From positions 96,001 through 160,000 of the forward strand of contig CAXXNO010000006.1 of assembly GCA_963663235.2 (NCBI GenBank): a DNA stretch of 64,000 nt, written 5' to 3'. Below are positions 1 through 64,000 of this stretch, in pieces. Numbering within the stretch: position 1 is the first letter of the stretch; each line of letters begins with the position of its first letter. The translations under genes were made by a program, and so were the position numbers. The notes under the pieces were generated by a model. It did no database searches and was not told where the DNA came from. It worked only from the letters and a program-made list of their open reading frames with translations. Origin of the DNA: Dehalococcoidia bacterium (GTDB lineage Bacteria; Chloroflexota; Dehalococcoidia; Bin125).

Positions 1-2
1 CG

Positions 3-542
3 GCTCGTCAGGAGCGCATAAGCGTGGAGACAACGGGCGACGACGCCCGGAGCAAGATTGAGGCCGAGGACGGGAAGCTTTACGGCGGCACCATCAAGGA
101 TCCCCGAGAACTCCGAAACCTGCAGGAGGAGATCTTCGCGCTGCGCCGGACGCTCAAGGCGCAGGAGGACGACCTGCTGACGCGTATCGAAGAGGAGGAG
201 GGGGCGGATGTGGCCGGAGCGCACGTGCAAGGGCTGGTGAAGGCTACGACCGTCGCCTGGGAGGCGGAGCAGCAGGAGTTAGAGAAGCGACGCGCGGAGC
301 TGACCACCGAGGCAGCGGGCGTCCAGGCTGAGATCAAGACGCACCGCGCCGAGATCCAGCCGGAGGGGCTCGCTGCCTATGACAGCCAGCGCCGCATCAT
401 GCCGGTCGCCATCGCGCGCGTGCAAGGAGGCGCATGCAGCGGCTGTCGGCTGACGCTGCCGATCTACGCCATCAACCGAGCGCGACGCGGGCAGGCTGCG
501 GTGCGGTGTCCGTCCTGCCAGCGGATCCTGTACGTGGCGTAG
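3..542 (+). CDS. Coiled-coil protein with C-terminal C4 zinc ribbon (DUF164/CT398-like), probably 5'-truncated by the window
   Basis: Long charged helix then CSGCRL...CPSCQRIL; frame is open to the window edge. Confidence 0.85.
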   Translation, partial: ARQERISVETTGDDARSKIEAEDGKLYGGTIKDPRELRNLQEEIFALRRTLKAQEDDLLTRIEEEEGADVAGAHVQGLVKATTVAWEAEQQELEKRRAELTTEAAGVQAEIKTHRAEIQPEGLAAYDSQRRIMPVAIARVQGGACSGCRLTLPIYAINRARRGQAAVRCPSCQRILYVA

Positions 543-549
543 AGTCACG

Positions 550-1965
550 ATGCACGCCGTCGGCTACTTCAGCGAGAGCCGCCCGAGCGAGCAGGCCTGC
601 TCGCTCTCCGACCAAAACGATGCCTTCCTGGACACTTGCAGGCAACAGGGCTATGAGCCTACGGCCTCCTTTCTCGATACCGCTCTCGACGGCGACCGCC
701 CCGGCTTTGAGCAACTCCTCAACTACCTCGGCCGGCCCGACCGCGGCTTCATCGTGGTGGTCGTTATGGCGTTCGCGCACTTGGGGGCGGCACAGATCGA
801 AGCGGCGCGCACGTACTACCAACTGATCGCGCGCGGCGCCAAAGTGGTCAGCATCAAGGAAGGGCCGCTGGATGAGGCGCGATTGCTGGAACTCTGGGCG
901 GCAGCGAGCCCCACGGACGCGATGCGGGAGCGGGTCCGCAATGCCATGCGCCGGCGCGCGGTATCCGGCCAGGTCCTGGGACGTCCCGCGTACGGCTATC
1001 GCGTGGGGCCGGACCGACGCCTGGAGTTGGTGGAAGAGGAAGCGGTGGTGGTGCGCCATATTTTCTCGCTGTACTTGCAGGAGGGGCTGGGAGTCCGGCG
1101 TATCGCCAAGCGACTCAACGAGGATGGCTTCCAGACCCGTCGCCGGGCCAACTGGAGCATGGTCACCATCCGCGACATCCTGCGCAATCGGGTGTACCTG
1201 GGCACCTACGCCCGCTTCGGCGTTCGAGTGCCCGGCAGTCACCCGGCGATCGTGAGCGAGGAGGATTTCCGCAAGGTCCAACAGGGGTTGGAACGCCGTC
1301 GCACGGTGGCGGCGCCCGCCACGCGCAGCAATTATCTCCTTTCGGGGCTGGCGCACTGCGATGCCTGCGGGAATCGAATGATCGGCGTTTCACGCCGCCA
1401 GCAATGGACCCGTGGCAACGGCGAGACCGTCAAGCAGACCTACCGCTATTACCAGTGCGAATCGAGAACGAATCAGTCGATGTGCGATTACCACACGCGT
1501 CGCGCCGACGAGCTGGAGGCGGAGGTGGTGGCGCACGTGACGGGGGCGGAGCCGGGCGCACGGCGGCCGTCGGTCATCAGCGCAGGCAACGCGGACGCCG
1601 TGGCGGCGGAGACGGCAACGGCGACGGCGCGCGTCCGTGGACGTCTGCGGCTTCTCGATCGACGCCTCTCCGAGCAACTCACGCGGGCGGCGGCCGGCCA
1701 GCTCTCGCGCGATCGGCTCCGCGCGATCGCCGACTCCCTGGTCGCCGAGCACCAGGATGCGGAGGAGGAGTTGCGCGGGCACCACGACCGGGCGTCGCTG
1801 CAGGTGTCGGCTATCGCCCGCCGCCAGCATCAAGAGCGGCAGGTGGAGCGCATCCGCGGCGAATGGTCTCGTCTCTCCTTTGCCGCGCGGCAGGCGATGG
1901 TGCGCGATCTCGTTGAGAAGGTCGTCGTCAGCGATGACGAGGTCACGACGGTGCTGCGCCCATGA
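550..1965 (+). CDS. Large serine recombinase-family protein (resolvase + recombinase + Zn ribbon + coiled coil) with degenerate catalytic motifs
   Basis: DRPGF, G-R-P-AYGY, ILRNRVYLG, HPAIVSEE, YLLSGLAHCDACG, YYQC; YxRxS reads YFSES and DRLxR reads AHLGA. Confidence 0.9.
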   Translation: MHAVGYFSESRPSEQACSLSDQNDAFLDTCRQQGYEPTASFLDTALDGDRPGFEQLLNYLGRPDRGFIVVVVMAFAHLGAAQIEAARTYYQLIARGAKVVSIKEGPLDEARLLELWAAASPTDAMRERVRNAMRRRAVSGQVLGRPAYGYRVGPDRRLELVEEEAVVVRHIFSLYLQEGLGVRRIAKRLNEDGFQTRRRANWSMVTIRDILRNRVYLGTYARFGVRVPGSHPAIVSEEDFRKVQQGLERRRTVAAPATRSNYLLSGLAHCDACGNRMIGVSRRQQWTRGNGETVKQTYRYYQCESRTNQSMCDYHTRRADELEAEVVAHVTGAEPGARRPSVISAGNADAVAAETATATARVRGRLRLLDRRLSEQLTRAAAGQLSRDRLRAIADSLVAEHQDAEEELRGHHDRASLQVSAIARRQHQERQVERIRGEWSRLSFAARQAMVRDLVEKVVVSDDEVTTVLRP

Positions 1966-1975
1966 CCGCCCTCTC

Positions 1976-2389
1976 GTGCGGCTAGTCGCTTACGCGGACG
2001 GCGCCTCGCGCGGCAACCCGGGGCCGGCCGCCTATGGTGGTGCTCTCTACAGCGAAGCGGGGGTGGAAGTGCGTGCCGTGGCGCGGGCGATCGGTCGCGG
2101 GACCAACAACGATGCGGAGTATCAGGCCGCCATCGCGGTGCTCGAAGCGGCGCTGGAGATGCAGGCCACGGAGGTCGAGTTGCGCTTGGACTCGGAGTTG
2201 GTGGTGCGGCAAATCACCGGGATCTACCGGGTCCGCAGCGAACGGTTGCGCGGCTACTACGATCGGGTCTTGGCGCTCATAGAGCAACTGGAGCGTTTCC
2301 ACGTGCATCACATCCCGCGCGAGCAGAACCGCCGCGCCGACGCACTGGCGAACGGGGCGCTGGATGGCCGGCCCGCGAGCGCACCGTAG
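1976..2389 (+). CDS. rnhA: Ribonuclease HI family protein
   Basis: YADGASRGNPG, TNNDAEY, LDSELVVRQ, HIPREQNRRADALAN; GTG start inferred. Confidence 0.9.
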   Translation: MRLVAYADGASRGNPGPAAYGGALYSEAGVEVRAVARAIGRGTNNDAEYQAAIAVLEAALEMQATEVELRLDSELVVRQITGIYRVRSERLRGYYDRVLALIEQLERFHVHHIPREQNRRADALANGALDGRPASAP

Positions 2390-2402
2390 CGGAGCCGTAG
2401 TA
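2325..2402 (+). repeat. 78-bp direct repeat, copy 1 (rnhA 3' end)
   Basis: Matches 3799-3876 with one mismatch. Confidence 0.95.
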
Positions 2403-2761
2403 CGCAGCATTCCATATCGATGAGAATCGACGGCTGACAGGCCGTGCTGTTTACATCTGGACACACTGGTAACTAGGGTTTCGTCTGTCGTCCAATGAAA
2501 GGGCGTGCCAACGACTCCGTTGGCAATTGGTTGGCAACGACGTGCCTACGTCCGCGCCGGCAACGCGTCTTACCGCCGCTGGCTTCTCCGACGCGCGTGA
2601 ATGATCGCCTCTGCCTTCGTCTCTGTGGGCAGCAATCCATCGGTGCTGCAGCGGGGCTCGCGGAGTTCGTCTTCGCTGGCGTCTCCTCGCTTCGGCATGG
2701 CCGACGCTACGGTATACTCGCGCTCCCTCAGTTCTGACAGAGTCCTCTGAAGGAGACTCTC

Positions 2762-3545
2762 ATGTCCGCCAGCGTATCTGACATCGAACTGCACGGCCCA
2801 GGCGGCGGCGCACGCCGGGGGAACAAGATCGAAGCCAAGGAGTTGTCGGCGACCTTCACGGTGACCGTGGATACCGATGGTTGCTACGCGATCTTCGTCT
2901 CCCTCTGGGAAGATGACGACAACTTGCTGTGGTTCTTGAATCCAGACGAGAAGGGCCTGGGATACGAGAAACGCAATCGAATGCCACTGCCTAACGGCGG
3001 GCGAGGCCCAGGAGTTCGAGATTGGGGCGACCGCGTCGGAGGACCCCGCCGAACCCCCGGCGCCGGACCCGGACTCCAGCGTCATCCCTCTGGCGCCGAT
3101 GAAGGGGAATTGGCCCAAGTCGGATGCGGGAGGGGAAATCGAGTTGCGCCTCGAAGTAGAGGTCAAGCTCTGCACGCCGAATTGTGGCAAGGAGTGTGAT
3201 GACTACAACTACTTTACGGATAGTTTCGGCGATCCAGTCGGCAAGGGAAGCTCGGAGCTGGTGGACATCCCTCTTCCCGGCGGCAAGGAGCCGCATGAAA
3301 TCATGAAAGAGGCCGTCAAGGCGGCTGCCCCATCGGTCATCGGCGAGTTGATGAAGTCTACCCGTTCGGAAGAAGCGACTGAGGCCGTGTCTGCAGATCT
3401 CGCGTGGAGAGAAGGCGTGTCGAAGCAATTGAGGGCCCTCCAGCGAAGCGTCCGGGCGACGGAGGAGCGCATGATCTCGGAGCGCGCGAGAGTGAAGCGC
3501 GCTCGCTCCGAACGTCGTAGGCGGAGGCCCCGTGAACGAAGCTAA
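2762..3545 (+). pseudogene. Hypothetical gene in the 1.4 kb insert, apparently frameshifted near 2965
   Basis: ORF 2762 has a GGAG SD; the acidic, Cys-containing sequence continues in the +1 frame (AIECHCLTAGEAQEFEIG...MKGNWPK) to the stop at 3545. Confidence 0.55.
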
Positions 3546-3798
3546 GTCCGACGAGAGAGCTGCGTAGCCCACGTCGGCCAGGACCAGCGTCTAGATCCGC
3601 GCTGACAATGTCCGCAGAGTCGTAGGCCGTGGGGTGTTGCGCTACGACGAGGGGAAGAGGAAAGGGGGGTCGGAGGCCGGCTGGGGGCGCTAGGGCTTCT
3701 GGCTTCGACGTGACGGGTGGCATGGGGCTCTCCACGCTGGACCCGTTGCTGGGCCGTGTGCAGGTGCGATTGGTGTGCATCCAGACGTGCCACCCTGT

Positions 3799-3876
3799 AG
3801 AACCGCCGCGCCGACGCCCTGGCGAACGGGGCGCTGGATGGCCGGCCCGCGAGCGCACCGTAGCGGAGCCGTAGTA
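3799..3876 (+). repeat. 78-bp direct repeat, copy 2 (stranded rnhA 3' end, directly upstream of rnpB)
   Basis: Matches 2325-2402 and runs into TAGGAT, a candidate -10 box of rnpB. Confidence 0.95.
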
Positions 3877-3886
3877 GGATCAAGAC

Positions 3887-4258
3887 GGGCCAGGTGGCCG
3901 GGTGGCTGCGGTCCTTCCGGCAGTGGAAGGGCTGAGGAAAGTCCGAGCTCCACCGAGACGGGGCGCTGGGTAACACCCAGGAGGGGCGACCCTACGGAAA
4001 GCGCCACAGAAACATACCGCCCTTCCCGAAGGGGAAGGGCAAGGGTGAAATGGTGCGGTAAGAGCGCACCAGCGGCCGGGCGACCGGCCGGCTGGGCAAG
4101 CCCCGCCCGGAGCAAGACCACGTAGGAGGGCTATGGGAGTCTCGGCCCGCCCTCGGGTAGGTCGCTTGAGGCGGCGGGTAACTGTCGTCCTAGATAGATG
4201 GCCACCCCCTGTCGCTACGGCGGCGGGGACAGAACTCGGCTTACAGGCCACCTGGCCC
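3887..4258 (+). ncRNA. rnpB: RNase P RNA
   Basis: GAGGAAAGTCC, GGAAAGCGCCACAGAAA, GGTAAGAGCGCACC, ACAGAACTCGGCTTA; ends GGGCCAGGTGGCC / GGCCACCTGGCCC pair as P1. Confidence 0.97.
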
Positions 4259-4280
4259 ACTTCTCTTTCAGGCGAAGGCC

Positions 4281-5822
4281 GTGCCTAGGGCTGCCGTGGG
4301 CCGTGCGTTGCCCGATTTGCTGAATGCGACGCGGGTGCTGGCGGTGCATGGGCGGCCGCCGGCCCAGCCCGCGTCCCAGCTGAGCCAGGACTCGCGCGAG
4401 ATTGCTCCGGGGGCCTGCTTCGTGGCGGTGCCCGGCTTCCACGTCGACGGGCACGCGTACCTGGAGGAGGCGCTGGCGGCGGGAGCGGCGGCGGTGGTGG
4501 TGCAGGCCGATCGCCGGGCGTTGTGGGAGCCGCTCCTCGCGCGACCGCAGATCACAGTGGTCGAGGTTCCCGATACCCGCGCGGCGCTGGCGGACCTGGC
4601 CGCGGCCTTCCATGGATTTCCCGCTCGCTCGCTCACCGTGGTCGGCGTCACGGGCACCGACGGCAAGAGCACCACCAGTTATCTCATCTCCTCGATTCTC
4701 GAGGCGGCCGGAGGCCGCACCGGAATGATTAGCGGCGTGCAGTTCAAGGTCGGTGGCGAGTGGCGGATGAACGACCTCACCCAGACCAGTCCAGAGGCAC
4801 CGCTGGTGCAGGCGCTCCTGGCAGAGATGGTCGAGGCTCGTGTGACGCATGCCATCATCGAGTCGACGTCGCACGGGCTGGCGCTCCACCGGCTGGACCA
4901 CTGCGAGTACGACGTTGCGGTGTTCACCGGTCTGAGCGACGACCATTTGGATTTCCACGAAACGCGTGAGGCGTATATCGCGGCCAAGGCGGGTCTCTTT
5001 GCCGCCCTCGATCAGGCGTGCGACAAGGGCGTGCCGAAGCGCGGCGTCGTCAATGCGGACGATCCCCATGCCGGCGCGATGCAGGCGGCCACCCGAGCGT
5101 CGCTCATTCGCGTTGCTCTTGACGCGCCGGCGGTGGATGTCACCGCCACCGATCTCATGGAGGGGGCGGACGGCACGGAGTTTCTCTTGGTGACCGACGT
5201 GGGAGACGCGCGTGTCGACCTGCCGCTGCCGGGTCGGTTCAACGTGCGCAACGCCCTCGCTGCCGCGGGCGCCGGCCGTGCGCTGGGTGTTGCCCCCGAG
5301 GTGATTGCGCGCGGCCTCTCGAGCGTCGGCGGCGTGCCGGGGCGGATGGAGCGGATCGACGGCGGGCAGCCCTTTACCGTCGTCGTCGATGCGGCCGCAA
5401 CGACTGACGCGTTCCGTGTCGTGCTCGGCTCGATCAAGCCGCTCGTGACCGGGCGCCTGATCGCGGTTTTCGGCTGTGCCGGCGAGCGCGATCCCGGCCG
5501 CCGGCCGGGGATGGGCCGCGCCGCGGCGGAATACGCCGATTACACGGTGATCACGAGCGAGAATCCGCGCTCGGAAGAGCCGGGCGCCATCGTGCGGGAG
5601 ATCGCCGTGGCGATGGAGGGCGCCGGGCGCCGGACAGGCGTCGATTTTGAGGAGGAGCCCGACCGCCGGTCGGCCATCGCGCGGGCTCTGGAGTTGGCCG
5701 AAGCGAACGATTACGTCCTGATCGCCGGCAAGGGCGCCGAGCAGTCGCTCATCGTGGGCGACAGCGTGCAGCCCTGGGACGACCGCACCGTCACGCGCGA
5801 GTTGCTCGCCCAGCGTGGGTGA
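4281..5822 (+). CDS. murE: UDP-MurNAc-dipeptide diamino acid ligase
   Basis: DSR, GVTGTDGKSTT, ESTSHGL, DHLDFH, VPGRME, FGCAGERD, ENPR, IAGKG; exact start uncertain. Confidence 0.9.
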   Translation: MPRAAVGRALPDLLNATRVLAVHGRPPAQPASQLSQDSREIAPGACFVAVPGFHVDGHAYLEEALAAGAAAVVVQADRRALWEPLLARPQITVVEVPDTRAALADLAAAFHGFPARSLTVVGVTGTDGKSTTSYLISSILEAAGGRTGMISGVQFKVGGEWRMNDLTQTSPEAPLVQALLAEMVEARVTHAIIESTSHGLALHRLDHCEYDVAVFTGLSDDHLDFHETREAYIAAKAGLFAALDQACDKGVPKRGVVNADDPHAGAMQAATRASLIRVALDAPAVDVTATDLMEGADGTEFLLVTDVGDARVDLPLPGRFNVRNALAAAGAGRALGVAPEVIARGLSSVGGVPGRMERIDGGQPFTVVVDAAATTDAFRVVLGSIKPLVTGRLIAVFGCAGERDPGRRPGMGRAAAEYADYTVITSENPRSEEPGAIVREIAVAMEGAGRRTGVDFEEEPDRRSAIARALELAEANDYVLIAGKGAEQSLIVGDSVQPWDDRTVTRELLAQRG

Positions 5823-5892
5823 GGCGGCACAGGCGGAGCGGCGCAGCGCGGGCGGATGCAGTACTCTCGCCCGAACGAAGAGAGGGAGGCGC

Positions 5893-7245
5893 ATGGACCG
5901 GGCTACCTACGAGGAATTGGTCGCGCTGGACACGGCGCATTGGGTGCATCCACTCAATCATCCGGCGTCGCAAACGCAGCCGATTCTGATCGAGAGCGGC
6001 GAGGGCATCTACCTCAATAGCGCCGACGGCAAGCGCTACATCGACGGGCTCTCCGGGCTGTGGAACGTTGGGGTGGGGCATGGCCGGACCGAGCTGGCGG
6101 AGGCGGCCGCCCAGCAGATGGGCAAGATCGGCTTTAACAGCAATTACGCCGGCTATTCCAACGAGCCGGCGATCCGCCTGGTCAAGCGGCTGGTCGATCT
6201 GACATACGACAACATGAGCGCGGTGTTCTTGGCCAACACCGGCTCCGACTGCAACGAGTCCAATTTCAAAGCGGCCCGGTTCTACTGGGAAGTGAAGGGC
6301 AAGCCAGGCAAGGACAAGATCATCAGCCGGGCCCAGGGATACCACGGGACCACAATGGCTGCGATGAGCGCGACTGGCATGAACGTCTACTGGGACATGT
6401 TCGAGCCGCGCGTCGCGGAGATCACCTCGGCGCAATGTGCCTTCCGCCCGGAATGTGCCATGTGCCGACTGGCCGGCGAGTGCAACGGGTGTCTGGACGC
6501 CATCGTGGAGGCGATCGAGCGGGCGGGACCGGACAGCGTGGCCGCGATCATTTCGGAGCCGGTGCAGGGCGCCGGCGGCGTCTACCCGCCGGAGGCGGAC
6601 TACTTTCCTCGACTGCGCGAGATCTGCGACCGCTACGAGATCTTGTTGATCGCGGACGAGGTCATCACCGGGTTCGGCCGCACGGGGAAATGGTTCGCGC
6701 TGGAGCACTGGGGTGTGCAGCCAGACATGATTTCGCTGTCCAAACAGATCACGAGCGGCTACGTGCCTCTGGGCGCCGCCGTCTGGTCCAGAGAGGTCCA
6801 CGAGACAATCGTCAGCAGCGATCCGAACCGCAAGTTCATGCACGCGTACACCACGAGCGGGCATCCCGTGACCGCCGCCGTCGCGCTGCGAAATCTGCAG
6901 ATCATCGAAGAGGAGAACCTGGTCCAGAACGCGGCCGAGCGCGGCGCGCAACTCCTCGCGGGCCTGCAATCGATGACGGAACTGCCGTACGTCGGGCACG
7001 CCCGCGGGTTGGGGCTGATGTGCGGCATCGAACTGCTGGAGGACCCGGAAGCTGAAACCCGGTTCGACCCGACGCGTGGCCTGGGCGCCAAATTGATAAA
7101 TGCCATGAAAACACGGGGCCTGATCACCCGCTTCCGCAACGACAACGTGGTGTTCGCCCCGCCCCTGATCATCACTGCCCAGCAGGTGGACGATATTCTG
7201 GCGATCGTGCGGGATAGCGTGAAAGAGGTAACAGCCGAGCTCTAG
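5893..7245 (+). CDS. Class III PLP aminotransferase (omega-transaminase type)
   Basis: YIDGLSGLW, GYHG, EPVQGAGG, LIADEVITGFGRTG, SKQITSGY. Confidence 0.9.
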   Translation: MDRATYEELVALDTAHWVHPLNHPASQTQPILIESGEGIYLNSADGKRYIDGLSGLWNVGVGHGRTELAEAAAQQMGKIGFNSNYAGYSNEPAIRLVKRLVDLTYDNMSAVFLANTGSDCNESNFKAARFYWEVKGKPGKDKIISRAQGYHGTTMAAMSATGMNVYWDMFEPRVAEITSAQCAFRPECAMCRLAGECNGCLDAIVEAIERAGPDSVAAIISEPVQGAGGVYPPEADYFPRLREICDRYEILLIADEVITGFGRTGKWFALEHWGVQPDMISLSKQITSGYVPLGAAVWSREVHETIVSSDPNRKFMHAYTTSGHPVTAAVALRNLQIIEEENLVQNAAERGAQLLAGLQSMTELPYVGHARGLGLMCGIELLEDPEAETRFDPTRGLGAKLINAMKTRGLITRFRNDNVVFAPPLIITAQQVDDILAIVRDSVKEVTAEL

Positions 7246-7323
7246 CCATCCGCCCGGCCACGGTCCGTTGCCAAGGCCTCGAGCGGGGTGGTAGCGTGGC
7301 TGTAGGAAAGGAGGTGATGCTCG

Positions 7324-7401
7324 TTGAGACATAGTGGTTTAGATCGAGGAAGTTGGGTCCGGAGCATCGCCCGCCTTCACCTAGAGGTGAGCGCGGGCTA
7401 G
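7324..7401 (+). CDS. Putative 25-aa small protein MRHSGLDRGSWVRSIARLHLEVSAG
   Basis: SD GAAAGGAGGTGAT at 7306-7318, TTG start, TAG stop, hairpin immediately downstream. Confidence 0.5.
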   Translation: MRHSGLDRGSWVRSIARLHLEVSAG

Positions 7402-7424
7402 GCGACAGGCTCAGCAAGGACAAC

Positions 7425-7460
7425 AGCGACGCCCCCACCATCGTGGTGGGGGCGTTTGCT
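7425..7460 (+). terminator. GC-rich hairpin, probable intrinsic terminator
   Basis: GACGCCCCCACCA-TCG-TGGTGGGGGCGTT followed by TGCTT. Confidence 0.7.
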
Positions 7461-7492
7461 TGTCCGCCGCAGCGCCACCTACCGTTGAGGCC

Positions 7493-8299
7493 ATGAACGC
7501 GACGCTCGATGTCGAGGCGATGCGAGCGAGGCTCCGTACCCGCGTGATTGCCCGCCGGTTCATCTACCGCGAGCGGACCGGTTCCACCATGGACGACGCT
7601 CGGGAGGCCGCGCTGGCGGGCGCGGCCGCTGGGACGGCGATCTTGGCCGAGGAGCAGAGCGCCGGTCGCGGGACTCACGGTCGCGGCTGGGTGTCACCGC
7701 CGGGGCAGAATATCTACTGCACCATCGTGCTGCGGCCCACGGCGCAGAAGGCGCGCCGGCTGAGCATGGTGACGCCTGTGGCCATCGCCACCGCCGTGGA
7801 GCAGATGTTGGGTCTCTTCCCACGGATCAAGTGGCCCAACGATCTCCGGCTGAGCGGCAAGAAGTTCGCCGGCATCCTTATCGAGACGGAATGGAGCGGC
7901 AGCCGGCCGCTCTACGCGCTGGTCGGCGTTGGCATCAACGTGAACTTCGACCCGGCCGCCTATGAGGCGGCGATCGCGCAGCCGGCGACCAGCCTGGCGC
8001 TGGAGCGCGGGAGGCCGATTCAGCGCGAGCCGTTGCTGGCGGCGACGTTCAGCGCCTTCGAACGCGCGTATGAGGGCGCCGAGAGCGATGCTCTTTTCGA
8101 TGGTTGGCGCGCGCGGCTCGAGACGCTGGGACGGTCCATTGCGGTAAACACGAGCACGGGCGCGCTCGAAGGGGTCGCGGAAGCCGTCGGGGAGGATGGG
8201 TCGCTGCTGGTGCGGCGCGCGGACGGCGTGCTTGTCCCGCTCAGCGCCGCCGAGGTGATGGCTGCACCAGGAGACGTGGCGGAGTCGCTGCGGAGCTAG
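7493..8299 (+). CDS. birA: Biotin--[acetyl-CoA-carboxylase] ligase without HTH
   Basis: GSTMD, AEEQSAGRGTHGRGW, IKWPND, KFAGIL, GVGINV. Confidence 0.93.
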   Translation: MNATLDVEAMRARLRTRVIARRFIYRERTGSTMDDAREAALAGAAAGTAILAEEQSAGRGTHGRGWVSPPGQNIYCTIVLRPTAQKARRLSMVTPVAIATAVEQMLGLFPRIKWPNDLRLSGKKFAGILIETEWSGSRPLYALVGVGINVNFDPAAYEAAIAQPATSLALERGRPIQREPLLAATFSAFERAYEGAESDALFDGWRARLETLGRSIAVNTSTGALEGVAEAVGEDGSLLVRRADGVLVPLSAAEVMAAPGDVAESLRS

Positions 8300-9690
8300 A
8301 GCGGGGCCTGGGGTTGCGGTTCGCGGGCCGGCGGCGGGCCCTGCTCCGGCTGTTCCAGGGGCTCGACGATCAGGCAGAGTCCTTCCATCGCCAGCACCCG
8401 CACGCGCGTGTCGGCGGGAATCGGGGAACCGACGCTTCGTGCCGTCCAGAGTTCGGAGTCGATGAGCACGGTGCCTTCTGGGGCCAATGGTGTACGCGTT
8501 CGGCCCTCGTGCCCAACGAGTCGCTCGGTCAGGCCGGGCTGCCGGTGATGCTCACGGCGGGCGCCCAGGACCACCAGCCATGCACCGATGAGCGTGGCCA
8601 CGACCCCAACGCCGACTCCAGCCAGCACCCACAGCGACACTTGCTCTGCATCCGGCGCATCCGAAATCAGAAGGATTCCGCCCAAGATCAACGCCACGAT
8701 GCCGCCGATCCCAAATACACCGAATCCGGCCGCGAATACTTCGGCGAGGAAGAGCACGAATGCGAGCAGAACGAGGACGATGCCGGCCGGGTTCGTGTCC
8801 AACGTGCCCAACGAGAAAAAGGCCAGCACCATCGCGATGACGCCAAAAACTCCAGGTGCGATGAGACTGAACCCGCTGAGGATCTCGATAAAGATCGCCA
8901 GCCCGCCGAGGCTGAGCAGCAGGAAGGCGATGTTCGGGTCGCTGAGCAGGTCGAGGAAGCTCTCGAAGAACGTCATGTTGGTCTCGACGCGGGGGGCGCC
9001 GGCGGTGTGGATGGTGACGAGTTGCTTCCCCGGCGCCAGCTCCACCTCCCGGCCATCGATCTGGGCGAGGAGGTCGTCCAGATCGGTGGCGATGAGGTCG
9101 ATCACGTTGAGCTCGAGGGCCTCGCTCGACGTGGCCGAGATCGCCTCGCGGACGGCGCGCTCGGCCCAGTCGGCGTTGCGGCCGCGCAGCTCCGCGATCG
9201 CGCGGATGTCGGCAGCGGCGTCGTTGGTGATTTTGTCGCCCAGGGCGCCTTCGATGTCCTCACCGCCGCCGCCGATCGGCGTAGCGGCGCCGATCTGCGT
9301 GCTGGGGGCCATCGCCGCGATGTGGCCCGCCATCGTGATGAACGTGCCCGCGGAGGCGGCGCGAGCGCCCAGCGGGCTGACAAACACGGCGACGGGGACG
9401 GTGGAGGCCTCGATCCGCTGGACGATGTCGTCGGTGGCGCTGATCAGGCCGCCGGGTGTGTCGAGTTGAATCACGGCCACCGTGGCGCGGGTGTCCCCCG
9501 CTCGGTCCAAGGCGCGGTCGAGGAAGTCCGCCGTCACAGGGTTGATGTCACCGTCGATGGTGATGACATGGACGGCACCGTCTGGGGCGTCGTCGCCGCC
9601 GCAGGCGAACGCGACCAGCCCCAGCAGCAGGAGGAGGCCGGAGAAGCCACGCCGCACGTGACGTGCTGGCGGAAGACGAGATCCCGTCAC
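8296..9690 (-). CDS. NfeD-family membrane-bound ClpP-class protease
   Basis: LDTPGG, AASAG, MAPSTQIGAA, TM block, C-terminal OB fold (GTVLIDSELWTA); GTG start with GGAGG SD. Confidence 0.88.
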   Translation of the reverse strand: MTGSRLPPARHVRRGFSGLLLLLGLVAFACGGDDAPDGAVHVITIDGDINPVTADFLDRALDRAGDTRATVAVIQLDTPGGLISATDDIVQRIEASTVPVAVFVSPLGARAASAGTFITMAGHIAAMAPSTQIGAATPIGGGGEDIEGALGDKITNDAAADIRAIAELRGRNADWAERAVREAISATSSEALELNVIDLIATDLDDLLAQIDGREVELAPGKQLVTIHTAGAPRVETNMTFFESFLDLLSDPNIAFLLLSLGGLAIFIEILSGFSLIAPGVFGVIAMVLAFFSLGTLDTNPAGIVLVLLAFVLFLAEVFAAGFGVFGIGGIVALILGGILLISDAPDAEQVSLWVLAGVGVGVVATLIGAWLVVLGARREHHRQPGLTERLVGHEGRTRTPLAPEGTVLIDSELWTARSVGSPIPADTRVRVLAMEGLCLIVEPLEQPEQGPPPAREPQPQAPL

Positions 9691-10002
9691 GCTCGTACCT
9701 CCGTCTCGATTATAGGCGAGCGCCGATGCCGTCTCCGGCGACCAGAGTGCCGGGCAATCGTTGGCCGGCGCCTCTCTCTGGATCTGGCCGTTGGATCCGG
9801 CCGCCGGCCCGGCGGCCCGTAGGCCCGACGCCCCCAAGTCTGATGGCGAGCATCGCGCTGGCGAAGGTGCAGCCGTCCTCTCGGCGGTGGGCCGAATGAC
9901 TCATATCGCGTCGAGCAGTCGCGGCCTCAGGCGTCGAGGGATCCAGCGTCGTCAAGTGGCGGACCTGTAGACTGATGCGGGAGTCCGCTGGAGGCGTCAG
10001 GC

Positions 10003-10767
10003 ATGCCCCCGTTGGTCACGCACATGGTGGCGGCGCGTCGCGCGGCGGCGCAGGTCGACGGCGGCGCCGGCACCGGCCCCGGCGACTGGGGCGCATACCT
10101 GCTGGGCGCCACGTCACCAGACGTCCGTATGTTGACCAAGTGGGATCGGTCGCAGACCCATTTCTTCGACCTGGACAACTTCGAGCACCAAGATAGCGTG
10201 GCGCAATTCTTCGCGGCCCAGCCGCAACTGCGCGACGCCGGGGACCTGAATCCAGCGACCCGCGCGTGGGCGTGCGGATTCCTCACGCACCTCATCATGG
10301 ATGAGCGCTATATCGACGCGATCTATCGTCCGCATTTCGGCGTGCGCTCACCGCTGGGTGGCAGCCAGCGGGCCAACTTGCTGGACCGCATTTTGCAGTA
10401 CGAGCTGGACCGACGGGAGCGTGAGGACCGCGAAGCGATGAGCGAGATGCGCGCGCAGCTGTGCGCAGCAGGCGCGGCGATCGAATGCGGGCTGATCGAC
10501 CGGCCGACGTTGCAGCAGTGGCGCGATGTGAGCATCGCCGTGACCGAGAACCCGCCCGACTGGGGGCGCTTCGCCAAGGTCGCGTCGCGGCACTTGCAGC
10601 GGGCCGGGATCGAGTCGGAGCCGGAGCTCAACGCTTTCCTCGAACAGGTGCCCCAGTTGCTGGATGAAACGATCGGCAGCGTCGGGATGGCGACCGTAGA
10701 AGCGTTCTTCGAAGAAGTAGAGGAGCGCACCGTCGCCTGCTTGCGAGAGTATCTGGGATCTCCATGA
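10003..10767 (+). CDS. Zinc-dependent phospholipase C-like protein
   Basis: N-terminal TH, YLLGATSPD, THF, GFLTHLIMD. Confidence 0.7.
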   Translation: MPPLVTHMVAARRAAAQVDGGAGTGPGDWGAYLLGATSPDVRMLTKWDRSQTHFFDLDNFEHQDSVAQFFAAQPQLRDAGDLNPATRAWACGFLTHLIMDERYIDAIYRPHFGVRSPLGGSQRANLLDRILQYELDRREREDREAMSEMRAQLCAAGAAIECGLIDRPTLQQWRDVSIAVTENPPDWGRFAKVASRHLQRAGIESEPELNAFLEQVPQLLDETIGSVGMATVEAFFEEVEERTVACLREYLGSP

Positions 10768-12101
10768 CGGCGCTCCCTATCGTCCGCGGAGCGGAGGCCG
10801 CGCGCCGTTCCGTGCTTTGCCGTCGGCCGCTAGAAGAGATCGCGCTGCCAGCGGCCGTGGCCGCCACGCTGCGACAGGTGTTCGGCCGCGACGTGAGCGC
10901 AGAGGAGGCGGTGCGACTAATCATCGACGCGGTCCGCCGGGAGGGGGACCAGGCACTGCGGCGCTTTGCGGTCGCCATCGACGGGCACGCGCCCGACACC
11001 TGGGAGACCAGCGAGGAGGAGTTCCGCGCGGCCGCCAAGGAGGTGGACCGCGAAACCATCGGCGCGATCCAGATTGCGGCCGAACGGGTGCGGCACTTCC
11101 ACGAACGGCAACTTGCGCACGCGGCGAAGTCGTTTTCGGAGGACGGGTTGGGACAGGTAGTGCGGCCCCTCCGCCGGGTGGGCTTGTACGTCCCGGGGAC
11201 GGCGGTGGTCTATCCGTCGACGGTGCTGCACACGGCGATCCCCGCGGTGGTGGCAGGCGTGGAGGAGGTGTGCATCGCGAGTCCGAGCAGCCCCGGCGGA
11301 GCGGGCGTGTCGCCGCTCAAGCTGGTAGCGGCGCAGATCGCCGGGGTTGAGATTGTCTACAAGGTCGGAGGCGCGCAAGCGATCGCGGCGCTGGCCTACG
11401 GGACGGAGTCGATACATCGAGTCGATAAGATCTTCGGGCCGGGCAACATATTCGTCACGCTGGCGAAGCGATGGGTGTTCGGCGATGTCGGCATCGAAGC
11501 GCTCTATGGACCCACCGAGGCGGTGATCGTGGCGGACGAGAGCGCCGACCCCGAGCTCTGCGCCGCCGACCTGCTGGCTCAGGCCGAGCACGACGAGTTG
11601 GCGTGTCCGATCTTGATCACGCCGTCTGAACGGCTTGCGAACGAGGTGGCACGTATCGTTCCTGAGCGTGCAAGCGTGATGGAACGCAGTGAGATCGCCC
11701 TGGCGGCGTTCGCAAACCGCGGGGGAATCGTACTGGCCGAAGATCTGGAAACCGCTCTGGCGCTGGCGAACGAGTTTGCACCGGAGCATCTTTCGCTTCA
11801 AATTGCGAACGCCGAGGAGCGGGCAGGGTCGATCCGAAACGCCGGCGGACTGTTCGTGGGGGAGGCGTCGGCGGAGGCGCTGGCGGACTACGTGGCCGGC
11901 CCGAGCCATGTCATGCCCACCGGGGGAAGCGCGCGTTACGCCTCGCCGTTGAGCGTGGGGGACTTTCTCAAGACCACCACAGTCGTCAACGTGTCCTCGG
12001 ACCTGCTGCGGGAGGTGGGGCCCGCGGCGGAACGCATGGCTCAGGCGGAGGGACTCGGGGGGCACGCGCGCTCGCTGGAGATACGCCGCAGCGATCGATA
12101 G
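10764..12101 (+). CDS. hisD: Histidinol dehydrogenase
   Basis: GLYVPG, VGGAQAIAALAYGTES, GPGN, QAEHD, APEHL, GPSHVMPTGG. Confidence 0.96.
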   Translation: MTALPIVRGAEAARRSVLCRRPLEEIALPAAVAATLRQVFGRDVSAEEAVRLIIDAVRREGDQALRRFAVAIDGHAPDTWETSEEEFRAAAKEVDRETIGAIQIAAERVRHFHERQLAHAAKSFSEDGLGQVVRPLRRVGLYVPGTAVVYPSTVLHTAIPAVVAGVEEVCIASPSSPGGAGVSPLKLVAAQIAGVEIVYKVGGAQAIAALAYGTESIHRVDKIFGPGNIFVTLAKRWVFGDVGIEALYGPTEAVIVADESADPELCAADLLAQAEHDELACPILITPSERLANEVARIVPERASVMERSEIALAAFANRGGIVLAEDLETALALANEFAPEHLSLQIANAEERAGSIRNAGGLFVGEASAEALADYVAGPSHVMPTGGSARYASPLSVGDFLKTTTVVNVSSDLLREVGPAAERMAQAEGLGGHARSLEIRRSDR

Positions 12102-12145
12102 AGTGACGGTCACCTCGCGCGTCGCATCTGCATGGATTGTGCCGA

Positions 12146-13264
<1,119 letters not shown>

Positions 13265-13336
13265 CGCGATTCCCTCCTGCCTGCGACGATGAGTGTGTCG
13301 CGAAATTGGGAGTCCCCGGCGGGGGCGGAGCAGGTC

Positions 13337-13930
13337 ATGCGCGAGAGCACCATCCACCGCACCACGCGAGAGACTGAAATCGACGTCGCGCTGAACCTCG
13401 ACGGATCGGGGCGCTACGAAGTTGAGACCGGGGTCGGGATGCTCGACCACCTGATCGAGCAACTGGCGCGTCACGGCGCCTTCGACCTGACCCTGCGAGC
13501 GACGGGAGACCTCGATCGCGACGCGCACCACACGGTGGAGGACGTCGGGCTGACGCTGGGGAAGGCGCTCGACGAAGCGCTCGGCGATCGCGCCGGAATC
13601 GCGCGGATGGCAAGCGCGCTCGTGCCGCTCGACGAAGCGCTGGTGCAGGTGGCGGTGGACCTCAGCGGCCGGGCCCACGCGGCTATCGACCTACGATTCC
13701 CCGGTGACACGATGGGGCAACTGCCGACGCAACTCGTTAGTCATCTGCTGGAGTCGATCGCGCAGGCGGGCCGGCTGACGCTGCACGTGCGCTCGCTGGC
13801 CGGCGAGAACGATCACCACATCGCCGAGGCTGCCTTCAAGGCGCTGGCTCGGGCGCTGCGGGACGCGGTGGCCCTGGATGCTCGCGCGGCGGGCACTGTG
13901 CCAAGCACCAAAGGCACGCTTACGACGTAG
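13337..13930 (+). CDS. hisB: Imidazoleglycerol-phosphate dehydratase
   Basis: RTTRET, HHTVED, NDHHIAEA, VPSTKG. Confidence 0.96.
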   Translation: MRESTIHRTTRETEIDVALNLDGSGRYEVETGVGMLDHLIEQLARHGAFDLTLRATGDLDRDAHHTVEDVGLTLGKALDEALGDRAGIARMASALVPLDEALVQVAVDLSGRAHAAIDLRFPGDTMGQLPTQLVSHLLESIAQAGRLTLHVRSLAGENDHHIAEAAFKALARALRDAVALDARAAGTVPSTKGTLTT

Positions 13931-13972
13931 GCGATTCCGCCACGGCCGCGACCGTGTAGCGGTAGTCCTCGA
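13920..13972 (-). pseudogene. Stranded alternative purS 3' end (EDYRYTVAAVAESPTS*)
   Basis: 13950-13972 matches purS 14093-14115 at 22/23; has its own TAA overlapping the hisB end. Confidence 0.75.
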
Positions 13973-14046
13973 CCTCACCCCCTGGCCCCCTTCGACAAGC
14001 TCAGGACAGGCCCTCTCCATCGGCAAGCGATGGAGAGGGGGAAGAG
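13973..14046. repeat. REP-like palindromic element
   Basis: CCTCACCCCCTGGCCCC, CCTTCGACAAGCTCAGGACAGG, CCCTCTCCATC-GGCAAGC-GATGGAGAGGG. Confidence 0.85.
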
Positions 14047-14056
14047 GCGCCGGGCG

Positions 14057-14332
14057 TTAGGTGCCGCCGGGTTTGGCCTCTTCTGCGGGGTGGACGGTGT
14101 AGCGGTAGTCCTCGATCACCGGGTTGGCGAGGAGCTTGTCGCACATGGCGTCGGCTTGGCGCTCGGCCGTGGCCTGATCGGGCGCGTCCAGCCAGATCTC
14201 GATGTACTTGCCGGCACGCAGGTCGGTCACACGGTCGAAGCCGAGGTCGGCCAGGCCCATCTTGATCGTCAGCCCTTGCGGGTCGTTGACCGTGCGCTTG
14301 AGGGTGACGAAGATGTCGGCTTTGAACTTCAT
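14057..14332 (-). CDS. purS: FGAM synthase subunit PurS
   Basis: VNDPQG, GKYIE, MCDKLLANPVIEDY. Confidence 0.95.
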   Translation of the reverse strand: MKFKADIFVTLKRTVNDPQGLTIKMGLADLGFDRVTDLRAGKYIEIWLDAPDQATAERQADAMCDKLLANPVIEDYRYTVHPAEEAKPGGT

Positions 14333-15249
14333 CGCTCTTGCGCCGGAGGGCTGAGCAACTCACGCCCGGTGATCCGTCGGAACGCCTCCCGGTAGCGATG
14401 CTGGACGTCGCTCACCACGTCGGGCGGCAACTGCGGCCCTGGAGGTTGCTTGTTCCAGCCGCTGGCCGTGAGCCAGTCGCGCAGCGGCTGCTTGTCGTAG
14501 GAGGGTTGGGGCCCGCCCGGCTTGTAGGTGTCCAGATCCCAGAATCGCGACGAATCCGGCGTCATGGCCTCATCGATGAGGATCGGCTCCGGCTCGGCGT
14601 CTTCGCCGGGAAGCAGGCCGAACTCGAACTTGGTGTCGGCGATGATGAAGCCGCGCTGCCGGGCTCGCTCTGCGCCGTAGGTGTACAGAGCGAGGGAGCG
14701 CAGCTTCACGACATTAGCGATGTGCTCTCCCACAATCGCCTCAGCCTGCTCGTAGGTGATGTTCTCGTCGTGGCCGGTTTCAGCCTTCGTCGAGGGGGTG
14801 AAGATTGGCTCGGGCAAGGGGTCGGACTCGCGCAAGCCGGGCGGAAGCGCGATGCCGCAGATTCGGCCCGTCTCCTGATACTCCAGCCAACCGCTGCCCG
14901 ACAGCGCGCCGCGGACGATGGCCTCCAGCATTACCGGTTCCGCCTTGCGCACCAGCATGGCGCGGCCGATGTACTCCGGACCCAGAGGCACAGGGATGTC
15001 CGGGTTCAGCGTGGAGTCGATGACGCGGATCATGTGGTTGGGTACGACCTGCTCCGTCATCGCGAACCAGAAGGCGGACATCTGCGTCAAGACGCGGCCC
15101 TTGTCCGGGATTCCGTTGGGCAGCACGACGTCAAAGGCCGAGATCCGGTCCGTGGTGACGATGAGGAGACGGTCGTCAAGGTCGTAGACGTCGCGGACCT
15201 TGCCCTGTCGCTTGGGCAAGGGAAGATCGGACTGCAACAAGACGTCCAC
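14329..15249 (-). CDS. purC: SAICAR synthetase
   Basis: GKVRDVY, TDRISAFD, TPSTKA, ADTKFEFG, TPDSSRFW; GTG start inferred. Confidence 0.95.
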   Translation of the reverse strand: MDVLLQSDLPLPKRQGKVRDVYDLDDRLLIVTTDRISAFDVVLPNGIPDKGRVLTQMSAFWFAMTEQVVPNHMIRVIDSTLNPDIPVPLGPEYIGRAMLVRKAEPVMLEAIVRGALSGSGWLEYQETGRICGIALPPGLRESDPLPEPIFTPSTKAETGHDENITYEQAEAIVGEHIANVVKLRSLALYTYGAERARQRGFIIADTKFEFGLLPGEDAEPEPILIDEAMTPDSSRFWDLDTYKPGGPQPSYDKQPLRDWLTASGWNKQPPGPQLPPDVVSDVQHRYREAFRRITGRELLSPPAQER

Positions 15250-15256
15250 CGGCCCT

Positions 15257-16549
15257 CTAGATCCCCAAGCGCTTGAACGTCGCGTCGATGTGGCGGAGGT
15301 AGTAATTGGGGTTGAAGCACTCGCGCAGATCATCCTCGGAGATGGCCTGCTGGATCTTGGGGTCGACGAGTATGAGGTCGAAGAAGGGGGTCGTGGTCTT
15401 CCAGGCGGTCATGGCGTGCTGCTGGACGATGCCGTAGGCCTCATCCCTGGGCATTCCCGCCTCCACCAAAGCCAGCATCACTCGTTGCGAGTACACCAGC
15501 CCGCCCGTGCTCTCCAGATTCTCGCGCATCCGGTCTGGATAGATTGCGAGCCGTTCCATAATCCAGGCGAAGAGGTCCAGCATGTAGTCCAGCAGGATGC
15601 AGGCATCGGGGAGGATGATCCGCTCGCTGCTGGAGTGGCTGATGTCACGCTCGTGCCAGAGGGCCACGTTCTCCAACGCGCTAGTGCTGTAGCCGCGCAG
15701 CACCCGGGCCAAGCCGCAGATCCGTTCGCATTTCTCCGGGTTGCGCTTGTGGGGCATGGCCGATGAGCCGGTCTGGCCCGGAAGGAATGGCTCCTCCACC
15801 TCGCGCACCTCGGTGCGCTGAAGGTGCCGGATCTCCAGCGCGAACTTCTCCAGCGATGCGCCGATCAATGCCAACGTACTCACGAACTGCGCATGCCGGT
15901 CGCGCTGGACGATCTGGTTCGAGGCCGCCTCCGGCGTCAGCTCCAACTCCGCGCAGACCCGCTCCTCGACGGAGGGCGGCACGGTCGCGTGCGTGCCCAC
16001 GGCGCCGCTGAGCTTCCCGACGGCGATCATGCGCTTGGCTTCGGCGAGGCGCGTCTGATGGCGGCGCAGCTCATCGACCCAGACGGCGAGTTTCAGGCCC
16101 AGGGTGGTGGGCTCGGCGTGGACGCCGTGCGTTCGCCCCACCATGAGGGTTTGCTTGAAGGCCCGCGCCTGCCCGACCAGCAGCATGTGCAGGTGCGCGA
16201 GATCGGCCTCGATCAACGTGGCGGCGTCGCGGAGCTGGAGGGCCGTGGCCGTATCCCACACATCGGACGACGTCAGGCCGTGGTGGACCCAGCGTCCCTC
16301 CGGGCCGAGGTGATCGTTGACGGAGCGCAGGAATGCGGTGACGTCATGGTGGGTCTCGGCCTGGTAGCGCTCGACATCCTCAAGCTTGAAGGCGGCCTTG
16401 GCGGCGATTGCGTCGGCGTCGGCGCGGGGCACAACGCCTTCCTGCACCCAGGCGCCGACGGCCGCCACCTCCACCTGGAGCCAGAGTTCGTATTTCGCCT
16501 GGTCCGACCAGATCGCAGCCATCTCAGGCCGTGAGTAGCGGGGGATCAC
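15257..16549 (-). CDS. purB: Adenylosuccinate lyase
   Basis: MIPRY, GRTHGVHAEP, SSAMPHKRNP. Confidence 0.97.
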   Translation of the reverse strand: MIPRYSRPEMAAIWSDQAKYELWLQVEVAAVGAWVQEGVVPRADADAIAAKAAFKLEDVERYQAETHHDVTAFLRSVNDHLGPEGRWVHHGLTSSDVWDTATALQLRDAATLIEADLAHLHMLLVGQARAFKQTLMVGRTHGVHAEPTTLGLKLAVWVDELRRHQTRLAEAKRMIAVGKLSGAVGTHATVPPSVEERVCAELELTPEAASNQIVQRDRHAQFVSTLALIGASLEKFALEIRHLQRTEVREVEEPFLPGQTGSSAMPHKRNPEKCERICGLARVLRGYSTSALENVALWHERDISHSSSERIILPDACILLDYMLDLFAWIMERLAIYPDRMRENLESTGGLVYSQRVMLALVEAGMPRDEAYGIVQQHAMTAWKTTTPFFDLILVDPKIQQAISEDDLRECFNPNYYLRHIDATFKRLGI

Positions 16550-16586
16550 GCGCGAACCTCCAGCAGGAACCGCCGCGCCCGGAAGG

Positions 16587-16937
16587 TCATCGGTCTAGGT
16601 ACTCCTCCCGGACCGGCGAAAAGATGTCAACGGCGATGGAGTCCTCCAGCGCCGTCACCTTGTGTGGCACGCCGCCGGGGATCAACCAAGAATCGCCGGG
16701 CTCGAGCTCGCGACGCAACCCGGGCATCTCAAAGAGCAGCCTCCCGGAGACCAAGTAGCCGGTCTGCTCGTGCGGGTGGTCGTGCTCCGGGACCACGCCA
16801 CCCTTCAGCAGCGTAACTTCGGAGAGCGTTGTGCGGTCGCCGCTGTTCAGCGTGCGGCGCGTGACGCGATCCACCATCTGGACCGCGCGGACGGCATCAT
16901 GGGCTTGCAGGGTCGCTTTGGCCACAGCATCCTCCAA
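16587..16937 (-). CDS. Cupin domain protein
   Basis: PEHDHPHEQ, PGDSWLIPGGVPH, DIFSPVREEY. Confidence 0.85.
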   Translation of the reverse strand: MEDAVAKATLQAHDAVRAVQMVDRVTRRTLNSGDRTTLSEVTLLKGGVVPEHDHPHEQTGYLVSGRLLFEMPGLRRELEPGDSWLIPGGVPHKVTALEDSIAVDIFSPVREEYLDR

Positions 16938-17402
16938 TCAGCCACCGCCGGACTGGCGGCGGCGAAATTGCGCGTAGCGCTCGCGGATCGATTCGTGATG
17001 GAGGGCCAAGATCTCCACGGCGAGATAGGCGGCGTTGCGGGCGCCCCATGAGCCGACCGAGACGGTGGCGACCGGGACGCCCGGCGGCATCTGCACCATG
17101 CTGAGCAGCGCATCCATGCCGCGGAGGTCACTCGATGAGAGGGGCACGCCGATGACCGGCAGCGGTGAGTGCGACTTCACCGCACCGGGGAGGGCCGCGG
17201 CCCCGCCGGCCGCGGCAATGATCACCTCGTAGCCCCGCTCGACCGCCGTGGACGCGAATTCGCGGAGCGCATCCGGTGCGCGGTGCGCGGAGAGCACGTG
17301 GGTGCTGTGCTCGACGCCGAAGTCGTCCAGGATCTCGGAGGTTTTTTCCATCACCGCCCGGTCCGACTCGCTGCCCATGAGGATGGCGACCAGCGGCGGC
17401 AT
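16938..17402 (-). CDS. purE: N5-CAIR mutase
   Basis: [30 protein letters not shown]. Confidence 0.95.
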
Positions 17403-17420
17403 GATGACGCTCCGGTGGCC

Positions 17421-18680
17421 CTACAGCTCGCGCAGGGCGATGTCTTGGCGGAAACTCCGGCCCTGGAACTGGATGCGCTCCGCGTTGGCGTAAGCGCGCT
17501 CACGGGCCTCGGCCAGGGTCGGAGCTTGGGCGACAACGGTCAAGACACGGCCGCCGTCGGTGATGACTGTGCCGTCCGCATCCTTCTTCGTGCCCGCGTG
17601 AAAGACGTTCACATCGGCGTCCACCGAGTCGAGGCCGGCGATCCGCTTGCCGGTCTCGTATTCGCCCGGGTAGCCGCCGCTCGCGAGCACCACGCCAACG
17701 GTGGCGTCGTCTCGCCACTCGACGTGTTGCTGGTCCAGGCGGCCATCGACGCACGCATCGAGGACGTCCAGGAGGTCGCTCTTGAGGCGGGGGAGCACCA
17801 CCTGCGTCTCCGGGTCTCCGAGGCGGCAGTTGAACTCCAGAACCGAGACGGAGCCTTCCGCGACCATCAACCCTGCGTAGAGCACTCCACGGAAGCGGCG
17901 ACCCCCCTTGCTCAGCGCCGCCACGGCCGGCGCATGCACCGAGGAGAAGATGGCCGGTGCGGCGTTCGCCGGCATGAAGCCGGGCGGGGTGTAGGCGCCC
18001 ATGCCGCCGGTGTTGGCTCCACGGTCACCGTCCTCCGCGCGCTTGTAGTCGCAGGAGAGCGGCATCGGGGCGATGTGTTCGCCGTCGACGAAGGCCATCG
18101 CGCTGGCTTCGAGGCCGCAGAGCCGCTCCTCGATCAGCACGGTTTCCGAGGCGGCGCCGAACCGGCCGCCCAGCATAGCCGCCACGGCCGCGTGCGCCTC
18201 CTCCGCCGTCGCCGGGACGACCACGCCCTTTCCAGCCGCGAGCCCGTCGGCTTTGATGACCGGTGGACGGTCAAACGAATCGACATAGGCGTGCGCCTCG
18301 GTGGCGATGCAGAACGCGGCGCCGGGCGCGTGCGCCACTCCGGCAGACGTCATCAACGACTTGGCGAAGCGCTTGGACGCTTCGATCTCGGCGGCGGCGC
18401 GGCTCGGTCCGAAGGCCGGGATGTCGCGCGCCTCGAGCGCATCGACCAGGCCGGCGGCGAGGGGCACTTCCGGCCCTACGACGACGAGGTCAATGCGATG
18501 CGAGATAGCCGCCGAGACGACGGCGCTTTGGTCTTGGACTTGGAGCGGCAGGTTCACTCCGAGGAGTCCGGTGCCGGCGTTGCCGGGAGCGCAGTAGAGC
18601 TGCTCCAGCCGGGGGCTTTGCGAGAGCGTCCAGGCGATGGCGTGCTCGCGGCCGCCAGCGCCAATCAGGAGGACCCTCAT
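17421..18680 (-). CDS. purD: Phosphoribosylamine-glycine ligase
   Basis: GGREHA, KADGLAAGKGV, NTGGMGAY, EFNCRLGDPE. Confidence 0.97.
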   Translation of the reverse strand: MRVLLIGAGGREHAIAWTLSQSPRLEQLYCAPGNAGTGLLGVNLPLQVQDQSAVVSAAISHRIDLVVVGPEVPLAAGLVDALEARDIPAFGPSRAAAEIEASKRFAKSLMTSAGVAHAPGAAFCIATEAHAYVDSFDRPPVIKADGLAAGKGVVVPATAEEAHAAVAAMLGGRFGAASETVLIEERLCGLEASAMAFVDGEHIAPMPLSCDYKRAEDGDRGANTGGMGAYTPPGFMPANAAPAIFSSVHAPAVAALSKGGRRFRGVLYAGLMVAEGSVSVLEFNCRLGDPETQVVLPRLKSDLLDVLDACVDGRLDQQHVEWRDDATVGVVLASGGYPGEYETGKRIAGLDSVDADVNVFHAGTKKDADGTVITDGGRVLTVVAQAPTLAEARERAYANAERIQFQGRSFRQDIALREL

Positions 18681-19117
18681 GGGCGTGCGTCCGTGGCTGC
18701 GGCTTCGATCCGCGGCGGGATCTTGCGGAGGTCGCCCTCGATCACGACCGGATCCATGGCGTCCATCTCGCTGGCGTAGGGCATCTCGGGTACATGGTGC
18801 ATGAGATAGATCGGCAAGCCGAGGATATGGGCGAAGCCCATCTCCAGGAAGGAGTTCCCGCCGATGTAGTGCTCGATCTCCTTGGCCGTCTCGTTGAGGA
18901 CAAGGATCGCGTCGGACTTTTGAATCTTGCGCCAGTGTTCGCGGATGAGATCGAAGTTGCGCTTCAGCTCCGCGCGTTCGGCGGTGGTGGCCTGCTGGTA
19001 GTCGAACTCCTCGACTTCCACCGGCACGAGGACCGTGTGGCCTAGTTTTTCAAGGTCGCGCTGGACCTCTCGGATGCGGCGAGCGAGCGTCATGCTGGCG
19101 CAGATGGTGATGATCAT
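18677..19117 (-). CDS. Hypothetical protein, nucleoside 2-deoxyribosyltransferase-like fold
   Basis: ITICASM, KIQKSDAILVLN, YIGGNSFLEMGFA. Confidence 0.6.
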   Translation of the reverse strand: MIITICASMTLARRIREVQRDLEKLGHTVLVPVEVEEFDYQQATTAERAELKRNFDLIREHWRKIQKSDAILVLNETAKEIEHYIGGNSFLEMGFAHILGLPIYLMHHVPEMPYASEMDAMDPVVIEGDLRKIPPRIEAAATDARP

Positions 19118-19138
19118 GGCGCGGTTCCCCTCGCCCCC

Positions 19139-20806
19139 TTACTCCCACTCGATGGTGCCGGGGGGCTTGGAGGTAATGTCCAGCACGACGCGATTTACCT
19201 GTGGCACCTCATTGACGATCCGGTTGGCGATGCGCGCAAGCACGTCATACGGGAGACGGGCCCAGTCCGCCGTCATTGCGTCCTCGGCGGTGACGGCTCG
19301 CAGCGCGACCACGTAGCCGTACGTCCGCACATCGCCCTGGACCCCTACCGAGCGGGTGTCCGTCAAGATTGCAAACGACTGCCAGAGCTCGTTGTACAAG
19401 CCGGCGGCCTTGATCTCGTCCATCACGACCCAGTCGGCGCCGCGAAGGATATCGAGCTTCTCACGGGTCACCTCGCCGATGATGCGGATGGCCAGACCCG
19501 GCCCTGGGAAAGGCTGGCGGTTCACGATCTCGTCCGGCAGCCCCAGCGCCTGACCGACGCGCCGCACTTCATCCTTGAAGAGGTAGCGCAGCGGCTCGAT
19601 CAAGCGGAACGCCATCTTCTCCGGCAGCCCTCCGACGTTGTGGTGCGTCTTGATGGTGGCCGTCACGGCCCCATCCGGCCCGCTCTCCACCACGTCCGGA
19701 TAGGTGGTCCCTTGGACCATGGAGCCGACGGAGCCCAGGTCTCGCGCGACTTCCTCGAACACGGCGATAAACGTCTCACCCACTCGCTTGCGCTTGGTCT
19801 CTGGGTCGGTGACGCCCGTGAGCGCTGTGAGGAAACGATCGCCGGCGTCGACGTGACGGAGATCGATCTGAAGGTGCCGGCGGAAAGTGTTGACCACCCG
19901 CTCCGGTTCCTCACGGCGCATGAGCCCGTTGTCCACGAAGATGCAGGTCAGTTTTTGGCCCACGGCGCGGTGCACGAGCGCGGCCGCCACCGCCGAATCC
20001 ACGCCGCCGCTGAGCGCGCAGATCACGCGCTCATCCCCCACCTGGTCCCGGATCAGGCGCAGGCTCTGGTCGATGACGTTGCCCGCAGTCCAGTCACCAC
20101 GGCACTCACAGACGCCGCGGACGAAGTTCTCCAGCAGGCGTGCGCCGTCGCGGGTGTGTACCACCTCGGGATGAAACTGGAGGCCGTAGATACTCGCGTC
20201 GTTGCCGATCACGGCTACGGGCGACGATTCACTGGACGCCAGCGCGCGAAAGCCGGGAGGCAGCTCCGCGATACGGTCGGCGTGGCTCATCCACACGGGT
20301 AGCGCATCCGGCAGGCCATCGAACAGGGCGGAATCCGGCTCGCTGCGGTGGATCACCGCATGGCCGAACTCGCGCGCCGGTGCGGGCACCACTCGACCAC
20401 CCAGTTGATCGACGATGAGTTGCATGCCGTAGCAGATCCCCAACACGGGCAGCCCGCTCTCGTAGATGTAGGCCGGGGCTCGTGGGGCGTTGTCCGCGTA
20501 GACGGAAGCGGGACCGCCCGAAAGGATGAAGCCCTTTGGGTTTAGCGCTTCGATTTGGTCCCAGGTCGCGGTATGAGGGACGAGCTCGCAGTAGACATCG
20601 AGCTCGCGGATGCGACGAGCGATCAGCATGCTGGTTTGCGAGCCGAAGTCGAGGATGACGATCGTCTCGCGCGCCGGCTGGGGCGGCTCGCCCGGTGCGG
20701 GGCGATCGGCCTGCTTGCCGCGGGCACGCTCCAGATACCCGGAGACTTCCAGGTCGTCAGTAGTGCGGATGCGGGGCGCGGGCGTGGTAGTACGGGACTG
20801 CGCCAA
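19139..20806 (-). CDS. guaA: GMP synthase (glutamine-hydrolysing)
   Basis: [42 protein letters not shown]. Confidence 0.97.
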
Positions 20807-20890
20807 TGCGCCTCTTGCCTCCAGTAGAATGCACGGTATCGCAGGCGTATACTCGGGTCAAGAACACTTGTCCTAACAGGACGATCCGAC

Positions 20891-21535
20891 GTGGCGAGCG
20901 TACAGATGCAAGCGGAACCGGAAGCGATTGAGCAAGCAGCGCGAGTGTTGCGGGAGGGCGGCATCGTTGCCGTCCCCACGGACACGCAGTACGGTCTCGC
21001 CGCCTTGGCCAGCCACGGCGCCGCTATCATGCGGCTGTTTGCCCTTAAACACCGCTCCGACGACCAAGCGCTACCAATCTTCATCCCGGACCAAAGCTGG
21101 CTCGACACCGTTGCCACTCATGTGAGTGAGGATGTGCGGTCTCTTGTCGACACGATCTGGCCGGGCGGCCTCACGCTGGTGTTGCGACGGAACGCAGACT
21201 GGCACTCTCTGGCCGTGCCGGGTGAGAGCGTGGCGGTACGTATCCCCGATCACCCGATGGCGCGAGCGCTGCTGACAGCGGTGGCAGAGCCCATCACGGG
21301 GACGAGCGCGAACCGTCATGGGCGCCCCGCGGCGGCGACGCCCGAGGCCGTTGTGGAAACGTTCGGCGACGAAGTGGAAATCTTGCCGCCGGGGGACGTG
21401 ACACCGCGAGGCCAGCCGTCGACTATCCTCGACTGCACGGGTGTCGAGCCGCAGATCGTGCGCGGAGGCATCGTGGGCGAGGAGCAGATCCGAGCCATTC
21501 TCGCCGGGGATCCACGGGTCCGGAACGGCGCGTAA
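20891..21535 (+). CDS. tsaC: Threonylcarbamoyl-AMP synthase (YrdC/Sua5 domain)
   Basis: PTDTQYGL, WPGGLTLV, AVRIPDHP, GTSAN, PSTILD. Confidence 0.9.
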   Translation: MASVQMQAEPEAIEQAARVLREGGIVAVPTDTQYGLAALASHGAAIMRLFALKHRSDDQALPIFIPDQSWLDTVATHVSEDVRSLVDTIWPGGLTLVLRRNADWHSLAVPGESVAVRIPDHPMARALLTAVAEPITGTSANRHGRPAAATPEAVVETFGDEVEILPPGDVTPRGQPSTILDCTGVEPQIVRGGIVGEEQIRAILAGDPRVRNGA

Positions 21536-21587
21536 CGCGCAGGGCGTCGCCGCACGTGGCGCGCCTGGGGCCTAGAGGGGGGCCACG

Positions 21588-22091
21588 GTGCGCATCGCCA
21601 TAGGCAGCGACCACGCAGGCTACCCGCTGAAAATGTTCTTGAAGGCATTTCTCGAAGGCGAGGGGTACGACCTCGTCGATTTCGGGACGGACGGCGAAGA
21701 GTCCGTCGACTACCCCGATATCGTGATTCCGCTGGCGCGCTCGATTGCCGCAGACGAGGCCGATCTCGGCGTGGTGGTGTGCAGCAATGGCGTGGGCGTG
21801 AGTATCACGGCCAACAAAGTAGCGGGCGTCCGTGCCGCGCTGTGTGGCGATCCCTGGAGTGCGCGTCGCTCCCGCGAGCACACCAACGCCAACGTCCTGG
21901 CGCTGGGCGCCCATGCGATCGGGTCGCACGTTGCGCTGGAGGTGTTGGGCGCCTTCCTGGAGGGGGAGTTCCAAGGGGGGCGACACGCGCGACGCGTGGC
22001 GAAGATCGATGCCCTAGACGCCAGCCGGAGCGAGGGCCACCGAGGGCCGGAACCGATCATTGCATCCGATGTCCAAGCTCACCGTTCGTGA
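21588..22091 (+). CDS. rpiB: Ribose-5-phosphate isomerase B
   Basis: GSDHAG, VDYPD, ANKVAGVRAA, REHTNANVL, GGRHARRV. Confidence 0.93.
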   Translation: MRIAIGSDHAGYPLKMFLKAFLEGEGYDLVDFGTDGEESVDYPDIVIPLARSIAADEADLGVVVCSNGVGVSITANKVAGVRAALCGDPWSARRSREHTNANVLALGAHAIGSHVALEVLGAFLEGEFQGGRHARRVAKIDALDASRSEGHRGPEPIIASDVQAHRS

Positions 22092-23259
22092 CATTGAGGT
22101 CCAGGGGAAACGCGCGCTCGTACGGGTCGATTTCAACGTCCCTCTGCAGAATGGCGTCGTGGCAGACGACACTCGTATCCGCGCGTCGATTCCCACCCTT
22201 CGCTATCTGCTCGACGCGGGGGCCTCCGTTGTGGTCTGCTCCCATCTGGGCCGGCCGCAGGGACAGGTGCGTGAAGAGTTGCGCATGGCGCCGGTGGGAG
22301 CGCGGCTCCAAGAGGTGCTGGAGCGTCCGGTGAAATGTGCGAGCGACTGCGTCGGGCGACCGATTGAGAAGCAAGCCCGCAAACTGGGCCGTGGGGAGTT
22401 GCTGCTGCTAGAGAACCTGCGCTTCCGTCCCGAGGAAGAGGCGAACGATCGCGAGTTTGCCTGGAGCCTGGCACAGTTGGGCGACTTCTTCGTGAACGAT
22501 GCCTTCGGGGCGTCGCACCGAGCGCACGCCTCGACGGAGGGGGTGGCGCACTTCCTCGGTTCGGTGGCCGGGCTACTCTTGGAGGACGAAGTCGAGCGGC
22601 TCGGCGCGGTGTTCCGGACCGACGCCGGAACGCGGGCGGTCATCAGCGGCGGCGCGAAGATCAGCGACAAACTGGCGCTCTTGCGCCACCTCGTGGAGCG
22701 CATCGACGTTCTGTGTATCGGCGGAGCCATGGCGCATACGTTCCTGCTGGCGCGCGGTGTAGGCATCGGCGCATCGCTGGCGGAGCCGGAACTGGTGGAG
22801 GAGGCTGGGGCCGTGCTCGCTGAAGCGGAGCGGCGGGGCTGCGTCGTCGAGCTGCCGATAGACGGCGTGATCGCCCAAGCGCCGGAGGGACCGCCACAGG
22901 CCCGGCCGGTGGTCTTCGGAGAGGAGGAGGTCCCGGCGGGCTGGCGGATCCTGGATATCGGCCCGGCGACGATCGAGCGCTTCGCCGATGCGTTGCGCTC
23001 CGCGACCGTGGTGGTCTGGAACGGACCGCTGGGCCTCTTCGAGACTCCAGCCTTCGCGGGTGGCACGATGGCGATCGCGCGGCTGATCGCGGAGTTGCCC
23101 GCCGAAAGCATCGTCTGTGGCGGGGAGACCGTGCAGGCCGTGCGCCAGGCCGGCGTGGCGGAGCAGATCAGTCACATCAGCACCGGCGGCGGCGCAGCGC
23201 TGGAGTTCCTAGAGGGGCGCAGCCTGCCCGGCTTGGCGGTCCTGCCAGATCGTGCGTAG
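22069..23259 (+). CDS. pgk: Phosphoglycerate kinase
   Basis: RVDFNVP, SHLGRP, LLENLRF, WNGPLG, STGGGA. Confidence 0.96.
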   Translation: MSKLTVRDIEVQGKRALVRVDFNVPLQNGVVADDTRIRASIPTLRYLLDAGASVVVCSHLGRPQGQVREELRMAPVGARLQEVLERPVKCASDCVGRPIEKQARKLGRGELLLLENLRFRPEEEANDREFAWSLAQLGDFFVNDAFGASHRAHASTEGVAHFLGSVAGLLLEDEVERLGAVFRTDAGTRAVISGGAKISDKLALLRHLVERIDVLCIGGAMAHTFLLARGVGIGASLAEPELVEEAGAVLAEAERRGCVVELPIDGVIAQAPEGPPQARPVVFGEEEVPAGWRILDIGPATIERFADALRSATVVVWNGPLGLFETPAFAGGTMAIARLIAELPAESIVCGGETVQAVRQAGVAEQISHISTGGGAALEFLEGRSLPGLAVLPDRA

Positions 23260-23278
23260 GGGAAGCCGAGTCTGACGG

Positions 23279-24484
23279 ATGGACCTCGATCTCGCTCGCA
23301 CGCTATCGCGGCCAGCGGAGAGCAAGATCGTCCTGCTGGTGCTGGACGGCCTGGGTGGGTTGCCGCATTCCGATACAGGCCTCACCGAATTGCAGAGCGC
23401 CACCAGCCCGAACCTGGACCGTCTGGCCGCAGAGAGTGCGTTGGGATTAACGCAGCCGGTGAGCGTGAGCATCACTCCGGGTTCTGGTCCCGGCCACCTT
23501 GCGCTCTTTGGCTATGACCCGCTGCGGTACCAAGTGGGGCGAGGGATGCTGGAGGCAGTAGGCATCGACTTCGACGTGCGCCCGAGCGACATCGCCGCGC
23601 GGGGGAATTTCTGCACGATCGCAGCGGATGGCACGATCAGCGACCGCCGGGCTGGACGCATCAGCACCGAGCGATCGGGAGTGCTGGTGGAGCGGCTGCG
23701 CGGGATCGACATTGGAGCCGAGATCGAGTTGTTCGTGGAGCCGGTGCGTGAGCATCGGTTTGTGCTGGTCTTGCGTGGCGAAGGCCTGGGCGAATCCCTC
23801 AGCGCGACCGATCCTCAACGAACGGGCGTGCCGCCGCTCCGCAGCCGGGCGAGCGACGTAGCAGGCGAGCCAACCTCCGGGGCTGTCAACCGTTTCACAG
23901 AGGCGGCGGCCGAACGGCTGGCGGACGCAGCGCCGGCCAACGGAGTGTTGCTCCGGGGCTTCGCCAAGACGCCCGAGTTGCCGCAACTGGCAGACGTCTG
24001 GAGCCTGCAAGCGGCGGGCTGCTCGATTTACCCCATGTACCGCGGACTCGCGAAGCTAGCCGGGATGACCGCCATTCCCGCCGGGGAAACGCTTTCGGAA
24101 CAGATCGCGTCCGTACACGAGCACTGGGACGGTTACGATTTCTTCTTCGTGCACTACAAGTACACCGACTCCGCGGGTGAAGACGGCGATTTCCCCGGGA
24201 AGGTGGCCCGGATCGAGGAGGTCGACGCGCAGATCCCGGCGTTGATGGATCTGAATCCGGACGTCCTGATCGTGACGGGCGACCACTCGACGCCGGCAGT
24301 GATGGCGGCGCACTCGTGGCATCCGGTGCCGTTCCTGCTGCGGTCGCAGACCGTGCGCCGTCATGCGCAGGCCACGTTTGACGAAGAGTGCTGCGCCCGA
24401 GGCTCGTTGGGGGTCTTCCCGGCGCAAGAGGTCCTACCACTGGCCATGGCGCACGCAGGCCGGTTGGCGAAGTACGGGGCCTGA
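23279..24484 (+). CDS. apgM: 2,3-BPG-independent phosphoglycerate mutase, ApgM type
   Basis: LDGLG, TPGSGPGHL, DRRAGRI, TGDHSTP, HSWHPVP. Confidence 0.88.
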   Translation: MDLDLARTLSRPAESKIVLLVLDGLGGLPHSDTGLTELQSATSPNLDRLAAESALGLTQPVSVSITPGSGPGHLALFGYDPLRYQVGRGMLEAVGIDFDVRPSDIAARGNFCTIAADGTISDRRAGRISTERSGVLVERLRGIDIGAEIELFVEPVREHRFVLVLRGEGLGESLSATDPQRTGVPPLRSRASDVAGEPTSGAVNRFTEAAAERLADAAPANGVLLRGFAKTPELPQLADVWSLQAAGCSIYPMYRGLAKLAGMTAIPAGETLSEQIASVHEHWDGYDFFFVHYKYTDSAGEDGDFPGKVARIEEVDAQIPALMDLNPDVLIVTGDHSTPAVMAAHSWHPVPFLLRSQTVRRHAQATFDEECCARGSLGVFPAQEVLPLAMAHAGRLAKYGA

Positions 24485-24494
24485 ACGGAGTCTC

Positions 24495-25259
24495 ATGCCC
24501 GCACGGACCCCAGTGAGCGCCGGAAACTGGAAGATGCACGCCACGAACGCCGAAGCCGACGCGCTCTGCGAAGGGCTGCGCGGGATTGATGCGATCGCAG
24601 GCGTGGAAGTGGTGCTGGCGCCGGCTTACCTGCAGCTGGCACGTGTGGCGGATCGCTTCATCGGTTCAGGAGTGGGGATCGCGGGCCAGAACATGCACTT
24701 CGAAGAGCAGGGCGCGTTCACGGGCGAGGTCAGTCCACGGCAACTGGCCGAAGTGGCCGACTGGGTGATCATCGGGCACTCGGAACGCCGGCAGTATTTT
24801 TGCGAGGACGACCGAAGCGTCAACGCGAAAGTGCGCGCCGCGCAGAGCCACGGTCTGAAGCCGATTCTCTGCGTGGGTGAGCAACGGACAGAGCGGGAAG
24901 CCGAGCGCACCGAGGCGGTGTTGCGCCGGCAGCTGCACGACGGACTCGATGGTCTCGAACTTCCTCCGGGCTTCGTGGTCGCTTACGAACCGACGTGGGC
25001 GATCGGCACGGGCATCCCCGCGACGGGAGAAGTGGCGCAGCAGGCCAGCGCGTTGATCCGCGACCTGTTGGCGGAACTCCAGAGTCCCGAGATAGCGGAG
25101 ACGGCGCGCATTCTCTACGGCGGATCGGTGAAAGCGGAAAACATCGCCGAGTTCGTGGCGCAGCCGGATATCGACGGAGCATTGGTCGGGGGTGCGTCTC
25201 TAGACGCAGAACAGTTCACCGCGATCACGCGCGCCATTGCCGCCGCCAAGAGCAGTTAG
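24495..25259 (+). CDS. tpiA: Triosephosphate isomerase
   Basis: AGNWKM, GHSERR, AYEPTWAIGTG, LVGGASL. Confidence 0.97.
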   Translation: MPARTPVSAGNWKMHATNAEADALCEGLRGIDAIAGVEVVLAPAYLQLARVADRFIGSGVGIAGQNMHFEEQGAFTGEVSPRQLAEVADWVIIGHSERRQYFCEDDRSVNAKVRAAQSHGLKPILCVGEQRTEREAERTEAVLRRQLHDGLDGLELPPGFVVAYEPTWAIGTGIPATGEVAQQASALIRDLLAELQSPEIAETARILYGGSVKAENIAEFVAQPDIDGALVGGASLDAEQFTAITRAIAAAKSS

Positions 25260-25281
25260 CCTCCGGATCGTTCGCAAGGCC

Positions 25282-26187
25282 ATGGCTGAGGCAGAACCAC
25301 CGTTGATCGCCGTCGTGGGGCCGACGGCGTCCGGCAAGAGCGTCTGGGGTCTGGCGATCGCCGAGGCGGGTGGCGGCGAGATCATCGGGGCCGATAGCCA
25401 GCAGGTGTACCGCGGCCTCGACATCGGCACGGCCAAGCCGAGCGCGGAAGATCGGGCGCGGGTCCGGCACCACCTCATCGACCATGTTGATCCGCGCGAG
25501 CGCTACCACCTCGTGCGCTTTTTGCGCGAGGCGCGCGCAGCGATCGCCGACGTTCGTGGGCGGGGCCGCCGGCCCGTGCTAGTGGGGGGCACCGGCCAGT
25601 ACGTGCGAGCGCTGTTGGAGGGCTGGTCGGCGCCAGAAGTGGAGCCGGACATGACACTGCGTGCGGAGCTGACGGAGCAGGCCGCGCGCCACGGGGCAGC
25701 GGCCCTGCACGCCGAACTGACCGCCGTCGATCCTGTGGCGGCAACGCGCATCGACTCCACGAACATCCGTCGCGTGGTCCGCGCCCTGGAGGTGTACCGC
25801 AAGACCGGCCGGCCGATCTCTTCCTGGCACGACGAGCGGGCGCCACTGCCCGCAGTGATCGTGGCGCCGCTCCTGGACCGCACCGAGATAGATGTTCGTG
25901 TGGAGAAGCGGGTCGAGACGATGTTCGCGCTCGGACTCGTCGAGGAGGTGCGGGCGCTCCTGACCGCCGGCGTGCCGCGAGACGCTCCCGGGCTAGCGGG
26001 CATCGGCTATCGGGAGGTCGTGCGACACCTGGCCGGTGAGATGACGCAGGAGGAAACCGTCAAAGCCGTGAAGGCCGCCACCCGGAAATTGGTCCGGCGC
26101 CAACTGGCCTGGTTCCGGCTCGACGACCCGCGCATCCAGTGGCTGTCACGGGTCGAGGAGGCGCGGGCGCTCGTGGGAGATCCGTAG
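25282..26187 (+). CDS. miaA: tRNA dimethylallyltransferase
   Basis: GPTASGKS, DSQQVYRGLDIGTAKP, VGGTGQY, RRQLAWF. Confidence 0.95.
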   Translation: MAEAEPPLIAVVGPTASGKSVWGLAIAEAGGGEIIGADSQQVYRGLDIGTAKPSAEDRARVRHHLIDHVDPRERYHLVRFLREARAAIADVRGRGRRPVLVGGTGQYVRALLEGWSAPEVEPDMTLRAELTEQAARHGAAALHAELTAVDPVAATRIDSTNIRRVVRALEVYRKTGRPISSWHDERAPLPAVIVAPLLDRTEIDVRVEKRVETMFALGLVEEVRALLTAGVPRDAPGLAGIGYREVVRHLAGEMTQEETVKAVKAATRKLVRRQLAWFRLDDPRIQWLSRVEEARALVGDP

Positions 26188-26243
26188 CGCCAACCCTGGA
26201 GCGACATCGACAATCGTGCTCGGGTCCGTACAATCAGAGGGCG

Positions 26244-27110
26244 ATGCCAATCCCGTTTACCAAAATGGAAGGCGCGGGCAACGATTTCGTGCTGATCGAC
26301 GCACGAGCCCAGCGGGCGGATTGGGCCCGTTTGGCGCCGCCGATGTGCGACCGCCACTTCGGGATCGGCGCGGACGGCGTGCTGGTGATGGAGAATTCCG
26401 AGAAAGCGATCATCCGGATGCGACTGTTCAACGCCGACGGCTCCGAAGCCGAGATGTGCGGGAACGGCCTGCGCTGTGTAGCGAAGTGGGCTATCGAGCG
26501 GGGCGGAGCGTCGCCGTCCGACGAGGGGCTGGCGATCGAGACCGGCGCCGGCGTTCTTTCCGCGACGGTCACCGCGCGTGCGGAGGGGACAGGTGCGATC
26601 GAACGAGTCCGTCTGGCGATGGGCGCGCCGCGGTTCGCGCCGGCGGAGATCCCCGTCGTGGCGGAGGGTCCCGGGCCCGTCAAAGACTTGCCGATTGCGA
26701 TCGATGGCAGCGAGATCCGGGTGACGTGTCTGTCCATGGGCAACCCTCACGCGGTGCACATCACGGATAGGCCGGTGGACCAGATCGATTTGGCGCGTCT
26801 GGGTCCGCTGATGGAGCGTCACGATCGATTCCCGCAACGGACCAACTTCGAGGTCGTGAACGTCGAGTCGCCGCAGCACTTGCGCGTGCGCGTATGGGAG
26901 CGCGGTGTGGGATTGACGCTGGCCTGCGGCTCGGGCGCATCCGCGGCGATTGTCGCCGCACGGCTGCACGGCCTCGCAGGGCAGCGGGCCACCGTGTCGC
27001 TGCCGGGTGGCGATCTGGAGCTGGAGTGGGACGCGGAGGGTCCGGTGTACCTGGAAGGGCCGGCAGCCTACGTCTTTGAAGGTGAGTGGAGCATCGATGG
27101 TTATTCCTGA
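26244..27110 (+). CDS. dapF: Diaminopimelate epimerase
   Basis: GAGNDF, NADGSEAEMCGNG, MGNPH, ERGVGLTLACGSG. Confidence 0.96.
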   Translation: MPIPFTKMEGAGNDFVLIDARAQRADWARLAPPMCDRHFGIGADGVLVMENSEKAIIRMRLFNADGSEAEMCGNGLRCVAKWAIERGGASPSDEGLAIETGAGVLSATVTARAEGTGAIERVRLAMGAPRFAPAEIPVVAEGPGPVKDLPIAIDGSEIRVTCLSMGNPHAVHITDRPVDQIDLARLGPLMERHDRFPQRTNFEVVNVESPQHLRVRVWERGVGLTLACGSGASAAIVAARLHGLAGQRATVSLPGGDLELEWDAEGPVYLEGPAAYVFEGEWSIDGYS

Positions 27111-28026
27111 CAGCTCGAGCTTTGTGCAGGACCGCAGCCCGGGACTGGTCCGCGAATTGCATCGGACGCTCCAGGAAAGCGAGTTGCACTATCGCAATCT
27201 CAGCGGCGTCGATTACGAGGCCCTGATCGAGGATCCGACCGTCATCGCCGCACAGACGGAAGAGGGCTACCTACTGGGAGCGCCCTACGGGCGAGAGTTG
27301 CGCCTCTACTACCACTTCAACGATCTGCGCGCTGCAGAGGTGTCACTGGGCGCCTTGGTTACGGACCTTGCTGAACTGGCGTCAGAAGAGACAGCCTGCA
27401 ACACGATGGTGATGGACCACGACCATGGGCACCGCCACATTGTCCACCTCGTCCTTCTGGGCGCCGACTTCGCCGAGCCAGAGCCGTGGTCGCTGATGCG
27501 TTGCCGCGACATACGGGAGGCACCGCTGCGAGACGAGGCCGCGAACGCCACGGTGCGGAAGGCGACGGCCGCGGATGCGACGACCGTCATGCAGCTGGAC
27601 GGGTCGGTCCGAGGCGAGCGATCGATCGCGCCGCCGCTGCCCGCGGGGTTCATCGAAGATGCGCGCTGGCTCGGCCTGGCGGAGATCGAAGGGAAGCCAG
27701 CCGGCTACTTGCGGATCGTGGATGCGGAGAAACGAGGGCTTCGGGGCGACCACTTCATCATCGACCCAGACCTCGGAGCGCACGACGCCGGGGGAGCGTT
27801 GCTGCGGGCAGCCATCATCCACGGCCGCGAGGACAATCGCCGCGCGCTGACGATCGAGACGCCGGAGGAACAGACGAGCGAGCCGTACTTCGGTCCCTAC
27901 GGATTCAAGCGGGTTGGAGAGCGGTTGCGCTACCGCCGCCCCGTCGACATCGAAGAGATCCGCCGCGCCCATCGGGACAAGGCTCAGCGCTACTTCAAAG
28001 TGGGCAAGATTTGGGGCACGTGGTAA
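27097..28026 (+). CDS. GNAT-fold acetyltransferase-like protein
   Basis: C-terminal half VRKAT...AEIEGKPAGY...GGALL...YGFKRVG; co-oriented in the operon. Confidence 0.6.
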   Translation: MVIPDSSSFVQDRSPGLVRELHRTLQESELHYRNLSGVDYEALIEDPTVIAAQTEEGYLLGAPYGRELRLYYHFNDLRAAEVSLGALVTDLAELASEETACNTMVMDHDHGHRHIVHLVLLGADFAEPEPWSLMRCRDIREAPLRDEAANATVRKATAADATTVMQLDGSVRGERSIAPPLPAGFIEDARWLGLAEIEGKPAGYLRIVDAEKRGLRGDHFIIDPDLGAHDAGGALLRAAIIHGREDNRRALTIETPEEQTSEPYFGPYGFKRVGERLRYRRPVDIEEIRRAHRDKAQRYFKVGKIWGTW

Positions 28027-28103
28027 ACGGCTTGCACGGCGTCTGCTCGTCCATCCATTCCCCGAGACTGCGCGATCCGGGCTGGTAGCGAAGAGAGGGC
28101 GTC

Positions 28104-29267
28104 ATGCAGGTCGCCAAGCGTGTTGAGTCGCTGCCGCCGTACCTGTTCGTCGAGATCAGCAAGAAGATCGCGGCGAAGCGCGCGCAAGGGATCGACGTCA
28201 TCAGCTTCGGGATCGGCGATCCGGACCGGCCGACGCCGACGCCGATCCTGCAGGCGCTCCACGCCGCCAGCGACGATCCGCAGAACCATCGCTACCCAGA
28301 GTCCGACGGATTACCCGAGCTGCGTGCGGCGATCGCAGATTGGTATGCGCAGCGCTTCGGGGTTCGCCTGGACCCGAACGACGAAATCCTGCCGTTGATC
28401 GGGGCGAAGGAAGGGATCGCGCATATCGCGCTGTGCTTCGTCGACCCCGGGCAGGTGGCGCTGGTACCGGATCCCGGCTATCCGGTGTACGCCATCGGCA
28501 CCATGTTTGCGGGAGGCACGTCGCATTTCCTGCCGCTGCGGGAAGAGAACGACTGGCTGCCGGACTTCGCCGCGATTCCCCGGGACGTGCTGGACCGCGC
28601 CACGATCCTGTGGCTGAACTATCCCAACAACCCCACCGGCGCCGTGGCGCCGCGGGAATTCTACGACGAGGCGGTCGCGTTCGCGCGGCGTCACAACCTG
28701 GTGATCTGCCACGACAACGCCTACAGCGAGGTAGCGTACGACGGCTACCGACCGCCCTCCTTCCTGCAAGCGGAAGGGGCGCGAGAGACAGGGATTGAGT
28801 TCCACTCGTTGAGTAAGTCCTACAACATGACGGGTTGGCGGATTGGCATGGCGGTCGGTAATCGAGACATCATCAACGCCCTGATGCGAGTGAAATCCAA
28901 CATCGATAGCGGCATCCCCCAGGCGATCCAACGGATGGCGATCGCCGCCTTGAGCGGCGATCAAACTGTGATAGCCGAAAGCAACGCGATCTTGCAGAGG
29001 CGACGCGATCGAGTAGTGGAGGCGCTGCGCGGCATCGGGCTGCGCGTGCAGATGCCAAAGGCCGGGTTGTACGTGTGGGCGCGGGTTCCCGACGGCTTGA
29101 GCAGCGTCGAATTCGCCACACGGCTGCTGGAAGAGCAGGCGGTAGTGGTGACACCCGGCAACGGCTACGGCGAGTCCGGCGAAGGGTACGTGCGACTCTC
29201 GCTCACGACGCCGGACGATCAGTTGGAAACCGGCCTGCAGCGCATCGCCCAATGGACCACGGGCTAG
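28104..29267 (+). CDS. dapL: LL-diaminopimelate aminotransferase (class I/II PLP)
   Basis: PPYLF, GIGDPD, GAKEG, NYPNNPTG, SLSKSYNMTGWRIG; neighbour of dapF. Confidence 0.88.
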   Translation: MQVAKRVESLPPYLFVEISKKIAAKRAQGIDVISFGIGDPDRPTPTPILQALHAASDDPQNHRYPESDGLPELRAAIADWYAQRFGVRLDPNDEILPLIGAKEGIAHIALCFVDPGQVALVPDPGYPVYAIGTMFAGGTSHFLPLREENDWLPDFAAIPRDVLDRATILWLNYPNNPTGAVAPREFYDEAVAFARRHNLVICHDNAYSEVAYDGYRPPSFLQAEGARETGIEFHSLSKSYNMTGWRIGMAVGNRDIINALMRVKSNIDSGIPQAIQRMAIAALSGDQTVIAESNAILQRRRDRVVEALRGIGLRVQMPKAGLYVWARVPDGLSSVEFATRLLEEQAVVVTPGNGYGESGEGYVRLSLTTPDDQLETGLQRIAQWTTG

Positions 29268-29309
29268 GGCCAATCCGGTACTCTGGCACCGAGCGCGGAG
29301 GAGAACCCG

Positions 29310-30554
29310 ATCACCCGAGCGACGAAGGACAAACCGCTGCACACCACCGCTCCCCCAGCGGAGCGCGCCATTCTGGTCGCCGTCGACAGCGCCCGAACAC
29401 AGCACTGGAACGTCAACTCATCGCTCGACGAACTGTCGATGCTGGCGGTCAGCGCCGGCGCGCGGCCGCTAGCCCGCGTGAGCCAACGGCTGAAGCATCC
29501 CGACGTGCACTCGTACGTCGGCAAGGGGAAATTGCAGGAGTTGGTACAGCTACGCGAAGAGTTGGGCTACACACTGGCGCTCTTCGACGATGAACTGACA
29601 CCGGCGCAGCAGCACACATTGGAACGAGCGCTCGCGGTCAAAGTGATCGATCGCACAGCGCTGATCTTGGACATCTTCGCCCAGCGCGCCCATACGCGAG
29701 AGGGCGCATTGCAAGTGGCGCTGGCGCAGCACGAGTACCTCTTGCCGCGCCTGGCCGGGCAGTGGTCCCACTTGGAGCGGATGGAAGGCGCGATCGGCGC
29801 GCGAGGACCGGGCGAAACGCAGTTGGAGACGGACCGCCGGCTGGTGCGCCAGCAGATCAAGCGCCTCAAGCAGCAGATCGGGCAGGTGCGGCAGCACCGG
29901 AGCCAGTACCGTCGCCGGCGGCAGCGGGCCGGCATCGCGGTCGTGGCGCTGGTGGGGTACACGAACGCGGGGAAGAGCACGCTGATGAACGCGCTGACGC
30001 GGGCCGGCGTGCGCGCGCACGACCGCATCTTCGAGACGCTGGACCCGGTCACGCGTCGGTGTCCGTTGCCGGACGGCGGCACCGTGCTGTTGACCGACAC
30101 GGTGGGCTTCATCGAGAAGTTGCCCACGCAGCTGGTGGTGGCGTTCCGCGCCACGCTGGAGGAGTTGGAAGACGCAGACCTGCTGCTGCACGTTGTCGAC
30201 ATCACGCATCCCGACGCGGCGGAGCAGAGCCAGACCGTCGAGAACACGTTGGCCGAGCTGGGGCTGGAGACGCGGCCGCGGTTGACGGTCCTCAACAAGG
30301 TCGACCAGGTACAGAGCCCGGCGGGGCGCGCGCCGCAGGAGTTCGCCGACTTGCGGGAGTTCACGGAAGAGGTCACGCGGGAACGGCCCGACGCGGTCCT
30401 GCTGTCCGCGGAGAAGCGATGGGGGCTGGAGGAGTTGCGCGAGCGGATCGTGAGCGTGCTGAAGGGGGGCGATACGGCGCCCTCGGAGGAGAGTGACACC
30501 GGGGTGAGCGTCGATCCGCTGCGGCAGGTTCGGGTGGTCACGCGGGCGGGCTAA
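29310..30554 (+). CDS. hflX: GTPase HflX, probable ATC start
   Basis: GYTNAGKS, TDTVGFI, NKVD; conserved ERAILV...SLDEL lies upstream of the first ATG (29439); GGAGGAG SD 6 nt before ATC 29310. Confidence 0.93.
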   Translation: MTRATKDKPLHTTAPPAERAILVAVDSARTQHWNVNSSLDELSMLAVSAGARPLARVSQRLKHPDVHSYVGKGKLQELVQLREELGYTLALFDDELTPAQQHTLERALAVKVIDRTALILDIFAQRAHTREGALQVALAQHEYLLPRLAGQWSHLERMEGAIGARGPGETQLETDRRLVRQQIKRLKQQIGQVRQHRSQYRRRRQRAGIAVVALVGYTNAGKSTLMNALTRAGVRAHDRIFETLDPVTRRCPLPDGGTVLLTDTVGFIEKLPTQLVVAFRATLEELEDADLLLHVVDITHPDAAEQSQTVENTLAELGLETRPRLTVLNKVDQVQSPAGRAPQEFADLREFTEEVTRERPDAVLLSAEKRWGLEELRERIVSVLKGGDTAPSEESDTGVSVDPLRQVRVVTRAG

Positions 30555-30582
30555 GGCCGGCGGTTCGCTTGAGGCGGAGGGT
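30538..30582 (-). pseudogene. Stranded alternative 3' end of the WrbA-like gene (TLRLKRTAGLSPPA*)
   Basis: Peptide LRLKR shared with the present end SLRLKRQPLP*; own TGA overlapping the hflX end. Confidence 0.55.
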
Positions 30583-30586
30583 GGGG

Positions 30587-31075
30587 AAGAGAAACCTCAC
30601 CCCCCGGCCCCCTCTCCATCGCAAGCGACGGAGAGGGGGAGTTTTATTCCATCGCGGGCGGAGCGTGGGGGACAGCGCAGCGGGGGTCGCGCGCGGCGGG
30701 GGCGTGAACCTCACCCCCCGGCCCCCTCTCCATCGCAAGCGACGGAGAGGGGGAGGAGAGGGGGCGACGGCAGGCTACTTGGCGTCGAGGTCGCGGAGGG
30801 CGGGGAAGAGAAACCTCACCCCCTGGCCCCCTCTCCATCCTTCCCAGGAGGGAAGGATGGAGAGGGGGAAGAAGGACGGATCACAGGGCCGCCCCGTTCT
30901 CCTTCGACCCTTCGACAAGTTCAGGACAGGCTTCGCTCAGGACGAACGGGGCGGGAGAGGGACCTCACCCTTCCGCTGAACGAAGGGCGCAAGCGCCTCC
31001 TGGCCCTCCTTCGACACGGCTCAGGACAGCCCCTCTCCGTTGGAGAACGATGGAGAGGGGGAAGAAGAGGGAGTG
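30587..31075. repeat. Mosaic REP-like array
   Basis: Several CCCTCTCCATC...GGAGAGGG hairpins plus CCTTCGACAAGTTCAGGACAGG and CCTCACCCTTCCGCTG modules. Confidence 0.9.
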
Positions 31076-31093
31076 ATGGAACGCGGCCCGCAC

Positions 31094-31630
31094 TCATGGC
31101 AGCGGTTGGCGTTTCAATCGCAGGGAGATCTGGGCTACCCGCTTGCCTAACACGCGGGCCTGGCGGCGGTCGATGTCGCGGACGGCGCCGTGGGCGGTGG
31201 CGCCGTAGTAGGATCCCGACTCGCGCATGTCGTCGGACCAGGGCAGGCCGACGATCACCATGCCGTGCGCCATGAGCAGGTGGATGAGCTGCAGGAGCGT
31301 CGCTTCGGTGCCGCCGGAGCGGGACCAGCCGGCGGTGAAGCAGGCGCCGACCTTGCCGGCCAGCTCCCCGCTCTCCCAGAGATCGCCGGAGTAGTCCATC
31401 CAGTCCTTGAGCCTGCCGGTCATCCCGCTCCAGTTGGGCGAGCCGAGGATCAGGGCGTCGCAGGCGAGGAGGTCGGCGTGCTGGGCCTCTTCCAAGGAGC
31501 GTTCCCAGGCGACGGCGCCCTGGATCTCGCGGACGCCGTCGAGGACGGAGGTGGCCAGCTCCTGGGTGAGGCCGCGGCCGTCGTAGAGGACGAGGACCGT
31601 GGCGCGGACGTCGGCGGCGGCGGCGGTCAT
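31094..31630 (-). CDS. WrbA-like flavodoxin / NAD(P)H:quinone oxidoreductase
   Basis: DALILGSPNW, LAGKVGACF, SGGTEATL, HGMVIVG, SYYGA. Confidence 0.85.
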   Translation of the reverse strand: MTAAAADVRATVLVLYDGRGLTQELATSVLDGVREIQGAVAWERSLEEAQHADLLACDALILGSPNWSGMTGRLKDWMDYSGDLWESGELAGKVGACFTAGWSRSGGTEATLLQLIHLLMAHGMVIVGLPWSDDMRESGSYYGATAHGAVRDIDRRQARVLGKRVAQISLRLKRQPLP

Positions 31631-32127
31631 TCGGGGTCCGCGCCGAGGTCGGCGACGAACCAGCCGGCCTGCCCCGGCATCTCCTCAACACCGACCTTCA
31701 ACCTAAGCAGAGCGTGGGGCGCCTCGGTGGCCAAGGCGCGGATGAGTTGGCCCGCGACGTACTCCGCCAGGCGCTCGGCGGTGGTGTTGTCGATGGGCAA
31801 GGGGGCGCAGTCGCGCTTGGGGAGGCGGTAGGGCGGCTCCTGCTTGTAGCGGATCTCGTAGTGGTCGCCGTCGTCGCGGATGGTGAGGACGCGCGAGTGC
31901 ATCTGGAGCAGAAACTTGTGGTCGAGGGTTTGGCAGACCTCCCGGGCCAAGCGCTTCAAGAGTGAAAAATCGACGACCCAGGACTCGTCGGTGAGCGGCC
32001 CCTCGACCTCGACGAAGAGGTCGTAGTTGTGGCCGTGGATGGGCTCGATCTCATCGGCGAAGGTGGCGAAGTGGCCCGCGGCGAAGCGCAGGCGGTTGCG
32101 CTCGATGGTGACGCGGTGGGGGCTCAG
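31627..32127 (-). CDS. 6-pyruvoyl-tetrahydropterin synthase / QueD-like protein, probable CTG start
   Basis: FAAGH, IHGHNY, VVDF, LDHKFL, TTAERLA, VEE; AAGGAGG SD 6 nt before CTG at 32127. Confidence 0.85.
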   Translation of the reverse strand: MSPHRVTIERNRLRFAAGHFATFADEIEPIHGHNYDLFVEVEGPLTDESWVVDFSLLKRLAREVCQTLDHKFLLQMHSRVLTIRDDGDHYEIRYKQEPPYRLPKRDCAPLPIDNTTAERLAEYVAGQLIRALATEAPHALLRLKVGVEEMPGQAGWFVADLGADPE

Positions 32128-32184
32128 GGGTCGCCTCCTTTGGCTGCCCGCTCAGGCTAGAGAGGGGTCGGGGGCCGGACAACC

Positions 32185-32520
32185 TCAGGGGAGGGAGGGG
32201 GAACCTCACCCTTCCGCTGTGCGAAGGGCGCAAGCGCCCCCGCCCCTCCTTCGGCACGGCTCAGGACAGGCCCGCTCCATCGCAAGCGATGGAGCGGGGG
32301 AGGAGAAGGGAAGGGAAGGGGCGACCTCACCCTTCCGCTGTGCGAAGGGCGCAAGCGCCCCCGGCCCACCTTCGAAACGACTCAGGACAGGCCTTCTCCA
32401 TCGGCAAGCGGTGGAGAAGGGAAGGGAAGGAGACAGCACTCACCTCTGCCCCCTTCGACTTGCTCGCGGCTCGCTGGGGGGAGGCCCTTCGACTCGCCTG
32501 CGGCTCGCTCAGGACAGGAA
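32185..32520. repeat. Mosaic REP-like array
   Basis: Two CCTCACCCTTCCGCTGTGCGAAGGGCGCAAGCGCCCC units plus hairpin and CTTCGACTCGCCTGCGGCTCGCTCAGGACAGG modules. Confidence 0.9.
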
Positions 32521-32583
32521 ACTGACGCTGGTGGCGACCTCGGGGCTGGGAGCGGGGTCGTGTGGTTGGGGACGGGTCGACAA

Positions 32584-32604
32584 ATACATCGGATACAGAT
32601 GTAT
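32584..32604. promoter_or_regulatory. Candidate PadR operator overlapping the promoter
   Basis: Perfect inverted repeat ATACATC-N7-GATGTAT in an AT-rich stretch ~40 bp upstream of padR. Confidence 0.6.
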
Positions 32605-32641
32605 AAGTATGTGATGATTCGAATGGGAACGGAAAGGTGAG

Positions 32642-33088
32642 GTGATGTCGATGGCGGACTTGCGGGACCCGGAGCACTGGGAGACCGCAATCGCGCGGGC
32701 GGCGGGGCGGATGTTCCTGCTGGCGGCGCTAGTGGACGAGCCCGGCCATGGGTACGGCATTGCGGGGCGGATCCGGGAGATGTGCGACGGCTGCTGTGAC
32801 CCTTCGGACGCCATGATCTACCCGGGGCTTCATGACTTGGAGGCGGCGGGGCTTATCGCCTGCCAGCGGGAGACAAATGGTGCGCGGGTGCGAAATGTCT
32901 GTATGCTCACAGGCAAGGGCCACGAGGCGCTGCACACAGCAGCGCACGCCTGGGCGCGGCATCTGCCGGCGATCGAACGGGTAATCGCAATGGCGGGTGT
33001 GCGTGGCTCCGAGGAGGGCGCGGCGTGTTGTGCGGCCGAGAGCGAGATGGCTGGAGCACGCGAAGGAGGACCGAGATGGGCAAGATGA
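32642..33088 (+). CDS. PadR-family transcriptional regulator, Cys-rich
   Basis: PGHGYGI, IYPGLHDLEAAGLI, LTGKG. Confidence 0.88.
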   Translation: MMSMADLRDPEHWETAIARAAGRMFLLAALVDEPGHGYGIAGRIREMCDGCCDPSDAMIYPGLHDLEAAGLIACQRETNGARVRNVCMLTGKGHEALHTAAHAWARHLPAIERVIAMAGVRGSEEGAACCAAESEMAGAREGGPRWAR

Positions 33089-33360
33089 CGAAGGTATTCG
33101 CCGGCAGCAAGATCAGCCAGCGGTCGCGGGAGCGGTACGGCGAGGACGCGTCCGAGAAATCGGACGAGGAGAAGAAGGCCGAGAAGGAGCGCGACGCCAG
33201 CGCGGGCGGCGGGATGACCACGCTGGACATCATGGTGCGCCGGGCCCAAGAGCGGGAGGCGAGAAGCGGGAATTCGGCGGTGGCTAGCACGTTCGCCGAC
33301 GACGCGGTCAAGGACGCGGTCCGCGACCATCACGGCGCGGAAGCCGGATGGACGCAGTGA
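33076..33360 (+). CDS. Hypothetical protein
   Basis: AAGGAGG SD; overlaps both neighbours in an operon. Confidence 0.6.
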   Translation: MGKMTKVFAGSKISQRSRERYGEDASEKSDEEKKAEKERDASAGGGMTTLDIMVRRAQEREARSGNSAVASTFADDAVKDAVRDHHGAEAGWTQ

Positions 33361-34061
33361 CCAGCGGCAGCGACGTCCAAGCGACGCTCGAACTGCGGAA
33401 GCCGCCGGTGGCGATTGGGTACTTCGCCGAGCCGCCGGCGGGAGTGGCGAAGTACGGCGCGGGGCCGACGCCGGCGGGCTGCGTGTACTGGCAAATCGCG
33501 CAAGAAGGAGAGTCGTTCTACACGGAGCCGTCGGACCACTACGGCTGCGCCGTGGGGGCGTACACGCATGGCATCGATCTGCCGACGGCACGGGCGGAGG
33601 AGCTGCCCGAGACAATCGCGTTCATGATTGAACAGAAGTACCTGGCGCCGGCGGATGTCGAGTCGATCCCAGTGCTGCCGGAGACGCCACGGTACGTGGC
33701 GTACGGACCGGCGGACGCGGGAGCGTTTGAGCCGAGCGTGGTGATGGTGGCGGCGGAGCCGGCGCAGGCGATGCTGCTGTACGAGGCGGCGCTGCGGGCG
33801 GGCGCGGGCGCGATGGTGGCGAGCATCGCGGGGCGGCCGGGGTGCGCGATCGAGCCGCTGACGGTGCGATCCGGGAAGGTGACGCTCTCGCTGGGATGCA
33901 AGGGGAACCGGACGTTCACGGGGCTGCCGGACGGGGAGCTGTACGTGAGCGTGCCGGGTGAGCAGTGGGCGGCGGTGGCCGCGGCGCTGGGGGAGATCGT
34001 CGAGGCGAACCGGTCAATGGGGGAGCACTACCAAGGGAAGCTGGAGGAGGGGCGGGGGTAG
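33348..34061 (+). CDS. DUF169 family protein
   Basis: PPVAI, GCVYW, YGCAVG, RPGC, SLGCKGNR. Confidence 0.8.
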   Translation: MDAVTSGSDVQATLELRKPPVAIGYFAEPPAGVAKYGAGPTPAGCVYWQIAQEGESFYTEPSDHYGCAVGAYTHGIDLPTARAEELPETIAFMIEQKYLAPADVESIPVLPETPRYVAYGPADAGAFEPSVVMVAAEPAQAMLLYEAALRAGAGAMVASIAGRPGCAIEPLTVRSGKVTLSLGCKGNRTFTGLPDGELYVSVPGEQWAAVAAALGEIVEANRSMGEHYQGKLEEGRG

Positions 34062-34197
34062 GGCCGGGCGCCATTTCGTGGTCGGCGGGGATTTTCTTTT
34101 GTGTCTCGTGCGCGCCCCTTGGGGCGACGCGGCTCCAGATGGCGGCCGCGTCGTTTCGGGTTTCGGCTGAGGTGAGGGCGACAGAAAGGGCATCGAG

Positions 34198-34290
34198 GGC
34201 GGGCCGGACAGCCAGGGGCCGGCCAGGGGCCGGACAGCCAGGGGCCGGACAGCCAGGGGCCGGACAGGAAGCGGCGGCCTCTGGACAGGG
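34198..34290 (+). repeat. 15-bp tandem repeat GGGGCCGGACAGCCA, about 5 copies, some degenerate
   Basis: Read directly from the sequence. Confidence 0.85.
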
Positions 34291-34338
34291 GTGGGGCTGG
34301 TTGTTGCTGGGACGTTGCGGGTGTAGGTCTGTCCCTGG

Positions 34339-35580
34339 TGACCTGCCCCCGATCGTTGTACCAGTCGTTAAGTGAGTCCGATCGCCGGGACGCGCGTCAT
34401 GGGACGTTCCCGGGGTTGCTGCGTTTCCGGGGCGGGGGGGCGGGAGCCGAGGGCACGGTGGGGGCGGATCGGGTTGTCCTCCCGCCGCCAGCCCTTGATG
34501 AGGATCTGGGCTTCCAGCAGGGTGTCGAAGCGCTCGCGATTGAGGCACGCGTCGCGCAGCTTGCCGTTGAACGATTCCCCAGAGCCGTTCGCCCAAGGCC
34601 TGCCCGGTTCGATGAAGCGGGTCGTGCCCCCGACCCGGTGCAGCCAGTCCCGCACCGCGGTGGCGGTGCACGCCGGGCCGTTGGCGGACCGCAGAAACGT
34701 CGGCGGCCCGCGCTCGACGAACAGCTGGGCCAACCGCGCCAGGCCGACGTCGCGGCGCCGTCGGCGGGCGACGTCGAGACGCAGGCCCTCGCGGGTGGTC
34801 CTCATCCACGAGGGCGAGGATCCGCACCGGGCGCCCATCGGCGGTGCGGTCGAAGACGAAGGCGTCGGACCAGACGTGGGACGGCCGCTCGGCCCGCCGC
34901 CGCACCAGCGAGCCGGCCGCGAGCCAGCGGCGGCCCCGTTGGGGGTGCTTCCCGGGGACCCGCCAGCCTTCCTGACGCCAGCGCCGCTCGACCCGCTTGG
35001 GGTTCACCCGCCAGCCCGCCTGGCGCAGCCGGGCCGTGATGCGACGGGAGCCGTAGCGGCCGCAGCGGGTGGCCAGCGCGACGCTGCGCGCGATCAGCGC
35101 CGGCGCATCCGGGGACGGCCGGGGCACGTCGCGCTGTGTCGCCCGCGCCTGGCCGGTGACCGGGCAGGCCCGCCGCTCCGCCACCGCGTACGGGTCCGTG
35201 CGGTAGGATGTCACCCGGCGCCGCTTGGCCGGGCTCAGAAGTTTCCCGCTGCGACGTCCCGCACCATCGCGTTGGCCAGCGCCTGATCGGCCACCACCCG
35301 CTTCAGCCGACTGTTCTCGCGCTCCCGTTCTTTCAGCCGCTTGGCCTGGTCGACCCGCAACCCCCCGTCCTCCCGCCGCCAGCGGTAATACGTTGGCTCG
35401 GCCGCGCCGAGGCGGCGCGCGACCGGCGCGACCGATTCCCCCTGCGCGAGCACCACCTCCGCCTCCCGCAGGTTGCCGATGATCTCCTCGGCCGCGTACC
35501 GCTTGCGTGCCATGCCGACTCCCTTCGCACCGGCCCGAATCCTCGCACAGGATCTGGACCGGTTCTGGGGGGGCAGGTCA
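34339..35580 (-). mobile_element. IS3-family element (IS407-like), 1242 bp, inactivated
   Basis: IRs TGACCTGCCCCC...GGGGGCAGGTCA; orfA 35235-35513 (TYYRWRRE, ends GNF); orfB frameshifted, WSYDF reads WSDAF, RSDNG reads RSANG. Confidence 0.93.
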
Positions 35581-35737
35581 TCTTCTCCCCCCTCTCCATC
35601 GCTTGTCGATGGAGAGGGGGCCAGGGGGTGAGGTTCCATCGCTCGCCGATGGAGAGAGCCTGTCCTGAGCGAGCCGCAGGCGAGTCGAAGGAGGGCCAAG
35701 GGGCGCTTGCGCCCTTCGCACAGCGCAAGGGTGAGGT
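35581..35737. repeat. Mosaic REP-like array; half of an array split by the IS, other half 53051-53215
   Basis: Same modules; reverse complement ends GGAGAAGA at the IS junction. Confidence 0.88.
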
Positions 35738-35809
35738 CATCCCTCGCTCCCGTTGACCCCTCCCCACCCCCCACCTAGCCTGACACCGACCCCACGATGG
35801 GAGACGCAC

Positions 35810-36490
35810 ATGATCAAGACCGCCGCCTTCTTCAAGCGCACGCCCGGCATATCCGTCGAGGCCTTCGCCGACTACTGGCTCAACACCCACGCCGGCATCG
35901 TCGTGCGCATGCCCGGCATCCGCCGCTACGTCCAGTCCCACACCCTGCGCTCCGGCTACCGCAAGGGCGAGCCCGTCTACGACGGCGTCGCCGAGCTCTG
36001 GTTCGATGACATGGCGGCCGTCCGCGCCATGTCCAACACCCCCGAGTACGCCGCCGTCAAAGCCGACGAGCCCAACTTCATCGACCCCGCCACCATCGAC
36101 ACCATCATCACCGAAGAGCACATCATCAAGGACGGCCCCATCCCGCCCGACGGCGTCAAGAACATCGAGTTCGTCACCCACAAGCCGGACATGCCCATCG
36201 ACGCCTTCCAGCGCCACTGGCGCGAAGTGCACGGCCCCCTCGGCGCCGCCATCCCCGTCGTCCGCCGCTACGTCCAGAGCCACACCCGACTCGGCATCTA
36301 CGACAGCGGCCGCACCCCCGCCTACGACGGCCTGGCCATCACCTGGTTCGACGACACCCAGGCCATGCGCGTCTCCGCCACCACCCCCGAGTACGATCGC
36401 ACCCGCGCCGACGAGTCCAACTTCCTCGCCGGCGAGCTCTCCTTCATCATCACCAAGGAGCACGTCATCGTCGACGACGGCGAACGCTGA
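35810..36490 (+). CDS. Tandem EthD-domain protein
   Basis: Two copies of F..YW...H...RRYVQSH...YDG.A..WFD. Confidence 0.88.
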   Translation: MIKTAAFFKRTPGISVEAFADYWLNTHAGIVVRMPGIRRYVQSHTLRSGYRKGEPVYDGVAELWFDDMAAVRAMSNTPEYAAVKADEPNFIDPATIDTIITEEHIIKDGPIPPDGVKNIEFVTHKPDMPIDAFQRHWREVHGPLGAAIPVVRRYVQSHTRLGIYDSGRTPAYDGLAITWFDDTQAMRVSATTPEYDRTRADESNFLAGELSFIITKEHVIVDDGER

Positions 36491-36521
36491 CGAACCCCCT
36501 CGCCCTGAGTTTGTCGACGCA

Positions 36522-37280
36522 TCAACCCCCACCCGCCAGCCCGGGGGCGAGCCCCGGTTCCCAGATCACCGCGATCGCCAAGGCGAAAGCCGCGACCGCG
36601 ACGCCTCGCCCGAACTGCTCCCCTCGCGACCAATGCTTCTCGACTGCCACCACCGCCGCCAGCCCCACCATGGCCCACAGGTTCATCACGCCGAACGCGG
36701 CCATCAACGCCATCAACGACCAGCAACACGCCAGGCAGAACCATCCGTTGTGCGCGCCCGCGCGCAGATCGCGCAGCGCGCCTCGATACGATGCCACTTC
36801 GAAGATCTGCCCGATCGGTGAGCGGCAGTGTTGCAAGCATCGGGACTTCAGCGGTGTGAGCTGATAGACGCCGCACGCAGCGAAGATGCCGGCTGCGGCG
36901 ACCGTGCCGATGGCGGGCGCTGCAGCCGCGGCCTCGCCCGCCGCCCAGGCGATTCCAAACGCGGGTACGCCCGTCGCCCCCCACACCAGCAGGTACCCGA
37001 TGGCGAAGAGCAGCAGGCGTGGGGTCCGATTCGACACCACCGTCCGCGAGTACATCGACGCAAACGGCGCCGCCGACGGCAGCATCATCGCCGTCATCAT
37101 CAGCCCCCACATCACCGCAAAGGCGATGAAGTCCATGCCCATGGTGCCCGGCATGACGCCCATGTCGCGCGCCTGATCCACCGTCCACAGCCAGGCCAGC
37201 CCCGCGACTAGCAGCAGGGCCAGGACCTGCGGACGCAGCCACCGCCCGCCACGTGTCGAGGAGGTGGCTACGCGCTCCAT
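36522..37280 (-). CDS. DUF2182 metal-binding membrane protein
   Basis: WGLMMTAMMLPS, YQLTPLKSRCLQHCR, CLACCW, GVMNLWAM, VEK. Confidence 0.88.
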   Translation of the reverse strand: MERVATSSTRGGRWLRPQVLALLLVAGLAWLWTVDQARDMGVMPGTMGMDFIAFAVMWGLMMTAMMLPSAAPFASMYSRTVVSNRTPRLLLFAIGYLLVWGATGVPAFGIAWAAGEAAAAAPAIGTVAAAGIFAACGVYQLTPLKSRCLQHCRSPIGQIFEVASYRGALRDLRAGAHNGWFCLACCWSLMALMAAFGVMNLWAMVGLAAVVAVEKHWSRGEQFGRGVAVAAFALAIAVIWEPGLAPGLAGGG

Positions 37281-37881
37281 GAGAAGGGGGCCCAATGCCC
37301 GTTCTTGCCGCTGTTGTCCCACTCCATGCCGAACGCTTTCACTCGGGACCGCTCGGCCCTGGCGATCGTCAACGTTGAGTTCGCCTGGTGGAACAGGTAC
37401 ACGCCCGTCACCTTGGAAACCTCGCCACCCGGCGTCTGCGGCGGGACGAAATCCTCGATCTCAATATCGATTGCATCCCCCACTTTGACGCGATGCCGGC
37501 GGCCTTCGTTCGTGTACTCGATTCGGGCCTGCTCCACTCCCAGTATCTCGCCGACCAGCGGATGCACCGCTGCCATCGGCCCGCCCAACTGACCCCCGAA
37601 CACGCGCCCCAGCGCCTCCGCCTGCTCCGAGGAGGCCCCGTCGTCCAGGATCAGCCCCACGCGCCAGTCACCGTCCGCCATCACCTTGGGCGTATCGGCA
37701 ACGATGACCACGCTGCGGTCGCTCACGTCCACCCTTCCACCTCGCCGGAGTCGACGTGAAACGCGAGCAGGACATGGCACCGCTCGTTGTCGGCGGGCGC
37801 CGTCAGCGCTGATGTGGTGCAAGGACACACGACGTCGCAGTTACAGTTCTCGAAGTAACTGCCATCCAGTTTCCACGTCAC
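37268..37881 (-). pseudogene. DUF1326 duplicate with small indels near the 5' end
   Basis: Closely similar to 38134-38742 but frame broken around 37730-37835. Confidence 0.85.
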
Positions 37882-37974
37882 GGTCTCACCGCCTTTCGTC
37901 GGGGTGGAAGGTTATTGATCTCGTTCGAGTGCTGTCAAACGATCCGGATCTCTGGGGCCAGGAGGCGAGGTCAC

Positions 37975-38085
37975 TCCCTTCTCCTCCCCCTCTCCATCCT
38001 TCCCACCGGGGAAGGATGGAGAGGGCCTGTCCTGAGCGAGCCGCAGGCGAGTCGAAGAGCCTGTCCTGAGCTTGTCGAAGGGAGG
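37975..38085. repeat. Mosaic REP-like array at the duplication junction
   Basis: CTCTCCATCCTTCCC-ACCG-GGGAAGGATGGAGAG hairpin and two CCTGTCCTGAGC...GTCGAAG modules. Confidence 0.88.
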
Positions 38086-38088
38086 GCC

Positions 38089-38146
38089 GGACCTGCGGAC
38101 GCAGCCACAGTCCGCCGCGTACCGAGGAGGCGGCTACGCGCTCCAT
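38089..38146 (-). pseudogene. Truncated 5' fragment of DUF2182
   Basis: MERVAASSVRGGLWLRPQV, then repeat array. Confidence 0.8.
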
Positions 38147-38742
38147 GAGAAGGGGGCCGAATGTCCGTTCTTCCCGCTGTTGTCCCACTCCATGCCGAAC
38201 GCCTTCACGCGGGACCGCTCGGCTTTAGCGATCGTCAGAGTCGAGTTCGCCATATGGACCATGCCTGTCAACTTGGAAACCTCGCCTCCGGGCGTCTGCG
38301 GCGGTACGAAATCCTCGATCTCGATGTCGATGGCATCCCCCACTTTGATGCGATGCCGGCGGCCTTCGTTTGCGTACTCGATTCGGGCCTGCTCCACTCC
38401 CAGCATCTCGCCGACCAACGGATGCACCGCTGCCATCGGCCCGCCCAACTGGCCCCCGAACACGCGCCCGAGCGCCTCCGCCTGCTCCGAGGAGGCGCCG
38501 TCGTCCAGGATCAGCCCCACGCGCCAGCCACCGTCCGCCATCACCTTGGGCGTATCGGCAACGATGACCACGGTGCGATCGCTCACGTCCACCCCTTCCA
38601 CCTCGCCGGCGTCGACGTGAAACGCGAGCAGGACCTGGCACCGCTCGTTGTCGGCGGGCGCCGTCAGCCCCGATGTCACACAGGGACACACCACGTCGCA
38701 GTTACAGTTCTCGAAGTAACTGCCATCCAGTTTCCACGTCAC
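38134..38742 (-). CDS. DUF1326 family protein
   Basis: ENCNCDVVCPC, GGPM, ends FSWSA; paired with DUF2182. Confidence 0.88.
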   Translation of the reverse strand: MTWKLDGSYFENCNCDVVCPCVTSGLTAPADNERCQVLLAFHVDAGEVEGVDVSDRTVVIVADTPKVMADGGWRVGLILDDGASSEQAEALGRVFGGQLGGPMAAVHPLVGEMLGVEQARIEYANEGRRHRIKVGDAIDIEIEDFVPPQTPGGEVSKLTGMVHMANSTLTIAKAERSRVKAFGMEWDNSGKNGHSAPFSWSA

Positions 38743-38826
38743 GGGCTCACCGCCTTTCGTCGAGGTGGAAGGGTATCGATCTCATTCAAGTGCTGTCAAA
38801 CGATCCGCATCTCCGGGCACCCGCCC

Positions 38827-40014
38827 CTACTCCCGCGGCAGCCCCAGCCCTCGCTGCGCGATGATGTTCCGCTGGATCTCGCTCGTCCCCGCCGCGATCG
38901 CGTACGTCGTCGTCCCCATGTAGCCCAGCGGCAGCGCCCCGTACAGCGGCGGGTCCGCCGCCGACCCCCGCAGCAGCGCCCCGCCCAACCCCAGCATGTT
39001 CGTCCCGAATCCCGTGATCGCGCACGCCAGCTCCGACCCGAACACCTTCGCCATCGACGCCTCTGCGTTCGGCACCTGCCCCTGCGACTGCATCCACCCC
39101 ACCCGATACGCCAGCAGCCGCGACGCCTCCACTCCAATCCACAACTCCGCCAGTCGTTCCCGCACGATCGCGCGGTTCATCCCGCTCGGCTTCTCGCGTG
39201 CGTACCCGATCATCTCCTCCAGGATCCGCTTGCTCCACGCCACCCGCGAGATCCCGCTGCGCTCATAGTCCAGCGTCGTCGCCGCCACGTACCAGCCCCG
39301 GTTCTCCTCCCCCACCAGGTTCCGCACTGGTACCCGCACATCCTCCATCCACACCTCGTTGAAGGCGTGCGCCTCCAGCATGTTGATGATCGGCTTCACC
39401 GTGATCCCCGGTGAGCGCATGTCCATCAAGAGGTAGGAAATCCCTTTGTGCTTGGGCGCTTCTGGATCGGTGCGAACCAACAGCATGCACCAGTCCGCCC
39501 GATGCGCCCCGCTGGTCCAGATCTTCTGGCCGTTCACCACGTAGTCGTCTCCGTCGCGCACCGCCCGCGTCTGCAACGACGCCAGGTCCGACCCGCTCCC
39601 CGGCTCCGAGAACCCCTGGCACCAGACCTCATCGCCCGCCGCGATCGCGGGCAGATGCTCCTGCTTCAGCTCTTCGCTCCCCCAGTGCATCAGCGTCGGC
39701 CCCGCCATCGACACCGCCATCAGCGTCCCCACGCCCGTCGGCGCCGCGTGGTACCCCGTCTCCTCGTTGTAGATCACCTGCTGCATCACGCTGACCCCGC
39801 GGCCCCCGTACTCCTCCGGCCAGTGCATCGTCAGCCAGCCGCGGGCCGCCAGCTTCTTCACGAACCGCCGCGACGCATCCGCGTACTGGGATCCCTCCGT
39901 CTCCCGGTCGCTCTGCAGCTGCCAATGATCGGCCGGCAGCTCCTCCCGCAAGAACTCCCGGATCTCCTCCCGGAACGCCTCTTCCTCTGGGGTGAACTTG
40001 AACTCAATCGTCAT
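38827..40014 (-). CDS. Acyl-CoA dehydrogenase family protein
   Basis: WCQGFSEPGSGSDLASL, NGQKIWTS, GTSEIQRNII. Confidence 0.93.
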   Translation of the reverse strand: MTIEFKFTPEEEAFREEIREFLREELPADHWQLQSDRETEGSQYADASRRFVKKLAARGWLTMHWPEEYGGRGVSVMQQVIYNEETGYHAAPTGVGTLMAVSMAGPTLMHWGSEELKQEHLPAIAAGDEVWCQGFSEPGSGSDLASLQTRAVRDGDDYVVNGQKIWTSGAHRADWCMLLVRTDPEAPKHKGISYLLMDMRSPGITVKPIINMLEAHAFNEVWMEDVRVPVRNLVGEENRGWYVAATTLDYERSGISRVAWSKRILEEMIGYAREKPSGMNRAIVRERLAELWIGVEASRLLAYRVGWMQSQGQVPNAEASMAKVFGSELACAITGFGTNMLGLGGALLRGSAADPPLYGALPLGYMGTTTYAIAAGTSEIQRNIIAQRGLGLPRE

Positions 40015-40942
40015 GTTGGACCTCCGTCTCGGCCGCTGCGTCCCTAGGACCACCGAGCCCATAGGCGACGTGCGCTCTCTCGAACAACCGCCTCAGGAGC
40101 GGTAGATGTTCGCTGAATTCATTCGTGTGTATTTGGAATCTGACCCTCGCCTTGTCTCTCGAATAGTGCAGAAGCACAAAGCCAACTTCCTCGATCTCCC
40201 TCTCGGCCTTCTCTTTGTCGGTCGTCCGAGCGGTCACTTCCAGCCATCTCTTCTTTGGTCTGAACCTCACGAAATGAGCGGGACGATTGTTCACCGTCAG
40301 GCCGATGAAGTGTCGGTTGTAACGCAAGGATGCTCCTGGCTCGATCTCGTGCACCAACTCAAGACATCGATCGGTCAGTTTGAGTGTGGCGACACTCCCG
40401 AGCTTTTCCCAGTACGCACGATCGGCGGGCTGCTCGGGCTCCTCATCTTCGGTTGGCCCAATCTCAAATTCATCCAAGACCTTCGTGAAGGTCAGAAGGA
40501 TCTGGCTATCAACCTTCAACGCTTTCATCTGGATCGCGATCAGCGGCACGGTGCGATTGAACAACTGGATCACATTGATGAATCGGCTCGTGATCTCTTC
40601 GGCGACGATCACCGCACAGTGGTCGTAGTGCGGGAACCGTCGTCGCTCGACGTCCCAATATTCCAGCGTGCGGATGATGTGGCTCTCGTCAACGGCCCCG
40701 AGCATCAGCTCCATTTCGTATCGCCGATTGCCTTCATCGTCGATCAGGAGCAGATCCAGGCGCCCACCACCCGGGATCGGTTTCTCCGTCGCCACCAACC
40801 GCAACTCACCCAGCCCGAGGATCTGCGGTTCCTCGGCGATTTGCTCCTGCACCCACTTCTCGTTGAACTGCGTGTGCCCCTTGAGTGAGACGACCTCGTG
40901 CTTCGTATAGGTCAGCTGCTCTGGAAACGGCCCGCTCGTCAT
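40004..40942 (-). CDS. NucS/DUF91-like PD-(D/E)XK nuclease-fold protein, lower GC
   Basis: EKWVQ, GRLDLL, YEMELMLG, HIIRTLEYW, AVIVAE. Confidence 0.65.
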   Translation of the reverse strand: MTSGPFPEQLTYTKHEVVSLKGHTQFNEKWVQEQIAEEPQILGLGELRLVATEKPIPGGGRLDLLLIDDEGNRRYEMELMLGAVDESHIIRTLEYWDVERRRFPHYDHCAVIVAEEITSRFINVIQLFNRTVPLIAIQMKALKVDSQILLTFTKVLDEFEIGPTEDEEPEQPADRAYWEKLGSVATLKLTDRCLELVHEIEPGASLRYNRHFIGLTVNNRPAHFVRFRPKKRWLEVTARTTDKEKAEREIEEVGFVLLHYSRDKARVRFQIHTNEFSEHLPLLRRLFERAHVAYGLGGPRDAAAETEVQHDD

Positions 40943-40944
40943 CC

Positions 40945-41751
40945 CTACCGACCCTTAAACTCCGGCGCCCGCTTCTCCCGGAACGCCGCCGGCCCCTCTT
41001 TCGCGTCCTCCGACGCCCGCGCGATCGTGATCGCCTGCTCCGCCATCTCCAGCGCTTCGTGCATCCCCACCATCTGCGACCGGTACGCTAGCCGCTTCGT
41101 CAGCTGGATCGCCACCGCCGCCCCCCGCGCGATCTCCTGCGCGAACTTCATCGTTTCCGGTAGCAGATCCTCGGCCGGGACCACCCGCTGCACGTAGCCC
41201 ATCGCCAGCGCCTCTTCCGCCTGGAAGATTCGCCCCGTCCACATCAGCTCCAGCGCCCGCGACATGCCCACGATCTTCGGCAGGAAGTAGGCCCCGCCGT
41301 CGCCCGGCGTCAGCCCCACCCGCACGTAGCCCATCCCGAACTTCGCCTTGTCCGACGCGATGCGGATGTCCGCCATCGACGCCATATCCATCCCCGCCCC
41401 CACCGCCGCCCCGTTCACCGCCGCGATGTACGGCTTCTCCAGGTTCAGCAGCGCCCGCGGCACAGCGTGCACGCTGTGCCGCAGGTTGTTCCGGCCCGCG
41501 ACCACGCTCTCGCTCCCGCCGTACAGGTCGCCCCCCGCCCGCCCGCTCGACATGTCCCCGCCCGAGCAGAAGCCGCGCCCCGACCCCGTCACTACGATCG
41601 CCCGCACGTCCTCGTCCCGCGACGACCGCGCGATCGCGTCCGTCCACAACTCCAGCATCTCGGGGCTGAAGGCGTTCATCTTCTCCGGCTGGTTCAGGGT
41701 GATCACCGCGACGTGATCCTCCACCTCGTACAGCAACGGCGCATCCGGCAT
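40945..41751 (-). CDS. Enoyl-CoA hydratase/isomerase
   Basis: LNQPEKMNA, FCSGGD, AAVNGAAVGAG, AFREKRAPEFKGR. Confidence 0.92.
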   Translation of the reverse strand: MPDAPLLYEVEDHVAVITLNQPEKMNAFSPEMLELWTDAIARSSRDEDVRAIVVTGSGRGFCSGGDMSSGRAGGDLYGGSESVVAGRNNLRHSVHAVPRALLNLEKPYIAAVNGAAVGAGMDMASMADIRIASDKAKFGMGYVRVGLTPGDGGAYFLPKIVGMSRALELMWTGRIFQAEEALAMGYVQRVVPAEDLLPETMKFAQEIARGAAVAIQLTKRLAYRSQMVGMHEALEMAEQAITIARASEDAKEGPAAFREKRAPEFKGR

Positions 41752-41790
41752 CCGGCTTCCTCCCTGCCCGGCGACCCACGCAGGCCGCCG

Positions 41791-42585
41791 CTAGTCCATC
41801 TCGATCCCACCGTCGACGTTCAGCGACTGGCCCGTGATGTTGCGCGCGTCGTCCGACGCCAGGAACGCCACGGCCTTGCCGATGTCTTCCGGCGTCTGCT
41901 CCCGCCCCAGCCGCGAGAGACCCTGCACCATTTGGTGGAAGAACTTCCGCTCTTCCACCACTTCGGCGCTGGGCTCGCCCTGGTACAACCCTTCCATCTG
42001 CCGCCACATGTCGGTCCACAACAGGCCCGGACAGACGGCGTTGACGTTGATGTTACTCCGCGCCAATTCTAGGGCCAGCGCCTGCGTCAGGTTGATAGCC
42101 GCCGCCTTCGACGCGCTGTAGTTCGGGAACCGCGACACGCCCTTCCGCCCCGCCACCGAGGCGATGTTGACGATCTTCCCCTCGCCGCGCTCCTGGAAGT
42201 GTGGGATCACCGCCCGCGACATGATCCACACGCCCTTGACGTTCACCTCGTAGCACAGGTCCCAGTCCTCGATCTCGATCTCCTCCGGCCGGATGTGCTG
42301 GCCGAAGACGCCCGCGTTGTTCACTAGCACGTCGACCCGCCCGTACTCTTCGATCGCCTTCGCGACGCAGCCTTCCGCCGATGCGACGTTCGTCACGTCC
42401 AGCTCCACCACCGCTGCCCGCCGCCCCGCGGCTTGCACCGCCGCCACCGTCTCGTCTGCCTGCGACGTGTCGATGTCCCCCACCACGATGTCCGCGCCCT
42501 CGTGCGCCAGCGCCACGGCGATGCCCCGCCCGATCCCGCGCGCGCTGCCCGTCACGATCGCGACACTGCCTTCGAGTCGCCCCAT
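41791..42585 (-). CDS. Short-chain dehydrogenase/reductase
   Basis: TGSARGIG, NNAG, YSASK, ITGQSLNVDGG. Confidence 0.93.
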   Translation of the reverse strand: MGRLEGSVAIVTGSARGIGRGIAVALAHEGADIVVGDIDTSQADETVAAVQAAGRRAAVVELDVTNVASAEGCVAKAIEEYGRVDVLVNNAGVFGQHIRPEEIEIEDWDLCYEVNVKGVWIMSRAVIPHFQERGEGKIVNIASVAGRKGVSRFPNYSASKAAAINLTQALALELARSNINVNAVCPGLLWTDMWRQMEGLYQGEPSAEVVEERKFFHQMVQGLSRLGREQTPEDIGKAVAFLASDDARNITGQSLNVDGGIEMD

Positions 42586-42669
42586 GGCCCGCTCCTCTCG
42601 CCGCCGGAGGATAGCAGGGCCCGCGAGTCGCAGCGCCCCCTGGGATCCACGAGTCGGCCGATGGAACCA

Positions 42670-42730
42670 GGCCAATACAAACGGGCCAATGAGAAACGGG
42701 CCAATGAGAAACGGGCCAATGAGAAACGGG
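42670..42730 (+). repeat. 15-bp tandem repeat GGGCCAATGAGAAAC, three copies plus a degenerate one
   Basis: Read directly from the sequence. Confidence 0.9.
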
Positions 42731-42785
42731 AAAGTCGCGCGGGCAGTCGCCGCTCTCGGCGCCTGACCCACGCACAGGCCTGGCG

Positions 42786-45340
42786 TCAGGGGAGGCAGTC
42801 CCCGAACACTCGCAGCTCCGCCACGCTGATGAAGTCCGCCGTGCCGCCCGGCGCGCCGATGATCCGGATGCCGTCTCCGCTGATCGGGTCGAATGTCAGG
42901 TTGAACGCTTCGTAGGAGACCCCGTTGTCGGCCGCCGGGTAAGCCGGTGTGATCGTCAGCCCTGTCACTTCCACCCAGACGCCGCCCTGACGCACCTCCA
43001 CCGTCAGCGTGTTGAACCAGCCACCATTGATGAAGTGCAGCCCTTCTTGGAAGAACACCTCGCTCCACTCGTGCGCTGAATCGAACGCGTAGCCGATCCA
43101 GCCCTCGCTGGCGGCGTTGACGCCATCGAACGTGTCGTACCCCAGCAGCAGCTCCAGGCTGCCGGCCGGCGGCAGCACGCCGTCGCGGATGACGTTGATG
43201 TCCGGGTTCGACACCCCTGTGGGCGCCGTCACCTGCGCGATGATCTCCCCGCCGGTCGCGCTCAGGTCGACCCCGCAGCTGATCGGCGTCAGTGCCTGGG
43301 GGAGCGGCAGCGGCGGTGGAGGCGGCGGTGGGAGCGGGGGCGGCTCCTCGCAGTCCCCAAAGACCCGTAGTTCCCCCACCGTGATGAAGTCCGTCGTGCC
43401 GCCCGGCGCGCCGATGATCCGGATGCCGTCTCCGCTGATCCGGTCGAACGTCAGGTTGAACGCCTCGTAGGAGACCCCGTTGTCGCTGAACGGGTAGGCC
43501 GCAGTCTCCGAAGACCCGCAGCTCCCCCCGGAGATGAAGTCGGCCGACCCCCCGGGCGCGCCGATGATCCGGATCCCATCCCCGGCGTGAGGCGGCGGCG
43601 GGGGCAACTCCCCGCAGTCTCCGAAGACCCGCAGCTCGGAGATGAAGTCGGCCGACCCCCCGGGCGCGCCGATGATCCGGATCCCATCCCCGCTGATCGG
43701 CTCGAACGCCAGCAGGAACGCTTCGTGACCGTCAAGCCTGTCACCGCCACCCAGACCCCGCCCTGGCGCACCTGCACCGTCAGCGTGTCGAACCATCCCC
43801 CGTCGCCAAAGTGCAGCCCTTCTTGGAACAGCACTTCCTCCCACTCGTGCTCCGACCCGAACTCGTACCCGATCCAGTCCTCGCTGGACACGTTGACGCC
43901 GTCGAACGTGTCGTAGTTCCGCAGCGGGTCCAAGTTGCCCGTGGGCGGCAGGTCGCCGTCCCGGATCACGCCGATGCCCGGGCTGGACACGCCCGTCGGC
44001 GCCGTCACCAACGCGATGATCCCGCCCTCGGTGGTCAGGTCGGTGTCGCAACTCGCTGTCGGCGGCGGCACGATCGGCGGCGGCAAAAGAGGCTCTTCCG
44101 GATCGGAAGGCGGATCGGGATCGGGAGGATCGGGAGGATCGGGCGGGCTGTCGCAGTCCCCAAAGACCAGCAACTCCCCCACGGAGATGAAGTCGGCCGA
44201 CCCCCCGGGCTCGCCGAACAGCCGGATCCCATCCCCGACGATCGGATCGAACGTCAGCACGAACGCTTCGTAGGAGATGAAGCCGTTGTTCTCTGAGTGG
44301 TACCGCGGCGTGATTGCGAAGTCGCCGACGTCCACCCAGACCCCGCCCTGGCGCACCTCCACCGTCAGCTTGGTGAACCAGCCGCCGTTGGGGAAATGCT
44401 TCCCCTCCTGGAACAGCACCGCCTCCCACGAATACGCCGACGAATAGACGTACCCGATCCAGTCTTCGCCGGATCGATTGCTGCCGTCGAAGGTGTCGTA
44501 GTGGCGCGACGCGTCCCGGTTCCCGACCAGCGGCATGTCCCCGTCGCGGATCACTCCCAGGTCGCGGCTTCCGGCGCCCGTCGGGTCCGTCACCCGCGCG
44601 ATGATGTCCCCGCGGCCGCTGAGATCGCGGCACTCCGGAAGCGCGGGCAGGCGCGGCATCCGGCAGTCCGCGTATACCCACAACTCCGCCACCGAGATGA
44701 ACGCGGCTGAGCCGCCCGGCCGCCCCACCAGTCGGATGCCGCTGCCGTCGATCGGGTCGAACCGCAGCGTGTAGCGATCGAAGGAGCGGCCGTCGTTGCG
44801 AAACGGGTACTCCGGCGTGATCGAGAGCCCCGTCACGTCCACCCAGTCGTCGCCCTGGCGCACCTCCACGATCAGCGATTCGAACCACCCGCCGTTGCCG
44901 TAGTGCCGCCCTTCTTGGAAGAGGATCATCTCCCAGGTAGGCGAGAAGTCGAACGCGTAACCGATCCAGTCGAAATCGACACCGTTGACGCCGTCGTACG
45001 TGTCGTACTGCCGCAGCGGGTCCGTGCTCCCGGGCGACGGCCGCCTCCCGTCGCGGATCACTTCGATGTCCGGGTTGCCGATCCCCGTCGGCGACATCAC
45101 TCGCGCGATCGGCTCGCCGCTACGCGTCAGGTGCTCGCACACCCGGCCCTGCTCGGGGGCCGCGTACACCGGCTCCGCCCTCGATAGAACGGCCGCCATG
45201 ACGAGCGCGAGCCCGATGAGCGCCAGCAGTGGCAGCGCCGGCGGTGGCAGCGCCGGCGCTGCGTCGCCTATCCGTCGCGGAGGACGGCAACGTGCACGCA
45301 TCCCGTGCAGCGCCCAAGACACGCCTTGTTGCACGCGCAT
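42786..45340 (-). pseudogene. Secreted protein with four ~150-aa beta-rich repeats and Pro linkers; scrambled and frameshifted at about 43500-43740
   Basis: Signal-like LLALIGLALVMAA; repeats IRDG..YDTFDG..DWIGY..FQEG.HF..GGWF..DGIRI.G.PGG..DFISV.EL.VFGDC; start uncertain. Confidence 0.75.
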
Positions 45341-45511
45341 TTCCTAAAACTCGCCGAGGAAACATCGTACCAGCGCGCCGTAGGCCGTCAATCGTCACTC
45401 ACTCTCGCTGCGTGTTGGCGACTGGCGGACGCGCATCTCCGCGACGAATTACAGGCGATGGTCTGCCGACTTTCGTCGCACGGCCTCGTTAACTTTTCTC
45501 AATGCCCGACC

Positions 45512-45745
45512 CCGTTGTCGACGCACCACCCTCTTGCGCGGCGCAGCCGCGCCAAACGACACCATGACCTCCAACGCCCTACGCCCCCGTCAGCCGCACC
45601 CGATCCCCCACCCCGGCGCCGTTGTCGGCGAACCACCCTCCTGCGCGGCGCAGCCGCGCCAAACGACACCGTCACCTCCAACGCCCTACGCCCCGGTCAG
45701 CCGCACCCGATCCCCCACCTCGACGCCGTTGTCGACGAACCATCC
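45512..45745 (-). repeat. 107-bp tandem repeat, about 2.2 copies, made of the DUF192 gene 3' end plus downstream DNA
   Basis: CCGTTGTCG recurs at 45512, 45619 and 45726. Confidence 0.88.
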
Positions 45746-46405
45746 TTGGTTAACCTCTAACGCCCAGCGATACGCCGCGCCTGGGCTGTGCAGCTCTCTC
45801 GTCAACGGCTCCATGTCCTGGATGTCGATGATCACGCCGTCTCGGTCGATGAACGCGATCGACAGCGGCACCAGCGTGTTCTCCATCCAGAACCCGCCCC
45901 TCGTGTCCGCCGCGAACAGGAACAGCATCCCCGCGTCCGCCCCCAGCGACTCCCGGAACATCAGCCCCCGCGCCCGCTCCCCCGCCGTGTCCGCCAGCTC
46001 GACTCGCACGATCCGCACCGCGCCCGACGCCGTCTCCACCGCCAGCAGCGCCTCGGCCTCGGCCCGCGCGGGCTGCGCCCACGTCACCTCTCGATCGGCT
46101 CGCAGCCAGTACGCTTCGCCGGGCTCAAGTTCCTCCAGCGTCGCGAGCGACGGCGCCGCGCGGAACCAGCTCTCCCACCCCTGCGACGCCGCCTCCCAGT
46201 GCCACACCGCGTCCACCGCCTCCGCCGCCGCCCCCAGCGCCTCCTCGACCGGCAACCGCTCGCCCGCGTACACCACGTTGTTCCACCCCGCGCGGAGCGT
46301 CACGTCGGCCGATTGCGCCTCCGCCTGCGGCGCGAGCAATCCCGCCCCCACGAGCAGGCTCGCCAGCACACCCAGCACCCCAGCCGCCGGCAGATTCATA
46401 AGCAC
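45686..46405 (-). CDS. Secreted DUF192 protein with an N-terminal surface module
   Basis: ARGLMFRE, GMLF, FWMENTLVPLSIAF, ALEVNQGWF. Confidence 0.88.
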   Translation of the reverse strand: MLMNLPAAGVLGVLASLLVGAGLLAPQAEAQSADVTLRAGWNNVVYAGERLPVEEALGAAAEAVDAVWHWEAASQGWESWFRAAPSLATLEELEPGEAYWLRADREVTWAQPARAEAEALLAVETASGAVRIVRVELADTAGERARGLMFRESLGADAGMLFLFAADTRGGFWMENTLVPLSIAFIDRDGVIIDIQDMEPLTRELHSPGAAYRWALEVNQGWFVDNGVEVGDRVRLTGA

Positions 46406-46445
46406 AGCCTACGGCAGGCCACCGCCCGCCACCCCCGTTCGCTCT

Positions 46446-46885
46446 GCCTGCCCTGAGCCTGCCGAAGGGCCAAAGGTGGGGCGGGGGAGTGAGGCCCCTT
46501 CTCCCGCCCCGTTCGTCCTGAGCGAAGCCTGTCCTGAGCTTGTCGGAGGGTCGAAGGAGAACGGGGCAGCCCTGTGATCCTTCCCCCTCTTCCCCCTCTT
46601 CCCCCTCTTCCCCCTCTTCCCCCTCTCCATCCTTCCCTCCCGGGAAGGATGGAGAGGGCCTGTCCTGAGCGAGCCGCAGGCGAGTCGAAGGGGGCCGCGG
46701 TCAGGTCTACCCCCACACCCTCCGCCGCGCACAATTGCCGCTGCCCACCCCCGACGCCCCACTCGCGATGGAATAAAAACCCCCTCGCCATCGCTTGCCG
46801 ATGGAGAGGGGGCCAGGGGGTGAGGTTTCCCCTTCCCTGCCCTGAGCCTCCCCTGAGCCAGCCGCGGGCGAGTCGAAGGGGGCCG
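46446..46885. repeat. Mosaic REP-like array including a 9-bp tandem CCCCTCTTC
   Basis: Modules shared with 48404-49120 in a different order. Confidence 0.9.
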
Positions 46886-46905
46886 GGACTGAGGTCAGCG
46901 CCGGA

Positions 46906-48297
46906 TCAATTCGCCGGCTGGAAGAGCGGGTTTCCGCCCACGACGAACGCCTGCTCTGCCGAGATGTCGGTGGCGTCCGTGTCGTGGAACATGAAGTTCA
47001 TGCCGTCGGGGCACTCGTCCGCTTCCACGATGCCATCGCCGTTGGTGTCGAAATCGATAGAGCACTCCGGCGTGTCGCCGATGACGTCGAATGCCCCACC
47101 GTCGGACTCGCTGGTGTGGAACAACCCCAGCAGATGCCCTGCCTCGTGCCAGGCGGTCGTCGCGTTCTGGGCCAGGGTGAAATCCTCCGCGTTCGCCGTG
47201 ACGACGACACACGAGGTGCTGCTGTCCTCCAGGACGGTGGCGCCGGGAATCCCGGCCGCGTTGCCGAGCGTCGTGCCGAACGGGTCGTCGGGATCGACCA
47301 CGCGATCGATGATCACGAAGTGCAGGCTGCGGTCTTGTCCGAACGTGTCCGACATCGCCTGGCAGAGCTGGCGTTGTGACGTGTCGATGCCGTTCGTCGG
47401 CAGCTGGAGGTCCCCGAACTCGGCGGTGATTTCCGCGGGCGCATCAATGAAGCGCACGGTCCCGATGCCGAGATCGAAGGGACCGAAAATATCGTCGGCG
47501 CGCTCGCGGAAGATCGTTTCGATGTTCGCGCGGCCCGCCTCGTCGGCGACTTCGTCGCTTGAGGTGGCCACCCAGAACGTGACATCCAGGACCTGCGCGG
47601 CCCCGGCCGCATCCCCCTTAACGATGGCCTGCGCCGTCGTCGCGACGTCGGCTTCCACCGTGACCGTGTACTCGCCGGGCGTGAGCGCCGCTTCGCCGTT
47701 CAACGGCGCCAGGACGGAGCCCTCACCGAAGTTCTGCAGCGGCTCAATGAGCGCATCCAGCAGGGAGCCGCCGTCCGGTCCAGTGACGTCCACGATGGTG
47801 ACCAAATCGTCGATGCCCGGCGCCTGCGCGACGAAGAGGAACGACGTTTCGCCTTCCTGCACCGTGACGGTCACCGTGCCGCCGCCGGCAGGGATGGCGC
47901 CGAGGTCGGCGAAGCGCAGGTCACCGCCGTCCGCTTCTGGCGGCGGCGGTGCTTTCCCGTCCAGGGCGATCTCCTGCGAACCCTCGGAGACGACCCAGAG
48001 CACGTCGCCGTCCGACAGTGCAAAGTCCACGACACCAAGGAGGGGGACGAAAGACGTCCAGTTGACGGCCAAGGGGTCGAACAGCCAGGCGATCTTCACC
48101 GTGCCGAACACGTCACTGGCGCTGAAGCCGGGACCGAAGGTCCAGAAGAGGAACTGTCCACCGTCGCTAAGAGAGATGGTGTCGCCGGGCTCCTGCGCCT
48201 CGACGTCGGATCGGGCAGGCAGGGCCCCGAGGAGGGAGATCGTGAGGATGAGGAGGACGAGGAGTTGGACGGCGCGGGCGCGGCGGATCCTGGGCAT
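46906..48297 (-). CDS. Secreted metzincin zinc metalloprotease (M43-like)
   Basis: Signal peptide; HEAGHLLGLFHT; DTP; NFM Met-turn. Confidence 0.8.
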   Translation of the reverse strand: MPRIRRARAVQLLVLLILTISLLGALPARSDVEAQEPGDTISLSDGGQFLFWTFGPGFSASDVFGTVKIAWLFDPLAVNWTSFVPLLGVVDFALSDGDVLWVVSEGSQEIALDGKAPPPPEADGGDLRFADLGAIPAGGGTVTVTVQEGETSFLFVAQAPGIDDLVTIVDVTGPDGGSLLDALIEPLQNFGEGSVLAPLNGEAALTPGEYTVTVEADVATTAQAIVKGDAAGAAQVLDVTFWVATSSDEVADEAGRANIETIFRERADDIFGPFDLGIGTVRFIDAPAEITAEFGDLQLPTNGIDTSQRQLCQAMSDTFGQDRSLHFVIIDRVVDPDDPFGTTLGNAAGIPGATVLEDSSTSCVVVTANAEDFTLAQNATTAWHEAGHLLGLFHTSESDGGAFDVIGDTPECSIDFDTNGDGIVEADECPDGMNFMFHDTDATDISAEQAFVVGGNPLFQPAN

Positions 48298-48403
48298 GGA
48301 CGACTCCGTCTGTTGGGCTGGCCTTGAGCGATCGGCGGTCAGTCTAGTAGGGCGGGGCCATCGACAACACCGACGCCGAGCGCACCACCTGTACCGGCCC
48401 AGA

Positions 48404-49120
48404 ACGGGCCGCGGTCAGGTCTACCCTCCCGCACCCTCCGCCGCGCACAACTGCCGCTGCGCCGTCCCCCACGCCCCACTCGCGATGGAATAAAACCCCC
48501 TCGCCGTCGCTTGCCGATGGAGAGAGCCTGTCCTGAGCGAGCCGCAGGCGAGTCGAAGGGAGCCTGCCGCCCTGAGCCTGTCGAAGGGTCAAAGGTGGGA
48601 CGGGGGAGTGAGGCCCCCTCTCCCGCCCCGTTCGTCCTGAGCGAAGTCGAAGGAGAACGGGGCAGCCCTGTGATCCTTCCCCCTCTCCTCCCGCTCTCCA
48701 TCCTTCCCAGGAGGGAAGGATGGAGAGCGCCTGCCAGGAGCGAGCCACAGGCGAGTCGAAGGAGGGCCAGGGGGCGCTTGCGCCCTTCGCACAGCGGAAG
48801 GGTGAGGTCTCCCCTCCCCGTCCTGTGCTCATCGAACGGGCCGCGGTCAGGTCTACCCCCCCCCCACCTTCCGCCGCGCACAACTGCCGCTGCGCCGCCC
48901 CCCACGCCCCGCTCGCGATGGAATAAAACCCCCTCGCCATCGCTTGCCGATGGAGAGAGCCTGTCCTGAGCGAGCCGCAGGCGAGTCGAAGGAAGGCCAG
49001 GGGGCGCTTCCGCCCTTCGCACAGCGGAAGGGTGAGGTCTCCCCTTTCCCTCTCGTTCCTCCCCTCTCCATCCTTCCCAGGAGGGAAGGATGGAGAGGGG
49101 GCCAGGGGGTGAGGTTCCCT
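48404..49120. repeat. Largest mosaic REP-like array
   Basis: Internally repeated modules, e.g. GAACGGGCCGCGGTCAGGTCTAC and CGCGATGGAATAAAACCCC twice each. Confidence 0.92.
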
Positions 49121-49182
49121 CGCCTTGCGACGCTCGACTCCCAGCGCTACCTTCCGCCCGCAGTCTCCAGGAGTGCCACCCC

Positions 49183-50235
49183 ATGAAATTTGGCGTCCTC
49201 TTCGACTTCCGCAACCCCGCCCCGCCGCTCGGCTCCGGCCGCTCGACCCCGGATCTCTACGCCACCATCCTCGACCAGGTGCAGCAGGCCGAAGACCTCG
49301 GCTACGACGACGTCTGGCTCACCGAGCACCACTTCCTCGACGACGGCTACCTCCCCTCTCTCGCTCCGATGGCCGCCGCCATCGCCGCTCGCACTTCGCG
49401 CGTCACGATCGGCTTCTTCGTGCTGCTGATGCCCTTCCACCACCCCATCCGCCTCGCCGAAGACCTCGCCGTCGTCGACAACCTCAGCAACGGCCGCCTC
49501 CTCTTCGGCCTCGGCGTGGGCTATCGCTACCCGGAGTTCACGGCCTTCGGCATCGACCGCAAGTTCCGCGGCTCCATTACCGATGAAGCCGTCCAGATCA
49601 TGATCAAGTGCTGGGAGGAAGAGGAGTTCTCCTTCCACGGCAAGCACTTCAACTTCGAGGGCGTCCGCTGCACCCCCAAGCCCGTCCAGAAGCCCCACAT
49701 CCCCGTCTGGTTCGGCGCGACGCAAGGCGAGGCCCTCAAACGCGCCGCCCGTCTCGGCGACGGCCTCCTCCACACCATCGCCGCCCCCACCGATGCCCCC
49801 CTCAAGTTCGCCCAGCACCTCAAGGAGTACGGCAAGGACTGGCGCAACCCCCACGTCCTCTCCATGGCCTTCCTCCACACCACCAACGACCCCCAGTGCG
49901 ACTGGGACGCCCTCAAGCCCCACGCCCTCTACCACGCCCAGGGCTACGCCACCTGGTACGCCCAGGACGAGAACTGGCAGGAGGGCACCAGCGCCGCCAA
50001 CTTCGGCGGCGACTACCCCCGCGACTACGCCACCCTCGAGCGCCTTGGCCACTACACCGTCGGCACGCCCGACCAGATCATCGCCAAAGTCAAAGAGGTC
50101 TACGCCCAAGCGCCCTTCGAGCGCTTCCTCTTCCCCGCCCTGCTTCCCGGCGCCGATCCCGCCCTCTCCGCCCGCTCCCTGGAGCTCTTCGCCACGGAGT
50201 GCATCCCCGCTCTCCGCGACCTCGACGCCAAGTAG
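49183..50235 (+). CDS. LLM-class (luciferase-like) flavin-dependent oxidoreductase
   Basis: AEDLGYDDVWLTEHH, HPIRLAED, LSNGRL, PKPVQKPHIPVW. Confidence 0.92.
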   Translation: MKFGVLFDFRNPAPPLGSGRSTPDLYATILDQVQQAEDLGYDDVWLTEHHFLDDGYLPSLAPMAAAIAARTSRVTIGFFVLLMPFHHPIRLAEDLAVVDNLSNGRLLFGLGVGYRYPEFTAFGIDRKFRGSITDEAVQIMIKCWEEEEFSFHGKHFNFEGVRCTPKPVQKPHIPVWFGATQGEALKRAARLGDGLLHTIAAPTDAPLKFAQHLKEYGKDWRNPHVLSMAFLHTTNDPQCDWDALKPHALYHAQGYATWYAQDENWQEGTSAANFGGDYPRDYATLERLGHYTVGTPDQIIAKVKEVYAQAPFERFLFPALLPGADPALSARSLELFATECIPALRDLDAK

Positions 50236-50237
50236 CC

Positions 50238-50322
50238 TTCTTCTCCCCCTCTCCATCGCTTGTGACGGAGAGGGGGCCAGGGGGCGCTTGCGCCCTTCGC
50301 ACAGCAGAAGGGTGAGGTTTCC
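50238..50322. repeat. REP-like element between convergent genes
   Basis: CCCCCTCTCC...GGAGAGGGGG hairpin plus GGGGCGCTTGCGCCCTTCGCACAGC module. Confidence 0.85.
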
Positions 50323-50323
50323 T

Positions 50324-50680
50324 TTACTCCTCCACTCCGTAAACGCTGGCCTCCAGCCGTTCCTCCGACGCATGCCCTACGAACTCCACCCGACTCTCGA
50401 TCCGCCGCACCCACCGCACGCTGTCGTCCGGCCAGAACCCCTCCGCCGTCAGCGCGTCCAACACCCGCTTGATGCGAAAGTTGTCCAGGTCGCGCGGGTA
50501 CTGCGTCGGCAGCGCGAACCACCCCGCCTCGATCTCGTACCACTCGTACGACTTCCGCGGCAGCCGGCGCACCAGCTCCGCCTGCACGCACCCGCGCACC
50601 TTCTCGTCCCACGGCTGGTTCGCCGCACCCAGCTTCTCCGTGTGCACTCCCGGCACGACGATCCGCAGCACTTCCTCCAC
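50324..50680 (-). CDS. RusA-like Holliday junction resolvase fold protein
   Basis: RDLDN...K..LDAL...GFWPDDS.V. Confidence 0.65.
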   Translation of the reverse strand: MEEVLRIVVPGVHTEKLGAANQPWDEKVRGCVQAELVRRLPRKSYEWYEIEAGWFALPTQYPRDLDNFRIKRVLDALTAEGFWPDDSVRWVRRIESRVEFVGHASEERLEASVYGVEE

Positions 50681-50687
50681 GCCGCCC

Positions 50688-51080
50688 TCACGCCTCCGCG
50701 ATGCAATCGATCTCGATGTCGAACTCCCACGGCCACGACCCCACCGTCACGAACGTCCGCGCCGGCGGCTGCTCGCCGAAGTACCGCTCGTACACCGCGT
50801 TCACCGTCGGGTAGTACGCCGAGTTCGAGATGTACACCGTCGCCTTCACCACCTTCTCCAGCGACGATCCTGCCGCCTCCAGCGCCGCCTTCACGTTCTC
50901 CAGCGCCAGCTCCGTCTGCCTCACGATGTCCGCCAGCGGGATCTTCCCCGACGCCGGATCGATCGGCGGCATCCCCGACACGAACACAAAGCCACCCGCC
51001 TTCACCACCGGCGACAGCGGCACCTTCGCCGCCTCGATCGCCTCCGACACCCCCGCCACCCGGAACGTCTCCTTCGTCAT
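50688..51080 (-). CDS. RidA/YjgF family protein
   Basis: VFVSG, LENVKAALEAAGSSL, PPART, IEIDCIA. Confidence 0.9.
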   Translation of the reverse strand: MTKETFRVAGVSEAIEAAKVPLSPVVKAGGFVFVSGMPPIDPASGKIPLADIVRQTELALENVKAALEAAGSSLEKVVKATVYISNSAYYPTVNAVYERYFGEQPPARTFVTVGSWPWEFDIEIDCIAEA

Positions 51081-51115
51081 CGTCCTGCCTTTCTCTTCTC
51101 CCGCGCGCGCGACCC

Positions 51116-51598
51116 CTACGCGATGAACGGCTCCTTGACCCACCCACTCTCGTACGGCGTCATGTAGAAGATCTCGGTCCGTACGTGCCGGAACCGCCAG
51201 CGACCGTCCCGCTTCATGTAGTCGTCGTCGTACGTCGCCGCCAGCCACACCGCGCGACCGTCCACCGTCAGCGTCTCGAACGTGTACCAGTGCCCCGTCG
51301 CCTCCTCGCCCGAGGCCCCGATCTCGATCGTCGGCCCCATCAGGTAGTGCAGACTGAACGTCACCGACTCCGACACTTGCGCGAAGAACTGCCGGATCGC
51401 CTCCTTGCCTTCCATCCGCCCGTGGTAGTTCGCCTCCCACACCGCGTCGTCCGTGAACTGCGCCAGCAGCCCCGCCTGCGGGAACGGCCGCTCGCCCCCG
51501 ATCCCCGCGTCGATGTACCGCCCGTACCCGTTCTTCAGCGCACAGATCGCCTCGATCTCCTCCAGCCGCCGCACCCGCTCCCTCAGCGTCGCCATCAT
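51116..51598 (-). CDS. SnoaL-like / NTF2 family protein
   Basis: RRLEEIEAI..LK..Y, FTDDAVW, YDDDY, GRWRF. Confidence 0.85.
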   Translation of the reverse strand: MMATLRERVRRLEEIEAICALKNGYGRYIDAGIGGERPFPQAGLLAQFTDDAVWEANYHGRMEGKEAIRQFFAQVSESVTFSLHYLMGPTIEIGASGEEATGHWYTFETLTVDGRAVWLAATYDDDYMKRDGRWRFRHVRTEIFYMTPYESGWVKEPFIA

Positions 51599-51808
51599 TC
51601 CCTCCTAGCCGAGCACTCCGCGCCGTCACCTACTCGATCGCCTCTAGCTGCGCTCGCTGGCTAGCCCGATCAAGGTAGGATCCCTCTAAAGTTCAACTCG
51701 ACCAACTCTGCTCCACTCGGAGATCAGATGACCTATCCCAGAGATTTCATTTCACCTTCTAACTTCGACCTTGCATTAACCCGCTTGCTCCGAGGGCAAA
51801 ACTCCGAC

Positions 51809-53050
51809 TGACCTGCCCCCCCAGAACCGGTCCAGATCCTGTGCGAGGATTCGGGCCGGTGCGAAGGGAGTCGGCATGGCACGCAAGCGGTACGCGGCCG
51901 AGGAGATCATCGGCCACCTGCGGGAGGCGGAGGGGGTGCTCGCGCAGGGGGAATCGGTCGCGCCGGTCGCGCGCCGCCTCGGCGTGGCCGAGCCAACGTA
52001 TTACCGCTGGCGGCGGGAGGACGGGGGGCTGCGGGTCGACCCGGCCAAGCGGCTGAAAGAACGGGAGCGCGAGAACAGTCGGCTGAAGCGGGTGGTGGCC
52101 GATCAGGCGCGGGCCAACGCGATGGTGCGGGACGTCGCAGCGGGAAACTTCTGAGCCCGGCCACGCGGCGCCGGGCGACATCCTACCGCACGGACCCGTA
52201 CGCGGTGGCGGAGCGGCGGGCCTGCCCGGTCACCGGCCAGGCGCGGGCGACCCAGCGCGACGTGCCCCGGCCGTCCCCGGATGCGCCGGCGCTGATCGCG
52301 CGCAGCGTCGCGCTGGCCCCCCGCTGCGGCCGCTACGGCTCCCGTCGCATCCCGGCCCGGCTGCGCCAGGCGGGCTGGCGGGTGAACCCCAAGCGGGTCG
52401 AGCGGCGCTGGCGTCAGGAAGGCTGGCGGGTCCCCGGGAAGCACCCCCAACGGGGCCGCCGCTGGCTCGCGGCCGGCTCGCGGGTGCGGCGGCGGGCCGA
52501 GCGGCCGTCCCACGTCTGGTCCTCCGCCTTCGTCTTCGACCGCACCGCCGAGGGGCGCCCGGTGCGGATCCTCGCCCTCGTGGATGAGGACCACCCGCGA
52601 GGGCCTGCGTCTCGACGTCGCCCGCCGACGGCGCCGCGACGACGGCCTGGCGCGGTTGGCCCAGCTGTTCGTCGAGCGCGGGCCGCCGACGTTTCTGCGG
52701 TCCGCCAACGGCCCGGCGTGCACCGCCACCGCGGTGCGGGACTGGCTGCACCGGGTCGGGGGCACGACCCGCTTCATCGAACCGGGCAGGCCTTGGGCGA
52801 ACGGCTCTGGGGAATCGTTCAACGGCAAGCTGCGCGACGCGTGCCTCAATCGCGAGCGCTTCGACACCCTGCTGGAAGCCCAGATCCTCATCGCGGGCTG
52901 GCGGCGGGAGGACAACCCGATCCGCCCCCACCGTGCCCTCGGCTCCCGCCCCCCCGCCCCGGAAACGCAGCAACCCCGGGAACGTCCCATGACGCGCGTC
53001 CCGGCGATCGGACTCACTTAACGACTGGTACAACGATCGGGGGCAGGTCA
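51809..53050 (+). mobile_element. IS3-family element, second inactivated copy, 1242 bp, inverted relative to the first
   Basis: Same IRs; orfA 51876-52154; about 18 substitutions versus copy 1 by manual alignment. Confidence 0.93.
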
Positions 53051-53215
53051 AAGAGGGAACCTCACCCTTCCGCTGTGCGAAGGGCGCAAGCGCCCCCTGG
53101 CTCTCCTTCGACTCGCCTGCGGCTCGCTCAGGACAGGCCCTCTCCATCGGCGAGCGATGGAACCTCACCCCCTGGCCCCCTCTCCATCGGCAAGCGATGG
53201 AGAGGGGGAGGAGAC
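53051..53215. repeat. Mosaic REP-like array, other half of 35581-35737
   Basis: Starts AAGAGGGAACCTCACC at the IS end. Confidence 0.88.
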
Positions 53216-53217
53216 GA

Positions 53218-53595
53218 CTAGTCGTCGGAGACGAGGACGCGGCCGTCGACGACGCGGGTGCGGAAGGTGCGGATGCGCTTGGGATTGAGCCACTTTTCGA
53301 GGAAGGGTGGGAGCGGGGGCGCTTTCTGGTCGAGGACGTGCCAGAGACCGCGGGGGAGCCACTTTTTGGTCTCGCCGGTGCGGAGGTCGAACTCGGAGTC
53401 GTGCCAGGGGCAGACGATGTTGGAGTGGTCGAGATGGCCCACCGAGAGGGGGGCTGCGAGGTGGGGGCAGCGATCCTGGACGGCGAAGAGTTCACCATCG
53501 AGGTTGGCGACGCAGACGCGTTGCCCGTCCACCTCCCCGGCCGTGACGGAGCCGGGCGGCAGGTCGGCCAGGGCGCAGATATCGGCTTCGGGCAC
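53218..53595 (-). CDS. Rieske 2Fe-2S ferredoxin
   Basis: CPH...CPWH..FDLRTG. Confidence 0.9.
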   Translation of the reverse strand: MPEADICALADLPPGSVTAGEVDGQRVCVANLDGELFAVQDRCPHLAAPLSVGHLDHSNIVCPWHDSEFDLRTGETKKWLPRGLWHVLDQKAPPLPPFLEKWLNPKRIRTFRTRVVDGRVLVSDD

Positions 53596-53704
53596 CGGGT
53601 TTTCCTCGTCGCGGATCGGGGCCTAGGATGGCGGGCGGGCGGCGCTGGGTCAATTATGGCGTCGAAGCGCGTTCGCTGTGGGAGCGTGAGGGAGGTACGC
53701 GGCT

Positions 53705-54508
53705 GTGGATATCAACGAGCTGTTGCCGCCGCGGGTAGCGGTGGTTGAACTGAGCGGGGTGATCGGGCTGCGGTTGCACTCGCGGGAGTTCAACAAGTTG
53801 CTGACGGGGGTGCGGGAGAATCGCCGGATCAAGGCGGTAGTGCTGGACATCGACTCGCCGGGCGGGATCGCGCATTCCTCCGAGGACATCTACCTGGCGG
53901 CGCAGCAGCTGGGGCAAGCGAAGCCGCTGGTGGCGTCGATCCGGGGGGTAGGCGCGTCGGGGGCGTACATGGTGGCGTGCGCGGCGGAGCGGATATTCGC
54001 CATCCCCAGCGCGATCGTGGGGTCGATCGGGGTGATCAGCGCGCGGCCGATGGTGGCGCAGTTGCTGGACAAGGTCGGCGTCGAGATGGTGGTGTCGAAG
54101 AGCGGGCGGTTCAAGGACATGGGGTCGTTGTTCCGCGAGCCCACCGAGGAAGAGCGGGCCAAGGAGCAGAAACTTATCGATGCGATCCACGGGCGGTTCC
54201 TGGAGATCGTGAGCGCCGGGCGGGCCGAGGTGCCGCCGGAGCGCGTGCGAGAGATGGCCACGGGCGAGGTGTACACGGGGACGCAGGCGCTGGAGGTGGG
54301 GCTGATCGACGAAGTGGGCAACCTGGACAACGCCGTGCGTTGGGCGGCGCGTCGCGCGGGGATCCCGGCCAAGACGATCATCGTGCGGCCGCGTCGCGGG
54401 CTGGCGCAGATGCTGCTGCAGCGCGGGGCCGAGAGCCTGGTGGACGATATCAGCGCGGCGATGCTGGAGCGGCTCTACGCGGGCGCGCTGGGTGTCCCGC
54501 TGCACTGA
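53705..54508 (+). CDS. sppA: Signal peptide peptidase, S49 family
   Basis: IDSPGG, GASGAY, VGSIGV, KSGRFKD, GLID. Confidence 0.88.
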   Translation: MDINELLPPRVAVVELSGVIGLRLHSREFNKLLTGVRENRRIKAVVLDIDSPGGIAHSSEDIYLAAQQLGQAKPLVASIRGVGASGAYMVACAAERIFAIPSAIVGSIGVISARPMVAQLLDKVGVEMVVSKSGRFKDMGSLFREPTEEERAKEQKLIDAIHGRFLEIVSAGRAEVPPERVREMATGEVYTGTQALEVGLIDEVGNLDNAVRWAARRAGIPAKTIIVRPRRGLAQMLLQRGAESLVDDISAAMLERLYAGALGVPLH

Positions 54509-54513
54509 CGGTT

Positions 54514-54800
54514 TTCTCTCTCCATCCTTCCCAGGAGGGAAGGATGGAGAGACCTCACCCCCTGGCCCCCTCTCCATCGGCAAGCGATGGAGAGGGGGTT
54601 TTATTCCATCGCGAGCGAGGCGTGGGGAGCGGCGCGGCGGGGTCGTGCGCGGCGGAGGGTGCGGGCTGCCGCGAGGGTAGGGGAACCTCACCCTTCCGCT
54701 GTGCGAAGGGCGCAAGCGCCCCCTGGCGCCCTTCGACTCGCCTGCGGCTCGCTCAGGACAGGCTCTCTCCATCGGCAAGCGATGGAGAGGGGGAGGAGGA
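54514..54800. repeat. Mosaic REP-like array
   Basis: Five of the recurring modules in series. Confidence 0.9.
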
Positions 54801-54806
54801 GCAGCG

Positions 54807-55301
54807 TTACTTGGAGACCATGCGGCGATAGCCGCCCTCGAAGAAGAGGAGGGGGTCTGCGCCGGGATCGCATTCGCAGGCCTTGACCTGGCCGATGTAG
54901 ATGTCGTGGTCGCCGCCGGGGACGATGCTGTGGACGGTGCAGTCCATGTAGGCGATGGCGTCGTCGAGGCGGGGCGCGCCGGTCTCCCCGACGGAGTACT
55001 TGATCTCGGCGAACTCCTCGGGCCCGTAGACTCGCTTGCTGCTGGCGAAGTAGGAGGAGAGAGCTTCCTGATCCGCGCGCAGGATATTCACCGTGAAGGC
55101 GGGCGTTTCTTGGAGGACCTCCAGCATGTGCGTGTCCTTGTCGACGCAGATCAGGATCAGGGGCGGCTCCAAGGAGACCGAGCTGAAGGCGTTGGCGGTC
55201 ATGCCGTGGTAGGCAGGGGGGCGCCCCGCCGTCACCACGGTGACCCCGGTGGCGAACTCGCCGCAGACGTCGCGGAAGTATCTGGTGTCGAAGCCCGGCA
55301 T
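54807..55301 (-). CDS. Flavin reductase family protein
   Basis: FATGVTVVT, SVSLEPPL, GGDH, PLLF. Confidence 0.92.
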   Translation of the reverse strand: MPGFDTRYFRDVCGEFATGVTVVTAGRPPAYHGMTANAFSSVSLEPPLILICVDKDTHMLEVLQETPAFTVNILRADQEALSSYFASSKRVYGPEEFAEIKYSVGETGAPRLDDAIAYMDCTVHSIVPGGDHDIYIGQVKACECDPGADPLLFFEGGYRRMVSK

Positions 55302-55455
55302 GGAGCGTCGCCATCCTCTCTGCAAAGCACCGGCGGGTTAGGCTAGCGGGAACCGCCGCCATCGTACAAGGCATCGCGCTCGCTGCCGCCGGCCTCCGAA
55401 TAGCGCCGTGCTTTGCTACCCTGCGGCGCAGCGAGCAGCAAGAATGGAGCAGCGT

Positions 55456-56250
55456 ATGACGACGGAGCACCTGTTAGTCGAGACCAACAGCGACGGCGTG
55501 GCGACGCTGACGCTGAACCGGCCGGAGAGCCTGAACTCACTCAGCATGGAGCTGGAGTTCGGCCTCCGCGACACCATTGCGGCGTTGAGCAAGGACCGGA
55601 GCGTGCGCGTGGTGGTGATCACGGGCAGCGGCCGGGCGTTCTGCGCCGGAGGTGACGTCAAGTCGATGGGAGCGGGCGGACCGTGGGACTTGCCGCTCGA
55701 AGGGCGGGTCGATCGGCTGAAGCAGCTGCACAAGGTGGGGACGTCGCTGCAAGCGATGCCGCAGCCGACCATCGCGATGGTGAACGGAGTCGCAGCGGGG
55801 GCGGGCTGCAACCTGGCTCTGGCCTGCGACCTGCGAATCGCGTCGGAGGGGGCGAAGTTCACGCTGGCGTTTCGCAACGTCGGGCTGGCGGATGACCTGG
55901 GCGGGGCGTGGTTCCTGCCGCGACTGGCCGGGGTCAGCAAGGCGCTGGAGTTGTTCTTCACGGGAGAGGTTATCGACGCGGAGGAGGCGCTGCGGATCGG
56001 GATGGTGAACCGCGTGGTCCCGGCGGAGCGGCTGACGGCGGAGACGTACGCGCTGGCCGGGCGGCTGGCGCACGGCCCGGCCGAGGCGCTGGCGCTGGTG
56101 AAGCGGGAGGTCTACGGGGGGCTGGGGCAATCGCTGCAGGAGCTGCTGGACATTGAGGCCGAGGAGCAGGCGAAGTTGATGGATGCAGCGGACCACTCGG
56201 AAGGGATCTCCGCGTTCGTGGAGAAGCGGGAGGCGCGCTTCCAGCGCTAG
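55456..56250 (+). CDS. Enoyl-CoA hydratase/isomerase
   Basis: LNRPESLNS, FCAGGD, VNGVAAGAG, AFVEKR. Confidence 0.92.
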   Translation: MTTEHLLVETNSDGVATLTLNRPESLNSLSMELEFGLRDTIAALSKDRSVRVVVITGSGRAFCAGGDVKSMGAGGPWDLPLEGRVDRLKQLHKVGTSLQAMPQPTIAMVNGVAAGAGCNLALACDLRIASEGAKFTLAFRNVGLADDLGGAWFLPRLAGVSKALELFFTGEVIDAEEALRIGMVNRVVPAERLTAETYALAGRLAHGPAEALALVKREVYGGLGQSLQELLDIEAEEQAKLMDAADHSEGISAFVEKREARFQR

Positions 56251-56357
56251 CCCCGGCGCAGAGCCGTTATCGATGCGAAGATCACAGCGCGCCGCCCCGC
56301 CCCGCCGCATTGACGGGGCAGGGCGGGGCGCTGTGAGTGGTGGCGTTGGCCGAGCGG

Positions 56358-59300
56358 CTAGGGCGCGGCGCCGATTTGCTCCCAATCCAGCGCGTGGTCG
56401 CTGACGGTCTGGTTGAAGATGAAGAGGCCACCGAAGCGGTTCGCCGTCGTGAAGGTGCTGAGGAAGAGCGCCTGCCCGCGGCGGAAGATCTCGTACTCCT
56501 GCACGGGCGCAGCGAAGCGGAAGGCCGCGCTCACACCGGGCGGCAGGCCGGCCAAGAGGTCGGCGAGGGCGGCATCGCTTGCGCCGGTGTAGCCGACGAA
56601 GGTGAAGCCGGGCTCGATCACCACGCCGACGGGGCCAGCCGTGAGGACGTTGGGAAGCGTCACGGTGGCGGTCACGTTGGCGGGGAGACGGATGAAGAGG
56701 ACGTCGCGCTGGTTGACGGTGACGAACGTGTTCAGGCCGGGGACGCTGACGTCCGGGCGGTGCACGAGCCAGATCTGGGTGCTGGCGCGGAAGTTGAAGA
56801 CGCTGTCCATGATGGGGCCCACGGCGTCGACGATGTCCTGAACCGGGGTGCCGTTGGGGCCGGTGAAGACGATGGCGTTGAAGCCGCCGACGAGGGTGAA
56901 GGTGATGTCCGCGCCGCCGGGCTGCTCTTCCGTTGCATCGACGCCGTCGCAGTCCTGATCGATGCCGTCGCCGACGATCTCCGGGGCGCTGGGGAAGGTG
57001 TCGGGGTCGGTGTCATCGCAGTCGGGCGTCCCGCCTGTGGCCTGGCCGGCGGCGAACCCGTCGCCGTCCACGTCGTTTAGGACGCTGCCGTCGCAGTCTT
57101 GGTCGATGCCGTCGTAGAGGATCTCGGCGGCGCCGGGGAAGATGTTGGGGTCGGTATCGTCGCAGTCGGTCCCGCCGGCCGCGATGTCATCAAAGCCATC
57201 GCCGTCGGCGTCGGCGCCGGAGAACTCGACGGCACCGATGTCGGTCGTGCCGAGGCGGGGAACGCCGCGCTGGTCCGCGGGGGTCGCCCCCACGTCGTCG
57301 CCCGCGTCGATGGCGGGGCTGCCTGGGAGCAGTGCGTGCGTGAAGGTGGGGCCGCCGTTGTTGGCCAGCGGGCCGAGGAGGGGGTCGACGCCGGGCAGGT
57401 CATCGAGCGCCGTCAGATTGCAGGTGCCGTCGAGATCGATGTTGTTGTTGAGGGAGACGACGGGGCCGACGCAGTCGCCGCCGCTGTTGCCGGCGACGAT
57501 CGTGTTCTTGAGCGAAATGGGGCCGCCAGCGTGAGCGACCCCCCCGCCCGAGGCGCCGGCGAGGTTGTCCGTGATGGTGGTGTTCGTCAGCGTCGCGCTG
57601 GCGGGACCTTCGTTGAGGATGCCGCCACCGACGCCGAGCGTCGTGTTGCCGCTCAGTGTGCTGTTCGTGAGCGTCAATGCTGCGGTTGATCCATTCTCGA
57701 TCCCGCCGGCCTTGGCGGTGCCCGTGTTTCCGCTGATCGTGGTATCGCTGAGCGTTGCGCTTCCCTCTCTGATGGTGAGGCCGCCGCCGCCCGCCGCCGT
57801 GTTCCCGCTCACCGTCGTGCGGGTCACGGTGACCATCGCGCCGGCGCCGGTGCTGCGGAGCCCGCCGCCGTTCCCCCCCCGCTACGTTGGCGGTGATTGC
57901 GCTCTCCACGACGGTGAGGGCGCCGACATTTTGATGAACGCCCCCCCCGAAAGCCGCTGCGGTGTTGTTGCCGATCGTACTGAGCGTCAGCGTGACCGAG
58001 CCGCCGAGGTTAACGATGCCGCCGCCGCTGGTGCCGGCGATGTTGCCGGTCACGAATGAACTGGTCAGGTCCAGTGTTGCAGCGTTGTTGTTGACGATGC
58101 CGCCGCCGAGGCCGTTGGTGGTGTTGTCGCTGACCGTGCTGTCGATCAGCGTGGCCGTTGCGCCGGGGCCGTTCCAGATCCCGCCGCTGTCCAGGTCGCC
58201 GAAGTTGGCGGTGACGGTGGTGGCCGGCAGCGTCAAGAGGTTGCGGTTCGCGATTCCTCCGGCCCCGAAGGGGCTGGCGCTGTTGCCGCTGATCGTGCAA
58301 CCCGTCAAACTCAGCACGCCAGCGTCCATATTGGAGATGCCACCGCCGCCGAAGTTCCCGTTCCCCGCGTTGTTGCTGACGATGCAGGTATCCAAGGTCG
58401 CGGCGCCGTCGTTCCAGAGGCCGCCGCCGAAGGCCGCCACATTGTTATCGAGAGTGGTGCCAGAGAGCGTCAGCGTCCCTACATTCCAGAGGCCGCCGCC
58501 ATCGGTCACCGCTGAGTTGTCGCTGACAATGGAGTCGGAGAGCGTCAAGGTCGCGCCGACGTTGTTGATGATGCCGCCGCCGGGGCCGTTGGTGAGGTTG
58601 TTGGAGACGGTGGTGCCCGTCAGCGTGGCCGTAGCGCCGGGGCCGTTCCAGATCCCGCCGGCGTCCGCATTGCCCAAGTTGCTGGTGATGATGCCGGCGG
58701 TGATCGTCAACGTGCCGCGGTTGGCGATGGCGCCGGAGCCGGAGGGGGTGGCGGTGTTGCCGTTGAGCGTGCAGCCATTCAGATCCATCACACCGCCGGA
58801 GGCGTTGGAGATGGCGGCGGCGCCGAAGGGGCCGGTGGCCAAGTTCCCGGTGAGGGAGCAGGCTGTCAAATTGGCGACGCCGCTGCTGAAGAGGCCGCCA
58901 CCGGTGGATGCGAAGTTGCTGTCGATGATATCGCCCGTCGAAGTGAGAGAGCCGGCGTTGAAGATGCCGCCGCCCTCATCGCTGGCGACGTTGCCGCTGA
59001 TGGTGCTAGTCGAGATGGTCGCCGACCCGGCGGGCAGGAAGAAGGGAAAGCCAATGGCGGCGGAGGTCGCGATCGCGCCACCGTTCGTGGCGGTGTTGCC
59101 GATCAGGGTGGAGTCGGTCAGCGTCAGGGAGCCGGCCGCGACGTTAATGGCACCGCCAGAGCCGCCGCCGGCGTTGCTGCCTGTGATCGTTACGCCCGAG
59201 ATGTTGAGGGATTCGCCGACGAGCACGTGGAAGACGCGATCGATGCCGGCGCCGTCGATCGTGGTGGCCGCGAGGCCTGCGCCGATGATGGTGACGGCGC

Positions 59301-59688
59301 CGCCGCCGCCGGCGATGTCGAGGTCGCCGGTCATGGCGGCGTCCTCGTTGGCCCCGGCGATGGTGAGGGTGAAGGTGCCGGCGATCAGGGTGATGGTGTC
59401 ATCGCCCGCGAGGGCGTTGGCTTCCATGATCGCGGCGCGCAGCGTGCAGGCAATAAAGCCGCCGGCTGAGCAAATGCCGTCGCCCGGGTTGATGTCCACC
59501 GCGTCAGTCCCCGTCGTGACCGTGAAGTTTGCGCCGTGGGCGGTATCCGAGGTGAGTAAGAGCGTGAGCGAGGCGGTGAGCGTCGCTACGACGACGACGA
59601 TAGCGGCCAAGAAGGAGGCCGCGGGGAGGGGGCGACGGCCCCGGGCGGCAGCGCGGATGAGGTTCAGGGGGCGAGCGTCGAGGTGCAT
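56358..59688 (-). pseudogene. Large secreted beta-helix protein (CSLREA-like, choice-of-anchor Q, DxDxDG/DCDD repeats, two C-terminal modules); +1 frameshift in a C8 run at 57873-57880
   Basis: CTLRAAIMEANA, GG(G/A)I.N repeats, [28 protein letters not shown]. Confidence 0.85.
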
Positions 59689-59790
59689 GGGGCGTTCCTC
59701 TCGCAAAGGCGCGGCGCGGCTGTGTCGTTGGCGGGGCGTCGCAGGTGAAGTCGAAGGCTACGACGCGAGGGAGGGGGGGCAACGACGCGA

Positions 59791-59841
59791 GCGGGCGCCG
59801 CTTAGGCCGGGAGCGGGCGGAGGGGAAGGTCGAAGACGGTG
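59791..59841 (-). pseudogene. Stranded copy of the dehydrogenase 3' end (TVFDLPLRPLPA*)
   Basis: 48/51 match to 61925-61975. Confidence 0.88.
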
Positions 59842-59875
59842 TCGCCGACGGGGGTGAAGCCGGGTCTCAGCGCTC

Positions 59876-61839
59876 TCAGCCCACGGCGATGGTCCGCTGC
59901 CCCACCGACACGACCCAGAGGAAGTCCCCCGGCGCGAGCGCGAAGTTCACCGTGCCCAGGGGGGGATGAACGCCGTCCAGCTCAGTCCGAAGGGGTCCCA
60001 CAGCCAGGCGATCTTCACCGTCGCGAACACATCCGCAGCCAGCGCCGTACCGAACTGCCAGAACACGAACTGGCCGCCGTCCCTGAGCATCAACTCACCA
60101 ACGGGAGGCTCCTCCTCCTCGGGCATCATCTCGTCGTCGGCCTTGCCGAGCAGGTCGCTGCCGTCGCAGTCCTGATCGATGCCGTCGTCCGCCACCTCGG
60201 GCGCGCCGGGGAAGATGGTGGGGTCGGTGTCGTCGCAGTCCGTGCCGCCCGCGGCGATGGAGTCGAAGCCGTCGCCGTCGGCGGCCGCGACATCATCGAA
60301 GCCGTCGCCGTCTGCGTCCGCGTCCTGGAACTCGACGGCACCGATGTCGGTCAGGCCGACGCGGGGGAGGCCGCGCTGGTCGGTGGGGGGCGCGCCCACG
60401 TCGTCGCCGGCGTTGATGGCGGGGCTGCCTGGGAGCAGCGCGTGCGTCTGGGTGGGGCCGCCGTTGGCGGCCAGCAGGCCGAGGAGCGGGTCGGTTGCGG
60501 GCAGGTCACCGCCAGCTCCCAGGTTGCAAGTGCCATCGGAATCGATGTTGTTGCCGAGGGAGACGAGGGGGCCGTCGCAGTCATCGGGACCGTTGGCCGC
60601 CACGATGGTGTTCTTCAGGGTGGCGCTGTTGCCGCTGTGCCGGATGCCGCCGGCTACAGCGGCGTTGTTGCCGGCGATGGTGCTGTTGACGACCGTTAGC
60701 GCGCCGCCGCCGGTGTTGAAGATGCCGCCGACGCCGACCACCGCGGTGTTGCCACTCACCGTGCTGCTGGTGAGCGTCAGCATGCCTCCAGCATTGGAGA
60801 CGCCGGCGCCGACAACGGCAGCGGTATTGCCGCTCACGGTGCTGTTGGTGAGCGTGGCGATGCCGTCGTCGTTGAAGACGCCGCCACCATCGGAGCCCGC
60901 ATTGTTGTTGCCGACTGTGCTGTTGGTGAGTGTGGCGATGCCGTCAACGTTCCAGATGCCCCCGCCATCGGAGGGTGTCGCCGTGTTGAAGCCGACCGTG
61001 CTGTTGGTGAGCGTCAGCGAGGCAGCGCCGCCGGTGCTGGCGATGCCGCCTCCGGCGTTGGCTGTGTTGTTCGTGACGCTGGTGTCTGTCAGCGTCAACG
61101 CGCCGGCGTTGAAGATGCCACCGCCCTCATCGGTGGCGGTGTTTCCGCTGATGGTACTGGCCGCCAGGGCCGCCGACGCGGCGGGCAAGAAGAAGGGGAA
61201 ACCGGTGGCGGCGGAGATGGCGATTGCGCCGCCGTCCATGGCGGTGTTTCCGCTCAGCGTCGAGCGGGTCAGCGACAGGGAGCCGCCCGCGACGTTAATG
61301 GCGCCGCCAGAGCTTCCGGCGGCGTTGCCGTCGACGATGGTGACGCCCGAGATGTTGAGCGTTGCGCTGAAGAGCACGTGGAAGACACGGTCGATGCCGC
61401 CGCCGTCGATGACGGCGGGAGAGTCGAGGAAGTCGGCGGTGATGGTGAGGCTGTTGCCGGCGTCGGTGATGTCGAGGTCGCCGGTCATGGCGGCGTTCTC
61501 GTTGGCCCCGGCGAGGGTGAGGATGTAGTTACCGGGGGGCAGAGTGATGGTGTCGTCGCCGTCGAGGGCGTTGGCCTCCATGATCGCGGCGCGCAGCGTG
61601 CAGCCCGGCAGGCCGGCCGAGCAGATGCCGTCGCCCGGGCTAAAGTCCACCCCGTCAGACCCCGTCGTGACCGTGAAGTTTGCGCCGTGGGCGGTATCCG
61701 AGGTGAGCAGGAGGGTGAGCGAGGCCGCGAGCGTCGCCACGACGACGACGATAGCGACCAAGAAGGAGGACGCGGGGAGGGGGCGACGGCGCCGAGCGGC
61801 AGTGCGGATGAGGTTCAGCAGGTGAGCGTCGAGGCGCAT
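59876..61839 (-). CDS. Paralogous shorter CSLREA-like secreted protein; -1 frameshift in a G7 run at 59959-59965 cuts the C-terminal module
   Basis: Same N-terminus as 59688; after the slip the other frame reads LGTVNFALAPGDFLWVVS...VG*. Confidence 0.85.
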
Positions 61840-61935
61840 GGGGGCGCTCCTCTGGAAAGGACGCGGCGGCGTCGCGGGCGAAGTCGGAGGCTATGGGCTG
61901 GCTGGTAGGTGGTCAACGGCATGGGCGGGCGCCGC

Positions 61936-62922
61936 TTAGGCCGGGAGCGGGCGGAGGGGGAGATCGAGGACGGTGAGGAGACCACGGGGGGCGGACGGGA
62001 CGACGCGAGCAGCGCCGAGAATGGTGGCGGCGGTGGCGTCGTCGCCGAAGACGCCGCCCTCGATGCGAAGGCGCAGGGGCGGGGTGCCGTCGACGTCGAT
62101 GAGGTCGTAGTCGGCGTCGACGCCGGCGTGGGCCTCGAAGTGGAAGCGCACGCTGCGGCCGTCGGACGTGGCACCGCTGAGGGTCTGGCGGGTGCCGAGC
62201 ACGGGGCCGATGGGGTCGTCGGGCGGCACGGGCTCGAGCGTTTCGCGCCAGTCGTCGATGCGCCAGTCGAGAGCGGCGGCGATCAAGCGGGCGCTCTCCT
62301 GGAGGCCCACGTGGCCGAAGGCGCCGCTCTCGGCGAGGCGGTCGTACTCATCGCGGGGGAGGTTCATGCCCACCTTGCGTTGAAACTGCACGCGGCGGGT
62401 TTTGGGGTTCTGCACGCGCTCCACGGTGACCGAGCGGATGGAGTGCGCGGCCTGCGCCAGCATGACCGCCAGCCGGTCCATGACGAAGCCGGGGTTGACG
62501 CCCGTGCCGACAAGCGTGCGCTCCGCCGATCGCGCTGTGTCGTGGAGGCGACTGCTGAGCTCCGGGTGGCGGGCGAAGGGGTAGGCGAGCTCCTCACAGG
62601 TGGAGACGACGTGGAGGCGGAGTCGCAGGGCCTGATCGAGTTGCGGGGCGACGCGATCGAGGTAGGAGCCGGTCGCGTGGAGGAGGACGGGGGAGGCGGA
62701 ATCGGGGAGGGCGGCCGCATCAAGCGCTTCGGCTAGGGTGTCGCGCACGGTGATGCCGCCTGTCGCGCCAGAGACGACCTGGGCGAGATCACGGCCGACG
62801 ATGGAACCGGCGACATCGACTGCGCCCACGAGGCGGAAGGCGGGGTGTGCCTGGGCGGCGAGGAGGATCTTTGCGCCGATGGGGCCGAGGCCCTGTACGA
62901 GCGTGGGAATCGGGTCCGGCAT
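61936..62922 (-). CDS. DapB-like / 2,4-diaminopentanoate dehydrogenase-family NAD(P) oxidoreductase
   Basis: GLGPIG, VVSTCEEL.YP, GTGVNPGFVMD, FQRKVG, GDDATA. Confidence 0.8.
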   Translation of the reverse strand: MPDPIPTLVQGLGPIGAKILLAAQAHPAFRLVGAVDVAGSIVGRDLAQVVSGATGGITVRDTLAEALDAAALPDSASPVLLHATGSYLDRVAPQLDQALRLRLHVVSTCEELAYPFARHPELSSRLHDTARSAERTLVGTGVNPGFVMDRLAVMLAQAAHSIRSVTVERVQNPKTRRVQFQRKVGMNLPRDEYDRLAESGAFGHVGLQESARLIAAALDWRIDDWRETLEPVPPDDPIGPVLGTRQTLSGATSDGRSVRFHFEAHAGVDADYDLIDVDGTPPLRLRIEGGVFGDDATAATILGAARVVPSAPRGLLTVLDLPLRPLPA

Positions 62923-62925
62923 GGC

Positions 62926-63252
62926 CTACTTGAGCGGCGAGAAGTCGGTGGGCTTGAGGAAGCGGTTGGTGATGACGCTCGTGAGCAGACCATCGACCTC
63001 GGATTGGGCCTTGGCGCGCTGCCAGTCCGGGTCGGCCAAGAAGGCGGCGAAGGCGCGGTCGCGGTGGGCGGCGTCGTCGAAGACGAGCATGTAGACGAGC
63101 TCGTCGCTGCGGCCGCCGACGTGGTTGAGCCAGTAGCCGACTTCGGTGATGCCGTGCTTCTTGAAGAGGGCGGAGGTGTGGTCGCGGAAGCGGGCGAGGA
63201 GGGCGTCGAGCTTGCCGGGTGCGGCTTGGTAGATGCGGAGTTCGTAGATCAT
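62926..63252 (-). CDS. NIPSNAP family protein
   Basis: MIYELRIY...PGK, FLADPDW, LKPTDFSPLK. Confidence 0.9.
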   Translation of the reverse strand: MIYELRIYQAAPGKLDALLARFRDHTSALFKKHGITEVGYWLNHVGGRSDELVYMLVFDDAAHRDRAFAAFLADPDWQRAKAQSEVDGLLTSVITNRFLKPTDFSPLK

Positions 63253-63324
63253 CGGGATGCGCAGGCCCCTTCCCATGCGGCGTCGAACGGGATGCGTCGT
63301 CGAGACGACGAGTCGCCGGGCATG

Positions 63325-64000
63325 TTAGCGCACGGCGGAGCCAACGGGTGCGGGGGCGTCCGCGTAGGCGTCGCCTTCGGCGAGGGCGTAGGAGGCATCG
63401 AGGAGCTGGATGGCGTGGAGGGAGCGGCGGGGCTCACCGTCCGCGTCGTCCGCCGGAGGTGCGCCGAAGAGGCGGAGGCCGGCGTCCAGTTGGACCATGC
63501 AGCCCGGGTTGGCGGTGCAGACGAGGTCGGCGCCGGTGGCGTTGACATCGTCCATCTTGGTGCGGAGGAGGCGCCGGGCGAGGTCACGCTGGACCACGGA
63601 ATAGATGCCGGCGCTGCCACAGCATCGGTCGGGGTTTGCCATCTCCCGCAACTCGAGGCCGGGGATGCGGCGCAGGATCTCGCGCGGCGCGTCCGTGACC
63701 TGCTGGGCGTGCACCAAGTGGCAGGAGTCTTGGTAGGTGACCGAGCAGTGAAGCGCGCCCTGGGGCGAGTCGAAGCCGATCTCGACCAGGTACTCGTGCA
63801 CGTCCTTGACCAGCGCGGCGAAGCGCTCCGCCTTCTCGGCGTAGGCGGCGTCGTTGCGGAGGAGGTGGGCGTACTCCTTCATGTGCGAGCCGCAGCCGGC
63901 GGAGTTGATGATGATGGCGTCCGGGTTCAAGGGGAGGAAGCGGTCGATGTCGACGCGGGCGAGACGGCGGGCGGCTTCGGCGTCGCCGCTGTGGGCGTGA
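63325..64000 (-). CDS. GlcF-like Fe-S oxidoreductase with CCG domains, 5' end outside the window
   Basis: SAGCG, TYQDSCHL, CCGSAGIY, TANPGC..QL. Confidence 0.85.
   Translation of the reverse strand, partial: HAHSGDAEAARRLARVDIDRFLPLNPDAIIINSAGCGSHMKEYAHLLRNDAAYAEKAERFAALVKDVHEYLVEIGFDSPQGALHCSVTYQDSCHLVHAQQVTDAPREILRRIPGLELREMANPDRCCGSAGIYSVVQRDLARRLLRTKMDDVNATGADLVCTANPGCMVQLDAGLRLFGAPPADDADGEPRRSLHAIQLLDASYALAEGDAYADAPAPVGSAVR

Follow-up and report, generated by a model that had tools for sequence, protein, structure and literature searches.

A large-serine-recombinase-like protein without catalytic arginines, conserved in a housekeeping operon of one Chloroflexota class

The DNA analysed here (the window) is a stretch of 64,000 nucleotides from a Dehalococcoidia bacterium (GenBank assembly GCA_963663235.2, contig CAXXNO010000006.1, positions 96,001 to 160,000 of the forward strand). 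It opens with four features on the plus strand: the 3' part of a CT398/CdsZ-like gene (positions 1 to 542; coiled-coil hairpin and C4 zinc ribbon, COG1579; Pfam PF24481 and PF02591), a large-serine-recombinase (LSR)-like gene without catalytic arginines (550 to 1965; 471 aa; Pfam, profile-profile comparison, AF2, and Foldseek), a gene for an RNase HI of 137 aa (1976 to 2389; PF13456 and PF00075, the NCBIfam RNase HI models giving partial-score matches), and rnpB, the gene for a class A RNase P RNA and the last member of a conserved block (3890 to 4259; Rfam RF00010, 298.6 bits). The remaining neighbours are murE and, farther upstream, rpmF, fabD, tatC, a UDG-family gene, the RNase J gene, and ftsK. 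We refer to the second gene as SR, for serine-recombinase-like.

The SR open reading frame starts with ATG, contains no internal stop, and begins ATG CAC GCC GTC GGC TAC TTC AGC GAG AGC, which reads M-H-A-V-G-Y-F-S-E-S. It is separated by 7 nt from the TAG stop of the CT398-like gene (540 to 542), and its own TGA stop (1963 to 1965) is followed after 10 nt by the GTG at 1976 that opens the RNase H frame. These distances agree with the first-pass annotation of this DNA, which had placed the gene 7 bp after a zinc-ribbon gene and about 10 bp before rnhA with no phage genes nearby; the last point also stands, as no phage genes were found among the SR neighbours, which are housekeeping genes. Inverted-repeat and promoter/terminator scans of positions 1 to 4400 returned nothing that brackets the SR gene, and its flanks carry neither att-like repeats nor mobile-element genes, the sole repeat pair lying downstream around a separate 1.4-kb insert.

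The protein has the complete LSR fold, comprising a resolvase-like N-terminus, helix E, a recombinase domain, and a zinc ribbon with a coiled-coil insertion. The N-terminal resolvase-fold domain, which is probably no longer catalytic, spans aa 1 to 127 (positions 550 to 930; PF00239 on the isolated N-terminus, AF2, Foldseek), followed by the C-terminal half of helix E and the recombinase domain (aa 128 to 255; 931 to 1314; PF07508), the zinc-ribbon domain (aa 256 to 335; 1315 to 1554; PF13408), and a coiled-coil hairpin inserted in that domain (aa 336 to 441; 1555 to 1872), which was assigned from the AF2 model and from alignment to the coiled-coil region of canonical LSRs. The Recombinase profile PF07508 is covered in full by aa 162 to 250 (E 1.8e-23), and Zn_ribbon_recom PF13408 matches aa 263 to 330 (E 5.7e-12). 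The Resolvase profile PF00239 is not reported when the whole protein is scanned; it emerges only from a scan restricted to aa 1 to 167 (E 1.1e-9; 39 bits, cut-off 23.3), and this match begins at profile position 11, just past the nucleophile. Profile-profile alignment with hhalign against eight canonical LSRs nevertheless extends over 446 columns (probability 100%, E 5.8e-56), and PHROG 95, 'integrase', matches the protein with E 2.9e-72. The NCBIfam equivalog cut-offs are not reached, either for XisF (71.8 against 375) or for CcrA, CcrB, and CcrC (54.9 against 700, 58.6 against 900, and 69.4 against 900, respectively).

The AF2 model has a mean pLDDT of 82.9, with most of the N-terminal domain above 90, and Foldseek ranks the full-length integrases of SPbeta, Bxb1, PhiC31, and LI highest (E 2e-21 to 2e-15). 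Its matches to the N-terminal domain include gamma-delta resolvase (TMt 0.61) and, with an rmsd of 2.6 over 111 columns, the catalytic domain of TP901-1. The model predicts a long helical hairpin from 348 to 441, made up of helices 348 to 381 and 387 to 441. All four zinc cysteines are present, and hmmalign places C270, C273, C303, and C312 on C274, C277, C302, and C314 of LI integrase. The Pfam matches, the four cysteines, the predicted hairpin, and the uninterrupted frame thus confirm the earlier description of the recombinase domain, zinc ribbon, and coiled coil as intact. Alignment, conservation, and AF2 show that helix E begins with a shortened and variable stretch for which the model is poor; dimerisation as in true recombinases is therefore not assured.

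The two catalytic motifs of the N-terminal domain are degenerate, as the first reading of the sequence had noted (YFSES for YxRxS and AHLGA for DRLxR), and this reading is borne out by the DNA itself, by MAFFT alignment with the Bxb1, A118, and phiC31 integrases, and by profile-profile alignment. The integrase motifs IRLS, IRVS, and DRQS align onto Y6-F-S8-E-S10 (565 to 579), in which R8 has become Ser, while VDRLTR and LDRLSR align onto A76-H77-L78-G79-A80 (775 to 789). Numbered as in gamma-delta resolvase, the catalytic positions R8, D67, R68, and R71 are occupied in the window protein by Ser, Ala, His, and Ala, and three arginines that serine recombinases require for catalysis are thus missing. 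The nucleophile position itself still carries a serine (S10).

These substitutions recur throughout the orthologous family, and the motif degeneration is therefore not a matter of chance. Among 120 close homologues, column 8 is Arg in 73, Ser in 35, and Thr in 10, and column 10 is Pro in 27, Ala in 17, and Ser in 15, with other residues in the rest; columns 76, 77, and 80 are variable, L78 is kept in 107, and G79 in all 120. R8, S10, and R68 do not occur together in any of the 120, R8 and S10 alone are combined in 14, and R50, the equivalent of R45, is retained in 98. The broader set consisted of 105 full-length representatives, clustered at 50% identity and reaching E values up to ~3e-30; 99 of these lack the catalytic set, only 18 have Ser at the nucleophile, and the combination of R8, S10, R68, and R71 is confined to six, which are the weakest matches (at most 139 bits each). 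Deep-branching syntenic members read YFRVT, YFRAD, or YFNLN at the first motif and xHLx at the second. Few columns of the N-terminal domain vary more than that of the nucleophile, which adjoins an indel-rich stretch. Canonical LSR paralogues elsewhere in the genomes of relatives retain YxRVS. Taken together, these alignments support a loss of catalysis throughout the family, with a variable nucleophile position, and extend to the whole family the first-pass annotation's suggestion that the protein is probably non-catalytic.

Many families of one Chloroflexota class carry the SR gene, in a single copy and by vertical inheritance. Of 401 class genomes sampled, 231 contain it, with near all-or-none presence by family, and in the window's family one strong orthologue was present in 24/24 and 34/34 genomes. 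A sample of 401 genomes from the phylum gave 14 with a match, all in the same class and none outside it. At 50% identity the family falls into about 100 clusters. The tree separates 18 syntenic rows from 8 canonical rows with split support of 100/99; families f1, f27, f34, and f22 are each monophyletic, and the branching agrees with the taxonomic families. A single PF07508 gene is present in the window's own genome, which has no canonical LSR. Among relatives, the block tatC-fabD-rpmF / ZnR-SR-RNH-rnpB-murE (where ZnR is the CT398-like gene and RNH the RNase H gene) is conserved, and this synteny is kept down to ~32% identity, while genomes without SR show ZnR-RNH-rnpB or ZnR-rnpB. There are departures from this pattern: the orthologue in genome G001 has an in-frame TAG, and in family f6 a homologue with a shortened N-terminal domain is located outside the operon, which indicates that the operon partnership is not obligatory.

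Purifying selection acts on the gene, which evolves about as fast as its housekeeping neighbours. Values of dN/dS range from 0.074 to 0.297 over 11 pairs and are similar in all three domains, the degenerate N-terminal domain included (0.09 to 0.33). Identity to the window protein is 47 to 61% for SR, compared with 55 to 71% for FabD, 54 to 70% for MurE, and 28 to 57% for ZnR in the same genomes. The first-pass annotation had regarded the gene as domesticated and had proposed that synteny and dN/dS be compared across the lineage. The fixed locus, the single copy, the tree that follows families, the presence in 231/401 class genomes, and dN/dS of 0.07 to 0.30 all agree with that view, and none indicates neutral decay.

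Conservation is concentrated where LSRs touch DNA. Mean column conservation is highest in the C-terminal half of helix E (0.85) and in the recombinase domain (0.82), a region (aa 128 to 255) with a pI of 11.5. More than 50 residues are invariant across 118 family sequences, among them R282, Q284, W286, R288, Y298, Y300, Y301, and Q302 of a beta-hairpin. In LI integrase, DNA contacts are described for the beta11-beta12 hairpin (D287, T288), beta12 (Y295, Y297), helix H (Y207, N208), the linker between the recombinase and zinc-ribbon domains, and helix E (PMC3783163). By hmmalign, these contacts map on or beside the invariant R282, Q284, W286, R288, and Y298-Q302 and T196, R198, and W202. When the A118 integrase was added to the family alignment with mafft --add, cysteines of the zinc-ribbon domain fell on tyrosines, and hmmalign was preferred. 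The conservation of these DNA-contact regions suggests that the SR protein binds DNA. Of the 118 sequences, 34 have lost three of the four zinc cysteines, which the other 84 retain; the domain is therefore not strictly constrained as a zinc site.

No conserved binding site emerged from the locus: when it was compared by blastn with 11 relatives, a lineage-restricted promoter region and rnpB were the only conserved non-coding sequence; likewise, in 12 loci the first 220 nt before the operon showed only promoter- or RBS-like conservation, within close relatives. A genome-wide search for repeated 16-mers revealed a family of REP-like hairpins, which showed no apparent connection to SR.

The upstream partner is a protein of 232 aa whose gene starts ~157 nt before the window, probably at the GTG at L036:9844, a start chosen from the alignment. 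Its profile matches the PDB structures of CT398 (4ilo), MSMEG_4306 (5y05), and HP0958 (3na7) over the full length, and it scores 26.3 against the NCBIfam CdsZ equivalog cut-off of 275. The CT398-like gene is adjacent to SR in 28 of 30 loci and RNase H in 22 of 30. In 10 of the 12 long loci rnpB lies downstream, and in L039, L046, and L047 it directly follows SR with no RNase H gene between; L044 and L045 have no rnpB nearby. By these adjacency counts, the CT398-like protein and rnpB are tighter partners than RNase H. The link to RNase H suggested in the first reading of the locus is the weakest part of that proposal. The linkage of COG1579 to RNase H (COG0328) has been reported before (PMC8469502).

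The spacing within the operon is tight, with -1 to 37 nt from the ZnR stop to the SR start (12 loci) and roughly 15 to 140 nt from the RNase H or SR stop to rnpB in relatives, and a promoter-like element lies upstream of ZnR. In the window, the junction between RNase H and rnpB holds the 1.4-kb insert, which is flanked by a 78-nt repeat and whose ORFs have no match in PHROGs or Pfam; genome G007 has an extra gene at the same junction. PADLOC returned no match for SR, ZnR, RNase H, or the insert ORFs. In one RNA run (X20), contigs of low depth lay on rnpB-like sequence and on the 1.4-kb insert and on none of the operon genes, which at this depth speaks neither for nor against their expression. 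For SR paired with the CT398-like protein, complex prediction on alignments A1 and A2, run without controls, twice scored 0.00 and so bears on binding in neither direction. For the CT398 family more generally, one study describes the recovery of MSMEG_4306 with the RNA polymerase beta subunit and with DNA (PMC7092591), and a preprint predicts binding of ML1638 to beta' (bioRxiv 10.64898/2026.07.15.738315).

The explanation we favour, with a probability of roughly 0.6, is that SR is an exapted, non-catalytic, full-length LSR that serves the cell as a sequence-specific DNA-binding protein. A DNA-binding role for the host is the most likely one because the cutting residues have been lost, yet the position in a housekeeping operon has been kept class-wide. 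The N-terminal domain and helix E may still support dimer formation, and the recombinase and zinc-ribbon domains would read a pseudo-palindromic DNA site of about 40 to 50 bp, much as integrases read att. Since the DNA-reading residues are invariant across genera, the site is probably one conserved chromosomal sequence everywhere. The protein would then act as an architectural or regulatory DNA-binding factor instead of an enzyme. Our preferred specific guess is a role in transcription at or around its own locus, because the operon also encodes a CT398-like protein, a family whose mycobacterial homologues are associated with RNA polymerase, and in most cases RNase HI, with RNase P RNA at its 3' end. 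SR may work with this CT398-like protein. As to its origin, SR likely descends from the integrase carried by an element that had entered the chromosome between the CT398-like gene and rnpB; there is a precedent in Dehalococcoides, where a CcrB-like serine recombinase integrates islands at ssrA, a single-copy RNA gene (PMC3146451). A more elaborate version is tentative and has a rather small chance of being right: an ancient integrase that formerly targeted a site close to rnpB, now frozen in place, could form a site-specific clamp on DNA (or nascent RNA) together with the polymerase-bound CT398-like protein, and the two could govern how the RNase P RNA operon is transcribed, how its R-loops are handled, or how its 3' end is formed.

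Several other explanations could be attributed to the same locus. SR might bind RNA instead of, or besides, DNA, with RNase P RNA or its precursor as the ligand and processing, folding, or stability as the purpose. The immediate downstream position of rnpB in most long loci, at gaps short enough for co-transcription, fits this idea, the invariance of ligand-facing residues across genera would suit a universal ligand such as RNase P RNA, and the CT398 family is tied to nucleic-acid binding (PMC8469502 and PMC7092591). It is nonetheless unlikely, as the conserved elements map to the parts of LI integrase that bind the DNA groove, L044 and L045 have SR without a nearby rnpB, family f6 keeps it in another context, and the ZnR-rnpB linkage is older than SR and is present without it (L051 and L052). 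To our knowledge, moreover, all characterised members of the LSR fold bind double-stranded DNA. Quite improbable, in our estimate, is a role as guardian or decoy, in which the dead integrase would occupy an attachment site on the rnpB side or poison incoming integrases and so keep related mobile elements out of an essential locus. Housekeeping-like conservation is unusual among conflict genes, there is the lack of a PADLOC defence-family match, and the window genome, which has no canonical LSR, keeps SR yet has an insertion at the very junction concerned. That junction between RNase H and rnpB is an insertion hot spot (the 1.4-kb insert and the extra gene in G007), several relatives carry canonical LSRs, and serine-recombinase elements in the class target single-copy RNA genes (PMC3146451), all of which speaks for a guardian.

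Two alternatives remain. A still active SR would need an unconventional site built on S10, or on the Thr of the YFRVT members, with other basic residues in place of R8, R68, and R71. S10, the 14 homologues with both R8 and S10, the widespread R50, and the purifying selection on the N-terminal domain could be taken in this sense, and catalytic residues have sometimes migrated in pseudoenzymes (PMC10211241). The nucleophile column is, however, highly variable, no homologue among the 120 combines R8, S10, and R68, nearly all representatives (99/105) lack the full set, and the gene keeps a fixed position across the class without flanking att-like repeats or mobile-element genes. In resolvases, moreover, mutation of any one of R8, R68, and R71 is enough to destroy activity; we consider an active recombinase very unlikely. 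That SR is a functionless relic of an integrated element, decaying and simply undisrupted so far, would account for the missing catalytic residues, the in-frame TAG in G001, and the shortened N-terminus in f6. The selection and distribution data contradict it: frames are intact in the genomes examined, the gene persists in more than half of the class genomes sampled, dN/dS stays low, more than 50 residues are invariant, and synteny survives at ~32% identity. We regard its probability as close to negligible.

If the favoured reading of SR as a host DNA-binding protein is correct, its consequences extend beyond this locus. LSR integrases have been studied almost solely as enzymes and genome-editing tools, and the SR family would be a natural, ancient, and widespread scaffold without catalysis, that is, an evolution-tested "binding-only" integrase scaffold. 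It would lengthen the list of mobile-element proteins turned cellular factors, and would be the first catalytically dead, host-recruited LSR found in the literature we consulted, whose open-access text describes no inactive or domesticated serine recombinase. SR may also offer a handle on the function of CT398/COG1579 proteins and on RNase P RNA expression from the end of a protein-coding operon. The current annotations, "recombinase family protein" or "site-specific DNA recombinase", wrongly signal a mobile element in these genomes. Should the clamp version hold, SR would represent a new class of transcription factor on a complete LSR scaffold, including the coiled-coil "arm", in the majority of the sampled class genomes (231/401).

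Compared with known systems, SR has the same full domain order as the LSRs (Bxb1 gp35, phiC31 Int, A118/LI Int, SPbeta SprA, CcrB, XisF, and SpoIVCA). It differs from them in lacking R8, D67, R68, and R71 and in a nucleophile that is not conserved in its family; unlike them, it also lies off mobile elements and without att-like flanks, is single-copy, syntenic, and vertically inherited, and has DNA-reading residues that are invariant across genera. Its upstream neighbour is by profile a full-length member of the CT398/CdsZ/HP0958 (FlgZ)/MSMEG_4306 family (COG1579), for which we found no report of a recombinase-like gene within such an operon. Hin/Gin-type invertases and developmental excisases are, like SR, recombinases of mobile elements that hosts have kept for regulation (PMC8987985), and no catalytically dead example is named in the available text of that review. 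They all still recombine DNA, whereas the SR family is without the catalytic set.

Tn3 and gamma-delta resolvase repress their own promoters by binding res. These resolvases at res II/III, as repressors of tnpA/tnpR, and the Sin regulatory complex (PDB 2r0q) are the closest mechanistic model for SR, being DNA-bound dimers that do not cut, and both 2r0q and complexes of Tn3 resolvase with site III are among the Foldseek matches to the SR fold. The resolvases and Sin remain catalytically competent at another site and are borne on transposons or plasmids; in SR the capacity appears to be gone altogether, and the gene is chromosomal.

The large-serine-recombinase-like gene (SR) is an intact ORF at 550-1965 on the forward strand of the window, with an ATG start and 471 codons, whose product begins M-H-A-V-G-Y-F-S-E-S. 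Seven nucleotides separate the TAG of the upstream gene from its start, and the RNase HI gene (1976-2389, forward strand, GTG start) begins 10 nt past its end; these junctions, read from the DNA, agree with the placement between a Zn-ribbon gene and an RNase H gene described in the first-pass annotation. Pfam placed a Recombinase domain at aa 162-250 (1.8e-23) and a recombinase zinc ribbon at aa 263-330 (5.7e-12), and the resolvase catalytic domain was matched only with the N-terminus scanned by itself (39 bits, cut-off 23.3), the match opening at profile position 11. An AlphaFold2 model built with 118 homologues as input (mean pLDDT 82.9, pTM 0.52) predicts the alpha/beta N-terminal domain with confidence, is poorly defined at 124-130 and continues with the recombinase domain, a zinc ribbon rich in beta structure and a long hairpin of helices (348-441). 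Its top Foldseek matches were the full-length SPbeta, Bxb1 and PhiC31 integrases and the Listeria LI integrase-DNA complex (E 2.4e-21 to 2.4e-15), with gamma-delta resolvase and the TP901-1 catalytic domain matching the N-terminal domain. By fold and homology, the SR protein is a complete large serine recombinase (LSR).

To place the catalytic residues, SR was aligned with Bxb1, A118, phiC31 and five canonical LSRs that occur as paralogues in the genomes of relatives; these paralogues carry the motif YARVSS, YVRVSS or YVRVST. MAFFT and a profile-profile alignment of the SR family against these eight LSRs (probability 100%, E 5.8e-56, 446 columns) agreed in setting the integrase R-x-S on S8-E9-S10 and D-R-L-x-R on A76-H77-L78-G79-A80, so the earlier reading of YxRxS as YFSES and DRLxR as AHLGA was exact. 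A Ser is kept at the nucleophile position and R8, D67, R68 and R71 are absent, including the three arginines that the first reading had reported missing; the numbering is that of gamma-delta resolvase. These residues are essential in resolvases.

The same degeneracy runs through the homologues. A word-indexed protein search gave 844 proteins with E <= 1e-3 among 8000 scored candidates, and among the best 120 of these (SR itself included; 118 span 96% or more of the query, and the 119 besides SR share 48-65% identity with it) position 8 is R73/S35/T10 and position 10, which adjoins an indel-rich stretch, is P27/A17/S15 plus others. In this set positions 76, 77 and 80 vary, L78 and G79 are retained, and R8 and S10 occur together in 14/120, none of which has an R at position 77 in addition. 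Deep-branching syntenic members read YFRVT, YFRDL, YFRAD, YFNLN or FHIDN, and xHLx where DRLxR would be expected. Scanned exhaustively with phmmer, 1.84 billion cluster representatives yielded 145 at E <= 1e-30; among the matches listed, 99 of the 105 representatives of at least 400 aa lack the R8/S10/R68/R71 set, the six with the full set are all lowest-ranked (<= 139 bits), and His is the most frequent residue at the R68 position (45/105). By these columns and representatives the family is large, varied enough to form about 100 clusters at 50% identity, and degenerate throughout, and loss of the catalytic residues is a trait of the family and no private lesion.

The source genome (2.75 Mb, 14 contigs) has one PF07508 gene, and a single strong SR orthologue (395-621 bits) was present in all 24 sampled genomes of the same taxonomic family; canonical LSR paralogues in sampled relatives scored at most 87 bits against the SR query. 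Across 401 genomes of the class, each at least 90% complete and including the unpublished G583, a match at E <= 1e-30 was found in 231, almost always as one copy. Presence is near all-or-none per taxonomic family: families f1 (34/34), f16 (34/34), f6 (22/23), f24 (11/11), f31 (7/7) and f101 (7/7) have it, f14 (0/15), f95 (0/10) and f97 (0/11) do not, and f104 (18/34) and f22 (5/10) are mixed. A phylum-wide sample of 401 genomes gave 14 matches, 14/14 from the same class, and homologue source names and the ESM Atlas likewise point to Dehalococcoidia and Chloroflexota. In a maximum-likelihood tree, 18 syntenic SR genes split from a small sample of eight canonical LSRs with support 100/99, and families f1, f27, f34 and f22 each form a clade. 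The SR gene is inherited vertically.

The upstream gene is a full-length homologue of CT398/MSMEG_4306/HP0958 and lies directly upstream of SR in 28/30 loci of other genomes, its stop falling -1 to 37 nt from the SR start (12 loci). RNase H follows directly in 22/30, and rnpB lies shortly downstream in 10 of 12 long loci, directly after SR in three (L039, L046, L047). The possible link to RNase H is weaker than the ties to the CT398-like gene and rnpB. In the source's family, the order tatC-fabD-rpmF, CT398-like gene (ZnR)-SR-RNase H (RNH)-rnpB-murE-aminotransferase is kept over 15 kb, and ZnR is preceded in the source's close relatives by a sequence resembling a promoter (TTGCGC, 17 nt, TATGCT) and by one resembling an RBS. 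The short distances suggest that rnpB is co-transcribed with the operon; this cannot be universal, since in one locus (L043, G039:C1) rnpB (6160-6517) adjoins RNase H on the strand opposite to the operon. Class genomes lacking SR have ZnR-RNH-rnpB (L052), ZnR-RNH (L053) or ZnR-rnpB (L051), which makes it look as if the SR gene was inserted once, long ago, into a ZnR-(RNH)-rnpB block that already existed. In family f6, the homologue (L030, G029:C4 1282-2541; 419 aa) has an N-terminal domain shortened by roughly 50 residues at its start and lies outside the ZnR operon, next to RNA methyltransferase-like and PIN-like genes; the invariant recombinase and zinc-ribbon motifs are retained despite the shortening.

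Between RNase H and rnpB, the source genome carries a lower-GC insert of 1396 nt (2403-3798), present in one copy and bracketed by a 78-nt direct repeat (2325-2402 and 3799-3876; 77/78 identical). The first repeat copy takes in the final 65 nt of the RNase H gene and a further 13 nt, and the second stops 13 nt short of rnpB and is contiguous with it as in relatives. The ORFs of the insert had no Pfam, PHROG or PADLOC match and none in relatives, and the arrangement resembles an att-type duplication by a small integrated element that contains no integrase. Contig depth of insert versus flanks was 6.7 vs 14.8, 3 vs 13.6 and 6.3 vs 5.3 in DNA sequencing runs X1, X2 and X3, so the insert looks polymorphic in populations. 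In another genome of the family (L041, G007:C1, about 4750-6170) this junction holds a gene for a 378-aa protein with RCC1-like repeats (111-nt periodic DNA repeats), and insertion at the junction seems to recur. The source genome also has 36 often clustered copies of a REP-like palindromic hairpin, built on the core CTCCATCG-N5-CGATGGAG and extended by G/C-rich sequence (in the window at 14015, 35594, 53182, 54572 and 54767); no link to the SR gene was seen.

The data fit poorly with two of the readings, in which SR would be an enzyme that is still active or a relic. Nei-Gojobori dN/dS over 11 orthologue pairs is 0.074-0.297 for SR, 0.093-0.326 for its N-terminal domain, 0.066-0.307 for the zinc ribbon plus coiled coil and 0.016-0.407 for the recombinase domain, with a single outlier of 1.03 from a pair whose dS is just 0.012. 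Identity to the source SR across genomes is 47-61%, like that of FabD, MurE and RNase H (the CT398-like protein is lower, 28-57%), and together with the low dN/dS this excludes a decaying relic. One orthologue in a draft assembly of 130 contigs (L014, G001:C11:16999-18453) has an in-frame TAG; either a sequencing error or a local pseudogene could account for it. SR is a catalytically degenerate LSR, vertically inherited and under purifying selection, and the earlier interpretation of a domesticated, probably non-catalytic protein is supported.

Mean column conservation is highest in the C-terminal half of helix E (0.85) and the recombinase domain (0.82), followed by the zinc ribbon (0.72), N-terminal domain (0.62), coiled coil (0.54) and linker 101-127 (0.40). 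Across 118 family sequences more than 50 residues never change, and many of these are Arg, Tyr, Gln, Asn or Trp of the two C-terminal domains. In phage integrases, DNA-reading surfaces differ with the att site. LI integrase contacts attP DNA through helix E (M136), helix H (Y207, N208), the RD-ZD linker (N259), the beta11-beta12 hairpin (D287, T288) and beta12 (Y295, Y297), with C274, C277, C302 and C314 as Zn ligands (PMC3783163); A118 integrase numbering agrees with that paper's. By hmmalign, the four Cys correspond to C270, C273, C303 and C312 of SR, Y297 to invariant Y298 and the hairpin to invariant R282-x-Q284-x-W286-x-R288, and helix H adjoins invariant T196, R198 and W202. That these surfaces are frozen across genera argues for one conserved ligand. 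Three of the zinc Cys are replaced in 34/118 members (273 by Ser/Gly/Thr, 303 by Ser/Asn, 312 by Gly) with neighbouring residues invariant, which counts against a strict Zn requirement.

Resolvase dimers are non-catalytic at accessory res sites and as repressors. Probably the SR protein recognises a conserved DNA site in the way that integrases recognise att half-sites, and once bound it would act without catalysis, much like such dimers. No candidate site was found in operon upstream regions, by repeat scan or by comparing the locus with relatives. An RNA-binding role centred on the RNase P RNA encoded nearby we consider improbable, and a role as att-site guardian or decoy more improbable still. 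For the non-catalytic DNA-binding protein, the CT398-like neighbour offers a more specific guess: MSMEG_4306 was recovered with the RNA polymerase beta subunit and DNA (PMC7092591), ML1638 has beta' as predicted partner (bioRxiv 10.64898/2026.07.15.738315), and a review terms the family's mechanism mysterious and notes that the family is linked to NIF3 and RNase H (PMC8469502). Given these ties to RNA polymerase, our preferred guess is that the pair may have a transcription-linked role. As to origin, a CcrB-like serine recombinase integrates Dehalococcoides islands at single-copy ssrA (PMC3146451), and SR could plausibly derive from an element once integrated beside rnpB.

A search of open-access text and preprints returned no description of a catalytically dead or host-fixed LSR, and the recruited serine recombinases named in the relevant part of a 2022 review on how prokaryotes recruit mobile elements are all catalytically active (PMC8987985). 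Domestication of mobile-element proteins is well known; a case with an LSR scaffold, or in a ZnR operon, is not. SR falls far under the NCBIfam equivalog cut-offs for XisF and CcrA/B/C. It belongs to the LSR superfamily by homology and fold, but differs from the LSR enzyme family in being without both its defining active-site residues and its association with a mobile element or att sites.

Follow-up and report, generated by a model that had tools for sequence, protein, structure and literature searches.

The window analysed here, a 64,000-nt stretch of a Dehalococcoidia genome, carries several genes whose 3' ends are present twice (Table 1). A preliminary description had named six such sites, at rnhA, purS, a WrbA-like gene, DUF1326, DUF192 and a dehydrogenase gene, each with a working 3' end, other DNA and a stranded old 3' end; at the nucleotide level (local alignment, repeat finding and TRF), five of these are borne out, while the WrbA-like site does not rise above chance.

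Table 1. Features of the duplicated gene ends in the window (positions in nt; 3' ends are those of the named gene)
Feature	Position	Strand	Basis
rnhA (RNase H), intact	1976..2389	+	Pfam RVT_3/RNase_H; NCBIfam RNase HI models
rnhA direct repeat copy 1 (working 3' end and 13 nt beyond stop)	2325..2402	+	77/78 identity to 3799-3876
rnhA insert, 1396 bp, one ORFan gene	2403..3798	+	
rnhA direct repeat copy 2 (stranded 3' end), ending 13 nt before rnpB	3799..3876	+	Repeat search, local alignment
rnpB (RNase P RNA gene)	3890..4259	+	Rfam RF00010, 298.6 bits
Stranded purS 3' end: repeat copy 2 (13950-13979) and old tail	13920..13979	-	
One REP unit between purS repeat copies	13971..14046	.	59 genome matches
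purS with present tail	14057..14332	-	Pfam PurS
REP array (~30575-31066) and short frame (stop 30537-30539) between hflX and WrbA-like gene	30537..31093	-	
WrbA-like flavoprotein gene	31094..31630	-	Pfam FMN_red; NCBIfam WrbA models below cut-off
DUF1326 repeat copy 2: frameshifted gene copy, fused to PpoB2 gene (36522-37322)	37216..37956	-	Repeat search, Pfam
REP array exactly between the DUF1326 copies	37957..38082	.	
DUF1326 repeat copy 1, holding intact gene 38134-38742	38083..38817	-	Repeat search, Pfam
107-bp tandem array (minisatellite), 2.3 copies, 91% matches	45505..45746	-	TRF
Stranded dehydrogenase 3' end copy, heading second CSLREA-like unit (gene 57400-59706)	59791..59841	-	
First tandem unit: dehydrogenase tail (61925-61975) and CSLREA-like gene 59947-61839	59842..61975	-	
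Dehydrogenase gene (2,4-diaminopentanoate dehydrogenase-like), intact	61936..62922	-	Pfam DAP_DH_C; NCBIfam below cut-off

The first repeat copy at rnhA takes in the last 65 nt of the gene, and the insert that follows has a lower GC content than rnhA itself (0.62 versus 0.69). Its ORFan gene (2762-3545) is frameshifted in this assembly; two extra nucleotides at 2953/2954 in four public runs restore a single frame. A search of 300 genomes from the class and two collection scans found no homologue. In most relatives, rnpB directly follows rnhA: the spacing is ~53 nt in the three closest matches (G004, G012 and G017), and the two genes are adjacent or nearly so in most of the other relatives in which both were located. 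The site is a recurrent one, as G007 has a different 1.37-kb gene (encoding RCC1 repeats) between rnhA and rnpB, without a repeat, and the site is empty in its congener G014. Neither a donor nor an allele that is filled without a repeat was found for the rnhA insert.

In four public runs, the depth of the rnhA insert relative to its two flanks (per-contig means of metagenome contigs) was 6.66 versus 14.8/14.5, 3 versus 13.6/13.3, 6.3 versus 5.26/5.9, and 2 versus 2.8/2.7. Since the insert stands at 22-45% of flank depth in two of the four runs, it is probably polymorphic in the population. The same lowered depth, in a genome assembled in 14 contigs and 91.9% complete, could be taken to mean that strain variants have been linearised into one contig to give false repeat-insert-repeat layouts. 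We give this hardly any credence: contigs from three independent public runs read through both rnhA junctions as far as the variable repeat positions, and at most other sites the copies differ by 2-20%, and so cannot be one collapsed sequence.

At purS, the first repeat copy (14093-14120) matches the second over an ungapped core of 19-23 nt; between them lie the REP unit and a unique 50-nt stretch coding for the present tail. Positions 14057-14096 of the gene have no second occurrence in the genome. With its stop at 13920-13922, the stranded frame overlaps hisB (which ends at 13930) by 11 nt, resembling, as had been proposed, the compact, overlapping junctions of relatives; moreover, the edge of the repeat coincides with the point at which the relatives' tails become variable. 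The exchange of C-terminal tails put forward in the preliminary description is confirmed here and only here, the other repeat-flanked sites having kept the same tails. The DUF1326 repeats are far longer (742 nt at 91% identity) and are separated by 126 nt, 77% of it REP; copy 1 starts 10 nt past the stop codon of an acyl-CoA dehydrogenase gene (38827-40062).

The short frame next to hflX was considered as a stranded tail of the WrbA-like gene, but a duplication could not be confirmed there. The best nucleotide match of the gene in local alignment is a weak one of 23 nt inside the REP array, and only five residues of the two frames are alike (LRLKR); the pair scores 25 in the genome-wide translated scan, where it ranks 1278th and where 1229 permuted pairs reach the same score. 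The frames also differ in their tails, at a site that is itself not above chance.

Two further sites have a different anatomy. The DUF192 gene (45686-46405, minus strand) has its last 61 nt and its stop codon inside the first 107-bp unit of the minisatellite, and the end of the dehydrogenase gene (61925-61975) matches its stranded copy over 51 nt, extending to 113 nt at 81% identity; the CSLREA-like units that follow are 74-88% identical over about their first 900 nt, giving a tandem unit of ~2.15 kb. Because the sequence after the second copy is homologous to that after the first, both sites are fully accounted for by ordinary tandem duplication. The near breakpoint falls within the last 40-61 nt of the gene and the far one beyond it, and, therefore, the first copy completes the gene while the second strands a tail, by geometry and with nothing inserted. 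A comparable tandem array (147 bp, ~3.7 copies) lies at C8:34588. Slippage or unequal crossing-over would yield such arrays; by contrast, at rnhA, purS and ilvC-type sites the DNA after copy 2 is unrelated to that after copy 1.

A single integrase-free process had been invoked for all six sites, tandem arrays and REP sites included, with regular swapping of C-terminal tails. The outward layout is indeed common to every confirmed site, REP units lie between the copies at both purS and DUF1326, and the window, at 2.3% of the genome length, holds 44 of the 385 local repeat chains. However, one process for all is decidedly improbable: at DUF192 and the CSLREA site, the DNA after one copy is homologous to that after the other and nothing foreign lies between the copies, which contradicts it; the WrbA-like site is at chance level; and purS is the sole confirmed case of a swapped tail. 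As for the REP elements, only four among 95 non-genic repeat arrays lie between unique repeat pairs detected by BLAST, purS being a fifth that was found by the flank scan alone.

Across the genome, 67 of 2419 genes have a match to their final 80 nt in the 3 kb that follow them (score at least 38), compared with 6 for permuted gene pairs and 8 for the reverse complement, an excess that the preliminary description had anticipated. The mirror test, with gene starts searched upstream, also gives an excess (51 versus 12), and most of the signal at gene ends is thus general local duplication, for example of tandem paralogs. The bias towards 3' ends emerges from 98 unique interspersed repeats (≤400 bp), 20 of which span a 3' end and two a 5' end (25 versus 5 and 29 versus 6 at looser tolerances; one-sided binomial p ~1e-4); the genes come from our own crude caller, in which start codons are less exact than stops, and the bias still holds at a tolerance of 60 nt. 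Genes with a working 3' end, unrelated DNA and a stranded old 3' end hence form, as claimed, a genome-wide and strongly 3'-biased class. Unrelated DNA flanked by the repeats is seen at rnhA, purS and DUF1326 and at about 8-9 further sites in the genome.

The inserts range from 78 nt to 2.8 kb, and the unique target repeats, which span the gene's end, from 19 to 742 bp. Repeat edges are sharp at 12 sites, and at six of these no more than 2 nt separate the repeat end from the stop codon; at one site (C1), the copies end at the same codon with different stops (TAG and TGA). Over 14 repeat pairs there are 30 synonymous and 46 non-synonymous substitutions (8 and 2 in the six most similar pairs), a mixed result overall in which the more diverged pairs look neutral. 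By Pfam, the cargo comprises PIN and RHH genes (VapBC), DUF2283, DUF4440 with a NosD-like gene, a trypsin-like protease, a truncated cation-efflux gene and ORFans; at some sites it consists of REP units. The inserts are mutually unrelated by blastn and tblastx, save for one weak tblastx match between the C2 insert and the CSLREA unit.

The preliminary description had called the process integrase-free, and this holds: none of the 15 Phage_integrase matches in the genome lies inside the nine non-REP inserts checked (0.4-2.8 kb), and a genome search found no Y1 transposase. At the repeat-flanked insertion sites there is no recombinase gene, no common core and no terminal repeat, and the best pairwise score between repeats (10) equals the 95th percentile of the null.

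Site-specific integrative elements carry a replacement 3' end for their target, a tRNA or protein gene, which they leave restored, as do their integrase-less relics (CIMEs); repeat blocks starting within a gene and stopping shortly past its end are typical of such target-restoring attachment sites. The inserts might then be decayed elements of this kind, immobile or moved in trans, and the two are alike in having direct repeats from inside the target gene to its end, an insert between them and an intact target; the rnhA insert is, in addition, probably polymorphic and of lower GC. Moreover, the genome has some eight full-length tyrosine recombinase matches, and a serine-recombinase-like gene adjoins rnhA. 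That gene, however, holds the same place in nine of nine relatives' loci that are free of the insert, and its similarity to recombinase models starts only at about residue 117, leaving the catalytic N-terminal domain undetected. The nine non-REP inserts (0.4-2.8 kb) have no integrase inside or next to them, some inserts are as short as 78-511 nt, and the roughly eleven different targets have no core in common, such that each would need an enzyme of its own. Overall, an origin as integrative relics seems improbable.

The arrangement at ilvC bears on the mechanism. The leuA leader directly follows ilvC in G012, G004, G009 and G024, an empty site like those at rnhA/rnpB, in keeping with the expectation that relatives would have them. 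In G000, what follows copy 1 has its orthologue in the ilvC-ORF138 arrangement of G003 (score 101), where the insert is present without any stranded tail, whereas copy 2 is followed by sequence orthologous to the empty site of G012 and G004 (scores 69 and 63). From sequence comparison, we infer that this is the signature of two alleles. Two observations weigh against this reading. ORF138 is found at this position in another genus too, with 78% identity, a lower figure than the 91% between the two ilvC repeat copies; the insert therefore predates the repeat, unless gene conversion has been homogenising the copies. Relative to the working copy, moreover, the stranded one has lost the stop codon and carries five non-synonymous changes, at residues conserved in all relatives. 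This reads as decay from a near-identical copy and could follow equally from target duplication in one step or from recombination with a very close relative.

In such a one-step event, opposite-strand nicks or breaks 20-740 nt apart would be filled in while stray DNA was captured, leaving two initially identical copies. The pathway would be a dedicated one or one of break repair, such as has been proposed for restriction-modification genes. The G000 ilvC site is built exactly so, with the insert after copy 1 and the native spacer after copy 2; its stranded copy resembles a neutrally decaying duplicate of the working one, the rnhA copies are identical at 77 of 78 positions, and the repeat lengths vary as widely as those reported for insertion with long target duplication. 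Nevertheless, we regard it as unlikely, as it offers no reason for repeats to end within 2 nt of a stop codon at half of the sharp-edged sites, nor for the different stop codons of the two C1 copies; Ku was not found (in a genome 91.9% complete), the cargo has no common nuclease, and another genus shares ORF138 without the repeat.

We cautiously favour the view that the layout arises by at least two routes. The first is the ordinary tandem duplication of DUF192 and the dehydrogenase/CSLREA unit. The second, at rnhA, purS, DUF1326 and the 8-9 or so further sites, is insertion with long target duplication, which would be driven by host recombination rather than by an enzyme encoded on the element. 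A filled and an empty allele of one locus would be joined through one homologous and one illegitimate junction, either in the manner of homology-facilitated illegitimate recombination (HFIR) or by Campbell-type entry of a circularised fragment, leaving the conserved gene end present twice. Selection would presumably retain only those products in which the upstream gene still reaches a stop codon, which would explain the 3' bias. The start of inserts right after stop codons is not explained by the two-allele model itself.

The layout at rnhA, purS and DUF1326 matches a known, albeit poorly understood, event, and the statement that it corresponds to no named system therefore falls. Insertion with long target duplication reportedly goes back to Nobusato et al. 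in 2000 (Gene 259:99), and HFIR or C-terminal displacement is said to be treated by de Vries and Wackernagel (2002), Prudhomme et al. (2002) and Jackson et al. (2009). In the cases set out by Furuta, Abe and Kobayashi (2010; NAR, PMC2853133; see also Lim et al. 2012, PMC3457768), as here, an insert without a mobility gene lies between unique direct repeats (>30 bp), with a one-copy empty site in a related genome, and the repeats often span start or stop codons, so that the target gene is spared. Repeat lengths vary in both (46-423 bp in those published cases, PMC2853133; 19-742 bp here). The cargo described there is restriction-modification genes, whose DNA breakage is the proposed cause (PMC2853133), whereas here it comprises toxin-antitoxin pairs, ORFans, a protease gene, a gene fragment and REP units, so the event is independent of what is inserted. 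The present sites also differ in that repeats often end precisely at the stop codon and in that the preference for 3' ends has been measured (20 versus 2).

HFIR, which the preliminary description had suggested, remains a live explanation. In the Rhs/CDI/T6SS loci covered by Kirchberger et al. (2017; PMC5361080), C-terminal displacement is likewise integrase-free: homology in a conserved upstream stretch provides the anchor, the join at the other end is illegitimate, and the old 3' part is moved downstream as an orphan. The genes in that account encode polymorphic toxins, in which the new tip takes over the function while the immunity genes stay in place (PMC5361080); here, by contrast, HFIR is only a candidate, the stranded piece is short, and housekeeping genes, purS excepted, keep the same tail.

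The preliminary description had listed six gene ends in the window, those of rnhA, purS, a WrbA-like gene, a DUF192 gene, a dehydrogenase gene and a DUF1326 gene, at which an intact 3' end is followed by inserted DNA and then by a stranded older 3' end. Window genes were mapped with Pfam on 90 candidate ORFs, and the tail of each of the six genes was compared with the 3.5 kb downstream by local alignment, complemented by a repeat search and TRF. Five of the sites (rnhA, purS, DUF192, dehydrogenase and DUF1326) were borne out at the nucleotide level; hereafter, copy 1 denotes the end of the working gene and copy 2 the stranded end. The WrbA-like site was dropped from the count: a nucleotide repeat is absent, and its translated score of 25 is at chance level, ranking 1278th genome-wide and being equalled by 1229 permuted pairs. 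The frame adjoining hflX at this site ends within hflX (18-nt overlap) and has LRLKR in common with the working tail; across the genome, the translated tail scan gained nothing over the nucleotide repeats.

Gene-end repeats and associated features. Plain positions are those of the window; positions with a C prefix lie on other contigs of the same genome.
Feature	Position	Detail
rnhA repeat	2325-2402 / 3799-3876	77/78 identity, 1396 bp apart
RNase P RNA	3890-4259	Rfam; begins 13 nt past rnhA copy 2
Insert ORFs at rnhA	2762-3199, 3099-3545	
Serine-recombinase-like gene	550-1965 (+)	Recombinase and Zn-ribbon domains
purS repeat	14093-14120 / 13950-13979	~23 bp; local alignment
purS interval	13971-14046 (REP unit)	plus unique 50-nt stretch encoding present tail
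Stop of stranded purS frame	13920-13922	11 nt inside hisB
DUF192		107-bp tandem array, 2.3 copies, 91% matches (TRF)
Dehydrogenase repeat	61925-61975 / 59791-59841	51 nt, widening to 113 nt at 81%
DUF1326 repeat		742 nt, 91% identity; 126-nt REP array fills exact gap between copies
Further class B sites	C1:74618, C2:68062, C4:685305 (ilvC), C4:723689, C8:11606, C12:29401, C12:341566, C12:367300, C9:14533	
147-bp tandem array	C8:34443-35262	~3.7 copies
18-nt repeat	C11:89403-89645	>10 repeats
9-nt tandem repeat	46580-46626	perfect, 5.2 copies
Large repeat proteins	56358-61839 (-)	three, clustered
Repeat around REP unit	C9:98777-98807 / 98914-98944	31-nt direct repeat
IS3-family-like transposase gene sets	33916-35756 (-), 51876-53221 (+)	HTH_Tnp_1, HTH_21, rve_3
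Gene between rnhA and rnpB in relative G007	G007:C1:127801-131200 (locus L060)	1.37 kb
leuA leader	C4, locus L033 ~2940-3090	~60 nt conserved

The proposal that a single process lies behind all six sites is not supported. At DUF192, which is a head-to-tail array, and at the dehydrogenase, the stretches past copy 1 and past copy 2 are homologous, and both sites are therefore tandem duplications (class A); at the dehydrogenase, two CSLREA-like units, one of 2134 nt and the other of 2152 nt, with a CTLRAA motif in both genes, are 74–88% identical over approximately their first 900 nt. Any tandem duplication whose two breakpoints lie within a gene and past its end, respectively, is bound to yield a complete gene with a 3' remnant stranded behind it. 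The outward picture is thus the same, and such cases must be sorted out first. At rnhA, purS and DUF1326, the interval DNA is unrelated to the DNA past copy 2 (class B), and the same criterion yielded the further class B sites in the table; a head-to-tail arrangement was found neither at rnhA, purS and ilvC nor at the remaining class B sites. The pair at C12:50722 (114 bp at 79%) may represent diverged paralogs instead.

Other tandem repeats were noted in passing. The 147-bp array, at C8:34588, begins within the final ~105 nt of a gene that lacks an annotation and encodes a cysteine-rich C-terminus, and it is comparable to DUF192; the 18-nt unit lies between two convergent genes, and downstream of the DUF192 region, the 9-nt repeat adjoins REP units. 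The three large repeat proteins carry 78-nt internal repeats, MopE-type metal-binding motifs and a choice-of-anchor Q domain; two of the ORFs (56358-57836 and 57400-59706) overlap by ~436 nt in different frames, and one may be broken.

Across the genome (2.75 Mb, 14 contigs, GC ~67%), in which the window is C6:96001-160000, genes were called with a custom codon-usage caller, which gave 2567 genes at 86% coverage, with stops reliable and starts less so. The last 80 nt recurred within 3 kb downstream at a score of at least 38 for 67 of 2419 genes, versus 6 for permuted gene pairs and 8 for the reverse complement. The search of gene ends against a null, as proposed in the preliminary description, does therefore return an enrichment, though the mirror test of gene starts against upstream DNA also gave 51 versus 12, and tandem paralogs make up most matches of both scans. 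A gene-agnostic self-BLAST census produced 385 local direct-repeat chains with a spacing of up to 4 kb; 119 were unique and interspersed, and 98 of those had repeats of 400 bp or less. Within these 98, a gene that runs in from the outer flank has its 3' end inside the repeat in 20 cases and its 5' end in 2; the counts become 25 versus 5 with a 30-nt tolerance and 29 versus 6 with 60 nt (one-sided binomial p ~1e-4). It follows that a 3'-biased class of repeat sites exists in this genome.

The class B repeats are 19–742 bp long, occur in 2–4 copies in the genome and enclose inserts of 78 nt to 2.8 kb. Repeats of >30 bp flank the insert at rnhA (78 bp), DUF1326 (742 bp) and eight other sites in the genome (63–114 bp), the ~23 bp of purS falling below this threshold. 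According to Pfam, the insert ORFs include a PIN+RHH pair, DUF2283, DUF4440 plus a NosD-like protein, a trypsin-like protease, a truncated cation-efflux gene and ORFans, with no restriction or methylase domain among them. The inserts are not related to each other, and no motif common to the repeats was found. Moreover, none of the 15 Phage_integrase matches in the genome lies within the nine non-REP inserts of 0.4–2.8 kb that were checked, and a genome search found no Y1 transposase (Y1_Tnp).

A further property of these repeats concerns their far edge, which, relative to the end of the stop codon, lies at +2, -16, -18, -54, -2, -1, -13, -1, -54, -4, -1 and 0 nt in 12 sites; it is thus within 2 nt in 6 of 12, against a roughly calculated expectation of ~6% per site for a random stop position in a ~85-nt repeat. 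At the C1 site, the same codon is TAG in the working copy and TGA in the stranded copy, and the purS repeat ends at the point where the tails of relatives begin to vary. Taken together, these observations indicate that the repeat edge tends to coincide with the boundary of conservation.

The layout had not been recognised as a named system in the preliminary description. Class B in fact corresponds to insertion with long target duplication, which Furuta et al. (2010; PMC2853133) describe for restriction-modification (RM) genes, with repeats of 46–423 bp, empty sites in sister genomes, and repeats that often lie over start or stop codons, the target gene thereby being spared. The two have in common repeats of >30 bp (purS excepted), empty sites in relatives, the lack of a mobility gene and a unique repeat; they differ in that, here, the cargo is not RM, a 3' bias has been measured, the repeats tend to have their edge at the stop codon and the insert appears to be polymorphic. 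RM cargo is, then, not required. An orphaned 3' end is also shared with the Rhs and T6SS loci, where Kirchberger et al. (2017; PMC5361080) describe C-terminal displacement via homology-facilitated illegitimate recombination (HFIR). In contrast to a site-specific integrative element, or its integrase-less relic (CIME), there is neither an integrase within or beside the inserts checked nor a shared attachment core. Overall, the observation is largely real, and class B adds a variant to a kind of event that is known but unsolved in its mechanism; this single organism offers about a dozen clean cases of the layout. The entry of small accessory genes, such as toxin–antitoxin pairs and ORFans, into compact chromosomes without integrase or transposase is poorly understood.

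REP sequences were considered as a cause and rejected. Unique flanking repeats surround REP only at purS, DUF1326, C9:98777 and a few others of the 95 arrays; their lengths of 23–742 nt, together with the failure to find a Y1_Tnp transposase (RAYT), do not fit REP/MITE transposition with a regular target-site duplication. Nor is REP a general cause: it lies between only 4 unique repeat pairs, and flank-to-flank matches at the 95 arrays are mostly higher-order REP units. For DUF1326, REP-mediated unequal crossing-over was rejected because there is no REP outside the two copies. REP arrays are slightly more frequent in convergent and in divergent spacers (5.1% each) than in co-directional spacers (3.1%). 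The right copy of the repeat at C9:98777 covers the start of a gene (98905-100236), making this site the mirror image of purS. The two transposase gene sets, each frame-split, lie within the REP-dense region at 30–55 kb.

All relatives compared belong to other genera, same-genus genomes being absent from the set searched. Empty sites were seen there at rnhA/rnpB and ilvC/leuA, and the hisB/purS junction is compact. In G004, G012 and G017, genomes from other genera of the family, rnpB follows rnhA after ~53 nt, with a similar arrangement in most of the remaining genomes, which marks the 1.4-kb insert as derived. This spacer is a recurrent insertion point: G007 has a different gene there, with RCC1 repeats and six 111-nt internal repeats, w​ithout flanking repeats, and the site is empty in its congener G014. 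The large serine-recombinase-like gene lies just upstream of rnhA, outside the insert; XisF/Ccr models match it only from about residue 117, the catalytic N-terminal domain being undetected. It is retained at the corresponding place in relatives whose loci lack the insert (9 of 9), which suggests that it is domesticated and non-mobile. In relatives, hisB and purS were both found at 15 loci, and at 8 of these the spacing between the convergent genes is -11 to +13 nt; in one relative, they overlap by 11 nt and the tail reads ...ATS*, resembling the ...PTS* of the stranded tail, which is plausibly the older one.

At the ilvC locus, the empty arrangement, running from ilvC to the leuA leader, is seen in G012, G004, G009 and G024, whereas G003 has ilvC-ORF138-leuA without a stranded tail. 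The genome studied carries both in series: the DNA past copy 1 is orthologous to the G003 type (score 101), that past copy 2 to the empty type (69 and 63), and copy 2 begins 6 nt past the ORF138 stop. At the C1, C8 and C12:29401 sites, and likewise at DUF1326/PpoB2, the flanking genes are not neighbours in other genera and no empty site is readable.

In six public metagenome runs, which come from six studies, at least 87% of the words sampled from window 1900-4300 are present; four of the runs (X14–X17) were compared, as contigs. In X14, X15 and X16, one contig extends from the end of copy 1 through the whole insert into copy 2, up to the variable base, so both rnhA junctions are independently reproduced. 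Since the repeat has a 58-bp identical core, an empty allele has no unique 31-mers and depth is the sole signal: insert versus flank contig depth is 6.66 versus 14.8/14.5 in X14, 3 versus 13.6/13.3 in X15, 6.3 versus 5.26/5.9 in X16 and 2 versus 2.8/2.7 in X17, which suggests that the insert is carried by ~45% (X14) and ~22% (X15) of the population. At 2953/2954, 2 additional nt are present in all four runs; with these, the two insert ORFs would form one gene of ~261 aa, and the window copy has either a frameshift or an assembly error at this point. Neither a search of 300 genomes of the class nor pattern scans of genome and metagenome contig collections gave a match to the insert gene. A consensus scan of 2200-4000 found no promoter or terminator in the repeat; copy 2 might preserve the rnpB promoter. 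A joint from 2341 to 3957 in X14 was disregarded: one of its sides measures 25 nt and its depth is 85.7, so another organism is its probable source. At purS, contigs break in the REP unit.

The class B loci are concrete places to test allele recombination with one illegitimate end against staggered-break capture. Duplication combined with recombination with a diverged allele has been put forward as an alternative by Lim et al. (2012; PMC3457768). We favour a host recombination event that would bring together a filled allele and an empty one through a single illegitimate join (HFIR-like or Campbell-type); selection would then retain those products in which the stop codon is preserved. The two-arrangement structure at ilvC, the edges at conservation boundaries, the independence of cargo, the lack of recombinases and the repeat-free filled alleles in G003 and G007 all count towards it. 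A GGTGA microhomology lies at the REP/repeat edge of purS. Against it, the stranded ilvC copy has 5 non-synonymous changes at conserved residues and has lost the stop, a state that resembles neutral decay of what was a nearly identical copy. One-step long target duplication is a serious rival. Also against the favoured route, synonymous and non-synonymous changes over the repeat pairs are mixed (30 and 46 overall; 8 and 2 in the six most similar pairs), and no donor allele was found. ComEC and DprA are present, but also in 10–11 of 14 control genomes, giving weak support for DNA uptake; together with Ku, which was not found in a gene search of this genome, they say little either way about mechanism.

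A bolder reading, which we consider unlikely, is an active, cargo-independent pathway in this lineage that would open DNA right after stop codons and duplicate 20–740 nt of target. With no recombinase encoded by an element, it would place toxin–antitoxin pairs, ORFans and REP units downstream of housekeeping genes, the products staying polymorphic in natural populations. Its cause could be breaks or template switches at the end of translation, where untranslated nascent RNA can form R-loops. If this were true, insertion with long target duplication would be a general host-driven route of gene gain rather than a property of RM genes.

Finally, the leuA leader contains ~60 nt that are strongly conserved, also in G003, G004 and G012, with an invariant block in the alignment; it may be a regulatory RNA.
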